Assembly: GCA_016717005.1 (NCBI GenBank)
Contig: JADJUF010000037.1
Coordinates: 759,011-791,010, forward strand
Reading direction: 5' to 3'
Length of the DNA: 32,000 nucleotides
From: Myxococcales bacterium
GTDB taxonomy: Bacteria; Myxococcota_A; Polyangia; Haliangiales; Haliangiaceae
Shown here: positions 1 to 32,000 of the stretch, one piece after another
How the letters are laid out: each line of letters begins with the position of its first letter
Position numbering within the stretch: position 1 is the first letter of the stretch
The notes under the pieces: generated by a model
Database searches by the model: none
What the model saw: the letters and a program-made list of their open reading frames with translations, nothing else
Told to the model about the DNA's origin: nothing
Program-made: the position numbers and the translations under genes

Positions 1-571
1 GCTTGAACGTGCCCCACTCGGGGCGGTCGTACGCGGCCCAGCCGCGCGGGTCCTTGCTGAGCTTGACCAGGTCGGCCCAGCCGATGTCCTTGTCGGGCCA
101 GCCCAGCGCCTCGGCCATCGGCTTCCACATCGCGATGACGATCGGCGACAGCACGATCGGCTCGCCGGCGGGCGCCAGCGGCCTGGTGTGGTTGTCGCGC
201 GACAGCCACGCCTGGTTGAGCAGCGCGATGTACGCGCCCGAGGCCGGGCTGTAGACGTGCGGCTTGCTGCTGCCGTCGAGGATCGCCGCCATCGCCTCGC
301 CCGAGCCCGACGCGGCGCCGGTGACGTGGATGGGCCCGCCGCTGGCGGTGCGCGGCGCGCTGGCGTTGAACGCGGCGATCTGCTCCTCGAGCCAGGCCTT
401 CTTCTCGCTGCCGTAGGCGATGCGTAGCTCGACGGTCGGGCCCGCCGGCGGACGCGCGGTGCCGGGCCCGGGGCCGGGACCAGACCGCTCGTCAGGCGCC
501 TTCTTCTTGCACGCCGCCAGCGCCACCACCACCAGACCGACCAGGACCCACGACAGTGTTCGCTTGTGCAT
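1..571 (-). CDS. Putative secreted solute-binding-like lipoprotein, N-terminal ~190 codons (3' end lies beyond the window start)
   Basis: Not in the ORF track because there is no stop inside the window. My translation of the minus strand from ATG 571-569 reads MHKRTLSWVLVGLVVVALAACKKKAPDE...VELRIAYGSEKKAWLEEQIAAFNA...EWGTFK. It has a signal peptide with an LAAC lipobox and G/C-ending codons throughout. The product name is only a guess from the PBP-like N-terminus. Confidence 0.6.
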   Translation of the reverse strand, partial: MHKRTLSWVLVGLVVVALAACKKKAPDERSGPGPGPGTARPPAGPTVELRIAYGSEKKAWLEEQIAAFNASAPRTASGGPIHVTGAASGSGEAMAAILDGSSKPHVYSPASGAYIALLNQAWLSRDNHTRPLAPAGEPIVLSPIVIAMWKPMAEALGWPDKDIGWADLVKLSKDPRGWAAYDRPEWGTFK

Positions 572-823
572 CGTCACCCTCGGCCGTACGGCTCCATTGC
601 GTCAGCGCGGTGACAACCGCGTGGCCGCAACGAAACTCTTGAGCCGAAGGTACCAGGTCGCGCGGTCGCGGCCGGTCAGCCGGCGATCACGCCGGGACGA
701 CGCAGATGCCTGATCGACCAACCCCCGGCCGGGGCACGCGGGCCAAGGATGGCCCCGCGCAGCCGGGGTCAGGCGGACAGCGCAGACGCTGACCGGCGGA
801 TTCTGCGGGCACCGCCTGGCAGG

Positions 824-1210
824 TCACCCTCGGGCACGACGGCGGCAAGGATCGCGCACTGGCTGGGCGGCTGGCCCTGCGGGCGCGCCGGGGCCGGTGT
901 AGCCCGCGGCGCACTCGCCACCCATCGAAGTACACATCGGCGAGCACCAGCCCATGGTCTGGCTGCCGACGCCGCCGACGCCGGTACACATGTTGCCGGC
1001 CGGGCACGTGCCTGGCGTACAGACCTGGCCGAGCGCGTTGACCCCGCCGCCGGCCGCGTCAGGGCCGCCGCCGGCCGCGTCGGGGTTGCCGCCGGTCGCG
1101 TCGCTGGTGCGCGCGTCGATGGCAGGGACGTCGTCACCGCCGCCGCTGCCGCCGCAGGCCGCGAGACCGATCGAGAGCGCGAACACAGACACGATGGAAG
1201 CAAAACGCAT
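824..1210 (-). CDS. Small Cys/Gly-rich secreted lipoprotein (hypothetical)
   Basis: Lies inside ORF 824..1267-. The internal ATG at 1210 gives MRFASIVSVFALSIGLAACGG (signal peptide + lipobox). The mature part is Gly/Cys-rich. The last ~15 aa look less protein-like, so the 3' end is uncertain. Confidence 0.55.
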   Translation of the reverse strand: MRFASIVSVFALSIGLAACGGSGGGDDVPAIDARTSDATGGNPDAAGGGPDAAGGGVNALGQVCTPGTCPAGNMCTGVGGVGSQTMGWCSPMCTSMGGECAAGYTGPGAPAGPAAQPVRDPCRRRARG

Positions 1211-1330
1211 GGGCACCTCTTGGCGGCGGACGATGCAGCATCCGCCACCCGCGCGCGAAGTACCCACGCGGGTACATCCGCTGACAGGCGCTGGCCCGTC
1301 GAGCGAACTGCGCGCGGCACGCGCGCTGCG

Positions 1331-1744
1331 TCAGCGACCGGTGAGATCGACGAGGCGATGATCGCCGTCGTACACGCCGTGGCCGTCCCACTGCGCGAGC
1401 CCCGGCGACAGCTGCCGCAGCGCGGTCCACAGCGGCGCGACCAGCGCGAGCGTGGCGTCAGGCCCGCGCCCGCCCCAGTCGAGGTCCGCGACGACGACCG
1501 CGCGGCTGGCGCGCAGCCGCGGCACCACCGCCGCGCCCTGGCCGGTCGACTCGACGACGCCGATGGTGGTGCGCAGGTCGTCCTCGAACAGGTCGCCGCT
1601 GGCCTGGTTGACCTCGACCTGCCCCAGCGACTGATCGCCGTGCAGCAGCTCACCGAGGTCGATCTTGAGCGCCGGATCGATCGCCTGCAGGGCCTGGTGC
1701 AAGGCCTTCGACGTGATCGGCTGCGCCGCGTAGTACCGGACCAT
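1331..1744 (-). CDS. Hypothetical protein
   Basis: ORF 1331..1804-. The composition is balanced and protein-like (MVRYYAAQPITSKALHQALQAIDPALKIDLGELLHGDQ...). I prefer ATG 1744 over the TTG at 1804, because 1783-1861 is one copy of a 79-bp tandem repeat. Confidence 0.6.
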   Translation of the reverse strand: MVRYYAAQPITSKALHQALQAIDPALKIDLGELLHGDQSLGQVEVNQASGDLFEDDLRTTIGVVESTGQGAAVVPRLRASRAVVVADLDWGGRGPDATLALVAPLWTALRQLSPGLAQWDGHGVYDGDHRLVDLTGR

Positions 1745-1782
1745 GTAGCCCACGAGCGGACGATACACGATCCGCTGGCGGA

Positions 1783-1940
1783 ACAAGGTCGGCCAGCCAA
1801 CCAACCCGGCGCGCGCGTGCGCGATCTCGTCGTCGCGGACTCGCCGGGGCCACCGGTCCTGTCAAGGTCGGGCGGCCAGCGAACCCGGCGCGCGCGTGCG
1901 CGATCTCGTCGCTGCGTCCTCGCCGGGTCCACCGGTTTGG
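1783..1940. repeat. Imperfect 79-bp tandem duplication (2 units: 1783-1861 and 1862-1940)
   Basis: Read directly. Both units share the identical core aacccggcgcgcgcgtgcgcgatctcgtcg, and the flanks are about 80% identical with two small indels. It lies between the stop of the hydrolase gene (1952) and the start of the next gene (1744). Confidence 0.85.
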
Positions 1941-1951
1941 TCAGCGCGCGG

Positions 1952-3112
1952 TCACAGGGCCTCCTCGTAGTTGTGGGCCTTGGGGTAGGTGTCGTCGACC
2001 TGGTCGATGGTCGGGCCGCCGCTGGCGCACTGCAGCGTCGACTCGAGCACCGTGGTCGACGCGAAGTTGATGATGTCCCAGGCCTCGGGCCCGGGGATGT
2101 AGGCTGGGTCGCAGTCGAACAACAGGCCGGCCGCGGCCGCGCCGCACAGCTGGTAGTCGTTGGCGATCTCGAGCAGGTCCTTGCCCGCGGCGTTCTTGGT
2201 CTCGCACAGATCGGAGAACGCGAGGTGGGCGCCGCCGACGATGCTGAGGTAGTGGCGGGGCGTGGCCGAGGTCGACCACGCGGTGTGCGCCGCCGACGGC
2301 TGGACGATGCCGTCCTGGTCGCCGGCCATGAACAGCACGCGCTCGAGCGTCGACGAGGCGGCCGCGGCCTGGTTGCCGGCCATGCTGATCACCACGCGCA
2401 CGCCCGGCAGCGCGGTCGACGACGCGGCCACGCCGGCGCCGGCCGAGTGCCCGGCGACGCCGATCCGGGTGGCGTCGACGTGCCCGGCCAGGAACGCCAG
2501 GTCGTCGGTGGGCGCGCCCAGCGCGGCGATCTCGGCGGCGACGTCGCCGGCCAGGTCGCGGGCGCCGGTCGGCGTGTCGGGGCACAGCATCGTCAGGATG
2601 TCGCCGAGGATCAGGCCCGGGTGATCGGCGGCGATCACCACGAAGCCGCGGCTGGCCCAGTGCGTGACGATCGGCAGCGACTGGTGGCGGAACGCGGCGG
2701 TGCCGTGGACGAACACCACCGCCGGGTACGGGCCGTGGGCGTCGTCGAGGGGCAGGTCGCGGTAGCAGTCGCAGGTCTGCCACGGGTTGTCGGCGTCGCT
2801 GATGACGTCCTGCTGCATCGGGTTGAGCGCCTGGCGCAGGTCGTAGCGCGCCGGCGTCTGCCCAGCCTCGCTGCCGCGGGTGGCCGGGTACCAGACCTCG
2901 ACCTTGCCGAGCCGACCCAGCGCGACGGTGCGCGCGCCGACCGGCCACGGCCCCCGCTCGGCCGGGTCGTGTGGCTTCGACAGGAGCGTCGCGCCGGCGC
3001 AGCCCGGGATGTCGACGACCGGCGCGGGGCCGCCGTCGTCGCCGCCGCAGGCGACGAGCGGGGCCAGCATGCCGACGACGGTGGCGAGCGCGATCGGGCG
3101 GGCGGTGCGCAT
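1952..3112 (-). CDS. Alpha/beta-hydrolase lipoprotein (PAF-acetylhydrolase / dienelactone-hydrolase-like)
   Basis: ORF 1952..3112-. N-terminus MRTARPIALATVVGMLAPLVACGG (lipobox). Nucleophile elbow GHSAG in IGVAGHSAGAG. Upstream VFVHG oxyanion-type strand. Confidence 0.85.
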   Translation of the reverse strand: MRTARPIALATVVGMLAPLVACGGDDGGPAPVVDIPGCAGATLLSKPHDPAERGPWPVGARTVALGRLGKVEVWYPATRGSEAGQTPARYDLRQALNPMQQDVISDADNPWQTCDCYRDLPLDDAHGPYPAVVFVHGTAAFRHQSLPIVTHWASRGFVVIAADHPGLILGDILTMLCPDTPTGARDLAGDVAAEIAALGAPTDDLAFLAGHVDATRIGVAGHSAGAGVAASSTALPGVRVVISMAGNQAAAASSTLERVLFMAGDQDGIVQPSAAHTAWSTSATPRHYLSIVGGAHLAFSDLCETKNAAGKDLLEIANDYQLCGAAAAGLLFDCDPAYIPGPEAWDIINFASTTVLESTLQCASGGPTIDQVDDTYPKAHNYEEAL

Positions 3113-3232
3113 GCCCGGACGCTAGCAGCGATGCGCGGCGGTGCGCGCGCGGATCATCGGCCTGGCGGCCGCGGCGAGCGCGACCGTCGCTGACCGCCCG
3201 CTTACTCGGGCTTTCGCGGTACCGTGGGGTCG

Positions 3233-3772
3233 ATGATCCGCATCGAGCTGGCGCCGTGGCAGCCGGTCCGCACCGCGGAGCTCGTCGGCGTCGCGGCGCT
3301 GGCGGCCTTGCTCGCGGTGCTGGTGCTCGGCGACGACAGCGGCTGGACGCCGGTGGTCGACGGCGCCAACCTGGCGTTCCACGAGGCCGGCCACATGGTC
3401 TACGGCGTGTTCGGCGCCACCGCGGCGCTGTACGGCGGCGTGCTCGGGCAGCTGACGTTCCCGGTCGCGACCGCGGCGACGTTCTTCCTGCGCCGGCAGC
3501 CCCACGGCGTCGCGGTCGGGGTGATCTGGTTCGGCCAGAACCTGTGGAACATCGCGCGCTACATGGCCGACGCCCGCGCCCAGGAGCTGCCGCTGGTCGG
3601 CGGCGGCGAGCACGACTTCACCAACATCTTCACGCGCTGGCACGTGCTCGGGCGCGACACCACGATCGCCGCGTGGACCCGCGGGCTCGGCTGGGCGCTG
3701 GTGGCCGGGGCGCTGGCGTGGCTGGCGTGGCGCTGGCGCCGCGACGCGCGGGCCGCCGGCGATGGTGTATAG
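3233..3772 (+). CDS. Integral membrane protein with HExxH zinc-protease motif
   Basis: ORF 3224..3772+ (GTG 3224, ATG 3233). It has several hydrophobic helices and the motif FHEAGHMV. It is divergent from the hydrolase gene. Confidence 0.7.
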   Translation: MIRIELAPWQPVRTAELVGVAALAALLAVLVLGDDSGWTPVVDGANLAFHEAGHMVYGVFGATAALYGGVLGQLTFPVATAATFFLRRQPHGVAVGVIWFGQNLWNIARYMADARAQELPLVGGGEHDFTNIFTRWHVLGRDTTIAAWTRGLGWALVAGALAWLAWRWRRDARAAGDGV

Positions 3773-3780
3773 AACGCGCG

Positions 3781-4428
3781 ATGAACAAGCTCGCGGCTCT
3801 CGTGATCCTCGCCGCGGCGTGCGGCGGCAAGTCGACGCCGACCACGCCCGGCAACACCGGCGGCGGCGCCAGCGGTCCGGTCTACGCGGCGCTGCTCGAG
3901 CAGGGCGCGCGCTGGTCGTTCGCGCTGACCCACAAGGTCACGCCGCCGGTCGATGACGGCCCGCCCACCACCGAGGCCGCCGGCGCGATGACCTGCACCG
4001 TCGCCATGGCGCACCCGATGGGCGACCTGCAGCTGTCCAAGATCGAGTGCGTCGGCGAGCAGGCGCCCGGCGACGGCTTCGCGCCCGCCGGCTACTGGGT
4101 GGCCAGCCCCGCCGGCCTGTGGCACCTCGACGGCTCGCTCACGATGGACGAGGTCCACGCCCAGGTCGCGGCGCTCGATCCCAAGAAGATGCTGATCGCC
4201 GCGACCCCGGCCGCGCACTCGGACCAGCTCGGCGACCTCGACAACGGCGACGGCCTCGAGGTCTTCGCCGCCAAGCCCGGCGCCGGCGGCGGCTGGTGCG
4301 TCGCCTACACGATGGCGATGGGCGACGAGGCCGGCTGGGAGCTGTGCCTCACCGCCGGCGCGATCGCGTCGGGCAGCTGGTTCTCGGCCGGCGCGACCGT
4401 CGACGAGATGAGCTACGTCGCGCAGTGA
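3781..4428 (+). CDS. Hypothetical lipoprotein
   Basis: This is the tail of track ORF 2971..4428+. ATG 3781 gives MNKLAALVILAAACGGKSTP (signal peptide + Cys), followed by balanced composition. Confidence 0.75.
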   Translation: MNKLAALVILAAACGGKSTPTTPGNTGGGASGPVYAALLEQGARWSFALTHKVTPPVDDGPPTTEAAGAMTCTVAMAHPMGDLQLSKIECVGEQAPGDGFAPAGYWVASPAGLWHLDGSLTMDEVHAQVAALDPKKMLIAATPAAHSDQLGDLDNGDGLEVFAAKPGAGGGWCVAYTMAMGDEAGWELCLTAGAIASGSWFSAGATVDEMSYVAQ

Positions 4429-4437
4429 ACGGTCACT
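4424..4437. terminator. Short hairpin joining two convergent stop codons (AGTGA-acgg-TCACT)
   Basis: TGA 4426-4428 (+ gene) and TCA 4433-4435 (- gene) sit in the two 5-bp arms. There is no U-tract. Confidence 0.3.
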
Positions 4438-5500
4438 CGCAGGCGTAGCCGCGGACGAGGCCGTCGGCGCTGGCGGCGACGATGACGCCGGTGGTCGGCT
4501 CGATCGCGATGTCGACCGCGGCGGCGATGGGCTCGGTGCGCACGGGCCGGAGGTCGGCGAGCGTCCACCAGGTCAGCTCGGCGCCGTCGCCGCGCTGGGC
4601 CAGGGTCACGGCGAGGCCGTCGCCGTCGAGGCGGAGCACGCGATCGATCCGGACGTCGGTGGTGGCGAGGGCGCGCGGCCCGGCCGCGAGCTGGTCGCTG
4701 TCGAACCGTGCGATGAGCTGATCGCCGGCCGCGACCACCGACGCACCGCTGGGATCGGTGGCGAGGCTGCGGAACCAGCCCTGCGCGAGACCGCCGCCGG
4801 CGCCGTTGCAGGTGTCCCAGGCGACGGCGGCCGCGGTCGGGTCGGCGAGGTCGCGCCGCTCGATCGCCGGGCAGCCGTACCACTCGCCGACCGTGAGCCA
4901 GCGATCGCCGGGGGCCAGGCGCGCGGCCGCGGCGTGCCACAAGGTCGTCGTCAGCGGGCCCACGCGCGCGCCGGTCGCCAGCTCGACCAGCGTCAGATCG
5001 CCCGCGAAGGAGTCGGTGGCGCCGGCCAGCCAGCGGCCGTCGTCGTCGAGCGCCGCCGCGACGCCGGCGGCGGGCAAGAGCGCCTGGCGCGGCCCGAGCG
5101 CGCCGGCGGCCACGATCCAGGTCGACGCGCCGCCCTCGACGTCGATCGCCGCGACCGTGCCGTCGGCGGTGGCCGTGAGCGCGGCGGTGGCCACGCCGCT
5201 GGTGGCGAGGGGCTCGCCGTAGCCCGGGCGCACGGCCGTGGCGCCGGCCGCCGACAGGTGCCAGGGCTTGACCGCGCCGTCGGCGCTGGCGATCACGAAG
5301 GACGCCCCGGCGCCCGCCAGCGCGGTGATCGGCGCGTGGACGTTGTCGACCCGCCACCGGGTCGTGACCGCGACCGCCGGATCGGCGCACCGCGCCAGCG
5401 GCGACGGCGGGACCGGCGGCGGCGGCGGCGGCGCGGCCGCGTCGGTGCAGGCGAGGGTGGCGGAGGTGAGGCTGGCGAGGGCGATGACCGAGGTGCGCAT
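4433..5500 (-). CDS. Hypothetical lipoprotein, possibly beta-propeller-like
   Basis: ORF 4433..5533-. ATG 5500 gives MRTSVIALASLTSATLACTD, with GAGGA 9 nt upstream. The mature part has repetitive Ala/Gly/Asp/Trp beta-strand-like segments. Confidence 0.75.
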   Translation of the reverse strand: MRTSVIALASLTSATLACTDAAAPPPPPPVPPSPLARCADPAVAVTTRWRVDNVHAPITALAGAGASFVIASADGAVKPWHLSAAGATAVRPGYGEPLATSGVATAALTATADGTVAAIDVEGGASTWIVAAGALGPRQALLPAAGVAAALDDDGRWLAGATDSFAGDLTLVELATGARVGPLTTTLWHAAAARLAPGDRWLTVGEWYGCPAIERRDLADPTAAAVAWDTCNGAGGGLAQGWFRSLATDPSGASVVAAGDQLIARFDSDQLAAGPRALATTDVRIDRVLRLDGDGLAVTLAQRGDGAELTWWTLADLRPVRTEPIAAAVDIAIEPTTGVIVAASADGLVRGYACE

Positions 5501-5689
5501 GGCGGCATCCTCAGGGGATCGGCGCTCTAACAAAAGCTTGATTATCTGACGCTACCGTTCAGTTTTCGTTGGGATGACGAAGGGCCCATCGAACGCCGAC
5601 GTCGTCGATGGCCCGGGCGGCGACGACCGTCACCTGACGCGCCGTCGGGTCGGCCGTCGGGTAGATCGTGCGCCGCCGCGGCCGCGCCC

Positions 5690-6139
5690 TCAGCGGGCCC
5701 AGAGCTCGAGCTGGGCCTTGCCGCCGCCGGGGAGGTTGCCGTAGCGGAACTCGACGCGGCGGATCGCGCGGTTGCCGCCGGGCAGATCGATGTCGCGGCT
5801 CCACGCGCCCTGGCCGAAGACGAGGCGCGTGCCGGGGGAGAACGAGGTGCCGTCGCCGAACACCACGACGACGTCGAACAGCTCGAGCGCGCTGTGCTCG
5901 GCCTTGAGCTTGATGGTGGTGAAGCGGCCGTCGTCGCGCCCGACGGGGATGACGTCGCGATCGGCGCGGCCGTTGACCCAGCGCTCGCCGAGCTTGTCCC
6001 AGCCGGTCATGGCCTCGACCCGATGGTCGCGGGCGTCGTCACGGCGCTCGGCCGCGCGCGGCCCGGGGCGGGTCTTGACGACGCAGGCGGTGAGCGACAG
6101 GGCGAGGAAGGCGAGGGCGAAGGCGCGAGAGATCGTCAT
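5690..6139 (-). CDS. Hypothetical lipoprotein
   Basis: ORF 5690..6259-. The internal ATG 6139 gives MTISRAFALAFLALSLTACVV (lipobox LTAC). The rest is well-balanced sequence (...TTIKLKAEHSALELFDVVVVFGDGTSF...). Confidence 0.75.
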   Translation of the reverse strand: MTISRAFALAFLALSLTACVVKTRPGPRAAERRDDARDHRVEAMTGWDKLGERWVNGRADRDVIPVGRDDGRFTTIKLKAEHSALELFDVVVVFGDGTSFSPGTRLVFGQGAWSRDIDLPGGNRAIRRVEFRYGNLPGGGKAQLELWAR

Positions 6140-6339
6140 GCTGCTTGGACCATGATCTGCGCCGTTGGTTAGGACCGACCCGCGATCGAACCGGGCGGCG
6201 CGCATCCCGGCCCTTTGGGTAGAGCAACCCGCGTGCCGCGCGCAGGCCCGCGCGATCACGTCGTCGCCGGGATCTGCAGGTCCCGGTGCGGCTCAGCCTA
6301 TTGCTCGTCGACGGGCACGCCGGGTCGATCTAGCAGGCC

Positions 6340-6512
6340 GCACGCCGCGGTCGGAGTGTACCGGCGCGGCACCAGCCCGGGCCTCACGGCGCGGTCGGCG
6401 TGTACCGGCGCGGCGGCCCGGGCCTCACGGCGCGGTTGGCGTGCGTCGGAGTGGCACCAGCCCGGGGCTCACGGCGCGGTCGGCTTGCGCCGGAGCGGCA
6501 CCAGCCCGGGGC
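6340..6512 (-). repeat. Four tandem units (44, 41, 44, 44 bp) reproducing the last 13 codons + stop of gene 6469..7038
   Basis: Units are 6340-6383, 6384-6424, 6425-6468 and 6469-6512 (the last is the real gene end). TCA (the stop on the minus strand) starts units 2-4 and has become GCA in unit 1. Divergence increases with distance from the gene. Confidence 0.9.
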
Positions 6513-7038
6513 GCAGCGGCGCGGCGATGCCGGCCTCGAAGTCGACCCAGATGTTGGCGTCCTCGCGGCAGTCGTACTGTCGGCACTGGGCCGGGCGGTG
6601 CGCGTAGCACTGGCAACCGCCGTCGGTGCGATCCTGGTACGCGCACGAGCCGTGGTCGCCGTGCGGCAGGACGTAGGGCTGCTCGAGCCGCCACGCCAGC
6701 TTGCCCTCGACCAGATCCTGCTCCGACAGGCTGATGTCGTACGCGCAGCACCGGCCGTGGCACAGGTGCATGCGGCTGGCGCAGTCGATCTCGGCGCCCG
6801 CCATCCCGTACTTGTCGGGCGCGGACTCGAGCCGGATCTGCGGCTCGGTGATCAGCCGCGCGTGCTGGCGCAGGCGCGTGAGCATGCGCAGGTGGCCCTC
6901 GCCGAGCTGGCCCCGCGCGCGCAGGATCTCGAGCAGCGTCTCGACCACGTAGCCGAGCTCGGCGGCGGTCTGCTCGGCGCGCTCGCTGATCGCCATCGCG
7001 CGCCGCAGCTCGGCGCGCAGCTCGTCGAGCTCGTCCAT
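6469..7038 (-). CDS. YkgJ-family cysteine-cluster (Zn/Fe-binding) protein
   Basis: ORF 6469..7038-. Cys-rich core CASRMHLCHGRCCAYDISL ... GSCAYQDRTDGGCQCYAHRPAQCRQYDC, typical of the UPF0153/YkgJ family. Its start lies 12 nt after the stop of the upstream hydrolase gene. Confidence 0.8.
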   Translation of the reverse strand: MDELDELRAELRRAMAISERAEQTAAELGYVVETLLEILRARGQLGEGHLRMLTRLRQHARLITEPQIRLESAPDKYGMAGAEIDCASRMHLCHGRCCAYDISLSEQDLVEGKLAWRLEQPYVLPHGDHGSCAYQDRTDGGCQCYAHRPAQCRQYDCREDANIWVDFEAGIAAPLRPGLVPLRRKPTAP

Positions 7039-7050
7039 GGACGCGCGCGC

Positions 7051-9330
7051 CTACAGCGACTCGGTGTTGGCGTACGGCGCGAACGTGCGGCACTGCTGGC
7101 CGCGCAGCGACGGACACGGCGGCAGCGGGCTGGGGATGCTCACGCCCGGCACCACCGGCAGCACCACGCTCGACGGGTGGTCGCCGTCGTGGCCGATCTC
7201 GTAGACCACGTCGCCGCTGAACGGCTTGTTGAGGAAGAACCACTCGGCGCGGCTGCCGCCGGGGGTGTCGACGGTCACGCGCAGGCGCGAGCCGGCGCGG
7301 ACCGCGTGCTGGATGCCGGCGGTGCCGACCCGCACCTGGGTCCACGCGCCCGGCACCAGCGGCGCCGCCAGGGCCTGCGTGAACGCCGGCGCCGGATCCA
7401 GCTCGGTCGCGCCGGGGCCGCTGCCGCGGAGGCTGGCCCGGATCCAGCCCGACTGGATGTACATCTCCTGGCCGTCGGGCCGGATCTCGGTGAGGTTGAC
7501 CTCGAGGTCGGCGTCGTCGACCGGCGACCGCAGCCACAGGTCGACCGACGCGGTGCCGTACATGACCGTGTCGGCGGCCAGCGGCGCGCTGTCGAACACC
7601 ACCGCCGAGCCCGCGGCCGGCTGCGGCCACCGGTAGTCGGGGAGCACGTCCCAGACGTCGCCGCCCGGCGCCAGGATGCTGACGCGGCCCGCGTCCGGGT
7701 CGAGCTTGAAGGTGAACGGGGCGGCCAGCGCCGTCGGCGTCGCCGGCAGGAGCGCGCCGTCGGGGTGCGCGTACAGGCGCAGCGGCGTGGTGCCCGGCGC
7801 CGGCCAGCGCGCGAACGACTGCTCGAAGGTCGGCACCGGCTCGCCGATCGTCAGGCCGCCGGCGCCGCTCTCGAACAGCGCCCGCAGCGGCGGCTCGGCC
7901 ATCCACTCGCTGACCGCGGCGTCGTAGCTGGCCGCGTTGACGAACCGGCTCGCGTCGATCCGCATGTCGTTGACGCCGAACACCGTCTCGTAGAGCTGCG
8001 GCGCGATCGCCCGCGACACCGGCAGATCGATCGGGACCCGCTTGGCCACGAACAGCTCGAGGAACGTGCCCCACTCCTGGAGCACCGCCGGCTGGAACGC
8101 GTCGATGTGGACGCCGTTGTAGACGGTCATGCGCAGCGCCGGCGAGCTCGTGAACTTGTCGAGCATCGTGAAGAAGTACGGGCCGGTCTGCTCGTCCTGC
8201 CAGGCGCTGGCGAGGAACACCGGCACGTTGATCTTGTCGACGAAGGTCGCGAGGTTGAAGCGGTCGTGCTCGGCGGGCACGTAGTAGCTGATCTGGCGCG
8301 CCTGCTCGACGTTGTCGATGTACTGGCCGTGCAGGAGCTGGTTCTCGGCGCACACCGTGTCGCCCTTGTCGACCTGGCTCTGCTCCCAGCCCTGGCCGTA
8401 GGGCTTGGCCTTCGAGATCACGTTGGTGATCCACGCGGTCGCGAAGCCATCGTTGAGGATGCCGCCGGGCAGCATCGTGGTGTTGGCGGCGCCGATCACC
8501 GACAGCGGCGCGATCGCCGCCAGGTGCGGCGGCTGGGTCTGGGCCACGAACAGCTGCGTGATGCCCGGGTACGACAGGCCGACCATGCCGACCTTGTTGT
8601 TCATCACCCACGGCTGGGCGCCGACGGTCTCGATCACGTCGTAGCCGTCGAGCAGCTGCATCGTCTCGAAGAAGTCGAACGCGCCGCCCGAGCAGCCGGT
8701 GCCGCGGATGTTGACGTTGACCGTGGCGTAGCCGAAGAACGACGCGATCAGCGCCGACGGATCGTTGGGCGCGTCGCAGATCGACGGGATGCCGTCGCAC
8801 AGGCCCGCCAGCGAGCCGTCGCCGATCGGCTCGCCGGGCTTCGACGGCTCGTAGCCGGAGTAGCTGACCACCGTCGGGTACGGCGGGTCGCCGGCCGGGA
8901 ACGTGATGTACGCCGACAGCGTCGTGCCGTCGCGGGTGCGGATGTACTGGTAGCCCTTGGTCAGCGCCTGGTCGCTGTAGAAGCGCGGCTCGACCTTGCT
9001 CGACTCGACCGACATGACCTCGAACGAGCGGGTCTTGAGGGCGGGCATCGCGGTGGTGGTCTTGATGACGTAGCCGTCGCCGGGGGCCAGGCCGCGGAAC
9101 ATCAGGCTGCCGAGCTCGTCGGTCGTGCCGACGGCGACCTGGGCGCCGGCGCGGTCGAACACCGCCAGCTCGGTGGCCGGCGGCGCGTGCGTGACGTGGA
9201 GCTGCTGGACCGAGGGCCGCACGTCGAACGGCGGGACCTCGTCGTCGCCGCAGGCGGCCACCACAGCGACGGCGGCCAGCAGGGCGCCGGAGATGAACGA
9301 TCGCACGAGAAGTCGCATGGCGCGCAGCAT
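7051..9330 (-). CDS. CocE/NonD-family hydrolase (X-Pro dipeptidyl-peptidase S15-like) lipoprotein
   Basis: Inside ORF 7051..9831-. ATG 9330 (or 9318) gives MLRAMRLLVRSFISGALLAAVAVVAACGDD. GxSYxG nucleophile motif in MVGLSYPGITQ. Long C-terminal beta-sandwich-like region. Confidence 0.9.
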   Translation of the reverse strand: MLRAMRLLVRSFISGALLAAVAVVAACGDDEVPPFDVRPSVQQLHVTHAPPATELAVFDRAGAQVAVGTTDELGSLMFRGLAPGDGYVIKTTTAMPALKTRSFEVMSVESSKVEPRFYSDQALTKGYQYIRTRDGTTLSAYITFPAGDPPYPTVVSYSGYEPSKPGEPIGDGSLAGLCDGIPSICDAPNDPSALIASFFGYATVNVNIRGTGCSGGAFDFFETMQLLDGYDVIETVGAQPWVMNNKVGMVGLSYPGITQLFVAQTQPPHLAAIAPLSVIGAANTTMLPGGILNDGFATAWITNVISKAKPYGQGWEQSQVDKGDTVCAENQLLHGQYIDNVEQARQISYYVPAEHDRFNLATFVDKINVPVFLASAWQDEQTGPYFFTMLDKFTSSPALRMTVYNGVHIDAFQPAVLQEWGTFLELFVAKRVPIDLPVSRAIAPQLYETVFGVNDMRIDASRFVNAASYDAAVSEWMAEPPLRALFESGAGGLTIGEPVPTFEQSFARWPAPGTTPLRLYAHPDGALLPATPTALAAPFTFKLDPDAGRVSILAPGGDVWDVLPDYRWPQPAAGSAVVFDSAPLAADTVMYGTASVDLWLRSPVDDADLEVNLTEIRPDGQEMYIQSGWIRASLRGSGPGATELDPAPAFTQALAAPLVPGAWTQVRVGTAGIQHAVRAGSRLRVTVDTPGGSRAEWFFLNKPFSGDVVYEIGHDGDHPSSVVLPVVPGVSIPSPLPPCPSLRGQQCRTFAPYANTESL

Positions 9331-9450
9331 GGCACAGCTGTCGGCGCCTGGGCGAGTCGAGTTCGGTGGCGCGCCGGCCGCGTGCGCGGCCTCACCCGCG
9401 GACGGCGGGTGCCAGGGAATGAGCGCCGCGGTGGGCCGGGTTGGATCCAC

Positions 9451-9942
9451 ATGCGCCCGCGTCCCTGGTCCCGGCTCGTCGTCCTGGCGCTGGCGCTGCT
9501 GGTCGGGTGCGATCACGCCACCAAGCTCGGCGCCGAGCACGCGCTGCGCGACGGCGGACCGCGCCCGGTGATGACCGGGATCGATCTCGCGTACCACCAG
9601 AACCACGGCGTCGCGTTCAACCTCGAGCGCGTGCTGCCGGCGAGCGGCCGCACCGCGGTGATCCTGGTGGCCGGCCTGGCGGCGCTGGGCTTCCTCGGCG
9701 CGGCGCTGTGGCGGCGGCGCGGCGCGACGTCGCTGGCGGTCGCCGGCTACGTGCTGGTGCTGGCCGGCGCGCTCGGCAACCTGATCGATCGCCTCGCGCG
9801 CGGCTACGTCGTCGACTTCATCCACGTCCACCGCTGGCCAGTCTGGAACGTCGCCGACGCCTGGGTCGTGCTCGGCGTGGCCGCGCTGCTCGTCGCCAGC
9901 CTGCGCGAGCGGCCGCCGGCCGCGCCGACCGCGCCCGCGTGA
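9451..9942 (+). CDS. lspA: Lipoprotein signal peptidase (signal peptidase II)
   Basis: This is the tail of track ORF 6400..9942+, starting at ATG 9451. Motifs present: DHATK, NHGVAFN, LGNLIDR, VVDF and WNVADA. About four TM segments. Confidence 0.9.
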   Translation: MRPRPWSRLVVLALALLVGCDHATKLGAEHALRDGGPRPVMTGIDLAYHQNHGVAFNLERVLPASGRTAVILVAGLAALGFLGAALWRRRGATSLAVAGYVLVLAGALGNLIDRLARGYVVDFIHVHRWPVWNVADAWVVLGVAALLVASLRERPPAAPTAPA

Positions 9943-9995
9943 GCCGGGGCCGCTGAGTCGGTGGCCCGCCCGGGTCGCCTGCGATACCGTCGGAC

Positions 9996-10622
9996 ATGGC
10001 CCTGCGCACCCGGTTCGCCGCTCCGTTCGTGATCGTCATCGCGGGGGCCAGCGCCGGCGGCTGCGGCGACAGCACGTCGGGCGCGACGCACCCCGCGCGC
10101 GCGCCGAGCTGGCAGGTGCAGCGCACGCCGACGGGCTGCGAGGCCATGCCCCGGGTCGACTGCCCGCCGCCCGAGGTCGCGACCTGCAACCCGCCGCCGC
10201 CGCTCGCGATCGCGTGCCCGGCCGACGCGCCCGCCGGCGCCTTCCAGGTGATCGAGCAGCCGCCCGGCCACTGCACGATCGACGGCACGCAGATCGCGCT
10301 GCCGTGCCCGCGCTACGATCAGCCGCCGCCGCCCATCGACGCCGCGGTCGCCGCCGCGCCGAGCCGCCGCTGGGACGTGCTGCGCCGCGACCGCGAGTGC
10401 CTGGCGCAGGACGACCCGTGCGCGCGCCGCGTCCGCGCGCCGGATGAGCCGATACCGCCGTGCAACCCGCCCGCGCCGATCAAGATCGCGTGTCCGCCGG
10501 TCAGCGTGGTCGCGATCAGCGAGCAGGCGCCGGGCACCTGCGTGACCGTCGTCGCCGACTGCGACCCCGGCGTGAAGTGCAACCCGCCGCCGCCCGAGCC
10601 GATCGCCTGCCCGACGCCGTGA
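9996..10622 (+). CDS. Cys/Pro-rich lipoprotein with CNPPPP...IACP repeats
   Basis: ORF 9996..10622+. N-terminus MALRTRFAAPFVIVIAGASAGGCGD. The element CNPP(P/A)P-x2-3-IACP occurs three times. Confidence 0.7.
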   Translation: MALRTRFAAPFVIVIAGASAGGCGDSTSGATHPARAPSWQVQRTPTGCEAMPRVDCPPPEVATCNPPPPLAIACPADAPAGAFQVIEQPPGHCTIDGTQIALPCPRYDQPPPPIDAAVAAAPSRRWDVLRRDRECLAQDDPCARRVRAPDEPIPPCNPPAPIKIACPPVSVVAISEQAPGTCVTVVADCDPGVKCNPPPPEPIACPTP

Positions 10623-10635
10623 GCCGAGCGCTCAC
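10619..10635. terminator. Hairpin joining two convergent stop codons (GTGAGC-cgagc-GCTCAC)
   Basis: TGA 10620-10622 and TCA 10632-10634 lie in the two 6-bp arms. There is no U-tract. Confidence 0.35.
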
Positions 10636-10859
10636 TCGCGGGTCGGCTGCTCGCGCGCGCCGGCCTCGACCAGCGCCGCCTTCTCGTCCGATGTGATCGA
10701 CGCGGTCAGGCGACCGAAGTCGGCGCCCCACACGCCGGCCCAGCTCGCGACGCGCGCGCGGGTCACGTCCGCCGACGCCATCGCCAGCGGATAGACCAGC
10801 ACGGTGGCCGGGTCCTTGGTGCCGAGCAACCCCAGGATCTGATGGACGCTGCGAGCCAT
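10632..10859 (-). CDS. Small hypothetical protein (75 aa)
   Basis: This is the tail of track ORF 10632..11549-, starting at ATG 10859: MARSVHQILGLLGTKDPATVLVYPLAMASADV... It has a strong G/C third-position bias. I recognise no motif. Confidence 0.45.
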   Translation of the reverse strand: MARSVHQILGLLGTKDPATVLVYPLAMASADVTRARVASWAGVWGADFGRLTASITSDEKAALVEAGAREQPTRE

Positions 10860-10949
10860 GCCTGCTCGTACCGCATCGGTACGACATGCCGTGATCGCGC
10901 GCACGCACGCGCTGGCTCCGGGCGCCGCCGCGTCCAGTACGCTCGGTCG

Positions 10950-11399
10950 ATGACACCGCTCGTCCAGGCGATGACGCCGCTCGCCCCATCGCCGCGCGCC
11001 TGCGCCGGTGGGACCTCCCGCGTCGCCGCGAAGCTCGTCGGCAACCCGGGCGACGAGCTCCGCGTCCGGGCGTTCCGCGGCGCGCTCGCCCTCGCGCTGT
11101 CCCTCGCCGCGTGCGCGGGCAACAGCGCGGCGGCCACCGACGCCGGCGTGTGCAGCACCTGCACCGCTGATGAGATCTGCATCCAGGTGATGCACTCGAA
11201 CATCGACGACCCCTGCCAGTCGCTGGGCTTCTCGTGCGCGCCGCGGCGCCCGGAGTGCGTCGGCGCCACCTGCACACCGGGTTGCGACTTCTGGCAGTGC
11301 GGCGACGGCACCGACGCCGGCATGCTCAGCTGCTCCGACCTGCGCACCAGCCAGTGCCCGAACGCGATCTCCGGCGCGCTCCAGTGCTGGGGCCCGTGA
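10950..11399 (+). CDS. Cys-rich secreted lipoprotein (hypothetical)
   Basis: ORF 10842..11399+. In-frame ATGs at 10950 and 10971 precede RVRAFRGALALALSLAACAGN (lipobox). The mature part has 14 Cys. The start codon is uncertain. Confidence 0.6.
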   Translation: MTPLVQAMTPLAPSPRACAGGTSRVAAKLVGNPGDELRVRAFRGALALALSLAACAGNSAAATDAGVCSTCTADEICIQVMHSNIDDPCQSLGFSCAPRRPECVGATCTPGCDFWQCGDGTDAGMLSCSDLRTSQCPNAISGALQCWGP

Positions 11400-11471
11400 C
11401 CGCGTAGCCCAGCGGATCGACGATCGCCGCCCGCGGTGGACAGCGCGGTCGCGCCCGCCGACCATCGCGCG

Positions 11472-11852
11472 ATGGACGCCAAGCAGGTCATCGTGATGCG
11501 CAAGGACCTGAACATGCGCAAGGGCAAGATGATCGCCCAGGGGGCGCACGCGTCGCTCAAGGTGCTGCTCGACCGCGGCGCGCTCGCCGGCGATGGCTTC
11601 GCCTTCACGGTGACGCCGGCGATGGCGGCGTGGCTGGGCGGGCGCTTCACCAAGGTGTGCGTCGGCGTGGCCTCGGAGCAGGAGCTCGAGGACGTGGCCG
11701 CGCGGGCCCAGGCCGCCGGGCTGCCGTGCGCGGTGATCGTCGACGCCGGGGTGACCGAGTTCAAGGGCGTGCCGACCCGCACCTGCCTGGCGATCGGCCC
11801 GGCCTGGGCCGACGAGGTCGACGCCATCACCGGCGCGCTGCCGCTCCTGTGA
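11472..11852 (+). CDS. pth2: Peptidyl-tRNA hydrolase, PTH2 (archaeal/eukaryotic-type) family
   Basis: ORF 11436..11852+, ATG 11472. MDAKQVIVMRKDLNMRKGKMIAQGAHAS ... TKVCVGVASEQEL ... IVDAGVTEFKGVPTRTCLAIGP matches the PTH2 signature as I remember it. Confidence 0.85.
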   Translation: MDAKQVIVMRKDLNMRKGKMIAQGAHASLKVLLDRGALAGDGFAFTVTPAMAAWLGGRFTKVCVGVASEQELEDVAARAQAAGLPCAVIVDAGVTEFKGVPTRTCLAIGPAWADEVDAITGALPLL

Positions 11853-11959
11853 CCTCCCGGTCGCCGGGCTCCCTGGAGCGGCGGTCCGGAGCGCCCGGCT
11901 GCCCGGTGAATCGCCGACCAGCGGGATCGTCTATCCTTCATCCTCACCTGGAGCCCCCC

Positions 11960-12586
11960 ATGACGCCCCGCTGGATCACCCCGCTCCTCGCCGCCCTCGC
12001 GCTGTCCGGCTGCGCCGAGAAGAAGGCCTCGCCGCCGGCGCCGACCGCGGCGCAGCGGGCGCCCGCCGGCGTGCAGCCTCCGGGGCCGAGCCGGGATCGC
12101 CGGGTGCCGATCCGCCCGCGGCCGCAGCTGCCCGACCGGCCGGATGGCGCCGACCAGGCGCCGAGCGATCGCGCGGACCGCCCGTGGGCCGGTCGGGGTG
12201 ACCCGCGCAGCCGCGAGGAGCGCCAGGCCGCGCGCACCGAGCGCCGCGCCGAGATGATGGACATGTACGACGCCGATCAGGACGGCGCGCTGTCGGACGC
12301 CGAGCGCGCCGCGATGCGCGAGAGCCGGGTCGTCGACATGATCGGGCGCCTCGACGCCAACGAAGACGGGCGCCTGACCGAGGACGAGTTCGCGCAGTTC
12401 GGCGCCCGCGGCCGCGGCCCCGCGCTCGACTTCGCGACCGTCGACGCCGACCACGACGGCGCGATCAGCGCCGAGGAGATGAGCGCGGCCCTGCCGGCCC
12501 GGGGGCCTGGCGATCGCCCGCCCGGCGCCCGCCCGGGCCGCCGCGGCTCCGATGACGGCGCGCCGCCTGCCCCGCCGACGCCGTGA
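11960..12586 (+). CDS. EF-hand calcium-binding lipoprotein
   Basis: This is the tail of track ORF 11630..12586+. ATG 11960 has GGAG 8 nt upstream. N-terminus MTPRWITPLLAALALSGCAEKK (LSGC lipobox). Three DxDxDG loops: DADQDGALSDAE, DANEDGRLTEDE and DADHDGAISAEE. Confidence 0.8.
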   Translation: MTPRWITPLLAALALSGCAEKKASPPAPTAAQRAPAGVQPPGPSRDRRVPIRPRPQLPDRPDGADQAPSDRADRPWAGRGDPRSREERQAARTERRAEMMDMYDADQDGALSDAERAAMRESRVVDMIGRLDANEDGRLTEDEFAQFGARGRGPALDFATVDADHDGAISAEEMSAALPARGPGDRPPGARPGRRGSDDGAPPAPPTP

Positions 12587-12597
12587 CGCGCGTCAGA

Positions 12598-13139
12598 TCA
12601 CGGCGCGCCAGCTGCGCGTCGGACGCCTGATCGCGCAGCGGGTCACGGCGGGCCCGCCCGTGACCTCGTAGCGCGAGGCGCCGTCGAGCGCGTGGCCGTC
12701 GCGGACGCCTGATCGCGCCGGTCACGGCGCGCGCGCCCCCGTGACCTCGTAGCTCGAGGTGCAATCGATCGCGTGGCCGTCGCGGACGCTCACCGCGCGG
12801 CGCGTCACGGCGCGCGCGCCCCCGTGACCTCGTAGCTCGAGGTGCAGTCGATCGCGTGGCCGTCGCGGACGCCTCACCGCGCGGCCGGTCACGGCGCGCG
12901 CGCCCCGGTGACCTCGGAGCTCGAGGTGCAATCGATCGCGTGGCCGTCGCGGACGCTCACCGCGCGGCGCGTCACGGCGCGCGCGCCCCCGTGACCTCGT
13001 AGCTCGAGGTGCAGTCGATCGCCTGGCCGTCGCGGACGCCTCACCGCGCGGCGGGTCACGGCGCCCGCGCCCCCGTGACCTCGTAGCTCGAGGTGCAGTC
13101 GATCGCCTGGCCGTCGACGGCGCCGTGGGCCCGCGCGGT
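12598..13139 (-). repeat. Seven tandem units (45, 79, 83, 84, 83, 84, 84 bp) reproducing the last ~27 codons + stop of gene 13056..13574
   Basis: Units start at the TCA at 12598, 12643, 12722, 12805, 12889, 12972 and 13056 (the last is the real gene end). Units 3+4 and 5+6 form a 167-bp higher-order repeat with 4 mismatches. The two distal units are degraded. The array fills the convergent gap to the EF-hand gene. Confidence 0.95.
13054..13080 (-). terminator. 8-bp GC-rich stem-loop with the stop codon in its 3' arm (GGTCACGG-11 nt-CCGTGACC), repeated in every 83/84-bp unit
   Basis: Arms are 13054-13061 and 13073-13080. In the mRNA the arms cover codons E-V-T-G and P-stop. The same stem (7-8 bp) recurs at about 12721, 12804, 12888 and 12971. 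There is no U-tract. Confidence 0.45.
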
Positions 13140-13574
13140 CGCGACGCCGGTGATCGCGCCGTCGGCCAGCGCGCCGTCGGCGCGGATCAGCACCTCGACC
13201 GCGCCGCCCTGCTGGGTGCCCCAGCCGCCCACGACGAACGTGCCGTCGCCGTCGAGCCCGCCGGCGAGGCGGTCGAGGGCGAGGCTGGAGGTGTCGAGCA
13301 CCAGCCGCCCGTCGGTCTGCGTCACGTCGGCGCCGCCGTGATCGACCTCGCCGACGTCGCACAGCGACGCGGTGAAGCTGCCGACCTTGACCGTGCACCG
13401 CCCCGCGCACGCGCTGGTGTACAGCGTCAGGTCGTAGCTGCCGGTCGCGTCGGCGCCGGTGGCGTCGCCCGGCGGCAGGTCGGCGACGTCGACCCGCTCG
13501 AGCAGATCGCCCGGGCCGCCGCCGCAGCCCAGCGCGAGGGCCGCGAGCGCGGCCCAACCGCGGGCGCCGGTCAC
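13056..13574 (-). CDS. Hypothetical lipoprotein
   Basis: Inside ORF 13056..13832-. GTG 13574 gives VTGARGWAALAALALGCGGG (signal peptide + Cys). This GTG overlaps the upstream gene's TGA (13571-13573) as GTGA. Confidence 0.7.
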   Translation of the reverse strand: MTGARGWAALAALALGCGGGPGDLLERVDVADLPPGDATGADATGSYDLTLYTSACAGRCTVKVGSFTASLCDVGEVDHGGADVTQTDGRLVLDTSSLALDRLAGGLDGDGTFVVGGWGTQQGGAVEVLIRADGALADGAITGVATARAHGAVDGQAIDCTSSYEVTGARAP

Positions 13575-14212
13575 GGCGCGTCCGCCAGCGCGAGGGTCAG
13601 GTCGAGATCGCGCACGATCACGTCGCCGAAGTTCCAGATCGGCCCCGCGACCCGCGCGTCGACGGTCGCGACCACCGCGGGCCCGTCGGCGGTGACCTGC
13701 AGCTCGAGCCCGACGTCGCCGATGCGCTGGCTGGCGAACGGCAGCACGTCGCCGTCGTCGGCCCGCAGCGCCCAGTCGAGCACCAGCTCGACCGTGGTCG
13801 ACGTGTCGACGCCGGCGCCGTCGGCCCGCCACGCCGCGACGCCGTCGCGCTGGGTGCCCAGGCGCAGGTGCAGGTCGGTCAGGTGCAAGACGCGGGTCGT
13901 GTCGCCGAGCGCGTGCTCGAGGTCGACGTCGTCGAGATCGATCGTGAGCGCCTGGACCGCCAGGCGGTCGTCACCGACCGCGCGGACGACCACCTGGCCG
14001 CCGCGCACCCCGGGCGTCACCGGTCGCGCCACCCCGGCCTGGTCCGCGGTCAGCGCGACCGCGCCGCCGCGCAGGATCGGCAAGGCGGCGCCCGCCGCGA
14101 GCCGGCCCTCGAGCGCGCCCGCGGCGGGCCCGTCGGCCCCGTCCACGGTGCAAGCGCCGAGCGCCAGCAGGCACGCCGTGGCCATGATTGATTGAACGTT
14201 CATTCGGTTCAT
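13571..14212 (-). CDS. Hypothetical lipoprotein
   Basis: ORF 13571..14212-. N-terminus MNRMNVQSIMATACLLALGACTVD (lipobox LGAC). It has a 4-nt overlap with the next gene, so an operon is likely. Confidence 0.75.
   Translation of the reverse strand: MNRMNVQSIMATACLLALGACTVDGADGPAAGALEGRLAAGAALPILRGGAVALTADQAGVARPVTPGVRGGQVVVRAVGDDRLAVQALTIDLDDVDLEHALGDTTRVLHLTDLHLRLGTQRDGVAAWRADGAGVDTSTTVELVLDWALRADDGDVLPFASQRIGDVGLELQVTADGPAVVATVDARVAGPIWNFGDVIVRDLDLTLALADAP
14190..14205. promoter_or_regulatory. Operator-like 16-bp AT-rich palindrome, copy 1 (GATTGAACGTTCATTC)
   Basis: One of four copies of GAaTGAAC/ATTCATTC in the window. It overlaps the first codons of the lipoprotein gene that starts at 14212. 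A half-site ATTCATT also lies at 14218-14224. Confidence 0.5.
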
Positions 14213-14284
14213 GCATCATTCATTGATCACGATCCTGGCCTCAGTCAACTGTTTTGTTTGGGACTTGACATGGCGCACAGATTC

Positions 14285-14300
14285 ATCTGAACATTCATTC
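14285..14300. promoter_or_regulatory. Operator-like 16-bp palindrome, copy 2 (ATCTGAACATTCATTC)
   Basis: It ends 8 nt before the TetR start codon. A perfect TTGACA hexamer lies at 14265-14270, so the motif sits where a -10/TSS would be expected. Confidence 0.5.
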
Positions 14301-14308
14301 GGTACCAG

Positions 14309-14914
14309 ATGGCAGTCCGTGACCCCTCCGTCGCGCCCGTGGGCGACAAGTACGACGCGATCCTGGCCGCGGCCCTGCGGCTGTTCGTCGATCGCGGCTT
14401 CCACGGCACCGCCGTGCCCGAGCTGGCCCGCGCCGCCGGCGTCGCCGCCGGCACGATCTATCACTACTTCCCCGGCAAGACCGCGCTGGTGAACGTGCTG
14501 TACCGCCGCTGGAAAGAGGCGGTCGCGCGCACGATCTACGCCGCGTTCCCGGCGACCGCGACGCCGCGGGAGCAGTTCGCCGCGATCTGGGGCGCGATGG
14601 CGACGTTCGCGCACGATCAGCCCCACGCGTTCGAGTTCCTCGAGCTGCACCACCACCGCTCGTACCTCGACGCCGAGAGCCTGCGCCTCGACACCGGCCT
14701 CCAGGATTTCGGCGCCGGGTTCGTGCGCGCGGCCCAGGCCGCGGGCGTGGTCAAGGCCGGCGATCCGCACCTGCTGATGGAGCTGGTGTTCGGCGGGTTC
14801 ACGCGGATGATGCGCGCGCACTGGGAAGGCCGGCTGCCGACGCTCGACGCCGCGACGCTCGCGCTGGCCGAGCAGGCCTGCTGGGACGCGATCGCGACCC
14901 ACGCCGCGGGCTGA
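14309..14914 (+). CDS. TetR/AcrR-family transcriptional regulator
   Basis: ORF 14309..14914+. N-terminal HTH region ILAAALRLFVDRGFHGTAVPELARAAGVAAGTIYHYFPGKTALV. Confidence 0.9.
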   Translation: MAVRDPSVAPVGDKYDAILAAALRLFVDRGFHGTAVPELARAAGVAAGTIYHYFPGKTALVNVLYRRWKEAVARTIYAAFPATATPREQFAAIWGAMATFAHDQPHAFEFLELHHHRSYLDAESLRLDTGLQDFGAGFVRAAQAAGVVKAGDPHLLMELVFGGFTRMMRAHWEGRLPTLDAATLALAEQACWDAIATHAAG

Positions 14915-14971
14915 CGCGCCCGTCCCGGGCGTCGACCGGATCTGCGAACGCGTGCCTGGGGCCGTGGCCGA

Positions 14972-15445
14972 TCAGGTCCGCGCCAGCGCGTCGAGGCACA
15001 GGCGCTTGAGCTCGTCGGCGAGCGCGGCGTCGCGGCGCGCCAGCCCGAGCAACCCGTCGACCAGCGCCGGCGTCGGGATCGCGGTCAGGGCCTGGCGCAG
15101 CAGGTCGACGCCGCGCTCGGCGTCGACGCGCTGCCGCTCGAGGTGCGCCAGCGTGATCGCGACCGTGTGCTTGCACAGGTGGCGCTCGAGGCCGACCGGG
15201 CACGTGCACGCGTAGGCCAGGCCGTCGGCGCGCACCCACAGCCGCACCGCGTAGGGCGCGCGCGTCGCCTCGGTCGGGCGCACGACGCCGCGCAGCTCGC
15301 CGGGGCCGGCGATGACCTCGGCCACGCGGCCGGCGGCGAAGCAGCGCTCGCCGCGCTCGAAGGTCCGCACGCCCGCGATCGTCGCGATCGTGCCGCGGTG
15401 CAGGATGTTGGCGATGCCGGTGTCCACGCGCCGACGATCGCACAC
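14972..15445 (-). CDS. SWIM zinc-finger domain protein
   Basis: ORF 14972..15445- (GTG start; alternative GTG at 15427). CxC-x(n)-CxH motif in YACTCPVGLERHLCKHTVA. Confidence 0.8.
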   Translation of the reverse strand: MCDRRRVDTGIANILHRGTIATIAGVRTFERGERCFAAGRVAEVIAGPGELRGVVRPTEATRAPYAVRLWVRADGLAYACTCPVGLERHLCKHTVAITLAHLERQRVDAERGVDLLRQALTAIPTPALVDGLLGLARRDAALADELKRLCLDALART

Positions 15446-15458
15446 GCCGGCCGGGCGG

Positions 15459-15722
15459 TCAGCCCTCGCCGGTGCGGACGAACTTCTCGACCGTGCTCGC
15501 CCTCAGCCCTCGCCGGTGCGGACGAACTTCTCGACCGTGCTCGCCCTCAGCCCTCGCCGGTGCGGACGAACTTCTCGACCGTGCTCGCCCTCAGCCCTCG
15601 CCGGTGCGGACGAACTTCTCGACCGTGCTCGCCCTCAGCCCTCGCCGGTGCGGACGAACTTCTCGACCGTGCTCGCCCTCAGCCCTCGCCGGTGCGGACG
15701 AACTTCTCGACCGTGCTCGCCG
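15459..15722 (-). repeat. Six tandem 44-bp units (five identical plus the real gene end, 43/44) reproducing the last 13 codons + stop of gene 15679..16149
   Basis: Unit tcagccctcgccggtgcggacgaacttctcgaccgtgctcgccc starts at 15459, 15503, 15547, 15591, 15635 and 15679. I checked the copies base by base. The array ends 13 nt upstream of the SWIM gene start. Confidence 0.97.
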
Positions 15723-16149
15723 TCAGCTTGAACGCCTGGCGGACGCGGCCGCGCCGGACCTCCTCGTCGGTCGCGACGTCGGTCACCACCAGGATCGCGT
15801 GGGGATCGTCATCGTCGATCGCGACGTCGAGGTCGGCCTTGACCCGCGCGCCGGCGTCGGTCGTGAACGTCAAGGTCCTGTGCAGGGCCGCGCGCGCCGA
15901 CTGCTCGTGGCGCCGCAGCACCTCGCTCGCGGTCTTGACCAGCGTGGCGAACGCGCCGGCGTCGAGCGGCTTGGGGTTGCGCTTGTCGCGGCCCATCGTC
16001 CACGGCCCCACCAGCGCCGGCTCGTCGTCGCCCACGCGGGTCATGGCCACGGCCCAGCCGTCGTCGTCCTCGTTCTTCTGGACCTGCGCGATCCAGCCGG
16101 CCTTGCGCCAGCGGGTCGGCTCGGTGATGTCCTCGGGAGTCGTCTCCAT
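15679..16149 (-). CDS. Hypothetical acidic cytoplasmic protein
   Basis: ORF 15679..16149-. METTPEDITEPTRWRKAGWIAQVQKNEDDDGWAVAMTRVG... Balanced composition with no signal peptide. Confidence 0.75.
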   Translation of the reverse strand: METTPEDITEPTRWRKAGWIAQVQKNEDDDGWAVAMTRVGDDEPALVGPWTMGRDKRNPKPLDAGAFATLVKTASEVLRRHEQSARAALHRTLTFTTDAGARVKADLDVAIDDDDPHAILVVTDVATDEEVRRGRVRQAFKLTASTVEKFVRTGEG

Positions 16150-16219
16150 CGGGTCACCCTAGCCCGCCCCCATGACGCTCGACGCGGCGCGGCAGGTCGC
16201 ACGCGCACTTGCATAACGT

Positions 16220-16244
16220 GCGCGACCAGAACTTCTGGGCGCGC
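16220..16244. promoter_or_regulatory. 25-bp near-perfect palindrome in a divergent intergenic region (GCGCGACCAGAA-c-TTCTGGGCGCGC)
   Basis: 12-bp arms with one mismatch. It lies between the divergent starts at 16149 (-) and 16262 (+). Confidence 0.35.
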
Positions 16245-16261
16245 TCGCGCGTTGCTCGGGT

Positions 16262-17083
16262 ATGGCGATCCCCGACTCGTCCCGTCCCCTCGCGCCCGCG
16301 CACCTCGCCCCACCTGTGCGCGTCGAGCCGGCGCCGCGCGTCGGCGCGATCGCGACCGCCGCCGCGGTCTCGGTGGCGCTCGCCGCGGGCCTCGGCGGCG
16401 GGCTCATCGCCGCCAGCGCGCCCCGAGCCCACGCCGATCCGTGCGCGCTGCCCGCCGGGCTCGAGCTGACGGCGCTCGACGACGCCGATCGCAGCTGGAT
16501 CGCGCACCGCACCCTGGCGTGCATGGACGTCGCGGCCGGCCGCATCGACGCCGCCGCGTATCGAGCCACCATCGCCGAGCTCGATCACCCGACGCCGACG
16601 CCGGTCGCGACGCCGGCGGCGCCCCCGCCGCCCGCCACGGCCAAGATGGTCTGGGCCACGCGCGTGCTCGGCTTCTCGTCGCAGTGGAGCGACGACGCCT
16701 GGTCGGCCGCGCGCGTGCTCGGCGCGCCCGACGTCGAGGCGCTCGGCACCGACGCGCCCCAGGCCTGGGCGTCGCGCGGCGCCGACGATCGCGACGAGTG
16801 GATCGAGGTCGCGCTGGCGCAGCCGACCCGCCTCGCCGGACTCCGCGTCATCGAGTCGTACAACCCCGGCGCGATCACGCGGGTCGAGGTCGCGGACGCC
16901 GACGGCGCGCGTCGGATCGTCTACTGGGGCGCGGCCGCGCCGCTGGGCCCCGCCGGCCACGAGCTGGCGGTCGCGCTGGGGTGCGCCCAGGCGCCGGTCG
17001 CGAGCATCCGGGTCACCCTCGACTCGCGCGCGGTGATCGGATGGAACGAGCTCGACGCCATCGGCGGCGTCGCCTGCGAGTGA
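16262..17083 (+). CDS. Hypothetical exported or membrane-anchored protein
   Basis: ORF 16262..17083+. It has an N-terminal hydrophobic segment (GAIATAAAVSVALAAGLGGGLIAA), a Pro/Thr linker and a C-terminal ~130-aa domain (MVWATRVLGFSSQWSDDAWSAARVLG...). I cannot assign a family confidently. Confidence 0.7.
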   Translation: MAIPDSSRPLAPAHLAPPVRVEPAPRVGAIATAAAVSVALAAGLGGGLIAASAPRAHADPCALPAGLELTALDDADRSWIAHRTLACMDVAAGRIDAAAYRATIAELDHPTPTPVATPAAPPPPATAKMVWATRVLGFSSQWSDDAWSAARVLGAPDVEALGTDAPQAWASRGADDRDEWIEVALAQPTRLAGLRVIESYNPGAITRVEVADADGARRIVYWGAAAPLGPAGHELAVALGCAQAPVASIRVTLDSRAVIGWNELDAIGGVACE

Positions 17084-17164
17084 CCGCGGCGCCGCCCGCG
17101 CGTGACCGGCGCGACCTGCCCGCGACGCCTGGCGACGCGCGCGGGCTTCGGCGATGCTGCCGCC

Positions 17165-17785
17165 ATGAGCCTCGCGGTCACCGTCGGCATGCGCGCCCAG
17201 CTGACCCAGGACGCCGAGGGGCGCGCCTACTTCGAGGAGGAGCTGGCGCGGCTCGATCGCGCGCTGATCGCCGCCGGCCACGCGCCCCACGTCGAACCCG
17301 CGACGTTCGACGTCGAGGTGCTGCCGTACGCCGACCACGTCCCGTACACCTGGTTGCACCTGCTGCGCCGGGCCTACGCGCACACCCGCCCCGGCGCGGC
17401 GCCGTTCGCGCCCGCGCCGCTCGACTTCGATCCGATGGCCGATCCGCTGCTCGACCTCGAGCTGACGGTCCACCTCGATGCGCACCTGTGCTGCCACTCC
17501 GACGCCGAGGGCTACTACCTGCCGGTCGACCTGGCCGAGATCATCGACGGCGACGTCACCGGGGGGCTGATCGGCTCGTCGGTGGCGCTGGTGCGCGAGC
17601 TGCGCGCGGTCGCCCCGCTGCTCGGCATCCCGGTCACCGCGGCCGGCGTCAGCAGCGCGGTCGCCTACAGCCTGCGCGAGACCGACCAGCTCGATCCGCT
17701 GCACCGCGAGCGGATCACCTGGGGCGTGCTCTGGGCGACCGCCACCGCCAGCGTCGCCAGCGGCGCGCTGCTGGTGTTCCACTGA
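17165..17785 (+). CDS. Hypothetical protein
   Basis: ORF 17102..17785+, ATG 17165. MSLAVTVGMRAQLTQDAEGRAYFEEELARLDRALIAAGH... Balanced composition. Confidence 0.65.
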   Translation: MSLAVTVGMRAQLTQDAEGRAYFEEELARLDRALIAAGHAPHVEPATFDVEVLPYADHVPYTWLHLLRRAYAHTRPGAAPFAPAPLDFDPMADPLLDLELTVHLDAHLCCHSDAEGYYLPVDLAEIIDGDVTGGLIGSSVALVRELRAVAPLLGIPVTAAGVSSAVAYSLRETDQLDPLHRERITWGVLWATATASVASGALLVFH

Positions 17786-17822
17786 CGGCCCCGGGCCCGG
17801 CACCGCGCGCTATCCTGCGGCG

Positions 17823-18623
17823 GTGCCGACCCTGGCCTGGGCCACCGACGTCCACCTCGACTTCGTGACGCCGCGCGAGCTCGACGCGCTGGCCGCGCAG
17901 CTCGCCGCGGCCGGTCCCGACGGCGTCGTGCTCAGCGGCGACCAGTCGACGGCGACCGCGCTGGTCGGGCACCTCGAGCGCCTGGCCGAGCGGCTCGCGC
18001 GCCCGATCTACTTCGTCCTCGGCAACCACGACTGCTACGGCGGCAGCATCGCCGAGGTCCGCGCCCGCGCCCGCGCGCTGACCGCCGCGTCGCCGTGGCT
18101 GCGCTGGCTGCCGGCGTGCGGGCCGATCGACCTCGGCGACGGCTGGGCGCTGATCGGCCACGACGGCTGGGGCGACGCGCGCGCCGGCGACCCCGACGGC
18201 TCGGCGGTCGAGCTCAACGACTGGTACCAGATCCGCGAGCTCACCGGCCTCGATCGCGCGACCCGCTGCGCCGCGCTGCGGGCGCTCGGCGACGAGGCCG
18301 CGGCCCACCTCGCGCGCGCGGCCGCCGCCGCGCTCGCGCGCGCGGCCAAGCTGCTGGTGGTCACGCACGTGCCGCCGTTCGCCGACGCCTGCTGGCACGA
18401 CGGCCGGCGCTCCGACGACGCGTGGCTGCCGTGGTTCACGTGCGTCGCCGCGGGCGACGCGCTGCGCGCCGCGATGGCCGCGCACCCCGACGCCCGCGCG
18501 CTGGTCGTGTGCGGCCACACCCACGGCGGCGGCCAGGTCGACGTCGCGCCGAACCTGCGCGTGCTCACCGGCGGCGCCGACTACGGCGCGCCGGTCGCGC
18601 AGGCGCCGCTGGTCCTGCGCTGA
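17823..18623 (+). CDS. Metallophosphoesterase (calcineurin-like)
   Basis: ORF 17823..18623+ (GTG start). Motifs present: TDVHLD, SGDQ, GNHD, VVTHVPP and CGHTHGG. Confidence 0.85.
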   Translation: MPTLAWATDVHLDFVTPRELDALAAQLAAAGPDGVVLSGDQSTATALVGHLERLAERLARPIYFVLGNHDCYGGSIAEVRARARALTAASPWLRWLPACGPIDLGDGWALIGHDGWGDARAGDPDGSAVELNDWYQIRELTGLDRATRCAALRALGDEAAAHLARAAAAALARAAKLLVVTHVPPFADACWHDGRRSDDAWLPWFTCVAAGDALRAAMAAHPDARALVVCGHTHGGGQVDVAPNLRVLTGGADYGAPVAQAPLVLR

Positions 18624-18781
18624 GGTTCAGCCGGCCTGTCGCCAGGTCGCCAAGGCCTCCGCCGTCGGGGGCAAGCCCCGATAGCGCCCCCACTCATGAC
18701 GCGAGCCTCGGCGCGCGGACCGGTGCCCGAAGAACTGACAGGCGCTGAGCGACCGCGGCCGCCAGCCCGCGCCCGATCCGC

Positions 18782-19195
18782 TCAGCGCGGCGGGGACGTG
18801 ACCGTCAGCGGGATGTCGACGGTGTGCTCGATGCGGCGGCCGTCCTCGCGCTGCAGCCATAGCTGCGCGCGCAGGTGGTCCATGCTGCACTGCTCGATGT
18901 GCAGCTCGCCGGCCGCGAAGCCGGTGTCGGCGTCGGGGTGCTCGGCCGCCGGCACCGCCTTGACGACGAAGCCCTCGAACGACAGCGGCATCGTCGTCGG
19001 CTCGGTCGGGCACTCGACGAACGTCACCTCGAGCGACGCGAGCTCGGGATCCGCCGGCGTCGGGGTGAACGCGAACGTCACCTGGTTGACGCCGGCGCAG
19101 CTGAAGCAATAGGTCCCGGTCGGGCGCGGCGGCGTGCTCGCGCACCCGGCCACGACGATCGCTGCGAGGCCGAGCCCGGACGACGACGTGCGCAT
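18782..19195 (-). CDS. Hypothetical lipoprotein
   Basis: ORF 18782..19195-. N-terminus MRTSSSGLGLAAIVVAGCAST (lipobox VAGC). Confidence 0.75.
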   Translation of the reverse strand: MRTSSSGLGLAAIVVAGCASTPPRPTGTYCFSCAGVNQVTFAFTPTPADPELASLEVTFVECPTEPTTMPLSFEGFVVKAVPAAEHPDADTGFAAGELHIEQCSMDHLRAQLWLQREDGRRIEHTVDIPLTVTSPPR

Positions 19196-19245
19196 GACCC
19201 GTCATACCGCGGCGGCGCCGGCGAAGAGAAGGCCCGACCGCCAGC

Positions 19246-19848
19246 TCACGGCGCGGTGTCGAGGCCGTCGCAGTGGCTGGCGAACAGGTGCCCGACGACG
19301 GTCCCGGCCGCGAAGGTGAGGTCGACGTCGAGGGCGATCAGGCCGTCGGGGTGGCTCGGCGCCGGCGCGCCGACGCAGCTCGGGCACACGTCGGCGGCGA
19401 CGGGGGTCACGGTCACCGCGGTGGCGGCCGCGCCCAGCGGGCCGCCGAGCAGATCGCCACGGAAGTCGAGCAGGTTCCCCGGCGTCGTCGTCGGCGCGGT
19501 GGTCGTCGGCACCGGCACGGCGCCCAGGATCAGCGTGTAGTCCGGCGTCGGCGACGTCATCGTCGGGCAGCCGGCCGCGCCGCCGCGGTGGATCTCGACG
19601 TAGAGCGTCGGCGGCGCGCCGGTCGCGATCGTCACGCCGTAGATGGCGTGATCGAGCGTGCGCACGGCGGCGCCGAAGCGCGCGGTCAGCGCGGTCGTGC
19701 GACACGCGCCCGCGCAGGTCGCGGGCAGGCCGGCGTCGAGGCCCGCGGCGTCGTCAGCGATCACGGCGGCGTCGGGCGCGCTCGACGCGTCGCCGCACGC
19801 GCCCGGGAGCACCGCCAGCGCGAGCAGCCATCTCAGGGTCGCGGCCAT
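19246..19848 (-). CDS. Hypothetical lipoprotein
   Basis: ORF 19246..19848-. N-terminus MAATLRWLLALAVLPGACGD. The mature part has paired Cys and a Thr/Pro-rich stretch. Confidence 0.75.
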   Translation of the reverse strand: MAATLRWLLALAVLPGACGDASSAPDAAVIADDAAGLDAGLPATCAGACRTTALTARFGAAVRTLDHAIYGVTIATGAPPTLYVEIHRGGAAGCPTMTSPTPDYTLILGAVPVPTTTAPTTTPGNLLDFRGDLLGGPLGAAATAVTVTPVAADVCPSCVGAPAPSHPDGLIALDVDLTFAAGTVVGHLFASHCDGLDTAP

Positions 19849-19873
19849 GCGCGCATCGTACTACGCGCGCGCG

Positions 19874-20164
19874 CTACTTCGCCGCGCCGCCGAGGGCGTC
19901 GGTGAGCTGCTGGTAGCGCACGCCGACGTACGAGCCGATCGCCGCGGGCAGCGCGGGCGCGGCGCGGAGGTGCGCGACCAGCGCGCTGTCACCTGCGGCT
20001 CGGTACTGATCGACCAGGCCGTCGTGCCGCGCGCACGCGGGCGTGCGCACGTCGCCGAGGAACGCCATGCCCGCGCCGGGCCCGCACCGGCCGAAGCTGG
20101 CGTCGGCGCCGCCGGTCACGCGGGCGAGCTCGATCGGGTCGACGATGAGCGAGAGTGCGAGCAT
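19874..20164 (-). CDS. Small hypothetical protein (96 aa) with a double-glycine-leader-like N-terminus
   Basis: Inside ORF 19874..20230-. ATG 20164 has GGAG about 9 nt upstream. N-terminus MLALSLIVDPIELARVTGG|ADASFGRCGPG... Strong GC3 bias supports coding. Confidence 0.5.
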   Translation of the reverse strand: MLALSLIVDPIELARVTGGADASFGRCGPGAGMAFLGDVRTPACARHDGLVDQYRAAGDSALVAHLRAAPALPAAIGSYVGVRYQQLTDALGGAAK

Positions 20165-20328
20165 GGGAGCGCTCCGACGAGAGGTCGTCGAGGCTGGGGT
20201 GGTGCAGGCGACGTGCCAGCGGCGCGACACCCGCGCGCGTCCTGGTGACGCCCTCCGCCTGGGGTGGCGCGCTCCGCTGCGCCGACCTCGGTCAGCACGC
20301 GCGCGCGCCCGTCAGCGGATCGCGGGGC

Positions 20329-21036
20329 TCACGGGATGCACTCGCACGCGTACTCCTGGGTGCCGTTGTCGAACCAGTCGTAGAACTGTCCGCTGCTGCT
20401 GACCAGGACGTAGATCTCGCCCATGCGCGCGTTGGGCTGCCCGGGCGCGAACGGTGGATTCGCGAAGGTCTGGTTCTCGACCGTGGTCCAGATACCGTCG
20501 CGCTGCGGATCGGAGATGCCGGCCCAGTAGAACGGCGAGCTGCCGTTCGGATTCACGAAGCTGTAGACCGCGGTCGCTTCACCGGTCGTCTCGGGGATGA
20601 CGAGGTAGCCACCGTCCGACCTGCAGTCGGCCGCGGCGCTGGTCCACAGCGTCAGCGTATTGACCCGTCGATACCGTGACGTGGCCGGCGCCCCGGTGAC
20701 CGCCTGATAGCCGACACAGCGCGGCTGGGCGTCGATCGGCTGGGCGTCGATCGGCTGGGCGTCGATCGGCTGGGCGTCGATCGGGCGGGCGTCGATCGGC
20801 TGGGCGTCGATCGGCTGGGCATCGATCACCTGGGCGTCGATCACCTGGGCGTCGATCACCTGCGCGTCGATCACCTGGGCGTCAGGCGCCGCATCGACCG
20901 CCGCCGCGTCCAGGTCGGCGTCGGGCGTTGCGCCGCCGTCGCCCGGGCCGTCGATCGTCGCGGCGTCCAGGGTCCCCGTGGCGGCGCGCGGATCGAATGC
21001 GCACGAGGCCAGGACGATCAGGGCGAGGTACCGCAT
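20329..21036 (-). CDS. C-type lectin domain lipoprotein with pentapeptide-repeat linker
   Basis: ORF 20329..21036-. N-terminus MRYLALIVLASCAFD (lipobox). Linker (DAQVI)x4 then (DA[QR]PI)x7. C-terminal CTLD hallmarks: WTSAAADCRSDGGYLV, YWAGISDPQRDGIWT and YDWFDNGTQEYACE. Confidence 0.85.
   Translation of the reverse strand: MRYLALIVLASCAFDPRAATGTLDAATIDGPGDGGATPDADLDAAAVDAAPDAQVIDAQVIDAQVIDAQVIDAQPIDAQPIDARPIDAQPIDAQPIDAQPIDAQPRCVGYQAVTGAPATSRYRRVNTLTLWTSAAADCRSDGGYLVIPETTGEATAVYSFVNPNGSSPFYWAGISDPQRDGIWTTVENQTFANPPFAPGQPNARMGEIYVLVSSSGQFYDWFDNGTQEYACECIP
20723..20887 (-). repeat. Eleven in-frame 15-bp tandem repeats inside the lectin gene
   Basis: Seven ggctgggcgtcgatc-type units are followed by four acctgggcgtcgatc-type units. 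They encode DAQPI and DAQVI respectively. Confidence 0.95.
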
Positions 21037-21108
21037 CGCTCCACCCTAGCACCGGCCGCCGGAGCCCGGGGCTCGACCGCGGGGCCCTCCCCCGGCCATC
21101 GATCCGTA

Positions 21109-21124
21109 GAATGAATATTCGTTC
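21109..21124. promoter_or_regulatory. Operator-like 16-bp palindrome, copy 4 (GAATGAATATTCGTTC)
   Basis: It lies in the AT-rich island upstream of gene 21243. It belongs to the same family as 14190, 14285 and 21206. Confidence 0.45.
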
Positions 21125-21134
21125 CAACCCGTGT

Positions 21135-21146
21135 GAATCCGGATTC
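21135..21146. promoter_or_regulatory. Perfect 12-bp palindrome GAATCCGGATTC
   Basis: It shares the outer GAAT/ATTC arms with the 16-bp motif and lies between copies 4 and 3. TTGACA lies at 21162-21167. Confidence 0.3.
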
Positions 21147-21205
21147 GGACCGATTTTCCAGTTGACACGCCGAAATGTGACGGGCCAATTGTTTGTCGAC
21201 AATTC

Positions 21206-21221
21206 GAATGAACATTCATTC
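21206..21221. promoter_or_regulatory. Operator-like 16-bp palindrome, copy 3 (GAATGAACATTCATTC)
   Basis: This is the best palindrome of the four (7-bp arms GAATGAA/TTCATTC). It ends 21 nt before ATG 21243, just upstream of GGAG at 21232-21235. Confidence 0.5.
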
Positions 21222-21242
21222 GATATCACATGGAGACCCAAG

Positions 21243-22163
21243 ATGCTGACCAAGGCCGTCCTCGCCGCCCTCGCCACCCTCTCGACCTGCACCGACCTCC
21301 CCGCGGGTGACACCACCGACCCGCACTACTGGGGCGACCTGTTCCTCGCCAAGTACGCCGACGAGCGGGTGATCGGCGAGCTGGAGCCCGGCCCGACGCC
21401 GCTGGCCCAGCCACGCACGGTCCTGCTCATCACCGGGGTCACGATCCCGGCGGTCTGGTTCGATCCGATCAAGGCCCGGCTCGAGCGCGACGGGTTCCGG
21501 CCGGTGGTGTACGAGCCGCCGGATCTGCTCAGCGGCGACCTGTTCGAGAACTCCGAGCGGCTCGCGGTCGTGGTCGACGAGCTCCGCGCCCAGACCGGCG
21601 AGGACAAGATCGACATCCTGGCCGAGTGCACCGGCGGGCTGATCGCGCGCCACTACATCCAGGCGCTCGGCGGCGACGAGCACGTGTCGCGGCTGGTCAC
21701 GTTCATCTCGCCGCAGCACGGCCTCCCCAAGGCGCCCCTGGCCGCCGCCTACGCGGGCTGGCCGGCCCTCGACGACCTGTCGCCGGGCAGCGCGTTCCTC
21801 GAGACCGTCAACAGCGCGCCGCTGCCGGCGACCGTGCCGGTGACGTCGATCTACACGTGCACCGACGAGTACATCCAGCCGTACCGGACGTCGATCATCC
21901 CGGGCGCGACCAACATCGGGCTCGGCTGCGACGGCGAGTTCGTCGGGCACTTCCAGTTCTTCTACGACGCCGAGATCTACCTGGTCATGCACGCCGCGCT
22001 GGTGCAGCCGGTGGCCGGCGACCCGACGACGACGCCCCCGACCGAGGAGGTCGACGTCAGCGGCGGCTGCGCCGCGGGCGGCCACGCCAGCGGCGGCGCC
22101 GGCCTGCTGGTCCTGGGCGCCGCGCTGGTCGGGCGTCGTCGCCGTCGCGCGCCGCGCGCGTGA
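21243..22163 (+). CDS. Lipase class-2-fold alpha/beta hydrolase with Cys at the nucleophile position, N-terminal lipobox and C-terminal MYXO-CTERM-type sorting tail
   Basis: This is the tail of track ORF 20928..22163+, ATG 21243: [41 protein letters not shown] aligns with Bacillus LipA [33 protein letters not shown] and VGHFQFFY align with the LipA Asp and His strands. C-terminus [34 protein letters not shown]. Confidence 0.85.
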   Translation: [306 protein letters not shown]

Positions 22164-22172
22164 TCACGCGCG
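22155..22172. terminator. Perfect 18-bp palindrome CGCGCGTGATCACGCGCG containing the stop codon of gene 21243..22163
   Basis: TGA 22161-22163 is at the centre. A related CGCGCGTGATCACTCGCGC overlaps the stop of the convergent msrA gene (22277-22279). Confidence 0.35.
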
Positions 22173-22276
22173 TCGCAGGTGCGCGCCGCCGCTGAACGCC
22201 GTGCGCGCTCGCGGTCACGCGCGCCGAGTGGAACGCCACGCCGCGATCACTCACGAACGGAGCGCCGCGCGCGTGA

Positions 22277-22945
22277 TCACTCGCGCAGGAAGTGGCAGGT
22301 GTACCCGTCGGGGTTGGCCTGCAGGTAGTCCTGATGGTCGGCCTCGGCCGCGGTGAACACGCTGGCCGGCTCGACGGTGGTGACGACCGGCGTCGGCCAG
22401 ACCCCGCTGGCGTCGACCCGGGCCCGCACCGCCAGCGCGGTCGAGCGCTGGGCCGCGGTCGTGTAGAAGATCGTCGAGCGGTACTGCGAGCCGCGATCGT
22501 TGCCCTGGCGATCGAGCGTGGTCGGGTCGTGCATGCGGAAGTACCAGCGCTGGAGCAGGACCTCGTAGCTGAGCCGGGCCGGATCGAACTCGACCTTGAC
22601 CGACTCGGCGTGGCCGGTGTCGCCGCGGTGGACGAGGTCGTAGCGCGCGGTCGCGGGATCGCCCCCGATGTAGCCGACCTCGGTGTCGACGACGCCGTCG
22701 ACCTGCCGCAGCAGCTCCTCCATGCCCCAGAAGCACCCGCCGGCGAGGATCGCGACCTCGTGGCCCGGCCCCGCCGCCGGGGTGATCGGCTCGGGCGCCG
22801 GCCCGGCGGGGGCCGACGGATCCGCCGGCGCCGGTCGCGCCGTCGGCGTCGCACGCTCACCGCCGCGGTCGCACGCGCCAAGGAGGACCAGCGCGACGAG
22901 GACCGCGCGGCGCGAGGTGACCATGGACCAGCTACGCACCGACAT
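22277..22945 (-). CDS. msrA: Peptide-methionine (S)-S-oxide reductase MsrA, exported lipoprotein form
   Basis: ORF 22277..22945- (alternative ATG 22924). Signal peptide RRAVLVALVLLGACDRG. Catalytic GCFWG motif in ILAGGCFWGMEELL. Confidence 0.9.
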   Translation of the reverse strand: MSVRSWSMVTSRRAVLVALVLLGACDRGGERATPTARPAPADPSAPAGPAPEPITPAAGPGHEVAILAGGCFWGMEELLRQVDGVVDTEVGYIGGDPATARYDLVHRGDTGHAESVKVEFDPARLSYEVLLQRWYFRMHDPTTLDRQGNDRGSQYRSTIFYTTAAQRSTALAVRARVDASGVWPTPVVTTVEPASVFTAAEADHQDYLQANPDGYTCHFLRE

Positions 22946-23091
22946 GGCCCAGGTTACCGCCTGCTGCCCTCGTGGCGAGGCCGCGCCCGGGCCGGCCCGT
23001 GGCCCGAGGGGCGGCCCGCGAGCCCCTCGCGCCCGCGGTTTGTGGTCCCACGGGTGACGCGCGCCTGACGGCCGGGCGACACTAGCAGTCG

Positions 23092-24720
23092 ATGCGACGC
23101 TCGAGTCGACGCCTGCTGGTGCTGGTCGCGGCGCTGCCCGTGACGCTGGTCCTGCTGGCGTTCCTCTACATGCTCGGGATGGCGCACCTCGAGGGCAAGG
23201 AGCGCGGCTTCTGGCAGGCGCTCGAGTGGGCCGGCGAGACCGTGACCACGACCGGCTACGGCGCCGACTCGGGCTGGACTCACCCGGTGATGGTCGTGTT
23301 CACGGTCGTGACCCAGTTCGTCGGCGTGTTCATGACCTTCCTGGTCTTCCCTGTGTTCCTGATCCCGTTCTTCGAGGAGCGGTTCGAGGGACGCCTGCCG
23401 ACCAAGCTGCCGACCCGCGCCGGCACCGTGCTGGTCTACCGCTGGGGCCCGGCGGTCGCGACCTTGGTCGACGAGCTGACCCGCGAGCGGGTCCCGGTGG
23501 TGATCCTCGAGAACGACCTGGCGATCGCCCGCCGCATCCGCGATCGCGGCCACACGGTCGTCCACGGCGATCTCGATCTCGACGACGACGTCCTCGGTGA
23601 GCTGCGCGGCGTCCGCGGCATCGTCGCGAACGGCCAGGATCACCAGAACGCGGTGCTGACGCTGAGCGCGCGCCAGCGCGGCTTCAAGGGGCCGATCGTC
23701 GCGCTGGTCGAGACCCCGAGCCGGCGCGCGCCGATGATGCGCGCCGGGGCCACCGCGGTGTTCACGCCGCGCCACGCCCTCGCGGCCGCGCTCGCAGCCA
23801 AGGCCAGCGTGAAGATCAGCCCGCGCGTCACCGGCGAGCGCCGCCTGGGCAAGGCCCTCGAGATCGCCGAGGTCCGCGTGCACCGCGGCAGCGCGCTGGT
23901 CGGCACGACCCTGGCGACCGCCAACCTGCGCGGCGAGACCGGCGCCACGATCATCGGCAAGTGGATCGGCGGTGAGCTCGACGCGCCGCCGTCCCCGACC
24001 CAGCCGATGGAGGTCGGGACGATCCTGGTCGCCGCGGGCAGCCGCGACGCGATCGCGCGGCTGGGCGAGCTGGCGACGCCGGTGGCGCGCACCGGCCGGT
24101 TCTTGATCCTCGGCAACGACGAGACCGGCCGCAAGGTCGCCGAGTTCCTGCGCGACGCCGGCGAGGAGGTCACGGTCATCGACGATCAGCCCGGCGCCGG
24201 CGTCGACGTGGTCGGCGACATCCTCGATCCTGAGCTGCTCCGCCGCGCGGGCATCGCCGGGGCGCAGGCGGTGCTGCTGGTCATGGAGAGCGACAGCGAG
24301 ACCACGTTCGCCGCGGCCGTCGTCCGCGATCTGGTCAGCGACGCCGCGGTGATCGCCAGCGTCGACAACGCCGACCACGTCGCCCGGGTCCACCGCGCAG
24401 GCGCCGACTTCGTCCTGTCGATCGGGCAGGTCGCGGGTCAGCTGCTGTCGTTCCAGATCCTGGGCGAGGAGGCCGTGACCCTGCAGCCCGAGATCAAGCT
24501 GGTCAAGACCCTGGCCGGCGCCCTGGCCGGGCAACGCCTGCGCGCCGCGAAGGTGCGCGAGCGCACCGGGTGCCTGGTGATCGCGGTCGAGCGGACCGAC
24601 GAGGTCGTCGTCGACTTCCCGGGCGACTTCGTGATCGGCGCCGACGACGTCGTCTACATCAGCGGCACGCCGGCCACGATCGCCCAGTACTTCGAGACGT
24701 TCGCCGGAACCCGCCCGTGA
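23092..24720 (+). CDS. Potassium channel with two RCK (TrkA-N/TrkA-C) domains
   Basis: ORF 23092..24720+. Two TM helices flank the selectivity filter TVTTTGYGAD. Two Rossmann-like RCK-N segments follow, each with a TrkA-C-like segment. Confidence 0.9.
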   Translation: MRRSSRRLLVLVAALPVTLVLLAFLYMLGMAHLEGKERGFWQALEWAGETVTTTGYGADSGWTHPVMVVFTVVTQFVGVFMTFLVFPVFLIPFFEERFEGRLPTKLPTRAGTVLVYRWGPAVATLVDELTRERVPVVILENDLAIARRIRDRGHTVVHGDLDLDDDVLGELRGVRGIVANGQDHQNAVLTLSARQRGFKGPIVALVETPSRRAPMMRAGATAVFTPRHALAAALAAKASVKISPRVTGERRLGKALEIAEVRVHRGSALVGTTLATANLRGETGATIIGKWIGGELDAPPSPTQPMEVGTILVAAGSRDAIARLGELATPVARTGRFLILGNDETGRKVAEFLRDAGEEVTVIDDQPGAGVDVVGDILDPELLRRAGIAGAQAVLLVMESDSETTFAAAVVRDLVSDAAVIASVDNADHVARVHRAGADFVLSIGQVAGQLLSFQILGEEAVTLQPEIKLVKTLAGALAGQRLRAAKVRERTGCLVIAVERTDEVVVDFPGDFVIGADDVVYISGTPATIAQYFETFAGTRP

Positions 24721-25071
24721 TCCGCGGCCCGCGCCGCCACCGCGCCGCCACCGCGCCGGCGCGCGCGGCCCCTCGCGACCTGCGCCGGCGCCCGCCGGTG
24801 ATCGATGGCGCGCGCGCCGCCACCGCGCCGGCGCGCGCGGCCTGCGCGACCTGCGCCGGCGCTCGCCGGTGATCGATGGCGCGCGCGCCGCCACCGCGCC
24901 GGCGCGCGCGGCCTGCGCGACCTGCGCCGGCGCCCGCCGGTGATCGATGGCGCGCGCGCCGCCACCGCGCCGGCGCGCGCGGCCTGCGCGACCTGCGCCG
25001 GCGCCCGCCGGTGATCGATGGCGCGCGCGCCGCCACCGCGCCGGCGCGCGCGGCCTGCGCGACCTGCGCCG
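24707..25071 (+). repeat. Five tandem units (81, 71, 71, 71, ~60 bp) each containing a copy of the K+ channel gene's last ~4 codons + TGA + a strong GC hairpin
   Basis: TGATC starts units at 24718 (the real stop), 24799, 24870, 24941 and 25012. Units 3 and 4 are identical and unit 2 differs by 1 nt. Unit 1 carries an extra 11-bp duplication (gccaccgcgcc). Confidence 0.95.
24809..24839 (+). terminator. 11-bp all-G:C stem with 9-nt loop (CGCGCGCGCCG-ccaccgcgc-CGGCGCGCGCG), repeated in units 2-5 of the array
   Basis: Arms are 24809-24819 and 24829-24839. The same hairpin recurs at +71, +142 and +213 nt. There is no U-tract. Confidence 0.5.
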
Positions 25072-25198
25072 CGGTCCGTTCAGGACGCGGTCGACGCGAT
25101 GATCCCGGGCTGCGTCCCGCGCGACGCGGAGCCGCGCCACGCGGAGCCGCGCGATCCGCAGCGACGCGCTTGCGCAACCTCGGGGGCCGCTGCTACCG

Positions 25199-26107
25199 AT
25201 GGCGATGACCACCATGCTCGTGCCGTGCGTCTGGCTCGACGATCAAGCCGAGGCGGCCGCGGCGCTCTACACCGAGCTCTTCCCGGGCGGCCGGACGACC
25301 GCGGTGGCGCGCTACCCCGAGGCCACCGACAACCCCAGCGGCCGGCCGCGCGGCAGCGTGCTCACCATCGAGGTCGAGCTCGCCGGGCAGCGCTGCACCT
25401 TGCTCAACGGCGGCCCGATGTTCACGCTCAACCCGAGCCTCTCGCTGTTCGTGCAGCTCGACGACAGCACAGCTGCCCGTCGACTGTTCGGTCGGCTCGC
25501 CGAGGGAGGCGAGGTGCGGATGCCGCTCGACCAGTACCCGTGGAGCCCGTGCTACGGCTGGGTCCAGGATCGGTTCGGCGTGTCGTGGCAGGTGATCACC
25601 GGCCGGCGCGCGCCCGCCGGCGACACGATCGTCCCGTGCCTGATGTTCGCGGGCGCCCAGCACGGTCGGGCCGAGGAGGCGCTGCGCCGGTACGCCGCGA
25701 TCTTCCCCGACGGCCGCGTCGACAGCCTCGAGCCGTACGGGCCCGACGAGGGCCCCGCCGGCACGCTCAAGCACGGGCGCTGCACGCTCGCCGGGCACGA
25801 GCTGGTGGCGATGGACAGCCACCTCGCCCACGACGTCGCGTTCAACGAGGCGCTGTCGCTGCAGGTGATGTGCGCCGATCAGGCCGAGGTCGATCGCTGC
25901 TGGGACGCGCTGGTCGACGGCGGCACGCCTGGCCCGTGCGGCTGGTTGAAGGATCGGTTCGGCGTGTCGTGGCAGGTCGTGCCGAGCGCGATCGCCGCGT
26001 GGATGGCCGGCCCCGACACCGCCGCGCGCGACCGCGCGTTCGCGGCGATGCTGACGATGGGCAAGCTCGACGTCGCCGCGCTCGAGCGCGCCTTCACCGG
26101 CGCGTGA
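25199..26107 (+). CDS. VOC-superfamily protein, tandem PhnB / 3-demethylubiquinone-9 3-methyltransferase-like domains
   Basis: ORF 25199..26107+. MLVPCVWLDDQAEAAAALYTELFPGG and two copies of DRFGVSWQV are typical of the PF06983-type fold. Confidence 0.85.
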   Translation: MAMTTMLVPCVWLDDQAEAAAALYTELFPGGRTTAVARYPEATDNPSGRPRGSVLTIEVELAGQRCTLLNGGPMFTLNPSLSLFVQLDDSTAARRLFGRLAEGGEVRMPLDQYPWSPCYGWVQDRFGVSWQVITGRRAPAGDTIVPCLMFAGAQHGRAEEALRRYAAIFPDGRVDSLEPYGPDEGPAGTLKHGRCTLAGHELVAMDSHLAHDVAFNEALSLQVMCADQAEVDRCWDALVDGGTPGPCGWLKDRFGVSWQVVPSAIAAWMAGPDTAARDRAFAAMLTMGKLDVAALERAFTGA

Positions 26108-26211
26108 GCGGGCGCGCGCACCTCACGTCGCCATGAGCGCGGCGCGGATCCTGGCGTCGGCGCGGACCTCGCTCTCGGCGTGGGCCCAGCGCGGGTTGTC
26201 CGTGCGCGCCG

Positions 26212-26868
26212 TCACGCCCAGCGCGGGGCCGCCGAGGTCGACCGCAGCGGCAGCTCCTGCAGGTCGGCCCACGCAGCGACCGCGGCCTCGGTGTCCGTGG
26301 CCAGCTCGGCCGCGAACCAGCGCCTGTCCCCCCGCCAGACCTCGCCGCCGAACGGGCCCCACACCACCGCGTCGATCTGATCGGTCGGGATCCACAGCGC
26401 GTGGTCGTCCATCCGGGCCAGCAGCGGCACCGGGAGGTTGCAGCGCAGGCGGTTGGGCACCCGATGCTGCTGACGCAGGACCTCTCCGACGACGTGCCCG
26501 ACGACCGCGCCGGCGAGCAGGCCGGCGGTCACGCGCGTCGCCAGGGCGACCCCGGGATCGTCGAGCTCGCGGTGGCGGCCGCCCGGGATGAACCCGACGC
26601 CGTGCTCGGCGAAGACCACCGCGCCCCGCATCGCCGGGAGCCCCGCCGCGTCGACCTCGACCCGGTGCGCCGTGAGCCGGCCCATCGGCTCGCCCTGGAC
26701 CGCGGCCCAGCGGGCCAGGTAGCTGGCGAGGTCGCCGATCCGCTCCTCGATCAGGCCGGCGATGACGCGCTTGCCCTCGGCCGAGAGGTCGTCGAAGTAC
26801 CAGGCGTGCAGCAGCTCCTCGTCCGAGCGGCGGGCCCAACGCTCACGGATCACCTTCTCCATCGACAT
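26212..26868 (-). CDS. Hypothetical protein
   Basis: ORF 26212..26868-. MSMEKVIRERWARRSDEELLHAWYFDDLSAEGKRVIAGLIEERIG... Balanced composition with one hydrophobic segment. Confidence 0.7.
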   Translation of the reverse strand: MSMEKVIRERWARRSDEELLHAWYFDDLSAEGKRVIAGLIEERIGDLASYLARWAAVQGEPMGRLTAHRVEVDAAGLPAMRGAVVFAEHGVGFIPGGRHRELDDPGVALATRVTAGLLAGAVVGHVVGEVLRQQHRVPNRLRCNLPVPLLARMDDHALWIPTDQIDAVVWGPFGGEVWRGDRRWFAAELATDTEAAVAAWADLQELPLRSTSAAPRWA

Positions 26869-26946
26869 GCCCTGCTATCGACCGCCGCGGCCAGCGGTTG
26901 CGTGGCGGCCGGCAGATCCGCGCGCGCGAGGTCACAATGGCGCGCG

Positions 26947-27447
26947 ATGACCACGACCCGCACCCAGCTCACGCTGTTCGTCGACGACCGGGACGCGGCC
27001 GCGCTCGAGGAGGTGCGCGCCGAGTTCAACCCGGCGCAGCACCGCCTGATCCGGAGCCACGTCACGCTGTGCCGCGAGGACGAGCTGCTCGAGCTCCCGC
27101 GCATCCGCGGCAACCTGGCCGCCGCGCTGCCGAGCCTGGCGCTGACCTTCGGGCCGCCGCGCCGGTTCGCGGACGGCGCCGGCGTGCTGCTGCCGGCGAT
27201 CGGCGATCCCGCGCCGTTCGAGCAGCTCCGGGCCGCGGTGCTGGCCGGCGTCACCGCGGCGCCCCGCGCCCTGGCGGCGCACATCACGCTCATGCACCCG
27301 CGCAACGCGACCTGCACCGCCGCCGTGTTCGCGCAGATCGCGGCGCGCCGCCTGCCCGACCGGCTGCGGTTCGGCGCGATCAGCCTGATCGCGCAGGTCG
27401 ACGGCGGCCCCTGGACCGTGCTCGACGAGTTCCCGCTGCGGTCGTGA
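26947..27447 (+). CDS. 2H phosphoesterase superfamily protein (2'-5' RNA ligase/LigT-like)
   Basis: This is the tail of track ORF 26401..27447+, ATG 26947. Two H-x-T-x motifs are present: SHVTLC and AHITLM. Confidence 0.75.
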   Translation: MTTTRTQLTLFVDDRDAAALEEVRAEFNPAQHRLIRSHVTLCREDELLELPRIRGNLAAALPSLALTFGPPRRFADGAGVLLPAIGDPAPFEQLRAAVLAGVTAAPRALAAHITLMHPRNATCTAAVFAQIAARRLPDRLRFGAISLIAQVDGGPWTVLDEFPLRS

Positions 27448-27465
27448 GCCGCGCGCGCGGCGGCG

Positions 27466-27559
27466 TCAGGCCGCGTCGGCGTCGGTGATCGGCGACGGCG
27501 CGCGGGCCGGGGTCAGGCCGCGTCGTCGTCGGTGATCAGCGCGACGATGATCGCGTCGC
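27466..27559 (-). repeat. 47-bp duplication of the 3' end + stop of gene 27513..28109 (units 27466-27512 and 27513-27559)
   Basis: The first 29 nt after each TCA are 27/29 identical (tcaggccgcgtcgNcgtcggtgatcNgcg) and the remainder has decayed. The copy would encode ...PITDADAA-stop versus the real ...LITDDDAA-stop. Confidence 0.85.
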
Positions 27560-28109
27560 CCGAGTCCGGGTAGGCGTAGCCGAGGTGGAGCGCGGGGCCC
27601 CGGTTGACCGCGGCGAACGCCCCGGCCTCGACCAGGTGCAGGATCGCGCGGGCGATCGCGAACCGGACGTGCCCCTCGAGCCAACCGTCCTCGCCGCCCT
27701 GGTTGAGCGCCTCGTACTGGGGCGAGCGCAGGAACGGATCGTAGCTGATCGTGAACTCATGGACGGCCTCGTCGCACGACGTGTACTCGCCGTAGCGTGG
27801 GTCGAACGTGCGGGCCTCGGTCCGGGCCGCGACGGTCTTGGCGGTCTGCCAGCTGTCGGGCCGGCCCGCGACCTCGGGGATCAGCGCGCGCATCTGCGCG
27901 TTGCGCGCCTTGGCGCCCGCCTGGTTGCGCGCGGCGGTGTCGAGGTGGACCTCGTACCAGCCCTTGTACGGATCGGCCCACAGCACGATCGCCGCCAGCG
28001 GCTCGTCGCCGTGGCCCAGGGCGATCACGTCGATCGCGGCGCGCAGCTCGGTCACGAGCTCGGCCTCGAGCGCCTGCCAGTCAGGGGGAGCGAGCGGGTC
28101 GGCGGTCAT
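27513..28109 (-). CDS. Hypothetical cytoplasmic protein (DUF4303-like, by recollection only)
   Basis: ORF 27513..28109-. MTADPLAPPDWQALEAELVTELRAAIDVIALGHGDEPLAAIVLWADPYKGWYEVHLDTAARN... Confidence 0.7.
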   Translation of the reverse strand: MTADPLAPPDWQALEAELVTELRAAIDVIALGHGDEPLAAIVLWADPYKGWYEVHLDTAARNQAGAKARNAQMRALIPEVAGRPDSWQTAKTVAARTEARTFDPRYGEYTSCDEAVHEFTISYDPFLRSPQYEALNQGGEDGWLEGHVRFAIARAILHLVEAGAFAAVNRGPALHLGYAYPDSGDAIIVALITDDDAA

Positions 28110-28133
28110 CGGCCGAGCCTACACGGCGTCGGC

Positions 28134-28637
28134 TCACAGGAGCGTCAGCTCGGCGCCGGCCATCGACATGATCATCTCGATCTCGCCGACCGTGAAGCCC
28201 TCGCTCTCGGAGCGATCGACCTCGTAGGCGAAGGCGGCGGCGGCCGGATCGAGCGTGGCCTCGATCGCGTCGCGGGGCGACAGCATCTCGAGATCGGCGA
28301 ACAGGATCAGCCGGTCGTCATCGCCGCCGGGCGCGTAGACGACGGCCTCGTGCTCGGGCGCGAACAGCAGGACCCCGCTGTGCGGCGCGCTGAGATCGAC
28401 CCGGCCGCGGATCGGCGGCGGCATCGACTCGCCCAGGAGCGCGACCGGCTGCATCTTCGCGAGCCAGTCGGGCTTGGTCGCGGCCATGCGATCGCGCACG
28501 GCCGGCAGGTGGTGGGCGAGCAGGTCGGCGCGCGCGGCCTCGGGCAGCGTGGCCCAGTCGAAGAACCAGGCCTCGGCGTCGCCGAGGATCGTGACGATGG
28601 TCAGCTTGCCGACGTGGGGAGCCAGGCTGGGGTGCAT
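28134..28637 (-). CDS. Hypothetical protein
   Basis: Inside ORF 28134..28844-. ATG 28637 gives MHPSLAPHVGKLTIVTILGDAEAWFFDWATLPE... It is on the same strand as the previous gene, 24 nt away. Confidence 0.65.
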   Translation of the reverse strand: MHPSLAPHVGKLTIVTILGDAEAWFFDWATLPEAARADLLAHHLPAVRDRMAATKPDWLAKMQPVALLGESMPPPIRGRVDLSAPHSGVLLFAPEHEAVVYAPGGDDDRLILFADLEMLSPRDAIEATLDPAAAAFAYEVDRSESEGFTVGEIEMIMSMAGAELTLL

Positions 28638-28705
28638 CGGCGCGAGGGTACATCGGGCGCGCGCGGCGCGGGCGGCGCGGGCGGCGTCCGCGGTACGATG
28701 GGGCG

Positions 28706-29476
28706 ATGTCCCTGCGATCGATCGCGGCGTGGTCGCTGCTCGCGCCGCTGGCCCTGTCCTGCACACCCCCGCCGCCGGTCCCGCTGGGGCCGCCGCCGCC
28801 GGGGCCCGAGGTGGCGGTCGCGGTCGAGCCACCGCCGCCGCCACCGCCGCCGGGGCCGCCCGCGCCCAGCGACGGCGCGGTCGACGCCGCGCGCCAGGAG
28901 CTCGGCGAGCGCGCCGCCCAGACCCACGGCATCAAGCTGTACTCGCACCACCGCCGTCACCTCGGCAACCACGACCGGGTGTTCGCGCCGATCGTCGCCA
29001 CCGACGACGGCGGCGTGGTCGTCGTCGGCACCCGGGTCACGCCGCGCCCGGGCCGCGCCGGGCTCTCGACCGCGGTGGCCGCCCGCTTCGACGGCGCCGG
29101 CGCGCCGGTGTGGGAGCTCGACTTCAGCCGCAAGGGCTTCCCGGAGTCCGAGGGCGGCAGCGCGGCGCTGGCCCCCGACGGGGTGATCCTGTTCGTGCTC
29201 GAGTACGTCAACCCGGCCTGGGGCGGCGTCCCGCGGCTGATCAAGCTCGACCCGTCGGGCGCGACCGTGTGGGACTGGCGCGGGCGCGGGCGTGGCGGCG
29301 TCGACACGCCGTTCGCCGACGTGCTGCAGCTCACGGCCGATCAGACCGTGACCATCAACGGCCACGTCTACGTCAAGAAGGGCGCGCCGGCCCGCGACTG
29401 GCGCGGCGAGGTCGACGCCAGCGGCGCGCTGATCCACGACGAGATCGGCGGCCCCGACCCGTCCGGCCTGCTGTGA
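28706..29476 (+). CDS. Hypothetical lipoprotein with poly-Pro linker
   Basis: ORF 28706..29476+. N-terminus MSLRSIAAWSLLAPLALSCTPPPPVPLGPPPPGPE. Confidence 0.75.
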   Translation: MSLRSIAAWSLLAPLALSCTPPPPVPLGPPPPGPEVAVAVEPPPPPPPPGPPAPSDGAVDAARQELGERAAQTHGIKLYSHHRRHLGNHDRVFAPIVATDDGGVVVVGTRVTPRPGRAGLSTAVAARFDGAGAPVWELDFSRKGFPESEGGSAALAPDGVILFVLEYVNPAWGGVPRLIKLDPSGATVWDWRGRGRGGVDTPFADVLQLTADQTVTINGHVYVKKGAPARDWRGEVDASGALIHDEIGGPDPSGLL

Positions 29477-29495
29477 CGCGGCCGCGCCGCGGGGC

Positions 29496-30101
29496 TCAGC
29501 GGACGATCTCGAGCGCAATCGCGTTCGAGCGGTGGGCGCCGATCCGCCACTCGACCGTGTGCGGACCGGGCGTCGCGAAGGTGTAGCTGGTGACCTCGAA
29601 GTTGACGTCGGCGTCGGGGCCGGGCAGCACCGCCCCGTCGTAGACGCCCACCCACGGATAGTCCGGCACCTCCGGCGCGGTCGTGCGGAGCGCGCCGTCG
29701 ACGTACTCGCCGTAGGCCGGCTTGGGCCCCATCACGAACGACTCGTGGCCGGCCGCGACCTCGACGACGTGGACCACCCGCACCGGCTCGCCGACGGCGT
29801 AGCGCGTGCGCGCGGTCAAGATCGTCATCGTCAGGCCGTCGACCGTCGGGCCGTGCGGCGCGTCGGCGTAGCCCTGGGCCACGGCCTGATCCTCGGCCGG
29901 CGCCTCGACGATCGCGTCGCCCTGGCGCGCGTACAGCTCGCGGATCTTCAGCGCCGCGCCGCTCACCGCCGGCGTCGCCTGGGTCGGCGCCGCGCCGCTC
30001 GCCGCCGGCGTCGCCTGGTCTGGAGCCGCGGTCCCGGCGCACGCGCCACCGAGGCCGACGAGGATCACCAGCGGGAGCGCGCGAGACGTGACGGCGGGCA
30101 T
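29496..30101 (-). CDS. Hypothetical lipoprotein
   Basis: Inside ORF 29496..30287-. ATG 30101 gives MPAVTSRALPLVILVGLGGACAG. Just after the signal peptide there is an in-frame ~33-bp duplication (APDQATPAASGA / APTQATPAVSGA). Confidence 0.75.
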   Translation of the reverse strand: MPAVTSRALPLVILVGLGGACAGTAAPDQATPAASGAAPTQATPAVSGAALKIRELYARQGDAIVEAPAEDQAVAQGYADAPHGPTVDGLTMTILTARTRYAVGEPVRVVHVVEVAAGHESFVMGPKPAYGEYVDGALRTTAPEVPDYPWVGVYDGAVLPGPDADVNFEVTSYTFATPGPHTVEWRIGAHRSNAIALEIVR

Positions 30102-30132
30102 GTGGCGCTCAAGATAGCAACGCCGGCCCGGC

Positions 30133-30146
30133 GATCGAGCTCGATC
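30133..30146. promoter_or_regulatory. Perfect 14-bp palindrome GATCGAGCTCGATC in a divergent intergenic region
   Basis: It lies between the divergent starts at 30101 (-) and 30272 (+). Confidence 0.3.
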
Positions 30147-30271
30147 TGCGCCGCGCGGTGACCGCCGCGTGCGCCGCGCCTGGCGGCCTCGGCCGGCTGC
30201 GACCGCGCACCGCTGGCCCGCCGCTGGCGCCCGGGGTGTCGCGCGTGGCAGGATCGAGCCTGGAGGCTCGG

Positions 30272-30523
30272 ATGCCGCTTCGTACATACTTCATCCAGGT
30301 CGGCGACCAGGTGTTCCTCGAGGAAGGCGGCGAGGAGATCGGCGCCGTCCGCATGGTCGAGAAGGACCACATCGTGATCTACATCGAGGGCGCCGGGGAC
30401 TTCACGCTGACGGGCCCCGAGATCGCCGCGGTCCACGACGGCAAGGTCCGGCTCGCGCCGACCAAGCTGCCGCCCGTGCTGCTCGGCGCCGCCCAGGCCG
30501 CGCACGCGCAAGAGTCCGACTGA
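30272..30523 (+). CDS. Small hypothetical protein (83 aa)
   Basis: Inside ORF 30158..30523+. ATG 30272 has GGAGG at 30262-30266. MPLRTYFIQVGDQVFLEEGGEEIGAVRMVEKDHIVIYIEGAGDF... Confidence 0.6.
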   Translation: MPLRTYFIQVGDQVFLEEGGEEIGAVRMVEKDHIVIYIEGAGDFTLTGPEIAAVHDGKVRLAPTKLPPVLLGAAQAAHAQESD

Positions 30524-30578
30524 GCCGCCACCGCTCGGCCGCGGGCGCCGTGACCACGCCCGCCCGGCCGTCGACGGG

Positions 30579-32000
30579 TCAGCGCCGGATCGCGCCGTGG
30601 GGCGTGCCCTCGCCGTAGCCGGCCAGGCTCTGGACCCCGACGACGGCGCGGTCGGTGAACTCGGCGAGCGTGCGCGCGCCGACGTAGGTCAGCGCCGACT
30701 GCACGCCGGTGATCATGTTCATCAGCACGGCGCCGACGCTCTCGGCGCCCTCGCGGATGTAGATGCGCGAGCTCGAGATGCCCTCGCGGAAGAACCCCTT
30801 CTTGGCGGCCTCGAACGGGTCGAGGTCGGCCGCGCGATCGCCGACCGCGCGGCCGCTCGCCATGCCGTAGTTCTCCTTGTACAGGTGGCCCTCGCGGTCC
30901 TCCTTGACGTCGCCGGGGCTCTCGTAGGTGCCGGCCAGCGCGGTGCCGATCATCACGCGCGCGGCGCCGGCCGCGAGGTACAGCGCGACGTCGCGCGGGT
31001 GGCGGACGCCGCCGTCGGCCCAGACGTGCTTGCCGTGGGTCCGGGCCTCGCGCGCGCACGCCAGCACGCTCGAGAACGTCGGCCGCCCGGCGCCGGTCTG
31101 CATCCGGGTCGTGCACATCGCCCCCGGCCCGACGTTGACCTTGACGACGTCGGCGCCGGCCTCGATCAGCGCGCGGGTGCCCTCGGCGGTGCAGACGTTG
31201 CCGGCGACCAGCGGCACCCGCTCCCCGACCACCGCGCGGACCGCGCGCAGCGCCTCGAGCATGCGGCGCTGGTGGCCGTGGGCGGTGTCGATCACGATCG
31301 CCGACACGCCCAGCTCGAGCAGCTGCGCGGCGGTGGTCGCGGCCTCGGCCGAGATGCCGATCGCCGCGGCCACCATGAGCTGGCCGCGCGCGCCGAGCGC
31401 CGGGCGCAGGAGCTCGAGCCGGACCGCGTCGGTGCGGGTGATCACGCCCAGCAGCCGGCCGTCGCCATCGAGCACGGGCGCCGCCTTGACCCGGGCCTCG
31501 TCCATCGCCAGGAACGCGTCGCGGTTCGAGACGTCGGCCGGCAGCGTGAACAGGCGCTGCGACATCAGCCGCGCCGCCGGCACGTACTGATCGCGGTCGC
31601 GCAGGTCGGCGTGGGTGACGATGCCGATCGGCCGGCGGTCGTCGTCGACCACGACCACGAGATCGTGCGAGCGCTTGCGGATGATCCCCTGGACGTCGCG
31701 CAAGGTCGCCCGGGGCGACACCGCCAGCGGCGTGTCGAAGCGGATGTCGGCGGTGTGGATGTGGGTGACGATGCGCTCGACGGTCTCGAGCGCCATGTCC
31801 TGCGGCAGCACGCCGAGGCCGCCGAACCGGGCCATCGTCTCGGCCATGCGCTTGCCGGTCACCGCGTTCATGTTCGCCGAGACGATCGGGTGGGCCCCGC
31901 CGGCGAAGTCGGGCGGCGCCAGATCGGTGTCGAGGCGCGAGCCGCCGTCGAAGTAGCCCGGGCTCAGGAAGACGTCGTCGGTCGACAGCTCGAGCTGCTC
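30579..32000 (-). CDS. guaB1: GuaB1-type IMP dehydrogenase/GMP reductase family protein with CBS pair (5' end beyond the window)
   Basis: The track ORF is 30579..31871-, but the frame stays open to base 32000. My translation there reads EQLELSTDDVFLSPGYFDGGSRLDTDLAPPDFAGGAHPIVSANMNAVTGKRMAE. The catalytic loop is VGPGAMCTTR and a CBS pair lies in the N-terminal half. The N-terminus resembles mycobacterial GuaB1 as I recall it. Confidence 0.85.
   Translation of the reverse strand, partial: EQLELSTDDVFLSPGYFDGGSRLDTDLAPPDFAGGAHPIVSANMNAVTGKRMAETMARFGGLGVLPQDMALETVERIVTHIHTADIRFDTPLAVSPRATLRDVQGIIRKRSHDLVVVVDDDRRPIGIVTHADLRDRDQYVPAARLMSQRLFTLPADVSNRDAFLAMDEARVKAAPVLDGDGRLLGVITRTDAVRLELLRPALGARGQLMVAAAIGISAEAATTAAQLLELGVSAIVIDTAHGHQRRMLEALRAVRAVVGERVPLVAGNVCTAEGTRALIEAGADVVKVNVGPGAMCTTRMQTGAGRPTFSSVLACAREARTHGKHVWADGGVRHPRDVALYLAAGAARVMIGTALAGTYESPGDVKEDREGHLYKENYGMASGRAVGDRAADLDPFEAAKKGFFREGISSSRIYIREGAESVGAVLMNMITGVQSALTYVGARTLAEFTDRAVVGVQSLAGYGEGTPHGAIRR

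Follow-up and report, generated by a model that had tools for sequence, protein, structure and literature searches.

Within the window, as we call the whole 32-kb stretch of high-GC myxobacterial DNA that was analysed, five unrelated genes have their own 3′ ends, that is, their last codons together with the TGA stop, repeated head-to-tail and in register downstream, and these arrays are probably locus-specific minisatellites of the slippage type that survive where genes are unharmed, with no dedicated system behind them. What is unusual about the arrays is how many there are.

Anatomy of the arrays

The arrays (Table 1) were found by TRF and their register with the stop codons was set by unit-by-unit alignment, which together recovered all five cases described in an earlier sequence-only reading. 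The units (44, 83/84, 44, 71 and 47 bp in A1 to A5) abut exactly without spacers, contain the last 5–20 codons plus TGA and are present in one to five extra copies per locus, with those of 44, 71 and 47 bp shifting the frame at each copy. In A2, for which that reading had counted 27 codons, the unit consists of 20 codons and the TGA, followed by about 21 nt of 3′ flank.

Table 1. Positions of the arrays, the genes that carry them and other repeats in the window
Feature	Position	Strand	Description
A1	6341-6510	-	4 units, 44/43/40/41 bp: 6510-6467 (gene end), 6466-6424, 6422-6383, 6381-6341; stop at 6469-6471
YkgJ-family CxxCxxCC protein gene	6469..7038	-	Pfam PF03692; last 13 codons + TGA form A1 unit 1
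A2	12620-13118	-	6 units, 84/83/84/83/81/81 bp; stop at 13056-13058
A2 decayed tail	12551-12619	-	TRF period 45, 76% matches
Lipoprotein gene IPL61_26945	13056..13574	-	Last 20 codons + TGA form A2 unit 1
A3	15459-15727	-	6 perfect 44-bp units + 5-nt GCTGA; stop at 15679-15681
Conserved acidic hypothetical gene IPL61_26965	15679..16149	-	Last 13 codons + TGA form A3 unit 1
A4	24702-25071	+	81-bp gene-proximal unit + four 71-bp units + 5-nt partial repeat CGCCG; stop at 24718-24720
K+ channel gene	23092..24720	+	Ion_trans_2 + 2x TrkA_N/TrkA_C (Pfam); last ~5 codons + TGA open A4
A5	27451-27548	-	2 units of ~47 bp, 88-90% alike; stop at 27513-27515
Hypothetical protein gene	27513..28109	-	Last ~10 codons + TGA form A5 unit 1
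Sixth long array	1784..1936	-	79 bp x 1.9, 87% alike; purely intergenic
Possible further stop-spanning repeat	17064..17125	+	22 bp x 2.7, across TGA of gene 16262-17083
In-frame intragenic array	20722..20883	-	15 bp x 10.8, in C-type lectin gene 20329-21036; period divisible by three
In-frame intragenic array	29951..30030	-	36 bp x 2.2, in gene 29496-30287

The copies differ widely in their state of preservation. In A1 the second unit has 91% BLAST identity to the gene copy and the last two units match partially, the decay growing with distance from the gene, while the units of A2 (97–84% identity to the gene copy) show a higher-order 84+83 dimer structure and end in a tail that overlaps the last ~12 codons of a convergent EF-hand gene ending at 12586(+). 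The four 71-bp units of A4 are 98–100% alike, and the most diverged copy is the gene-proximal one, which contains an internal 11-bp triplication at 24729-24758. Repeated events over time, as had been proposed, are supported by the perfect A3, the graded decay of A1 and the dimeric A2. In A2 and A1, the copies beyond the gene code for variant C-termini that each end in their own stop, and distal copies have decayed and lost stop and reading frame. The arrays also fill space between genes: A3 widens the spacer to the next co-directional gene (start 15445) from 13 nt to 233 nt, and A5 occupies its gap to within 3 nt of the stop of a convergent plus-strand gene (27445-27447).

All five gene ends are native C-termini, since homologues end at the same position. 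The conserved C-terminus of the YkgJ-family protein (...PGLVPLRRKPTAP before the stop) ends at the same column as its homologues, and that of the lipoprotein (...DCTSSYEVTGARAP before the stop) is aligned with the ends of 10 homologues. For IPL61_26965 there is a 100% identical NCBI protein, and ~8000 homologues of 155–157 aa end in ...RTGEG/A at the same column; relatives of the K+ channel align through residues 540–542 of 542, and for the hypothetical protein of A5 homologue ends fall within 2–6 residues of its C-terminus. No common function links the five genes (a YkgJ-family protein, a lipoprotein, an acidic cytosolic protein, a K+ channel and a hypothetical protein), and the region, which is 75% GC (range 72–79%), is an ordinary bacterial chromosome by gene content (IMPDH, MsrA, PTH2, K+ channel).

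The earlier statement that every array is anchored on a stop does not hold for the window as a whole, where several in-frame arrays lie inside genes and the sixth long array begins 16 nt past a stop (1952-1954), ahead of the next gene's start, and spans no stop. The 22-bp repeat at 17064-17125 (17/21 identical at offset 22) is a weak case because its TRF score of 71 falls within the range of the random simulations described below.

Chance expectation and reading frame

With a cut-off of a period of at least 20 and a TRF score of at least 100, no array was obtained in 40 third-order Markov simulations of the window (maximum score 99), whereas the real arrays score 147–817. The 21-mer ending in the stop recurs (at least 16/21 identical, at most 160 nt downstream) in 7/34 genes, as against 0/34 for an equal stretch upstream. 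Furthermore, the period is divisible by three in nine of the 11 intragenic arrays as opposed to 3/11 outside genes (Fisher p = 0.03), and the two intragenic exceptions score at most 61, which is in the chance range. Such a difference between arrays inside and outside genes is a signature of selection.

The same observations bear on the concern that the arrays were produced by long-read metagenome assembly or polishing, which is very unlikely. The source is presumably a nanopore-based activated-sludge MAG (IPL61 locus tags, MBK90... accessions), and the assembly could have miscounted the units of the perfect arrays A3 and A4; however, an assembler does not invent the substitutions, small indels and higher-order pattern seen among the diverged copies of A1, A2 and A5, the mod-3 contrast is a biological signature, and a 20-kb locus that we infer from its GCA_0167/JADJ accessions to belong to the same MAG series has no such arrays.

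Related loci and array density

The orthologous loci L176, L163, L162 and L082 are without the arrays. In L176, the syntenic orthologue of the A1 locus, the gene end is present as a single copy and the gap measures 162 nt versus 329 nt here; the ancestral state of A1 is thus single-copy, and the arrays are by these comparisons lineage-specific insertions. Another organism (L083) has an independent array where the orthologue of the A3 gene lies. In a comparison that is post hoc, and whose sample is partly short-read assembly that may collapse arrays, the density of six long arrays in 32 kb is about 40-fold that of other high-GC loci (~8 in ~1.5 Mb).

That the arrays are functional, tuning 3′ UTR length or intercistronic spacing, acting as RNA- or protein-binding platforms, or serving as silent cassettes that replace the C-terminus by recombination, is distinctly unlikely. 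Such roles would suit A3, which turns an operon-like junction into a long one, A4 and A1, which lengthen the leaders of the next genes, and the variant C-termini of A2 and A1, and in M. tuberculosis fpg expression is correlated with the length of the ETR-F array that separates this gene from rnc (PMC2734929). Against them stand the missing arrays in relatives' orthologues, the unrelated functions of the five genes, the loss of stop and frame in distal copies, and units that have no common motif, significant structure or Rfam family.

Origin and persistence of the arrays

In the explanation that we favour, replication slippage or template switching at short GC-rich microhomologies would first produce a tandem duplicate of a short stop-spanning segment and, once two copies are present, further slippage or unequal recombination could expand, contract and re-duplicate them. 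Long GC-rich microhomologies undergo tandem duplication with a ~1000-fold greater propensity, and in yeast duplications are seen to be filtered by reading frame (PMC8639346). The microhomologies named in the sequence-only reading are indeed present, namely GCTGA (TCAGC on the plus strand) at A3 and CCGCGCCG near A1. At the array ends, partial repeats are seen in A3 (6 x 44 + 5, GCTGA), A4 (trailing CGCCG) and A1 (GC), and they are clear at A3 and A4 only, with 1–2 nt at most, or eroded ends, at A1, A2 and A5. At the A1 locus, the relative L176 has a CCGGGC-like motif after the stop.

Which duplications persist would then be set by selection. Inside genes only in-frame ones would remain, and a duplication over a start or promoter would disturb expression. 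A stop-spanning array can drift in size and decay because the first copy encodes the complete protein with its stop, the rest presumably being neutral, untranslated filler. With the arrays collapsed, the median intergenic gap is ~63 nt, and with genes packed this tightly a gene-sparing duplication of 44–84 bp must almost inevitably overlap a gene end. Uniform duplications of the observed lengths were simulated on the array-collapsed window, with intragenic events left out; 27% of the duplications spanned a stop only, 8% a stop and another gene end and 28% a start, while 36% were intergenic, about 35% of gene-sparing duplications crossing a stop. Five of the six long arrays were observed at stops (p = 0.007–0.06, varying with the classes taken as tolerated), and the enrichment at stops over the simulated ~35% is therefore only mild. 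From the mod-3 contrast and this simulation we infer that arrays persist at stops through selection. The earlier suggestion that only stop-spanning duplications are neutral is, given the simulated stop events and the mod-3 signature, sufficient for most of the pattern.

Four points nevertheless speak against this explanation. Filtering accounts for the sites of survival but not for the density of arrays in 32 kb. The simple model predicts start-spanning and stop-spanning arrays in equal numbers, whereas no start-spanning array was seen in the window, which requires the extra assumption of counter-selection at starts and promoters. Microhomology at A2 and A5 amounts to no more than 1–2 nt or is eroded. 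Finally, unit boundaries at the stop are not predicted by neutral filtering.

These boundaries and the lack of start-spanning arrays would be expected if events at the end of translation or transcription made stop-codon DNA a preferred end-point of template switching, so that arrays were initiated, not merely tolerated, there. Candidate events are ribosome release uncoupling RNA polymerase, Rho loading or R-loops, and stalling of the polymerase or replication fork. A unit boundary lies at most 2 nt from the stop in 3/6 strong arrays (expected 0.41, P(>=3) = 0.005, by a definition made post hoc from 6–7 arrays); in A1, A3 and the independent L083 array it falls between -1 and +2 nt relative to the TGA, and arrays in L001, L023 and L163 begin 11–19 nt past a stop. 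However, the boundaries of A2, A4 and A5 fall 17–52 nt past the stop, that of A3 is forced near the stop by its 13-nt spacer, the 79-bp array touches no stop, and neither terminators at the arrays nor hairpins or terminators marking these stops were found in the sequence. An active stop-linked process is not needed, and we consider it unlikely.

Comparison with described repeat systems

With spacerless head-to-tail units of ~10–100 bp that are unique to their locus, the arrays match a locus-specific minisatellite or VNTR in structure and locus specificity. The units show no similarity to one another, and GC-rich matches of at most 25 nt are all that the rest of the window and ~1.5 Mb of related loci contain of them. 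They match no Rfam family, fold no better than shuffled sequences (z-scores -1.3 to +1.1) and carry no terminal inverted repeats, and the A3 unit contains no ATG, GTG or TTG in any frame.

It is accordingly extremely improbable that the arrays belong to a dispersed family of mobile or repetitive elements (MIRU-, REP- or MITE-like) or are CRISPR-like, even though units of 40–100 bp in intergenic position resemble MIRU-VNTR loci (PMC3184786), since each unit copies the conserved 3′ coding sequence of its own neighbouring gene and the arrays have no spacers, terminal inverted repeats or unit ORFs with start codons. That the arrays are neither CRISPR nor REP/MITE had been recognised in the sequence-only reading. 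The former is ruled out by the lack of spacers and of Cas domains among the 30 window proteins scanned, the latter by the lack of dispersed copies and by units that fold no better than shuffles. MIRUs (mycobacterial interspersed repetitive units), as summarised from Supply et al. (1997) in PMC3184786 and PMC12548453, are likewise tandem units of 40–100 bp between operon genes, with unit ends overlapping the stop and start codons of adjacent genes. According to these summaries, however, they make up a single family that is dispersed and probably mobile, and their internal ORFs are translationally coupled at start codons. In the present arrays each unit is different, derived from the neighbouring gene, anchored at the stop and without start codons (checked in all frames of the A3 unit), and MIRUs are ruled out by these mutually unrelated units lacking a coupled ORF.

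Microhomology-mediated tandem duplications (MTDs; PMC8639346) are events in which tens of base pairs are reversibly duplicated between short, preferably GC-rich microhomologies, and those that survive in essential genes leave the reading frame intact. Yet MTDs are known chiefly from yeasts, as subclonal events with two copies, whereas the present arrays are bacterial, fixed and multi-copy, are concentrated at the 3′ ends of genes and show clear microhomology at two of the five loci.

The tandem repeats (TRs) of Borg extrachromosomal elements (Schoelmerich et al., 2023; PMC9879509) are also numerous, locus-specific, genome-specific tandem direct repeats of independent origin. They show the same mod-3 contrast, all genic units being divisible by three and most intergenic ones not; TR regions start within ORF ends, partial repeats flank them and polymerase slippage has been proposed. 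Borg TRs are, on the other hand, perfect, A-rich and located on giant linear archaeal elements, whereas the arrays described here lie on a GC-rich bacterial chromosome, are in several cases old and decayed (A1, A2 and A5 imperfect) and come from one window. It is quite unlikely that this Kofleriaceae-like bacterium harbours a Borg-analogous, lineage-specific and highly active repeat-forming process initiated preferentially at translation stops, for instance at those where the release of ribosomes uncouples RNA polymerase and stalls replication. If it did, hundreds to thousands of stop-anchored minisatellites would be expected genome-wide, reshaping 3′ UTRs and operon junctions and supplying raw material for new C-terminal repeats.

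The claim in the sequence-only reading that the pattern is not explained by any described system was too strong in view of ETR-F (VNTR3239), which fills the rnc-fpg gap in M. tuberculosis, a gap of 1–6 bp in relatives (PMC2734929). Unlike the present arrays, ETR-F does not consist of the codons and stop of the upstream gene; it begins 40 bp past the stop and extends to the start codon that follows. As in A3, locus-specific repeats of tens of base pairs have expanded a short junction of co-directional genes, there from 1–6 bp to ~280–360 bp, and the copy number of ETR-F is variable (PMC2734929).

Anatomy of the arrays

All five stop-anchored arrays are real, being reported by TRF and aligning unit by unit in register with the stop codons (Table). 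Their TRF scores range from 147 to 817, and 40 third-order Markov simulations of the window contained no array with a period of at least 20 and a score of at least 100. In 7 of 34 genes, compared to 0 of 34 upstream controls, the 21-mer that ends in the stop is found again (at least 16/21) within the next 160 nt downstream. In all five cases the true gene end is the first copy, with homologues of all five proteins terminating at the matching position.

Table. Tandem arrays at the 3' ends of five genes, with positions in the whole stretch
Array	Gene	Position	Strand	Units	Stop codon
A1	YkgJ	6341-6510	-	4 units, 44/43/40/41 bp	6469-6471
A2	Lipoprotein	12620-13118	-	6 units, 84/83/84/83/81/81 bp	13056-13058
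A3	Acidic hypothetical	15459-15727	-	6 perfect 44-bp units	15679-15681
A4	K+ channel	24702-25071	+	81 bp + 4 x 71 bp	24718-24720
A5	Hypothetical	27451-27548	-	2 units, ~47 bp	27513-27515

Several details of the sequence-only reading need amending. The A2 unit, credited there with 27 codons, has 20, followed by the stop and 21 nt of flanking sequence; at A4, the copy next to the gene is the one that has diverged most; and the statement that every array sits on a stop fails for another long array, the sixth, which is wholly intergenic (1784-1936, 79 bp x 1.9). The proposed flanking microhomology is clear at A3 (GCTGA, stop included) and at A4 (CGCCG, not among the examples originally offered), and weak or eroded elsewhere. 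Further arrays lie in frame within several window genes, and a weak 22-bp repeat crosses the stop of gene 16262-17083 with a TRF score inside the chance range.

The 84- and 83-bp units of A2 alternate and have diagnostic substitutions in common, indicating that a two-unit block was itself duplicated. Together with diverged copies and small indels, this dimeric 84+83 pattern shows several duplication rounds separated by time, as had been suggested, and argues against an assembly artefact. The codon-position counts in the downstream A2 copies (6/5/15) are uninformative on purifying selection, since the copies have a common ancestry and the counts amount to only about 5 independent events.

The decayed tail of A2 (12551-12654) runs into the convergent EF-hand gene and takes in its last ~12 codons and its stop (12584-12586), so that the low-complexity C-terminal tail of this gene's product (...APPAPPTP*) may be encoded by repeat debris. 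Within the gene-proximal A4 unit is nested a small perfect repeat with an 11-bp unit (CCGCGCCGCCA x 2.7, 24729-24758). A C-type lectin domain gene on the minus strand (20329-21036) contains an in-frame 15-bp x 10.8 repeat that encodes a pentapeptide array (20722-20883).

Repeat families, RNA structure and ribosome stalling

The units of A1-A5 are mutually unrelated, and neither the window nor about 1.5 Mb of related loci yielded more copies of them, so that a REP-, MITE- or MIRU-type family is excluded, as had been argued; CRISPR is likewise excluded because the units abut and spacers are absent. A role as structured RNA was rejected, as there is no Rfam match and the unit folds are no better than those of shuffled sequences (z from -1.3 to +1.1). 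The sole well-folding construct, a two-unit A4 (z=-3.4), folds as would be expected of any direct repeat that is GC-rich and contains palindromic GCGC runs. Neither intrinsic terminators nor any terminator-like site was found, and the A3 unit holds no start codon in any frame. Ribosome stalling at a C-terminal Pro-TGA was also considered as a trigger and is unsupported: proline is the last codon in three of the five array genes, compared to 9 of the 34 window genes (26%, Pro-TGA). This frequency of proline endings in the window is unusually high and has no significant tie to the arrays (Fisher p=0.10).

The array loci in related organisms

The analysis draws on the window together with loci of related organisms. 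At the A1 locus, a wastewater contig (L176) carries syntenic YkgJ and DUF2541-like genes (80-84% identical) with the A1 segment in single copy and a gap of 162 nt, compared to 329 nt in the window. The latter value depends on the ORF downstream of A1 (5690-6259), a DUF2541-like lipoprotein whose real start, judged by the 84% identical L176 orthologue, is probably the ATG at 6139 (149 aa), which would make the gap 329 nt instead of 209 nt. Past the L176 stop the sequence weakly resembles the unit start, which could represent microhomology. The CxxCxxCC gene of another locus (L081) proved not to be orthologous to the A1 gene.

Orthologues of the acidic A3 protein have differing downstream genes and are array-free in L082, L162 and L163. 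Among 80 metagenomic orthologous loci only one, L083 from a wastewater metagenome, has an array at this gene end, made of intergenic sequence starting at the TGA: a 107 bp x 2 tandem repeat (L083:616-829) whose start lies 1 nt ahead of the TGA in the 77% identical orthologue. It represents an independent array at the corresponding gene end of a different organism. For the K+ channel, no synteny around the gene was found in the closest genomes (L001-L005).

One of these, a Kofleriaceae MAG, contains a 107 bp x 6 array (L001:6237-6878, copies 98% alike) that begins 11 nt past the stop of a minus-strand gene (6890-9805). Every unit includes a perfect 8-bp hairpin (GTGAGGAT-GAA-ATCCTCAC), as well as a coding-like stretch that terminates with TGA and does not match the end of that gene.

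Selection and the position of the arrays

Periods divisible by three (mod-3) are found in 9 of 11 intragenic arrays, compared to 3 of 11 elsewhere (Fisher p=0.03), and the two intragenic exceptions are weak (score no higher than 61). When duplications of the observed lengths were placed uniformly on the array-collapsed window, about 81% fell within genes, and the remainder spanned a stop only (27%), a stop and another gene end (8%) or a start (28%), or were intergenic (36%). Both results support a selection filter. Five of the six long non-mod-3 arrays lie at stops (p=0.007-0.06, the value varying with whether duplications across a start are regarded as tolerated), which places stop-anchoring only mildly beyond the prediction of tight gene packing and purifying selection. 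Once the arrays are collapsed, the gaps at A3, A5 and A2 measure 13, 18 and 57 nt, respectively, and the window median is about 63 nt.

A duplication across a stop would leave the protein unchanged and all extra copies untranslated, so that such arrays would be free to expand and decay. GC content is 72-79% all along the window, and duplication-proneness has been reported to be far higher for GC-rich microhomologies (PMC8639346). The most probable cause is tandem duplication of the slippage type, with selection acting as a filter in a GC-rich genome densely packed with genes. A1-A5 behave as ordinary locus-specific minisatellites/VNTRs. A mutational mechanism linked to the stop itself has a low probability. 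It would be favored by the unit boundaries that lie no more than 2 nt from a TGA in A1, A3 and the L083 array (expected 0.41, P=0.005 under a definition chosen after the data were seen), and by the arrays in L001, L023 and L163 that begin 11-19 nt past a stop.

The stop-anchored pattern was correctly described in the sequence-only reading, and its unusual part is the local abundance of arrays. Six long non-mod-3 arrays occur in the 32-kb window, compared to about 8 in other high-GC loci totalling about 1.5 Mb, a post hoc comparison with a sample that is in part short-read assembly and takes in long-read Kofleriaceae MAGs. One sampled locus has GCA_0167/JADJ accessions, which suggest that it may come from the MAG series to which the window belongs. 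This density is beyond what selective filtering of duplications explains.

Comparison with described tandem repeats

The literature search found no paper that directly describes stop-anchored arrays at gene 3' ends in bacteria or Myxococcota; the nearest papers concern Borgs, ETR-F, MIRUs and microhomology-mediated tandem duplication. The closest described pattern is that of the tandem repeats of Borgs, archaeal extrachromosomal elements (PMC9879509), which have independent origin, starts at ORF ends and the mod-3 contrast in common with the window arrays but are unlike them in composition, in the perfection of the copies and in the replicon that hosts them. In M. tuberculosis, ETR-F brings the rnc-fpg junction, 1-6 bp in relatives, to ~280-360 bp, its length correlating with fpg expression (PMC2734929); this inflation parallels A3, although codons of the upstream gene are not part of ETR-F. 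The ends of MIRUs reach into the stop and start codons of the flanking genes (PMC3184786, PMC12548453). MIRUs form one dispersed family and have coupled ORFs, two traits that were looked for in the window arrays and not found.

If the density of the window holds genome-wide, short tandem duplications would arise at a very high rate on the chromosome of this organism, making it a bacterial equivalent of Borgs. It would offer a natural experiment on which duplications selection tolerates (stop-spanning, in-frame, start-spanning or intergenic) and on the remodelling of operon junctions and 3' UTRs, as at A3, where a 13-nt junction has grown to 233 nt. If the density is merely local, the arrays are an ordinary minisatellite set. 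Since such arrays break short-read assemblies, long-read MAGs may show them more widely, which bears on annotation and assembly.

Gene content of the window

The gene map, drawn from GC3 and cross-checked with Pfam, comprises about 36 ordinary chromosomal genes, including IMPDH, MsrA, PTH2, S15 peptidase, a TetR regulator, the K+ channel and an EF-hand protein, with no mobile-element or Cas genes among them. The A3 acidic gene product and the A2 lipoprotein are 100% identical to MBK9034862 (IPL61_26965) and MBK9034858 (IPL61_26945), respectively, two NCBI entries labelled 'Myxococcales bacterium' that lie on a single 1.26-Mb contig, and the K+ channel shows 70-79% amino-acid identity in the nearest retrievable genomes, which are Kofleriaceae MAGs. 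A 660-nt apparent intergenic gap (3773-4432) holds two short minus-strand ORFs of very high GC3 (3882-4040 and 4092-4274) that may be unannotated small genes. The PTH2-type peptidyl-tRNA hydrolase (PF01981, 11436-11852) is of a type typical of archaea and eukaryotes and is encoded here in a myxobacterial genome.

Follow-up and report, generated by a model that had tools for sequence, protein, structure and literature searches.

Nested copies of a lipoprotein gene end between two converging Myxococcales genes: a probable local minisatellite

In the gap between two converging genes of the 32-kb window (the whole stretch of 32,000 nt analysed here), the end of one gene is repeated several times over, and each copy carries its own stop codon. 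The question raised by this locus is whether such an array was built to serve transcription, as a stack of hairpins separating the two genes, or whether it arose locally and has simply been tolerated. We conclude that it is probably a locally born, harmless bacterial minisatellite and not a purpose-built terminator stack. This placement in the minisatellite/VNTR class is read from one genome, whose nearest relatives in any collection share 48-57% protein identity.

Anatomy and origin of the array

The array lies on the minus strand at 12598-13139 and consists of seven units arranged head-to-tail, with a TGA at the end of each. The units are bounded by the TCAs at 12598, 12643, 12722, 12805, 12889, 12972 and 13056 and, from the distal end towards the gene, measure 45, 79, 83, 84, 83, 84 and 84 nt; these recomputed lengths and the terminal TGAs bear out the seven units of the preliminary description. 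TRF reported a period of 84 nt in 6.1 copies (91% matches, score 798) as well as a period of 167 nt in 3.0 copies (score 817). A 26-nt unit core occurs six times in the window against an expected 0.00, in every case inside the array. As in a minisatellite, the array is made of direct copies of one unit, kept in register, and the unit is locally derived, from the last 84 nt of the gene, rather than being a dispersed element.

Unit 7 (13056-13139, minus strand) is the expressed copy and comprises the last 27 codons and the TGA of the lipoprotein gene. It is followed on the same strand by unit 6 (12972-13055; 84 nt, silent, gcagtcgat type, with the Q variant), unit 5 (12889-12971; 83 nt, silent, gcaatcgat type, with Y changed to S and a C-C mismatch in its stem), unit 4 (12805-12888; 84 nt, silent) and unit 3 (12722-12804; 83 nt, silent). 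Units 3-7 all translate as ...DG(H/Q)AIDCTSS(Y/S)EVTGARAP followed by a stop, while units 1 and 2 are homologous to the others at the DNA level only (alignment A2), so that the earlier statement that each unit copies the lipoprotein C-terminus applies in translation to units 3-7 and, for the remaining two, to the DNA. Unit 2 (12643-12721, minus strand; 79 nt) is an older, diverged copy containing the longest near-palindrome, GGTCACGGGCGGGCCCGCCGTGACC, and unit 1 (12598-12642, minus strand; 45 nt) has kept the start of a stem arm and the linker, the middle of the unit having been deleted. The two distal units are thus truncated and decayed, as had been described.

Divergence is graded along the array. 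Over the 59 nt adjoining the stop, a single site distinguishes unit 7 from unit 6; unit 6 differs from unit 4, and unit 4 from unit 3, likewise at one site each, whereas unit 2 is far more diverged and unit 1 lacks its middle. Superimposed on this gradient is a higher-order period formed by two 167-bp dimers, units 3+4 and units 5+6. The alternation of 83- and 84-nt units and the duplication of a 167-bp dimer with four mismatches had been read correctly from the outset: exactly four sites distinguish dimer 12722-12888 from dimer 12889-13055, namely 12740, 12750, 12856 and 12886 (C/G, T/G, G/C and C/G).

The 83/84 difference itself comes down to one base in a short C run (GACGCTCA versus GACGCCTCA), a typical long-read error, and the source is a metagenome-assembled genome (MAG), in which the copy number of near-identical arrays is hard to assemble. 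The array, its copy number or the 83/84 alternation could on these grounds be an artefact of assembly or polishing, but we regard this as very improbable. The two unit types also differ by substitutions (gcaatcgat versus gcagtcgat; CGCGCC versus CCGGCC/CCCGCC), assemblers do not invent a graded fall in identity towards the distal end together with an internally deleted unit, and the same anatomy is seen in five other arrays of the window whose units are unrelated.

The unit length of 84 nt corresponds to 28 codons, and the silent copies depart from the expressed end at H/Q and Y/S, as might be expected of silent C-terminal cassettes, whether of the pilin type or belonging to a diversity-generating retroelement, or of 28-residue C-terminal protein repeats that have decayed. 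Either origin is scarcely credible. These two are the only amino-acid differences found over the four full silent copies; the substitutions listed above for the dimers are not adenine-specific, and no reverse transcriptase was found among the ~30 ORFs of the window scanned with Pfam. Furthermore, every unit carries a stop codon, the 83-nt units break the frame, and all 10 homologs of the family share one end point and have no repeats.

Each unit is composed of two parts, the terminal ~59 nt of the lipoprotein gene with the stop codon, and a linker of ~25 nt (alignments A2 and A3). On the plus strand the linker reads CGGACGCC-TGA/TCA-(T/C)CGCGC...TCACGG and is homologous to the ...CCGACGCCGTGACGCGCGTCAGA of the EF-hand gene with its adjoining TCACGG; a weaker resemblance links it to sequence of the lipoprotein gene itself, 84-87 nt upstream. 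Short direct repeats, GACC and CCGCGCGG, flank the duplicated segment: they are located at 13140-13131 and recur at 13057-13044, a spacing of 83-87 nt.

The gene from which the unit derives (13056-13574, minus strand) encodes a lipoprotein of 172 aa, begins with a GTG that overlaps the stop of the upstream gene, and has a GC3 of 0.98. Its product is 100% identical to protein P0001 (MAG Myxococcales bacterium, IPL61_26945, on a 1.26-Mb contig). The C-terminus, DCTSSYEVTGARAP followed by the stop, lies at the normal end position of the family, DCT..YE.TGAR.. (alignment A1, 11 sequences). Because the gene ends at this normal C-terminus, the copies in the array are extra. On the opposite side, the converging EF-hand lipoprotein gene (11957-12586, plus strand; Pfam EF-hand_1/5/7) has its stop at 12584-12586, and the array fills the convergent gap up to this gene, in agreement with the preliminary description.

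At this distal end the periodicity extends one step beyond what had been described. The segment 12551-12592, in which the EF-hand gene ends with its final 12 codons and stop, can be aligned in register to 12596-12637 with a score of 35; among 500 dinucleotide shuffles only 1 reached this value, as did 5 of the 1937 genomic controls, and TRF detected a period of 45 nt in 2.3 copies over 12551-12654. We therefore propose a putative eighth unit at 12551-12597, comprising the last 12 codons of the EF-hand gene, its TGA and an 11-nt spacer, which is homologous to unit 1 and to the linker of every unit (alignment A3). The link between the array and the end of the EF-hand gene is visible only through the 45-nt unit 1 and the linker; the similarity of the 84-nt unit to 12400-12597 was not above chance (score 28 versus 24 +/- 3.8). 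Beyond the last EF-hand, the tail of the EF-hand gene is of low complexity and loses its GC3 signal in the frame plot, and a homolog search with the protein returned distant EF-hand matches only, none of them informative on the C-terminal tail. Either the EF-hand tail came from the array, or unit 1 was copied from the EF-hand tail.

Comparison with related loci indicates that the array is a recent addition. Synteny with locus L008 confirms orthology (TetR 68% identity, a 213-aa gene 44%, the lipoprotein 54%), and across the syntenic orthologous loci the lipoprotein is ~54-55% identical. At L008 and L007/L011 the gap to the next gene is 43-46 bp and contains no long-unit array, and no 84-nt array was found at the syntenic loci L007/L011, L008 and L013, the contig of L013 ending in a microsatellite ~20 nt past the stop. 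The more distant L001/L012 (48% identity, different neighbours) have a 15-bp gap without an array. A fixed array common to the orthologous loci, one of the outcomes envisaged in the preliminary description, is thus not what these loci contain, and this absence is as expected of a minisatellite of recent origin. Profile searches of genome and metagenome contigs retrieved only relatives at 48-55% identity and no close strain of the kind in which varying copy number, the hallmark of a neutral VNTR, would be seen, and the related loci are probably short-read assemblies, judging by their contig names and coverage tags.

The alignments and the dimer comparison support nested tandem duplication of the gene's 3' end as the structural history of the array, and we infer the following course of events. 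The converging stop codons would originally have lain ~11 nt apart. Replication slippage or unequal exchange between short direct repeats may then have produced a first duplication that covered the stop codons of both genes. Unequal recombination would have expanded the array further, the 83+84 dimer being the last piece duplicated, while decay set in among the distal units, one of which was left without its middle; the graded divergence is in keeping with such an expansion. The lipoprotein is read from the unit adjacent to the gene body and ends at the first TGA, the EF-hand protein stops in the unit at the far end, and the DNA between these two terminal units is silent. Since the first stop codon shields the protein, such an array can be tolerated, and it would persist because it costs nothing.

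Stem-loops and the question of termination

An inverted repeat, GGTCACGG-N11-CCGTGACC, surrounds the real stop codon at 13054-13080, and further copies are located at 12970, 12887, 12803 and 12720. It occurs five times in the window against an expected 0.13, exclusively in the array. The preliminary description had proposed that every full unit keeps this repeat, that it places the stop codon within a G+C-rich stem of 7-8 bp, and that up to six consecutive hairpins consequently separate the two transcription units. The repeat is indeed present in every full unit, and the stop codon does lie within it, but only two of the five have all 8 bp of the stem intact, the other three retaining 7 of 8 pairs. 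The terminal pair is missing from units 4 and 6, and in unit 5 an internal C-C mismatch interrupts the stem; none of these changes is compensated. In addition, the minimum-energy fold makes no use of the proposed stem in three of the five full units.

Folding of each unit, the check that had been suggested, gave values no better than those of shuffled sequences. The 71-nt unit windows have z-scores of -1.7 to +0.8 relative to dinucleotide shuffles, with unit 2 at the lower limit (z = -1.7), and the array as a whole reaches z = -1.2; the 7-8-bp stem overlapping the stop codon is accordingly no more stable than the shuffles. The same holds for gene ends in general: 70-nt windows at 29 gene ends fold at -32.0 +/- 4.8 kcal/mol compared to -30.2 +/- 5.8 kcal/mol for intragenic windows, which indicates that stems of this kind are background in DNA with a G+C content of 75-79%. 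No T-tract follows the stems, which continue into CCGCCGCGCGG, a promoter/terminator scan of 11800-13700 returned 0 terminator-like sites, and a scan of the window against Rfam identified no family.

The complementarity of the two arms has a simple source. They consist of the codons for V-T-G and for P-stop, and in the orthologs T-G...G-P-V (ACCGG...CCGGT) is found at the homologous place inside the coding sequence, which argues that the stem was inherited from codons. A stem-loop made of V-T-G and P-stop codons would be carried along free of charge with each duplicated unit.

These observations bear on the idea that the array is a selected stack of stem-loops, which terminates or insulates transcription between the converging genes or blocks 3' exonucleases. 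More units would then mean tighter insulation, and the untranslated downstream copies would be the working ones, because a terminating ribosome would melt the stem at the real stop. In keeping with this idea, a G+C-rich inverted repeat of 7-8 bp is present in every unit, the palindromes fold on transcripts of both directions, the array is positioned exactly between the converging genes, and unit 2 and two other arrays of the window fold somewhat better than shuffles. We nevertheless consider it unlikely, in view of the unremarkable z-scores of the units and of the whole array, the missing T-tract and terminator-like sites, the background folding of gene ends, the origin of the arms in codons conserved among orthologs and the uncompensated mismatches. 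Moreover, no comparable stem accompanies the gene ends copied by the arrays at 6336 and 15459 (6385-6472, z = +1.6), and the orthologs manage without an array. In general, a stem that lacks a U-tract terminates poorly with those bacterial RNA polymerases that have been examined, and a ribosome terminating at the real stop would be expected to melt the first stem. Six stacked terminators between the converging genes find no computable support in folding, in T-tracts or in the gene-end background. On the sequence evidence, a terminator function of the array is unsupported and its duplication history is supported.

What the array has certainly done is to widen the convergent gap, from ~11-46 bp to ~470 bp of 3' sequence that is rich in G+C and forms stems. 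If this widening affects termination or RNA decay, it would do so incidentally. We infer neutrality because the analysis yielded no evidence for function, and it drew on only six non-independent units.

Long-unit arrays at other gene ends

The array is one of at least six of its kind in the window. Six arrays have units of at least 44 nt and together cover 1575 bp, or 4.9% of the window. All six begin in a stop codon or within 25 nt after it, and none spans a start codon. At 6336-6524 (minus strand; 44 nt x 4.3, 83% identity) the units end in CCGTGA, the stop of a CxxCxxCC-domain gene at 6469-7050, and at 15459-15727 (minus strand; 44 nt x 6.1, 99%) they copy the ...STVEKFVRTGEG-TGA of the gene at 15679-16149. 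The array that begins at 24711 or 24741 and runs to 25071 (plus strand; 71 nt x 4.6, 98%) has units containing CCGCCGGTGATC, which is homologous to the stop region of a TrkA-domain gene with its stop at 24720. Another convergent gap holds the repeat at 27451-27541 (minus strand; 47 nt x 1.9, 88%), a copy of GATCACCGACG.CGACGCGGCCTGAC, the end of the gene at 27513-28118, and an intergenic repeat at 1784-1936 (minus strand; 79 nt x 1.9) begins 16 nt past the stop of a hydrolase gene at 1952-3121. A weak repeat of shorter period (17062-17105, plus strand; 22 nt x 2) has both units ending in GTGA, the stop of the gene at 16217-17083.

In all, five further arrays copy other gene ends, with units that are mutually unrelated in sequence, which points to the position of the stop codon, and not to a hairpin, as the factor they share. 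Two-unit folds of the other arrays ranged from z = +1.6, the value at 6385-6472, to z = -3.4, and the two that fold better than shuffles are at 24792-24933 (z = -3.4) and 27451-27544 (z = -2.6). Identities within the arrays run from 83% to 99%, a spread that suggests the process continues. By comparison, the strong in-gene arrays all have unit lengths divisible by three: one, of 15 nt x 11, encodes IDAQP/IDAQV in a C-type-lectin-domain gene, and the other is 36 nt x 2.2.

A tolerance filter would account for both classes. Tandem duplications may be frequent in very G+C-rich DNA full of short direct repeats, and selection would remove those that break a reading frame, leaving as survivors the ones whose length is divisible by three or whose first unit contains a stop that shields the protein. 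Under such a filter, long-unit arrays not divisible by three are kept only behind a stop codon, and those within genes are of lengths divisible by three.

The 6:0 bias of stops over starts nonetheless exceeds what a pure tolerance filter obviously predicts and hints at a mutational preference for gene 3' ends, and the two better-folding arrays are a further reason not to regard the process as wholly passive. The initial slippage may be favoured by palindromes at gene ends; hairpin-stimulated misalignment is established in E. coli. Taken further, these hints would describe a Myxococcota chromosome with an unusually active, genome-specific process that seeds long-unit arrays specifically at stop ends, a chromosomal, bacterial analogue of the pervasive Borg repeats. 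Gene-end palindromes would be the trigger, possibly through replication stalling at terminator-like palindromes or through replication-transcription conflicts, and the arrays could be a tunable 3' regulatory RNA whose variable stem-loops adjust read-through.

We think such a process improbable, even though six long-unit arrays in 32 kb, each with a different, locally derived unit, identities of up to 99% and a strict placement at or just after stops are what it would produce, and Borg elements provide a precedent. No such arrays occur in ~48 kb of related loci, which would also be expected of a genome-specific process, but short-read assemblies of relatives break or collapse at arrays of this type, and the L013 contig does end in a microsatellite. 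The count itself comes from a single window, perhaps one chosen as repeat-rich. The units are imperfect and G+C-rich, whereas Borg repeats are A-rich, no unusual polymerase or reverse transcriptase was found among the ~30 ORFs scanned, and the positions of the arrays are already explained by the tolerance filter. The genes of the window, which include IMPDH, an S15 peptidase, a TrkA-domain channel, PTH2 and TetR, are those of an ordinary chromosome, and a Pfam scan of the same ORFs showed no reverse transcriptase, transposase or recombinase in the window.

By itself, a probably neutral minisatellite of this sort is ordinary, and the value of the one described here lies in its being a very clean example: one duplication, as reconstructed above, extends across two converging stop codons with neither protein altered, and the sequence of events can be read from its higher-order structure. 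Beyond this single array, the main interest is the density of stop-anchored arrays in the genome. If the pattern holds across the 1.26-Mb contig, it would constitute a measurable signature of tandem duplication combined with purifying selection in very G+C-rich genomes, and would supply a set of natural copy-number variants for probing the effects of stems on termination. There are practical consequences as well, in that gene callers and annotators unaware of repeats may mis-call ORFs that cross such arrays, which are also places where short-read assemblies will break.

Comparison with known repeat systems

Several known systems share individual features with the array. With intrinsic and tandem terminators it has in common a G+C-rich stem-loop at the 3' end of a gene, present several times in a convergent gap. 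It differs from them in lacking a U-tract (0 sites in 11800-13700), in a stem that lies over the stop codon and comes from coding sequence, and in a stability not above background, and a canonical intrinsic terminator was rejected on the first of these counts. REP and BIME elements are likewise short palindromes clustered past gene ends. REPs, however, form genome-wide dispersed families, often in alternating orientation, whereas all five palindrome copies found here are direct and lie within one array, and this assignment was also rejected. A diversity-generating retroelement was discarded on the pattern of base differences (C/G, T/G, G/C, C/G) and the absence of a reverse transcriptase in the Pfam scan (~30 ORFs), and silent cassettes or decayed protein repeats on the small number of residue differences, the stops within the units and the repeat-free homologs.

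Like MIRU, the array is an intergenic series of tandem 40-100-nt units in a G+C-rich bacterium and leaves the flanking genes intact. MIRU, however, form a single family, dispersed and apparently mobile, whose members insert at start codons and carry an ORF coupled to the downstream gene (PMC12548453), whereas each array of the window has its own sequence, copied from the stop end of the adjacent gene, with no dispersed copies. We therefore excluded MIRU: no copy of the unit exists outside the array in the 32 kb, the units of the other arrays are unrelated, and the array sits between the two stops of converging genes and is not coupled to a downstream start codon.

The closest described pattern is that of the Borg elements, in which repeats within ORFs are always divisible by three, and about half of the repeat regions either lie between genes or start with a unit placed in the end of a gene (PMC9879509). 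The window likewise contains many independent arrays, each unique and formed from local sequence, with partial repeats flanking the arrays, unit lengths divisible by three inside ORFs and first units at gene ends. The resemblance does not extend to composition or setting. Borg units are perfect and A-rich and belong to an archaeal element with its genes on one strand, whereas the units here are 83-99% identical, have a G+C content of 75-79% and reside in an ordinary bacterial chromosome.

Prokaryotic tandem repeats in general are enriched downstream of stop codons and rare in genes (PMC12418385), a tendency to which the array conforms, and intergenic minisatellites/VNTRs have been catalogued in Burkholderia pseudomallei (PMC1853098). 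A literature search for stop-codon-spanning tandem repeats in Myxococcota returned nothing specific. With bacterial minisatellites the present array shares a locally derived unit, a head-to-tail arrangement, a mostly intergenic position in a G+C-rich genome, in-gene counterparts divisible by three, and slippage and unequal exchange as the origin such repeats are taken to have. The B. pseudomallei arrays mostly have units of 6-9 nt, compared to 83/84 nt with a 167-nt higher-order period here. The array also differs in the provenance of its unit, which is demonstrably the tail of one gene joined to the stop region of the gene converging on it.

The C-terminal tail of the EF-hand protein

The EF-hand gene (11957-12586, plus strand) converges on the lipoprotein gene (13056-13574, minus strand), whose 3' end is copied in the seven-unit array at 12598-13139. 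The final ~28 residues of the EF-hand protein (PARGPGDRPPGARPGRRGSDDGAPPAPPTP; 12480-12586, plus strand) are of low complexity and the GC3 signal is lost there. The gene's final 12 codons are homologous to unit 1 of the array (12598-12642), which lies nearest to it. The reading frame may have lengthened recently into sequence that derives from the repeat, giving rise to this tail.

Further repeats and overlapping reading frames in the window

A second array, at 15459-15727 on the minus strand, consists of six units of 44 nt that are 99% identical and copy the 3' end of the 156-aa gene 15679-16149, each unit corresponding to its final 13 codons plus TGA. The duplicated segment is bordered by the short repeat GCTGAC, and the array stops 14 nt short of the GTG that opens the following gene, which is SWIM-like and also on the minus strand (14972-15445). 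It is the youngest-looking of the window's arrays.

Four further tandem repeats, each with a different unit sequence, are anchored at or just past gene stop codons: a 79-nt unit containing TTGACA (1784-1936, minus strand), and units of 44 nt (6336-6524, minus), 22 nt (17062-17105, plus) and 47 nt (27451-27541, minus). Between a TrkA-domain gene and a 3-dmu-9_3-mt-family gene, 4.6 copies of a 71-nt unit are arrayed with 98% identity (24741-25071, plus strand). Every unit carries GGTGATCGATGG, a stop followed by ATG, and two neighbouring units fold much more strongly than shuffled sequence (z = -3.4).

Within the C-type-lectin-domain gene 20329-21045, an in-frame 15-nt repeat (10.8 copies; 20722-20883, minus strand) provides the protein's N-terminal part with about 11 copies of (V/P)IDAQ, units 1-4 being the V variant and the remainder the P variant. 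Two long high-GC3 reading frames, 28134-28931 (minus) and 28595-29476 (plus), overlap by ~340 nt on opposite strands, and the extent of at least one of them must be wrong. Several short repeats of 9-18 nt lie inside this overlap, at 28630-28693.

Orthologous loci of the lipoprotein gene

In the orthologous operons (loci L007 and L008), an extra 318-aa gene (4048-5004) separates the 212-aa gene from the lipoprotein gene, with a 4-nt overlap at each junction. This gene is absent from the window, where a 213-aa gene directly overlaps the lipoprotein start (GTGA, 13571-13574). Directly past the lipoprotein gene's stop, orthologous loci in other Myxococcota MAGs contain a hexanucleotide repeat, namely 10.3 copies of TTCGGT in L013 (6029-6090), where the contig ends within the repeat, and two to three copies of ACCGAA in L007 (5511-5545) and L011 (10499-10533). 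Other lineages, too, are prone to repeats in the 3' flank of the lipoprotein gene, and the repeats there are different ones.

Follow-up and report, generated by a model that had tools for sequence, protein, structure and literature searches.

A 44-bp minisatellite built from copies of a gene end in an uncultured Myxococcota lineage, with a probable origin by microhomology-mediated tandem duplication

Introduction

Several kinds of tandem repeats that lie beside bacterial genes have been described. Simple-sequence contingency loci have a slippage-prone repeat next to a gene, and their repeats of 1–9 nt cause phase variation. Microhomology-mediated tandem duplication (MTD), characterised in S. 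pombe and found in E. coli as well, duplicates a short segment head to tail between two arms of 5–8 bp; the published units are 55–92 bp, duplication is much more likely with long GC-rich arms, and the perfect product is itself highly unstable (PMC8639346). In the high-GC bacterium M. tuberculosis, VNTRs consist of near-identical units of tens of bp, and one of them, ETR-F/VNTR3239, is placed in the gap between the co-oriented genes rnc and fpg, upstream of the distal gene, where strain polymorphism is documented and repeat length shows a modest correlation with the fpg1 mRNA level (PMC2734929). MIRUs are tandem units of 40–100 bp in intergenic regions of operons and form a dispersed family of 41 loci (PMC2734929).

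The array described here, six head-to-tail copies of 44 bp between two co-oriented genes of a Myxococcales bacterium, resembles the MTD products in its short unit and in its short GC-rich arms, but it has six copies instead of two, carries an extra substitution at the junction, and is fixed at a silent site of a wild genome, whereas the MTDs in that study were subclonal alleles that disrupt genes. In unit size, copy identity and position it is similar to ETR-F, but it is known from the sequence of one assembly, and its unit is demonstrably the last 44 bp of the upstream gene. The difference from contingency loci is larger, since the 44-bp unit is neither in a reading frame nor a promoter spacer and has no on/off logic. 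The array is thus a further example of an already known kind, the young locus-specific bacterial minisatellite.

Results

The array is made of six abutting copies of the end of gene A

The whole stretch of DNA analysed (32 kb, hereafter the window) has about 75% G+C, and third-position GC (GC3) was used to tell real genes. The features at the array are as follows.

14972..15445, minus strand: gene B, a SWIM-like CxCx8CxH protein of 157 aa from GTG 15445, or 151 aa from GTG 15427
15446..15458 (or 15428..15458 with the second GTG as the gene B start), minus strand: ancestral spacer, from comparison with the orthologue
15458..15463, minus strand: distal microhomology arm GCTGAC, read from the sequence, holding the last TGA of the array; the ancestral spacer resumes downstream
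15459..15678, minus strand: five extra, mutually identical copies (220 bp) between the gene A stop and the ancestral spacer, each with a TGA
15502, 15546, 15590, 15634 and 15678: the five junction bases, all C on the plus strand, derived
15679..15722, minus strand: founding 44-bp copy, the real end of gene A, with TGA at 15681-15679; 15722 is G on the plus strand (codon ACG, Thr143)
15722..15727, minus strand: gene-internal microhomology arm GCTGAC, within codons K-L-T, 44 bp from the stop-codon arm
15679..16149, minus strand: gene A, a conserved hypothetical protein of 156 aa (ORF and translation; GC3 0.97)

Direct comparison placed identical copies of the 44-mer TCAGCCCTCGCCGGTGCGGACGAACTTCTCGACCGTGCTCGCCC at 15459, 15503, 15547, 15591 and 15635, while the copy at 15679 had a single mismatch to the other five at its last base (15722, G instead of C). 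TRF reported the same array at 15459-15727 with a period of 44, 6.1 copies, 99% matches and a score of 531. These two results confirmed a preliminary description of the locus, which had counted six 44-bp copies, five of them perfect and the sixth differing at its last base. The 44-mers on both sides of the array had 26–32 mismatches to the unit, and the 31-nt core of the unit occurred six times in the window compared with no occurrence in 100 dinucleotide-preserving shuffles; with up to three mismatches allowed, the core was not found outside the array within the 32-kb window. Read on the minus strand, the unit encodes ASTVEKFVRTGEG followed by a stop (TGA). The reading frame rotates copy by copy, so TGA was found in all three frames across the array, and readthrough of the real TGA would add 43 residues; the translation, the stops in every frame and the length of the extension all agreed with what had been claimed before.

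The six abutting copies agree with the structural definition of a bacterial minisatellite or VNTR, in which a unit of 10–100 bp is repeated head to tail and no unique sequence intervenes. A CRISPR array was rejected because the copies abut directly, the period equals the unit length and there are no spacers. A MIRU was rejected as well, as the unit is unique to its locus (in the 32-kb window and the metagenome contigs), the coding (minus) strand of the unit has no ATG, GTG or TTG, and stops are present in all frames; the MIRU-type ORF, with a start and a stop that overlap those of the flanking genes, is absent from the 44-bp unit.

The founding unit consists of the last 13 codons of gene A, its stop codon and two further bases. 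The gene A product was a 100% match to NCBI MBK9034862.1 (IPL61_26965, Myxococcales bacterium MAG), and it belongs to a very large and highly conserved family, for which the protein collection gave over 7,900 scored hits at 65–85% identity across Myxococcota; relatives were also found in Burkholderiales by the genome scan. No match was found in Pfam, NCBIfam or PDB. The family has the invariant motifs WTMGRDK.NPKPLD and D.DDPHA and the consensus end ...FKLTAxTVQRFxRTGE(G/A), and all 22 aligned members end in the same column, so the copy at 15679 can be taken as the genuine gene end, as the preliminary description had supposed. Because the first copy met by the ribosome carries this intact end and the stop codon, protein A is unchanged by the array.

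Relatives keep a single copy flanked by microhomology

The closest relatives with usable context were four short wastewater-metagenome contigs from independent assemblies (L083-L086). In all four the gene order is the same, with a gene A that is 85% identical and an orthologue of gene B following 31 nt later; in L083 this orthologue (L083:1200-1655) is 88% identical to gene B. This orthologous locus has only one copy of the gene end. The L083 sequence is ...cacggcTGAccgggtcgggccggtgtgcgatcgtcggtgcGTGgacacc, and that of the window beyond the last unit is ...gagggcTGAccgcccggccggcgtgtgcgatcgtcggcgcGTGgacacc. The two agree in the first bases of the spacer (TGACCG) and are conserved over the 18 nt that precede the second GTG of gene B, with diverged bases in between. 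In the 16 nearest loci of the genome collection that were read downstream of the stop, no array was found at the end of gene A, and the downstream neighbour of gene A is conserved only in the closest relatives. The single copy at 85% identity and the array-free ends of these 16 loci support the recent expansion that had been proposed from the perfect copies.

Under MTD, the unduplicated state should contain identical arms spaced by one unit length. This was found in L083, where the octamer GCTGACCG occurs twice, exactly 44 bp apart and at the positions that bound the unit here; one occurrence lies within codons K-L-T, and the other overlaps the stop codon. In the window, GCTGAC is still present at 15727-15722 and 15463-15458, which are the boundaries of the repeat units. 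MTD also predicts a junction made of one microhomology copy alone, and here the observation was different by one base: all five internal junctions read GCTGAG, not GCTGAC, while the gene reads GCTGAC-GG and the distal flank reads GCTGAC-CG. A plus-strand G at the junction position is implied by both flanks (15458 and 15722) and by the Thr codon of the orthologue, and the family conserves this Thr (ACN). The junction base is compatible with a later mutation, and clean slippage between the GCTGAC arms would need this one extra mutational step. Since the derived base is common to all five junctions and missing from both flanks, the point mutation should have come before the expansion.

Based on these data, we think it quite probable that the array is a young locus-specific minisatellite which arose by microhomology-mediated tandem duplication and then grew by slipped-strand expansion. 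In the proposed ancestor, the end of gene A would have read ...AAG CTG ACN GCG ...(44 bp)... GGC TGA CCG, so that a 6–8 nt GCTGAC[CG] occurred twice at a distance of 44 bp, with one occurrence in the coding sequence and the other overlapping the stop codon. Slippage of a nascent strand from one arm to the other would have duplicated the intervening 44 bp, the single junction would then have gained a C-to-G change (minus strand), and the long perfect repeat may have grown through further slippage or unequal exchange to give the five extra copies. Slippage as the mechanism is deduced from the sequence. The ongoing homogenisation that had been offered as a second explanation of the perfect identity is not needed, because stepwise expansion of a unit with an already mutated junction is sufficient.

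The junction substitution also changes the base after the gene A stop, from the ancestral TGA-C (as in L083) to TGA-G (15678-15681). UGA-C is a weak, leaky termination context in E. coli. The change from UGA-C to UGA-G at gene A is noted here only as a speculation about possible relevance.

Gene B and its immediate upstream sequence are intact

The preliminary description had named gene B a SWIM zinc-finger gene. The CxCx8CxH signature CTCPVGLERHLCKH is visible in its translation, but its match to Pfam SWIM (PF04434) scored 16.1 bits (E 0.0084), which is below the gathering cut-off of 19.6. The distance of 13 nt between the array and gene B given in the same place holds for the longest ORF (GTG 15445) but becomes 31 nt for the second GTG (15427), and it is at this second GTG that the four independent orthologue assemblies put the gene B start. 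No recognisable Shine-Dalgarno sequence was found before either candidate GTG. The 18 nt between the two in-frame candidates (window 15425-15445) are identical to the orthologue at 17 of 18 positions, and the single change before the second GTG would be non-synonymous if translated.

The distance from the gene A stop to the gene B start is now 233 or 251 nt, compared with 13 or 31 nt before the expansion. Gene B itself is intact, with the ancestral spacer and the gene following the last copy. Because the units copy what already lay there, the 57 nt proximal to GTG 15445 (the 13-nt spacer and one unit) are the same as the context before duplication. The earlier claim that expansion alters the 5′ context of this gene is therefore not right for these 57 nt and applies only further upstream. 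Expansion does lengthen the transcript, and it puts gene B farther from the last codon that is translated in the upstream gene.

The array contains no signal beyond the gene end

The preliminary description had seen no convincing hairpin in this unit, and in our analysis no inverted repeat was found inside the units either; the RNA fold of the array was no better than that of shuffles (z = −0.92). A consensus scan of the array found no sigma-70-type promoter and no intrinsic terminator, no Rfam match at E <= 1 was obtained within 14000-17500, and when the array was read on the plus strand and searched against proteins for ORFs across similar arrays, there was no hit. The array carries nothing beyond gene A's own end.

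A terminator or REP-like hairpin repeat was rejected on these grounds, with no stem-loop per unit and no terminator-like site, and a riboswitch, sRNA or known structured RNA was rejected for lack of an Rfam match and of a better-than-shuffle fold. Each unit has two GGG runs on the coding strand, but a long-loop G-quadruplex formed from them is unlikely, as the central loops would be 34 nt. Since the RNA of the array is rich in G (19 G compared with 12 C per unit), Rho-dependent polarity was also considered unlikely.

The array is most probably a passenger without an evolved function, although its neutrality is deduced from the sequence. Both proteins are intact, so a period that is not divisible by three could survive here and not inside a gene, and the event would have been invisible to purifying selection on either neighbour. 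Some side effects can be predicted from the sequence: the untranslated gap in the probable A-B transcript would be 220 nt longer, any termination-reinitiation coupling between A and B would be lost, and the copy number should change at a high rate. Translational coupling is most efficient at short distances and drops with distance (PMC12548453), and gene B has no recognisable Shine-Dalgarno sequence, so reduced translation of gene B is a plausible side effect of the longer gap.

The same observations could be read in a stronger way, with the array as a regulatory spacer of variable copy number (a "contingency" minisatellite) that is kept because unit number tunes or switches expression of the SWIM-like gene, e.g. 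through altered mRNA stability or a loss of translational coupling to gene A. The array does fill nearly the whole gap between two co-oriented genes that were 13–31 nt apart in the ancestor, gene B may have relied on coupling that weakens with distance (PMC12548453), and the length effect of ETR-F/VNTR3239 on the fpg1 mRNA level is a precedent (PMC2734929) that makes some regulatory effect on gene B plausible by analogy. However, the array is missing from the closest relatives and so gives no sign of maintenance, its unit is the gene's own end with no motif, palindrome, promoter or structure, the 57 nt next to gene B were left unaltered, and the several unrelated arrays of like kind in the window point to mutational bias over selection at this locus. 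We therefore regard a maintained regulatory spacer as unlikely.

Copy number and authenticity of the array

A perfect repeat of 264 bp is expected to vary in copy number, and instability of the array is plausible from its sequence. The copy number and copy identity were read from a single metagenome-assembled genome. A search of protein records and metagenome contigs found no second assembly of this species; the cluster of the gene A protein consists of a single sequence from a 1.26-Mb MAG contig, and neither a junction-specific 32-mer nor a 33-mer of the unit had a match in the metagenome contig collection. A sister record, whose locus tag apparently belongs to the same series, is on a contig named in the Canu style ("tig"). 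We take the source to be a long-read MAG, presumably of the series from a Danish activated-sludge study in which Nanopore MAGs were polished with short reads. For this reason, perfect identity among copies carries less weight here than in a finished isolate genome, and polishing, if used, could have erased small differences between copies.

It might be argued, then, that the array itself, its copy number or its perfect identity is an artefact of assembly or polishing: short-read polishing is able to homogenise repeat copies, the gene is on record from the one contig, the contig name of the sister record fits a long-read assembler, and no independent assembly searched contains the unit or the junction. 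But the junction base differs from both flanks, which indicates a real mutational history, and because this derived base is shared by all five junctions, mere re-copying of the gene end by the assembler is unlikely. The older arrays in the window have the same architecture with 9–17% divergence between copies and cannot be products of assembly, and the range of copy identity in the window (83–99%) likewise makes an artefact unlikely. L003 and L011, apparently from the same project and pipeline, have one and zero such arrays, respectively, in 20 kb each, and long reads easily span an array of 264 bp. An artefact was thus judged improbable.

Other arrays in the window

The window contains six arrays with a period of 44–85 bp not divisible by three (the 44-bp array and five others), all at gene boundaries; TRF lists some of them at one and some at two times the basic unit (e.g. 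84/167 bp). Further repeats noted in the window are as follows.

6336-6524, minus-strand gene: 44 bp, 4.3 copies, 83% identity; holds the stop of 6469..7050(-)
12620-13124, minus-strand gene: 84-bp unit, 6.1 copies, 91% identity; the stop (TCA at 13056, plus strand) lies in the stem of the rightmost copy
24741-25071, plus-strand genes: 71-bp unit, 4.6 copies, 98% identity; between a gene ending at 24720(+) and a gene starting near 25199(+)
27451-27541, minus-strand gene: 47 bp, 1.9 copies, 88% identity; holds the stop of 27513..28118(-)
20722-20883, minus strand: in-frame repeat of 15 bp, 10.8 copies, inside ORF 20329..21036(-); would encode a 5-aa repeat
29951-30030, minus strand: in-frame repeat of 36 bp, 2.2 copies, inside ORF 29496..30287(-); would encode a 12-aa repeat

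In four of the six arrays the stop of a GC3-supported gene is certainly inside the array, namely 6469..7050(-), 13056..(-), 15679..16149(-) and 27513..28118(-), and five of the six contain or align to the stop codon of a gene. Each 84-bp unit of the array at 12620-13124 has a perfect hairpin with a 7-bp stem, GTCACGG(N11)CCGTGAC, which makes it an older array of a gene end plus a terminator-like hairpin; the minus-strand gene that stops at 13056 was identified by its third-position GC. For the array at 24741-25071, the 71-bp unit can be aligned with the 3′ end (including TGA) of the gene that stops at 24720; the real copy has diverged, and this is the second young array in the window. Both arrays with a period divisible by three are inside ORFs. 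If the length of a duplication is not a multiple of three, an internal one breaks the gene and one that spans the stop is silent, so selection would favour gene ends, and the observed placement is as predicted by mutation plus a selection filter. The copy identity of the arrays at gene boundaries ranges from 83% to 99%, with 83–91% for the older ones, and this wide spread means that the process has long been active in the lineage.

The density of arrays with a period of at least 20 bp not divisible by three was 1.9 per 10 kb in the window, while the same class was represented by four arrays in 1.25 Mb of high-GC relatives (L001-L080), or 0.03 per 10 kb; this roughly 60-fold contrast is inflated by the way the window was ascertained and by collapse of repeats in short-read assemblies, but it is still large. 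Simple slippage by itself leaves it unexplained, and the tandem-duplication rate may be elevated specifically in this lineage.

The density and the frequent stop codons could also mean that the 44-bp array came from a directed, lineage-specific amplification of gene 3′ ends and not from random slippage filtered by selection, with replication stalling at transcription or translation termination sites, or an enzyme-driven template switch, as candidate processes. But five of six at the 3′ as opposed to the 5′ boundary does not depart significantly from 50:50 (one-sided binomial, about 0.11), duplications across the 3′ end are the most silent class, so the filter alone predicts such a bias, and the inflated comparison with relatives applies here too. 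Plain microhomology explains the 44-bp unit, and the boundaries of the other arrays are in no constant relation to the stop codon. A directed origin was therefore considered very improbable. A recoding device, in which readthrough or frameshift at the repeated TGAs would give protein A alternative C-terminal extensions, could be dismissed, for although readthrough would add 43 residues and stops come up in each frame in turn, the RNA fold gave no stimulatory structure, the extension is arginine-rich and out of frame, the plus-strand reading (the only one searched) has no protein homologue, all 22 aligned family members end at one position and the array is missing from relatives.

Discussion

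Young minisatellites are a known kind of locus, and the value of this one is that sequence reveals the single-copy ancestor, the microhomology that primed the duplication, the junction mutation as a dated intermediate, and the expanded product, which makes it a textbook-clean example of the birth of a bacterial minisatellite. The array also illustrates why duplications of this sort persist in a gene-dense genome as "copies of a gene end". A-B co-transcription, the decoupling of the two genes and the instability of the array are predictions at this stage. In practice, the array is a probable VNTR marker for this uncultured Myxococcota lineage, and it calls for caution in annotation and assembly, since an array of this kind will be collapsed in short-read assemblies.

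The array density is the more interesting lead. We hold it possible, though doubtful, that this lineage has an unusually active, possibly targeted tandem amplification of 40–85-bp segments that span gene 3′ ends. If this were true, about 5 of about 30 genes in 32 kb would be affected, with array identities of 83–100% and the 44-bp array as the freshest product, and the lineage would be a natural system for minisatellite birth and for the control of microhomology-mediated duplication in bacteria. If the density holds genome-wide, it points to an elevated tandem-duplication rate in this lineage.

Follow-up and report, generated by a model that had tools for sequence, protein, structure and literature searches.

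Related repeat systems at bacterial gene ends

Microhomology-mediated tandem duplication (MTD) is reported to be the dominant source of tandem repeats, with long GC-rich microhomology arms ~1,000-fold more prone to tandem duplication (bioRxiv 10.64898/2026.02.28.708716). The bacterial minisatellites, or VNTRs, that arise in this way are head-to-tail copies of a locally derived segment (bioRxiv 10.64898/2026.02.28.708716). The MIRU-VNTR loci of Mycobacterium tuberculosis consist of tandem 40-100 bp units between co-directional genes in a GC-rich genome; their ends overlap the adjacent genes and they contain G+C-rich internal inverted repeats (PMC3184786). The REP and BIME elements of enterobacteria and pseudomonads are G+C-rich extragenic stem-loops which follow gene ends, often in clusters, and they are reported to influence mRNA stability (PMC3184786).

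The array considered here follows a K+ channel gene in a 32-kb window, which is the whole stretch of DNA that was analysed. It shares the head-to-tail, locally derived organisation of MTD minisatellites. It also has GC-rich microhomology at its boundaries, a single-copy state in a relative, near-identical inner copies with diverged edge copies, and persistence without gene breakage. It differs from them in two respects: the density of arrays in the window is ~23 times that of control loci, and most of the arrays contain a stop codon. The tandem structure, unit size and gene context are like those of MIRU-VNTR loci. However, MIRUs are a dispersed related family of ~40-50 loci with signs of insertion, whereas each array in this window has its own unit, made of the local gene end and spacer. 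REPs, which also follow gene ends as GC-rich stem-loops, occur as hundreds of dispersed copies of one family, either singly or in mosaic clusters; in contrast, the array consists of direct tandem copies that include the stop codon, and within the window it is found at this locus only.

Structure of the array

The K+ channel / TrkA-type gene (23092-24720, plus strand) encodes TrkA_N and TrkA_C domains (Pfam) and has a GC3 of 0.96. Its native stop codon is the TGA at 24718-24720, and orthologues terminate at the same position. The next gene on the same strand (25199-26107) belongs to PF06983, a 3-demethylubiquinone-9 3-methyltransferase / glyoxalase-like fold (Pfam). An earlier note on this DNA had placed a co-directional gene here with its start at 25199; the gene is present, but its start codon is more probably at 25205, the position that aligns with the ATG of the gene in the closest relative.

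TRF reports an array of period 71 with 4.6 copies and 98% matches at 24741-25071, and a repeat search finds five in-register copies from 24703 at a spacing of 71 nt. All five head-to-tail units begin with TGATC, at 24718, 24799, 24870, 24941 and 25012; G+C content over the array is 87%. Unit 1 (24718-24798, 81 nt), an edge copy that has diverged, begins at the real stop codon of the K+ channel gene. At 24729-24758 TRF finds within it 2.7 copies of an 11-nt repeat with 100% identity. Its homology to the inner units is clear (z = 10.7 for the alignment versus shuffles). Units 2 (24799-24869), 3 (24870-24940) and 4 (24941-25011) are each 71 nt long; there is no difference between units 3 and 4, and unit 2 departs from both by 1 nt. 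Unit 5 (25012-25071) is partial, with 60 nt, and ends in CGCCG at 25067-25071. Identity among units 2-5 is 98-100%. All units lie on the plus strand and the array does not overlap the downstream gene. The five TGATC-headed units, the identity of units 3 and 4, the single difference in unit 2 and the divergent first unit with its own 11-nt duplication had all been described in the earlier note; TRF, the repeat search and the unit alignment agree with that description.

The TGAs of successive units occupy all three reading frames. Small ORFs which start from an ATG just 3' of each TGA span three units and change frame from unit to unit, since 71 is not a multiple of 3; they are not regarded as coding. 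A CRISPR array was also rejected, as the units directly adjoin one another without unique spacers.

The left edge of the array lies in the last codons of the K+ channel gene. This region (24702-24717, plus strand) contains CGCCG at 24702-24706 and CCCGCCCG at 24710-24717 in the boundary comparison, and is similar to the 3' end of every unit (GCGCCGGCGCCCGCCGG). CGCCG therefore occurs at both array edges, with the right arm at the end of unit 5, and CCCGCCCG at the gene end is similar to CCCGCCGG at the unit end. The amplified segment had been proposed to consist of the last ~4 codons, TGA and hairpin. It does begin at the stop codon and include the hairpin; copied codons are the less likely part. 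The stretch 5' of TGA matches the gene's last codons at 15/20 nt, but comparison with the closest relative shows it to be at least partly spacer-derived, so that it looks like seeding microhomology rather than copied codons.

Beyond unit 5 the expanded spacer continues as a degenerate tail (25072-25198, plus strand). TGATC occurs there for a sixth time, at 25100, and positions 25117-25154 form a second small nested repeat, of 15 nt and 2.5 copies. Together with the 11-nt x 2.7 repeat of unit 1, it shows that slippage has occurred repeatedly at this locus.

Comparison with relatives

L081, the closest relative found, has a K+ channel 94% identical to the one described here and the same gene pair. 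The two genes are separated by a 70-nt spacer with no array, which extends right up to the start of the downstream gene. A single unit and this spacer are homologous (z = 4.6; 0/500 shuffles reach the score), and the array is therefore a recent expansion of the spacer. The difference of one copy in L081 versus five here is the sole such comparison, made with a relative at this level of K+ channel identity; the searches yielded no other strain of the species. The tail is also explained by the ancestral spacer: its segment 25100-25198 aligns with the 3' half of the L081 spacer (z = 6.5 versus shuffles). The L081 assembly was built from short reads. Collapse of an array in it is unlikely, because its contig is continuous across the spacer and has no unit-to-unit junction. 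More distant Kofleriaceae relatives (70-80% identity) have no array 3' of this gene.

The comparison also bears on whether a dispersed repeat (REP/BIME-, MIRU- or MITE-like) was inserted after the gene and then amplified. The 71-nt unit size and the G+C-rich internal inverted repeats resemble those of MIRUs, as does the site between co-directional genes with overlap of the upstream gene end (PMC3184786). However, the unit is homologous to the native spacer of L081, and was therefore locally derived and not inserted. In the 32-kb window the unit is confined to its own array, apart from low-complexity GC matches, and the other arrays of the window have unrelated units. A 22-mer of the unit gave six chance matches only in the JGI metagenome collection, all inside coding sequence reading V-I-D-G-A-R-A. 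Insertion of a dispersed element is largely refuted and retains a minimal probability.

An assembly artefact is very improbable. The source is a metagenome-assembled genome, recognised by a 100%-identical protein (MBK9034862.1) on a 1.26-Mb contig, and assemblies may give a wrong copy number for short tandem arrays. Against this, not every copy is the same, and those at the edges have diverged and carry nested repeats of their own. The window contains several independent arrays with different units, none of which breaks a reading frame, and related genomes also bear such arrays, for example one of 107 nt x 6 in the related genome L001.

The hairpin and transcription termination

The earlier note had reported an 11-bp stem of G:C pairs only with a 9-nt loop in units 2-5, and DNA folding returns exactly that stem (24809-24819 / 24829-24839). 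The stem is perfect in units 2-5, where the hairpins lie at 24809-24839, 24880-24910, 24951-24981 and 25022-25052, and is present in a degenerate version in unit 1. Its predicted free energy is -28.3 kcal/mol as RNA and -20.8 kcal/mol as DNA. Compared with dinucleotide shuffles, the z scores as RNA are -1.1 for the hairpin alone (39 nt) and +0.5 for the whole unit; as DNA they are -1.9 and -0.1. The hairpin is thus strong in absolute terms and is not unusual for its composition. As DNA, the 39-nt hairpin is modestly more stable than its shuffles, which counts against the main explanation.

A stable GC-rich stem-loop shortly 3' of a stop codon is also found in intrinsic (Rho-independent) terminators. 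The stems in the array differ from these in several ways: none is followed by a T-tract, the hairpin recurs four to five times along with the stop codon, and its conservation does not extend to L081, the nearest relative. A consensus terminator scan of 24400-25400 gave zero terminator-like sites. A consensus promoter scan found nothing at the array locus and was at chance level over the 32-kb window, while an Rfam scan of the entire window returned zero family matches. Over the window as a whole, terminators made of a hairpin and a T run are as frequent as expected by chance, so the missing T-tract alone does not exclude a termination effect.

The hairpins might be a selected RNA-level module, either a terminator or insulator which works without a T-tract or a stabiliser of the K+ channel mRNA 3' end similar to REP/BIME elements. 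Four perfect -28 kcal/mol hairpins stand right after the stop codon and 5' of a co-directional gene. With T-tract terminators at chance level in the window, the organism must terminate transcription otherwise; an effect of REP clusters on mRNA stability has been reported (PMC3184786). The placement of the successive TGAs in all three frames would also suit such a module. However, the array is not conserved, as L081 has one short copy between the same two genes, and the predicted fold of this ancestral spacer is weaker than that of its shuffles (z = +1.9). The unit here is no more stable than shuffles, and the sister stop-anchored arrays at 15459-15727 and 6336-6524 have no notable hairpin. The units are near-identical, which indicates very recent expansion and not long maintenance. 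A selected module is accordingly considered unlikely, and the multi-copy terminator, insulator or 3'-end stabiliser that had been suggested is left without support: the T-tract is missing, the hairpin is comparable to shuffles and Rfam has no match.

Proposed origin of the array

The array is probably a young lineage-specific minisatellite, formed by microhomology-mediated tandem duplication or slippage of a short spacer. It is one of several such duplications in a very GC-rich myxobacterial genome. The ancestral spacer was ~70 nt long, started at the stop codon and already contained a GC-rich imperfect palindrome. The first tandem duplication could then have arisen when replication slipped, or switched template, between two short GC-rich microhomology arms: CGCCG / CCCGCCCG within the final codons of the gene and CGCCG / CCCGCCGG close to the spacer end. 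Later slippage or unequal recombination would have raised the number of copies to five, with inner copies homogenised and edge copies diverged. Hairpin-forming (CG)n DNA probably favours slippage; the hairpin is thus more likely a cause of the repeat than a selected product.

Persistence of the array may be explained by its position. The first copy would retain the complete reading frame and stop codon of the K+ channel gene, and the remaining copies would be untranslated. As a possible by-product, ~400 nt with four hairpins of about -28 kcal/mol may impede 3' exonucleases or read-through. Any effect of the array on termination or mRNA stability would be such a by-product.

Other tandem arrays in the window

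The window contains seven long-period arrays, and in five of these the stop codon lies within the first unit. In addition to the K+ channel array, stop-spanning arrays are found at 12620-13124, 15459-15727, 6336-6524 and 27451-27541; each of these four duplicates last codons and TGA. Of the remaining two, one (29951-30030) is a 12-aa linker repeat that stays in frame, and the other (1784-1936) is intergenic and lies just 3' of a stop codon. All seven are placed where no gene is broken. The stop-anchored geometry noted earlier for minus-strand arrays does recur in the minus-strand arrays of the window. A repeat at 12551-12654 (45 nt x 2.3, plus strand) was considered as a sixth stop-spanning array; a more probable reading is that it forms the decayed far end of the 84-nt array, and it was not counted.

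The units of the four other stop-spanning arrays are unrelated to the 71-nt unit and to one another, and two of these arrays lack a hairpin; the common feature is therefore the duplication process. At 15459-15727 both edges of the array bear GCTGAC. This array is absent in relatives L099 and L100, and L100 shows its inferred 13-nt ancestral spacer. A difference in PhyH-PNPase spacer length among population contigs of a related species (L083, L085, L086) was examined as a possible VNTR and rejected, as it is a 43-nt hairpin indel and not a tandem repeat.

Array density is 7 per 32 kb, versus ~0.3 expected from 855 kb of control loci; plain slippage does not account for this, which counts against the main explanation. 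A limited literature search gave no description of comparable array density, or of stop-codon-anchored tandem repeats in myxobacteria or bacteria generally.

These figures raise the question of whether duplication is aimed at gene 3' ends, through errors where translation or transcription ends or through a lineage-specific repair defect acting genome-wide. Possible triggers include uncoupled or paused RNA polymerase, R-loops and collisions. Random placement would give five of seven arrays with a stop codon in the first unit at P ~ 1e-5. Stop-spanning arrays outnumber start-spanning arrays 5:0 (p = 0.03 if the two are equally tolerated), a hint that the 3' bias may have causes besides selection. 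The ~23-fold density also fits such a process, as do two arrays in which the duplicated segment ends 0-1 nt from the stop codon. However, selection against gene-disrupting duplications predicts this stop enrichment too, and start-spanning duplications are plausibly more harmful because new translated fragments arise from them. The stop codon is located anywhere from ~0.2 to 1.0 of the unit length among arrays, and the downstream boundary is constrained by short operon spacers. Furthermore, the array in L001 begins 12 nt after the stop codon and does not include it, and the sample is 32 kb only. A process directed at 3' ends is thus quite unlikely; under the preferred reading, microhomology-mediated duplication of local spacers, selection against gene disruption would account for most of the long-period arrays of the window straddling a stop codon.

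It is doubtful that this Kofleriaceae-like genome has a lineage-specific process which makes tandem duplications preferentially at gene ends, with hundreds of stop-anchored minisatellites chromosome-wide. If it does, the process could be coupled to the termination of translation or transcription, or could stem from defective replication or repair at GC-rich hairpin DNA; it would also repeatedly push apart formerly tightly spaced genes.

Significance

Taken alone, the array is an ordinary minisatellite. It is also a caution that a striking module of stop codon and hairpin can come from slippage in 87% G+C DNA, with no regulatory device involved. The window, with its seven young long-period arrays, is a natural example of how microhomology duplication and selection for gene integrity shape repeat survival. 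Such duplications can widen operon spacers of 13-70 nt to 230-480 nt. A 3' bias beyond the level predicted from selection would suggest that gene ends and replication errors are linked.

Structure of the array

The window has a G+C content of 73-79% across nearly its whole length. It contains a K+ channel gene (23092-24720, + strand; TrkA_N and TrkA_C domains in Pfam) whose protein is most similar to those of Kofleriaceae MAGs (Myxococcota), at 70-79% identity. Another of the window's proteins matches MBK9034862.1 (locus tag IPL61_26965), from an NCBI 'Myxococcales bacterium' MAG, at 100% identity. The gene is followed by a tandem repeat, reported by TRF at 24741-25071 (period 71 nt, 4.6 copies, 98% matches); a repeat search counts five in-register copies from 24703. 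Unit boundaries were set by cutting at TGATC. Unit 1 (24718-24798, 81 nt) opens with the TGA that ends the K+ channel gene, each of units 2-4 measures 71 nt, and unit 5 is a partial copy of 60 nt ending at 25071; all read on the + strand. The earlier note had described a five-fold repetition of stop codon plus GC hairpin, which is confirmed. Its account of unit likeness also holds: units 3 and 4 match exactly, a single nucleotide separates unit 2 from them, and unit 1 is diverged and carries an 11-nt repeat of its own (2.7 copies by TRF). Unit 1 is nevertheless truly homologous to the inner units (alignment z = 10.7). When the DNA is folded, the minimum-energy structure is the claimed hairpin (an all-G:C stem of 11 bp, a loop of 9 nt); it is perfect in units 2-5. 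The 81-nt length of unit 1 and the 71-nt length of the others put stop codons in all three frames; counted from the K+ channel reading frame, the TGAs of units 1-5 are in frames 0, 0, 2, 1 and 0.

The co-directional downstream gene (+ strand) matches PF06983 and ends at 26107. Its start had been placed at 25199; it is probably the ATG at 25205, to which the start annotated in L081, a contig from a relative, aligns. No Shine-Dalgarno-like sequence lies ahead of either ATG.

Comparison with relatives

L081, a Logan contig from a short-read assembly, is the closest relative retrieved; its K+ channel is 94% identical. In this assembly the K+ channel gene and the downstream gene are in unchanged order, with a spacer of only 70 nt and no array. 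The spacer begins TGATCG and holds an imperfect GC palindrome; it folds less well than its own shuffles (z = +1.9). It aligns to one window unit with z = 4.6, a score reached by none of 500 shuffles, and its 3' half aligns to the window tail 25100-25198, which opens with a sixth TGATC (z = 6.5). The more distant L001, L002, L003, L005 and L083 population (70-80% identity) have different downstream genes and no array. Because the L081 spacer is array-free and aligns to one unit and the tail, and the distant relatives are also array-free, the window's ~480-nt spacer is a recent, lineage-specific expansion of a ~70-nt spacer starting at the stop codon. Unit number, which had been proposed for comparison across strains, is about five in the window versus a single-unit spacer in one relative.

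In the stretch 25072-25198 that separates the array from the downstream gene (sixth TGATC at 25100), clear sharing with the L081 spacer is confined to the last ~40 nt; ~90 nt (25072-25160) lie outside it. A 15-nt repeat, CCGCGCGACGCGGAG, is present in this region in 2.5 copies (25117-25154).

Hairpin stability and transcription signals

Folding energies computed for the hairpin are -28.3 kcal/mol (RNA) and -20.8 kcal/mol (DNA). This is strong in absolute terms; however, the free-energy calculation suggested earlier reveals no excess over shuffled sequence. The array is 87% G+C, with CG or GC making up 55% of dinucleotides, and dinucleotide shuffles fold about equally well (z = -1.1 as RNA and -1.9 as DNA for the 39-nt hairpin alone; +0.5 and -0.1 for the whole 71-nt unit). 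No T-run follows any stem of the array, and a terminator scan finds zero sites at this locus. Across the 32-kb window the scan finds four hairpin plus T-tract sites, against about three expected by chance, and none at gene ends; canonical terminators seem not to be used in the window at all. Since terminator-like sites are at chance level window-wide, the lack of a T-tract counts for little in either direction. A sigma-70-like promoter scan of the 32-kb window and an Rfam search gave no matches; with regard to terminators and promoters, this genome evidently does without the textbook signals.

The array had been proposed to act as a multi-copy terminator, insulator or 3'-end stabiliser. Four stable hairpins in a 3' region could have such an effect as a by-product, but as the reason for the array it is unlikely and not supported: the array is not conserved, its hairpin is no more stable than shuffles, there is no T-tract, and in two sister stop-spanning arrays the hairpin is not notable.

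Other arrays in the window

The window holds seven arrays whose period is 30 nt or more. Five are stop-spanning, with a stop codon in their first unit: the K+ channel array (24718-25071, 71 nt x ~5) and four on the minus strand that duplicate a gene's last codons and TGA and whose stop anchoring, also claimed earlier, is confirmed. At 12620-13124 a unit of 84 nt (x 6) covers the final ~22 codons of the lipoprotein-like gene 13056-13832, its TGA and the ~15 nt that follow. This stop codon is part of the 3' arm of a hairpin, GTCACGG...CCGTGAC, and divergence grows toward the distal copies (84-100% identity to the reference copy). At 15459-15727 (44 nt x 6, 99%; gene 15679-16149) the unit holds nothing beyond the final 14 codons and the TGA, and GCTGAC is found at both edges. 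This array is missing from the related loci L099 (84% identical) and L100 (81% identical); the L100 gap to the next gene is 13 nt, equal to the window gap minus repeats. With the repeats, the distance to the next gene, whose GTG lies at 15445, has grown from an inferred 13 nt to 233 nt. The arrays at 6336-6524 (44 nt x ~4; gene 6469-7050) and 27451-27541 (47 nt x ~2; gene 27513-28118) are older and more degenerate (83-88% matches).

Of the remaining two, one (1784-1936) begins ~10 nt past a stop, and the other (29951-30030, 36 nt x 2.2) encodes an in-frame 12-aa repeat (APDQATPAASGA / APTQATPAVSGA); it is found in gene 29496-~30100 (-), in the linker that follows the lipoprotein signal. A second in-frame coding repeat, 15 nt x 10.8, lies at 20722-20883 inside gene 20329-21045 (-).

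No array shares its unit sequence with another, and none of the units has further copies within the 32-kb window, so they are locus-specific there and a dispersed repeat family is rejected. A metagenome scan with a 22-mer from the 71-nt unit returned chance matches only. It is the process of duplication, rather than a hairpin, that all window arrays have in common.

Elsewhere, the Kofleriaceae MAG locus L001 carries a 107-nt unit in six copies (2237-2878, 98% identity), starting 12 nt beyond the stop codon of the gene for a sigma-54-type regulator (2890-5769, -). Nearly all variation among the copies is confined to three nucleotides, at positions 9-11 of the unit (CTGAG, CCGAG, CTGCG, CGGAG). 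A length difference in the PNPase gene leader between L083 (12400-12660) and L085 and L086, population contigs of a related species, was rejected as a tandem repeat; it is a 43-nt hairpin-forming indel.

Origin of the array

In an array grown and homogenised by slippage or unequal exchange, the inner units would be near-identical and those at the edges diverged; the K+ channel array fits this expectation. The same short GC-rich microhomology, CGCCG, is found at its two edges (24702-24706 and 25067-25071), and every unit ends (CCCGCCGG|TGATC) much as the gene does (CCCGCCCG|TGATC). The amplified segment had been read as the last ~4 codons, TGA and hairpin. The start at TGA and the hairpin stand; copied codons are less probable, as the comparison with L081 indicates that the unit's 3' end is at least partly spacer-derived. 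For this reason the likeness to the last ~4 codons more probably reflects microhomology that seeded the first duplication. A short GC-rich match between the gene's last bases and the unit end would have initiated the tandem duplication, and slippage or unequal exchange would then have extended and homogenised the array. The nested repeats in unit 1 (11 nt x 2.7) and at 25117-25154 (15 nt x 2.5) show slippage to have acted repeatedly at this locus. A 2026 preprint reports that, across life, tandem repeats arise predominantly by microhomology-mediated tandem duplication, to which long GC-rich arms are ~1,000-fold more prone (bioRxiv 10.64898/2026.02.28.708716).

The array behaves as a bacterial minisatellite born by this route. 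It resembles MIRU-VNTRs in unit size, site between co-directional genes and overlap with the upstream gene's end, and REP/BIME elements in being GC-rich extragenic stem-loops with a possible effect on mRNA stability (PMC3184786). However, MIRUs are defined as a dispersed family of related units, which the array is not, and it differs from REP/BIME elements in dispersal and architecture. It shares with intrinsic terminators only the stem-loop half of the definition.

Array density and stop bias

With long-period arrays defined by a period of 30 nt or more, 1.9 or more copies and 80% or more matches, there are seven per 32 kb in the window versus eight per 855 kb in 80 control loci (L001-L080), which predict 0.3 per 32 kb (P ~3e-8). 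Four of the eight control arrays fall in the four Kofleriaceae-like loci, so this lineage seems prone to such arrays.

Stop-spanning geometry in five of seven arrays has P ~1e-5 under random placement. It can be explained without function: most intragenic duplications would be purged by selection, while duplication across a stop codon would be harmless because the first copy retains the full gene and extra copies lack a start codon. All seven arrays are placed without destroying a reading frame. A real mechanistic bias of duplication toward gene ends is quite unlikely; the excess of stop-spanning over start-spanning arrays (5 versus 0) gives p = 0.03 if both are equally tolerated, but selection for gene integrity would already yield stop anchoring, and the sample is 32 kb. 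Start-spanning duplications would also keep the gene but would make new translated fragments, and are plausibly costlier.

The K+ channel array is a young stop-spanning minisatellite, an instance of an already known kind; it is unusual only in how densely arrays occur around it and in their bias toward stops.
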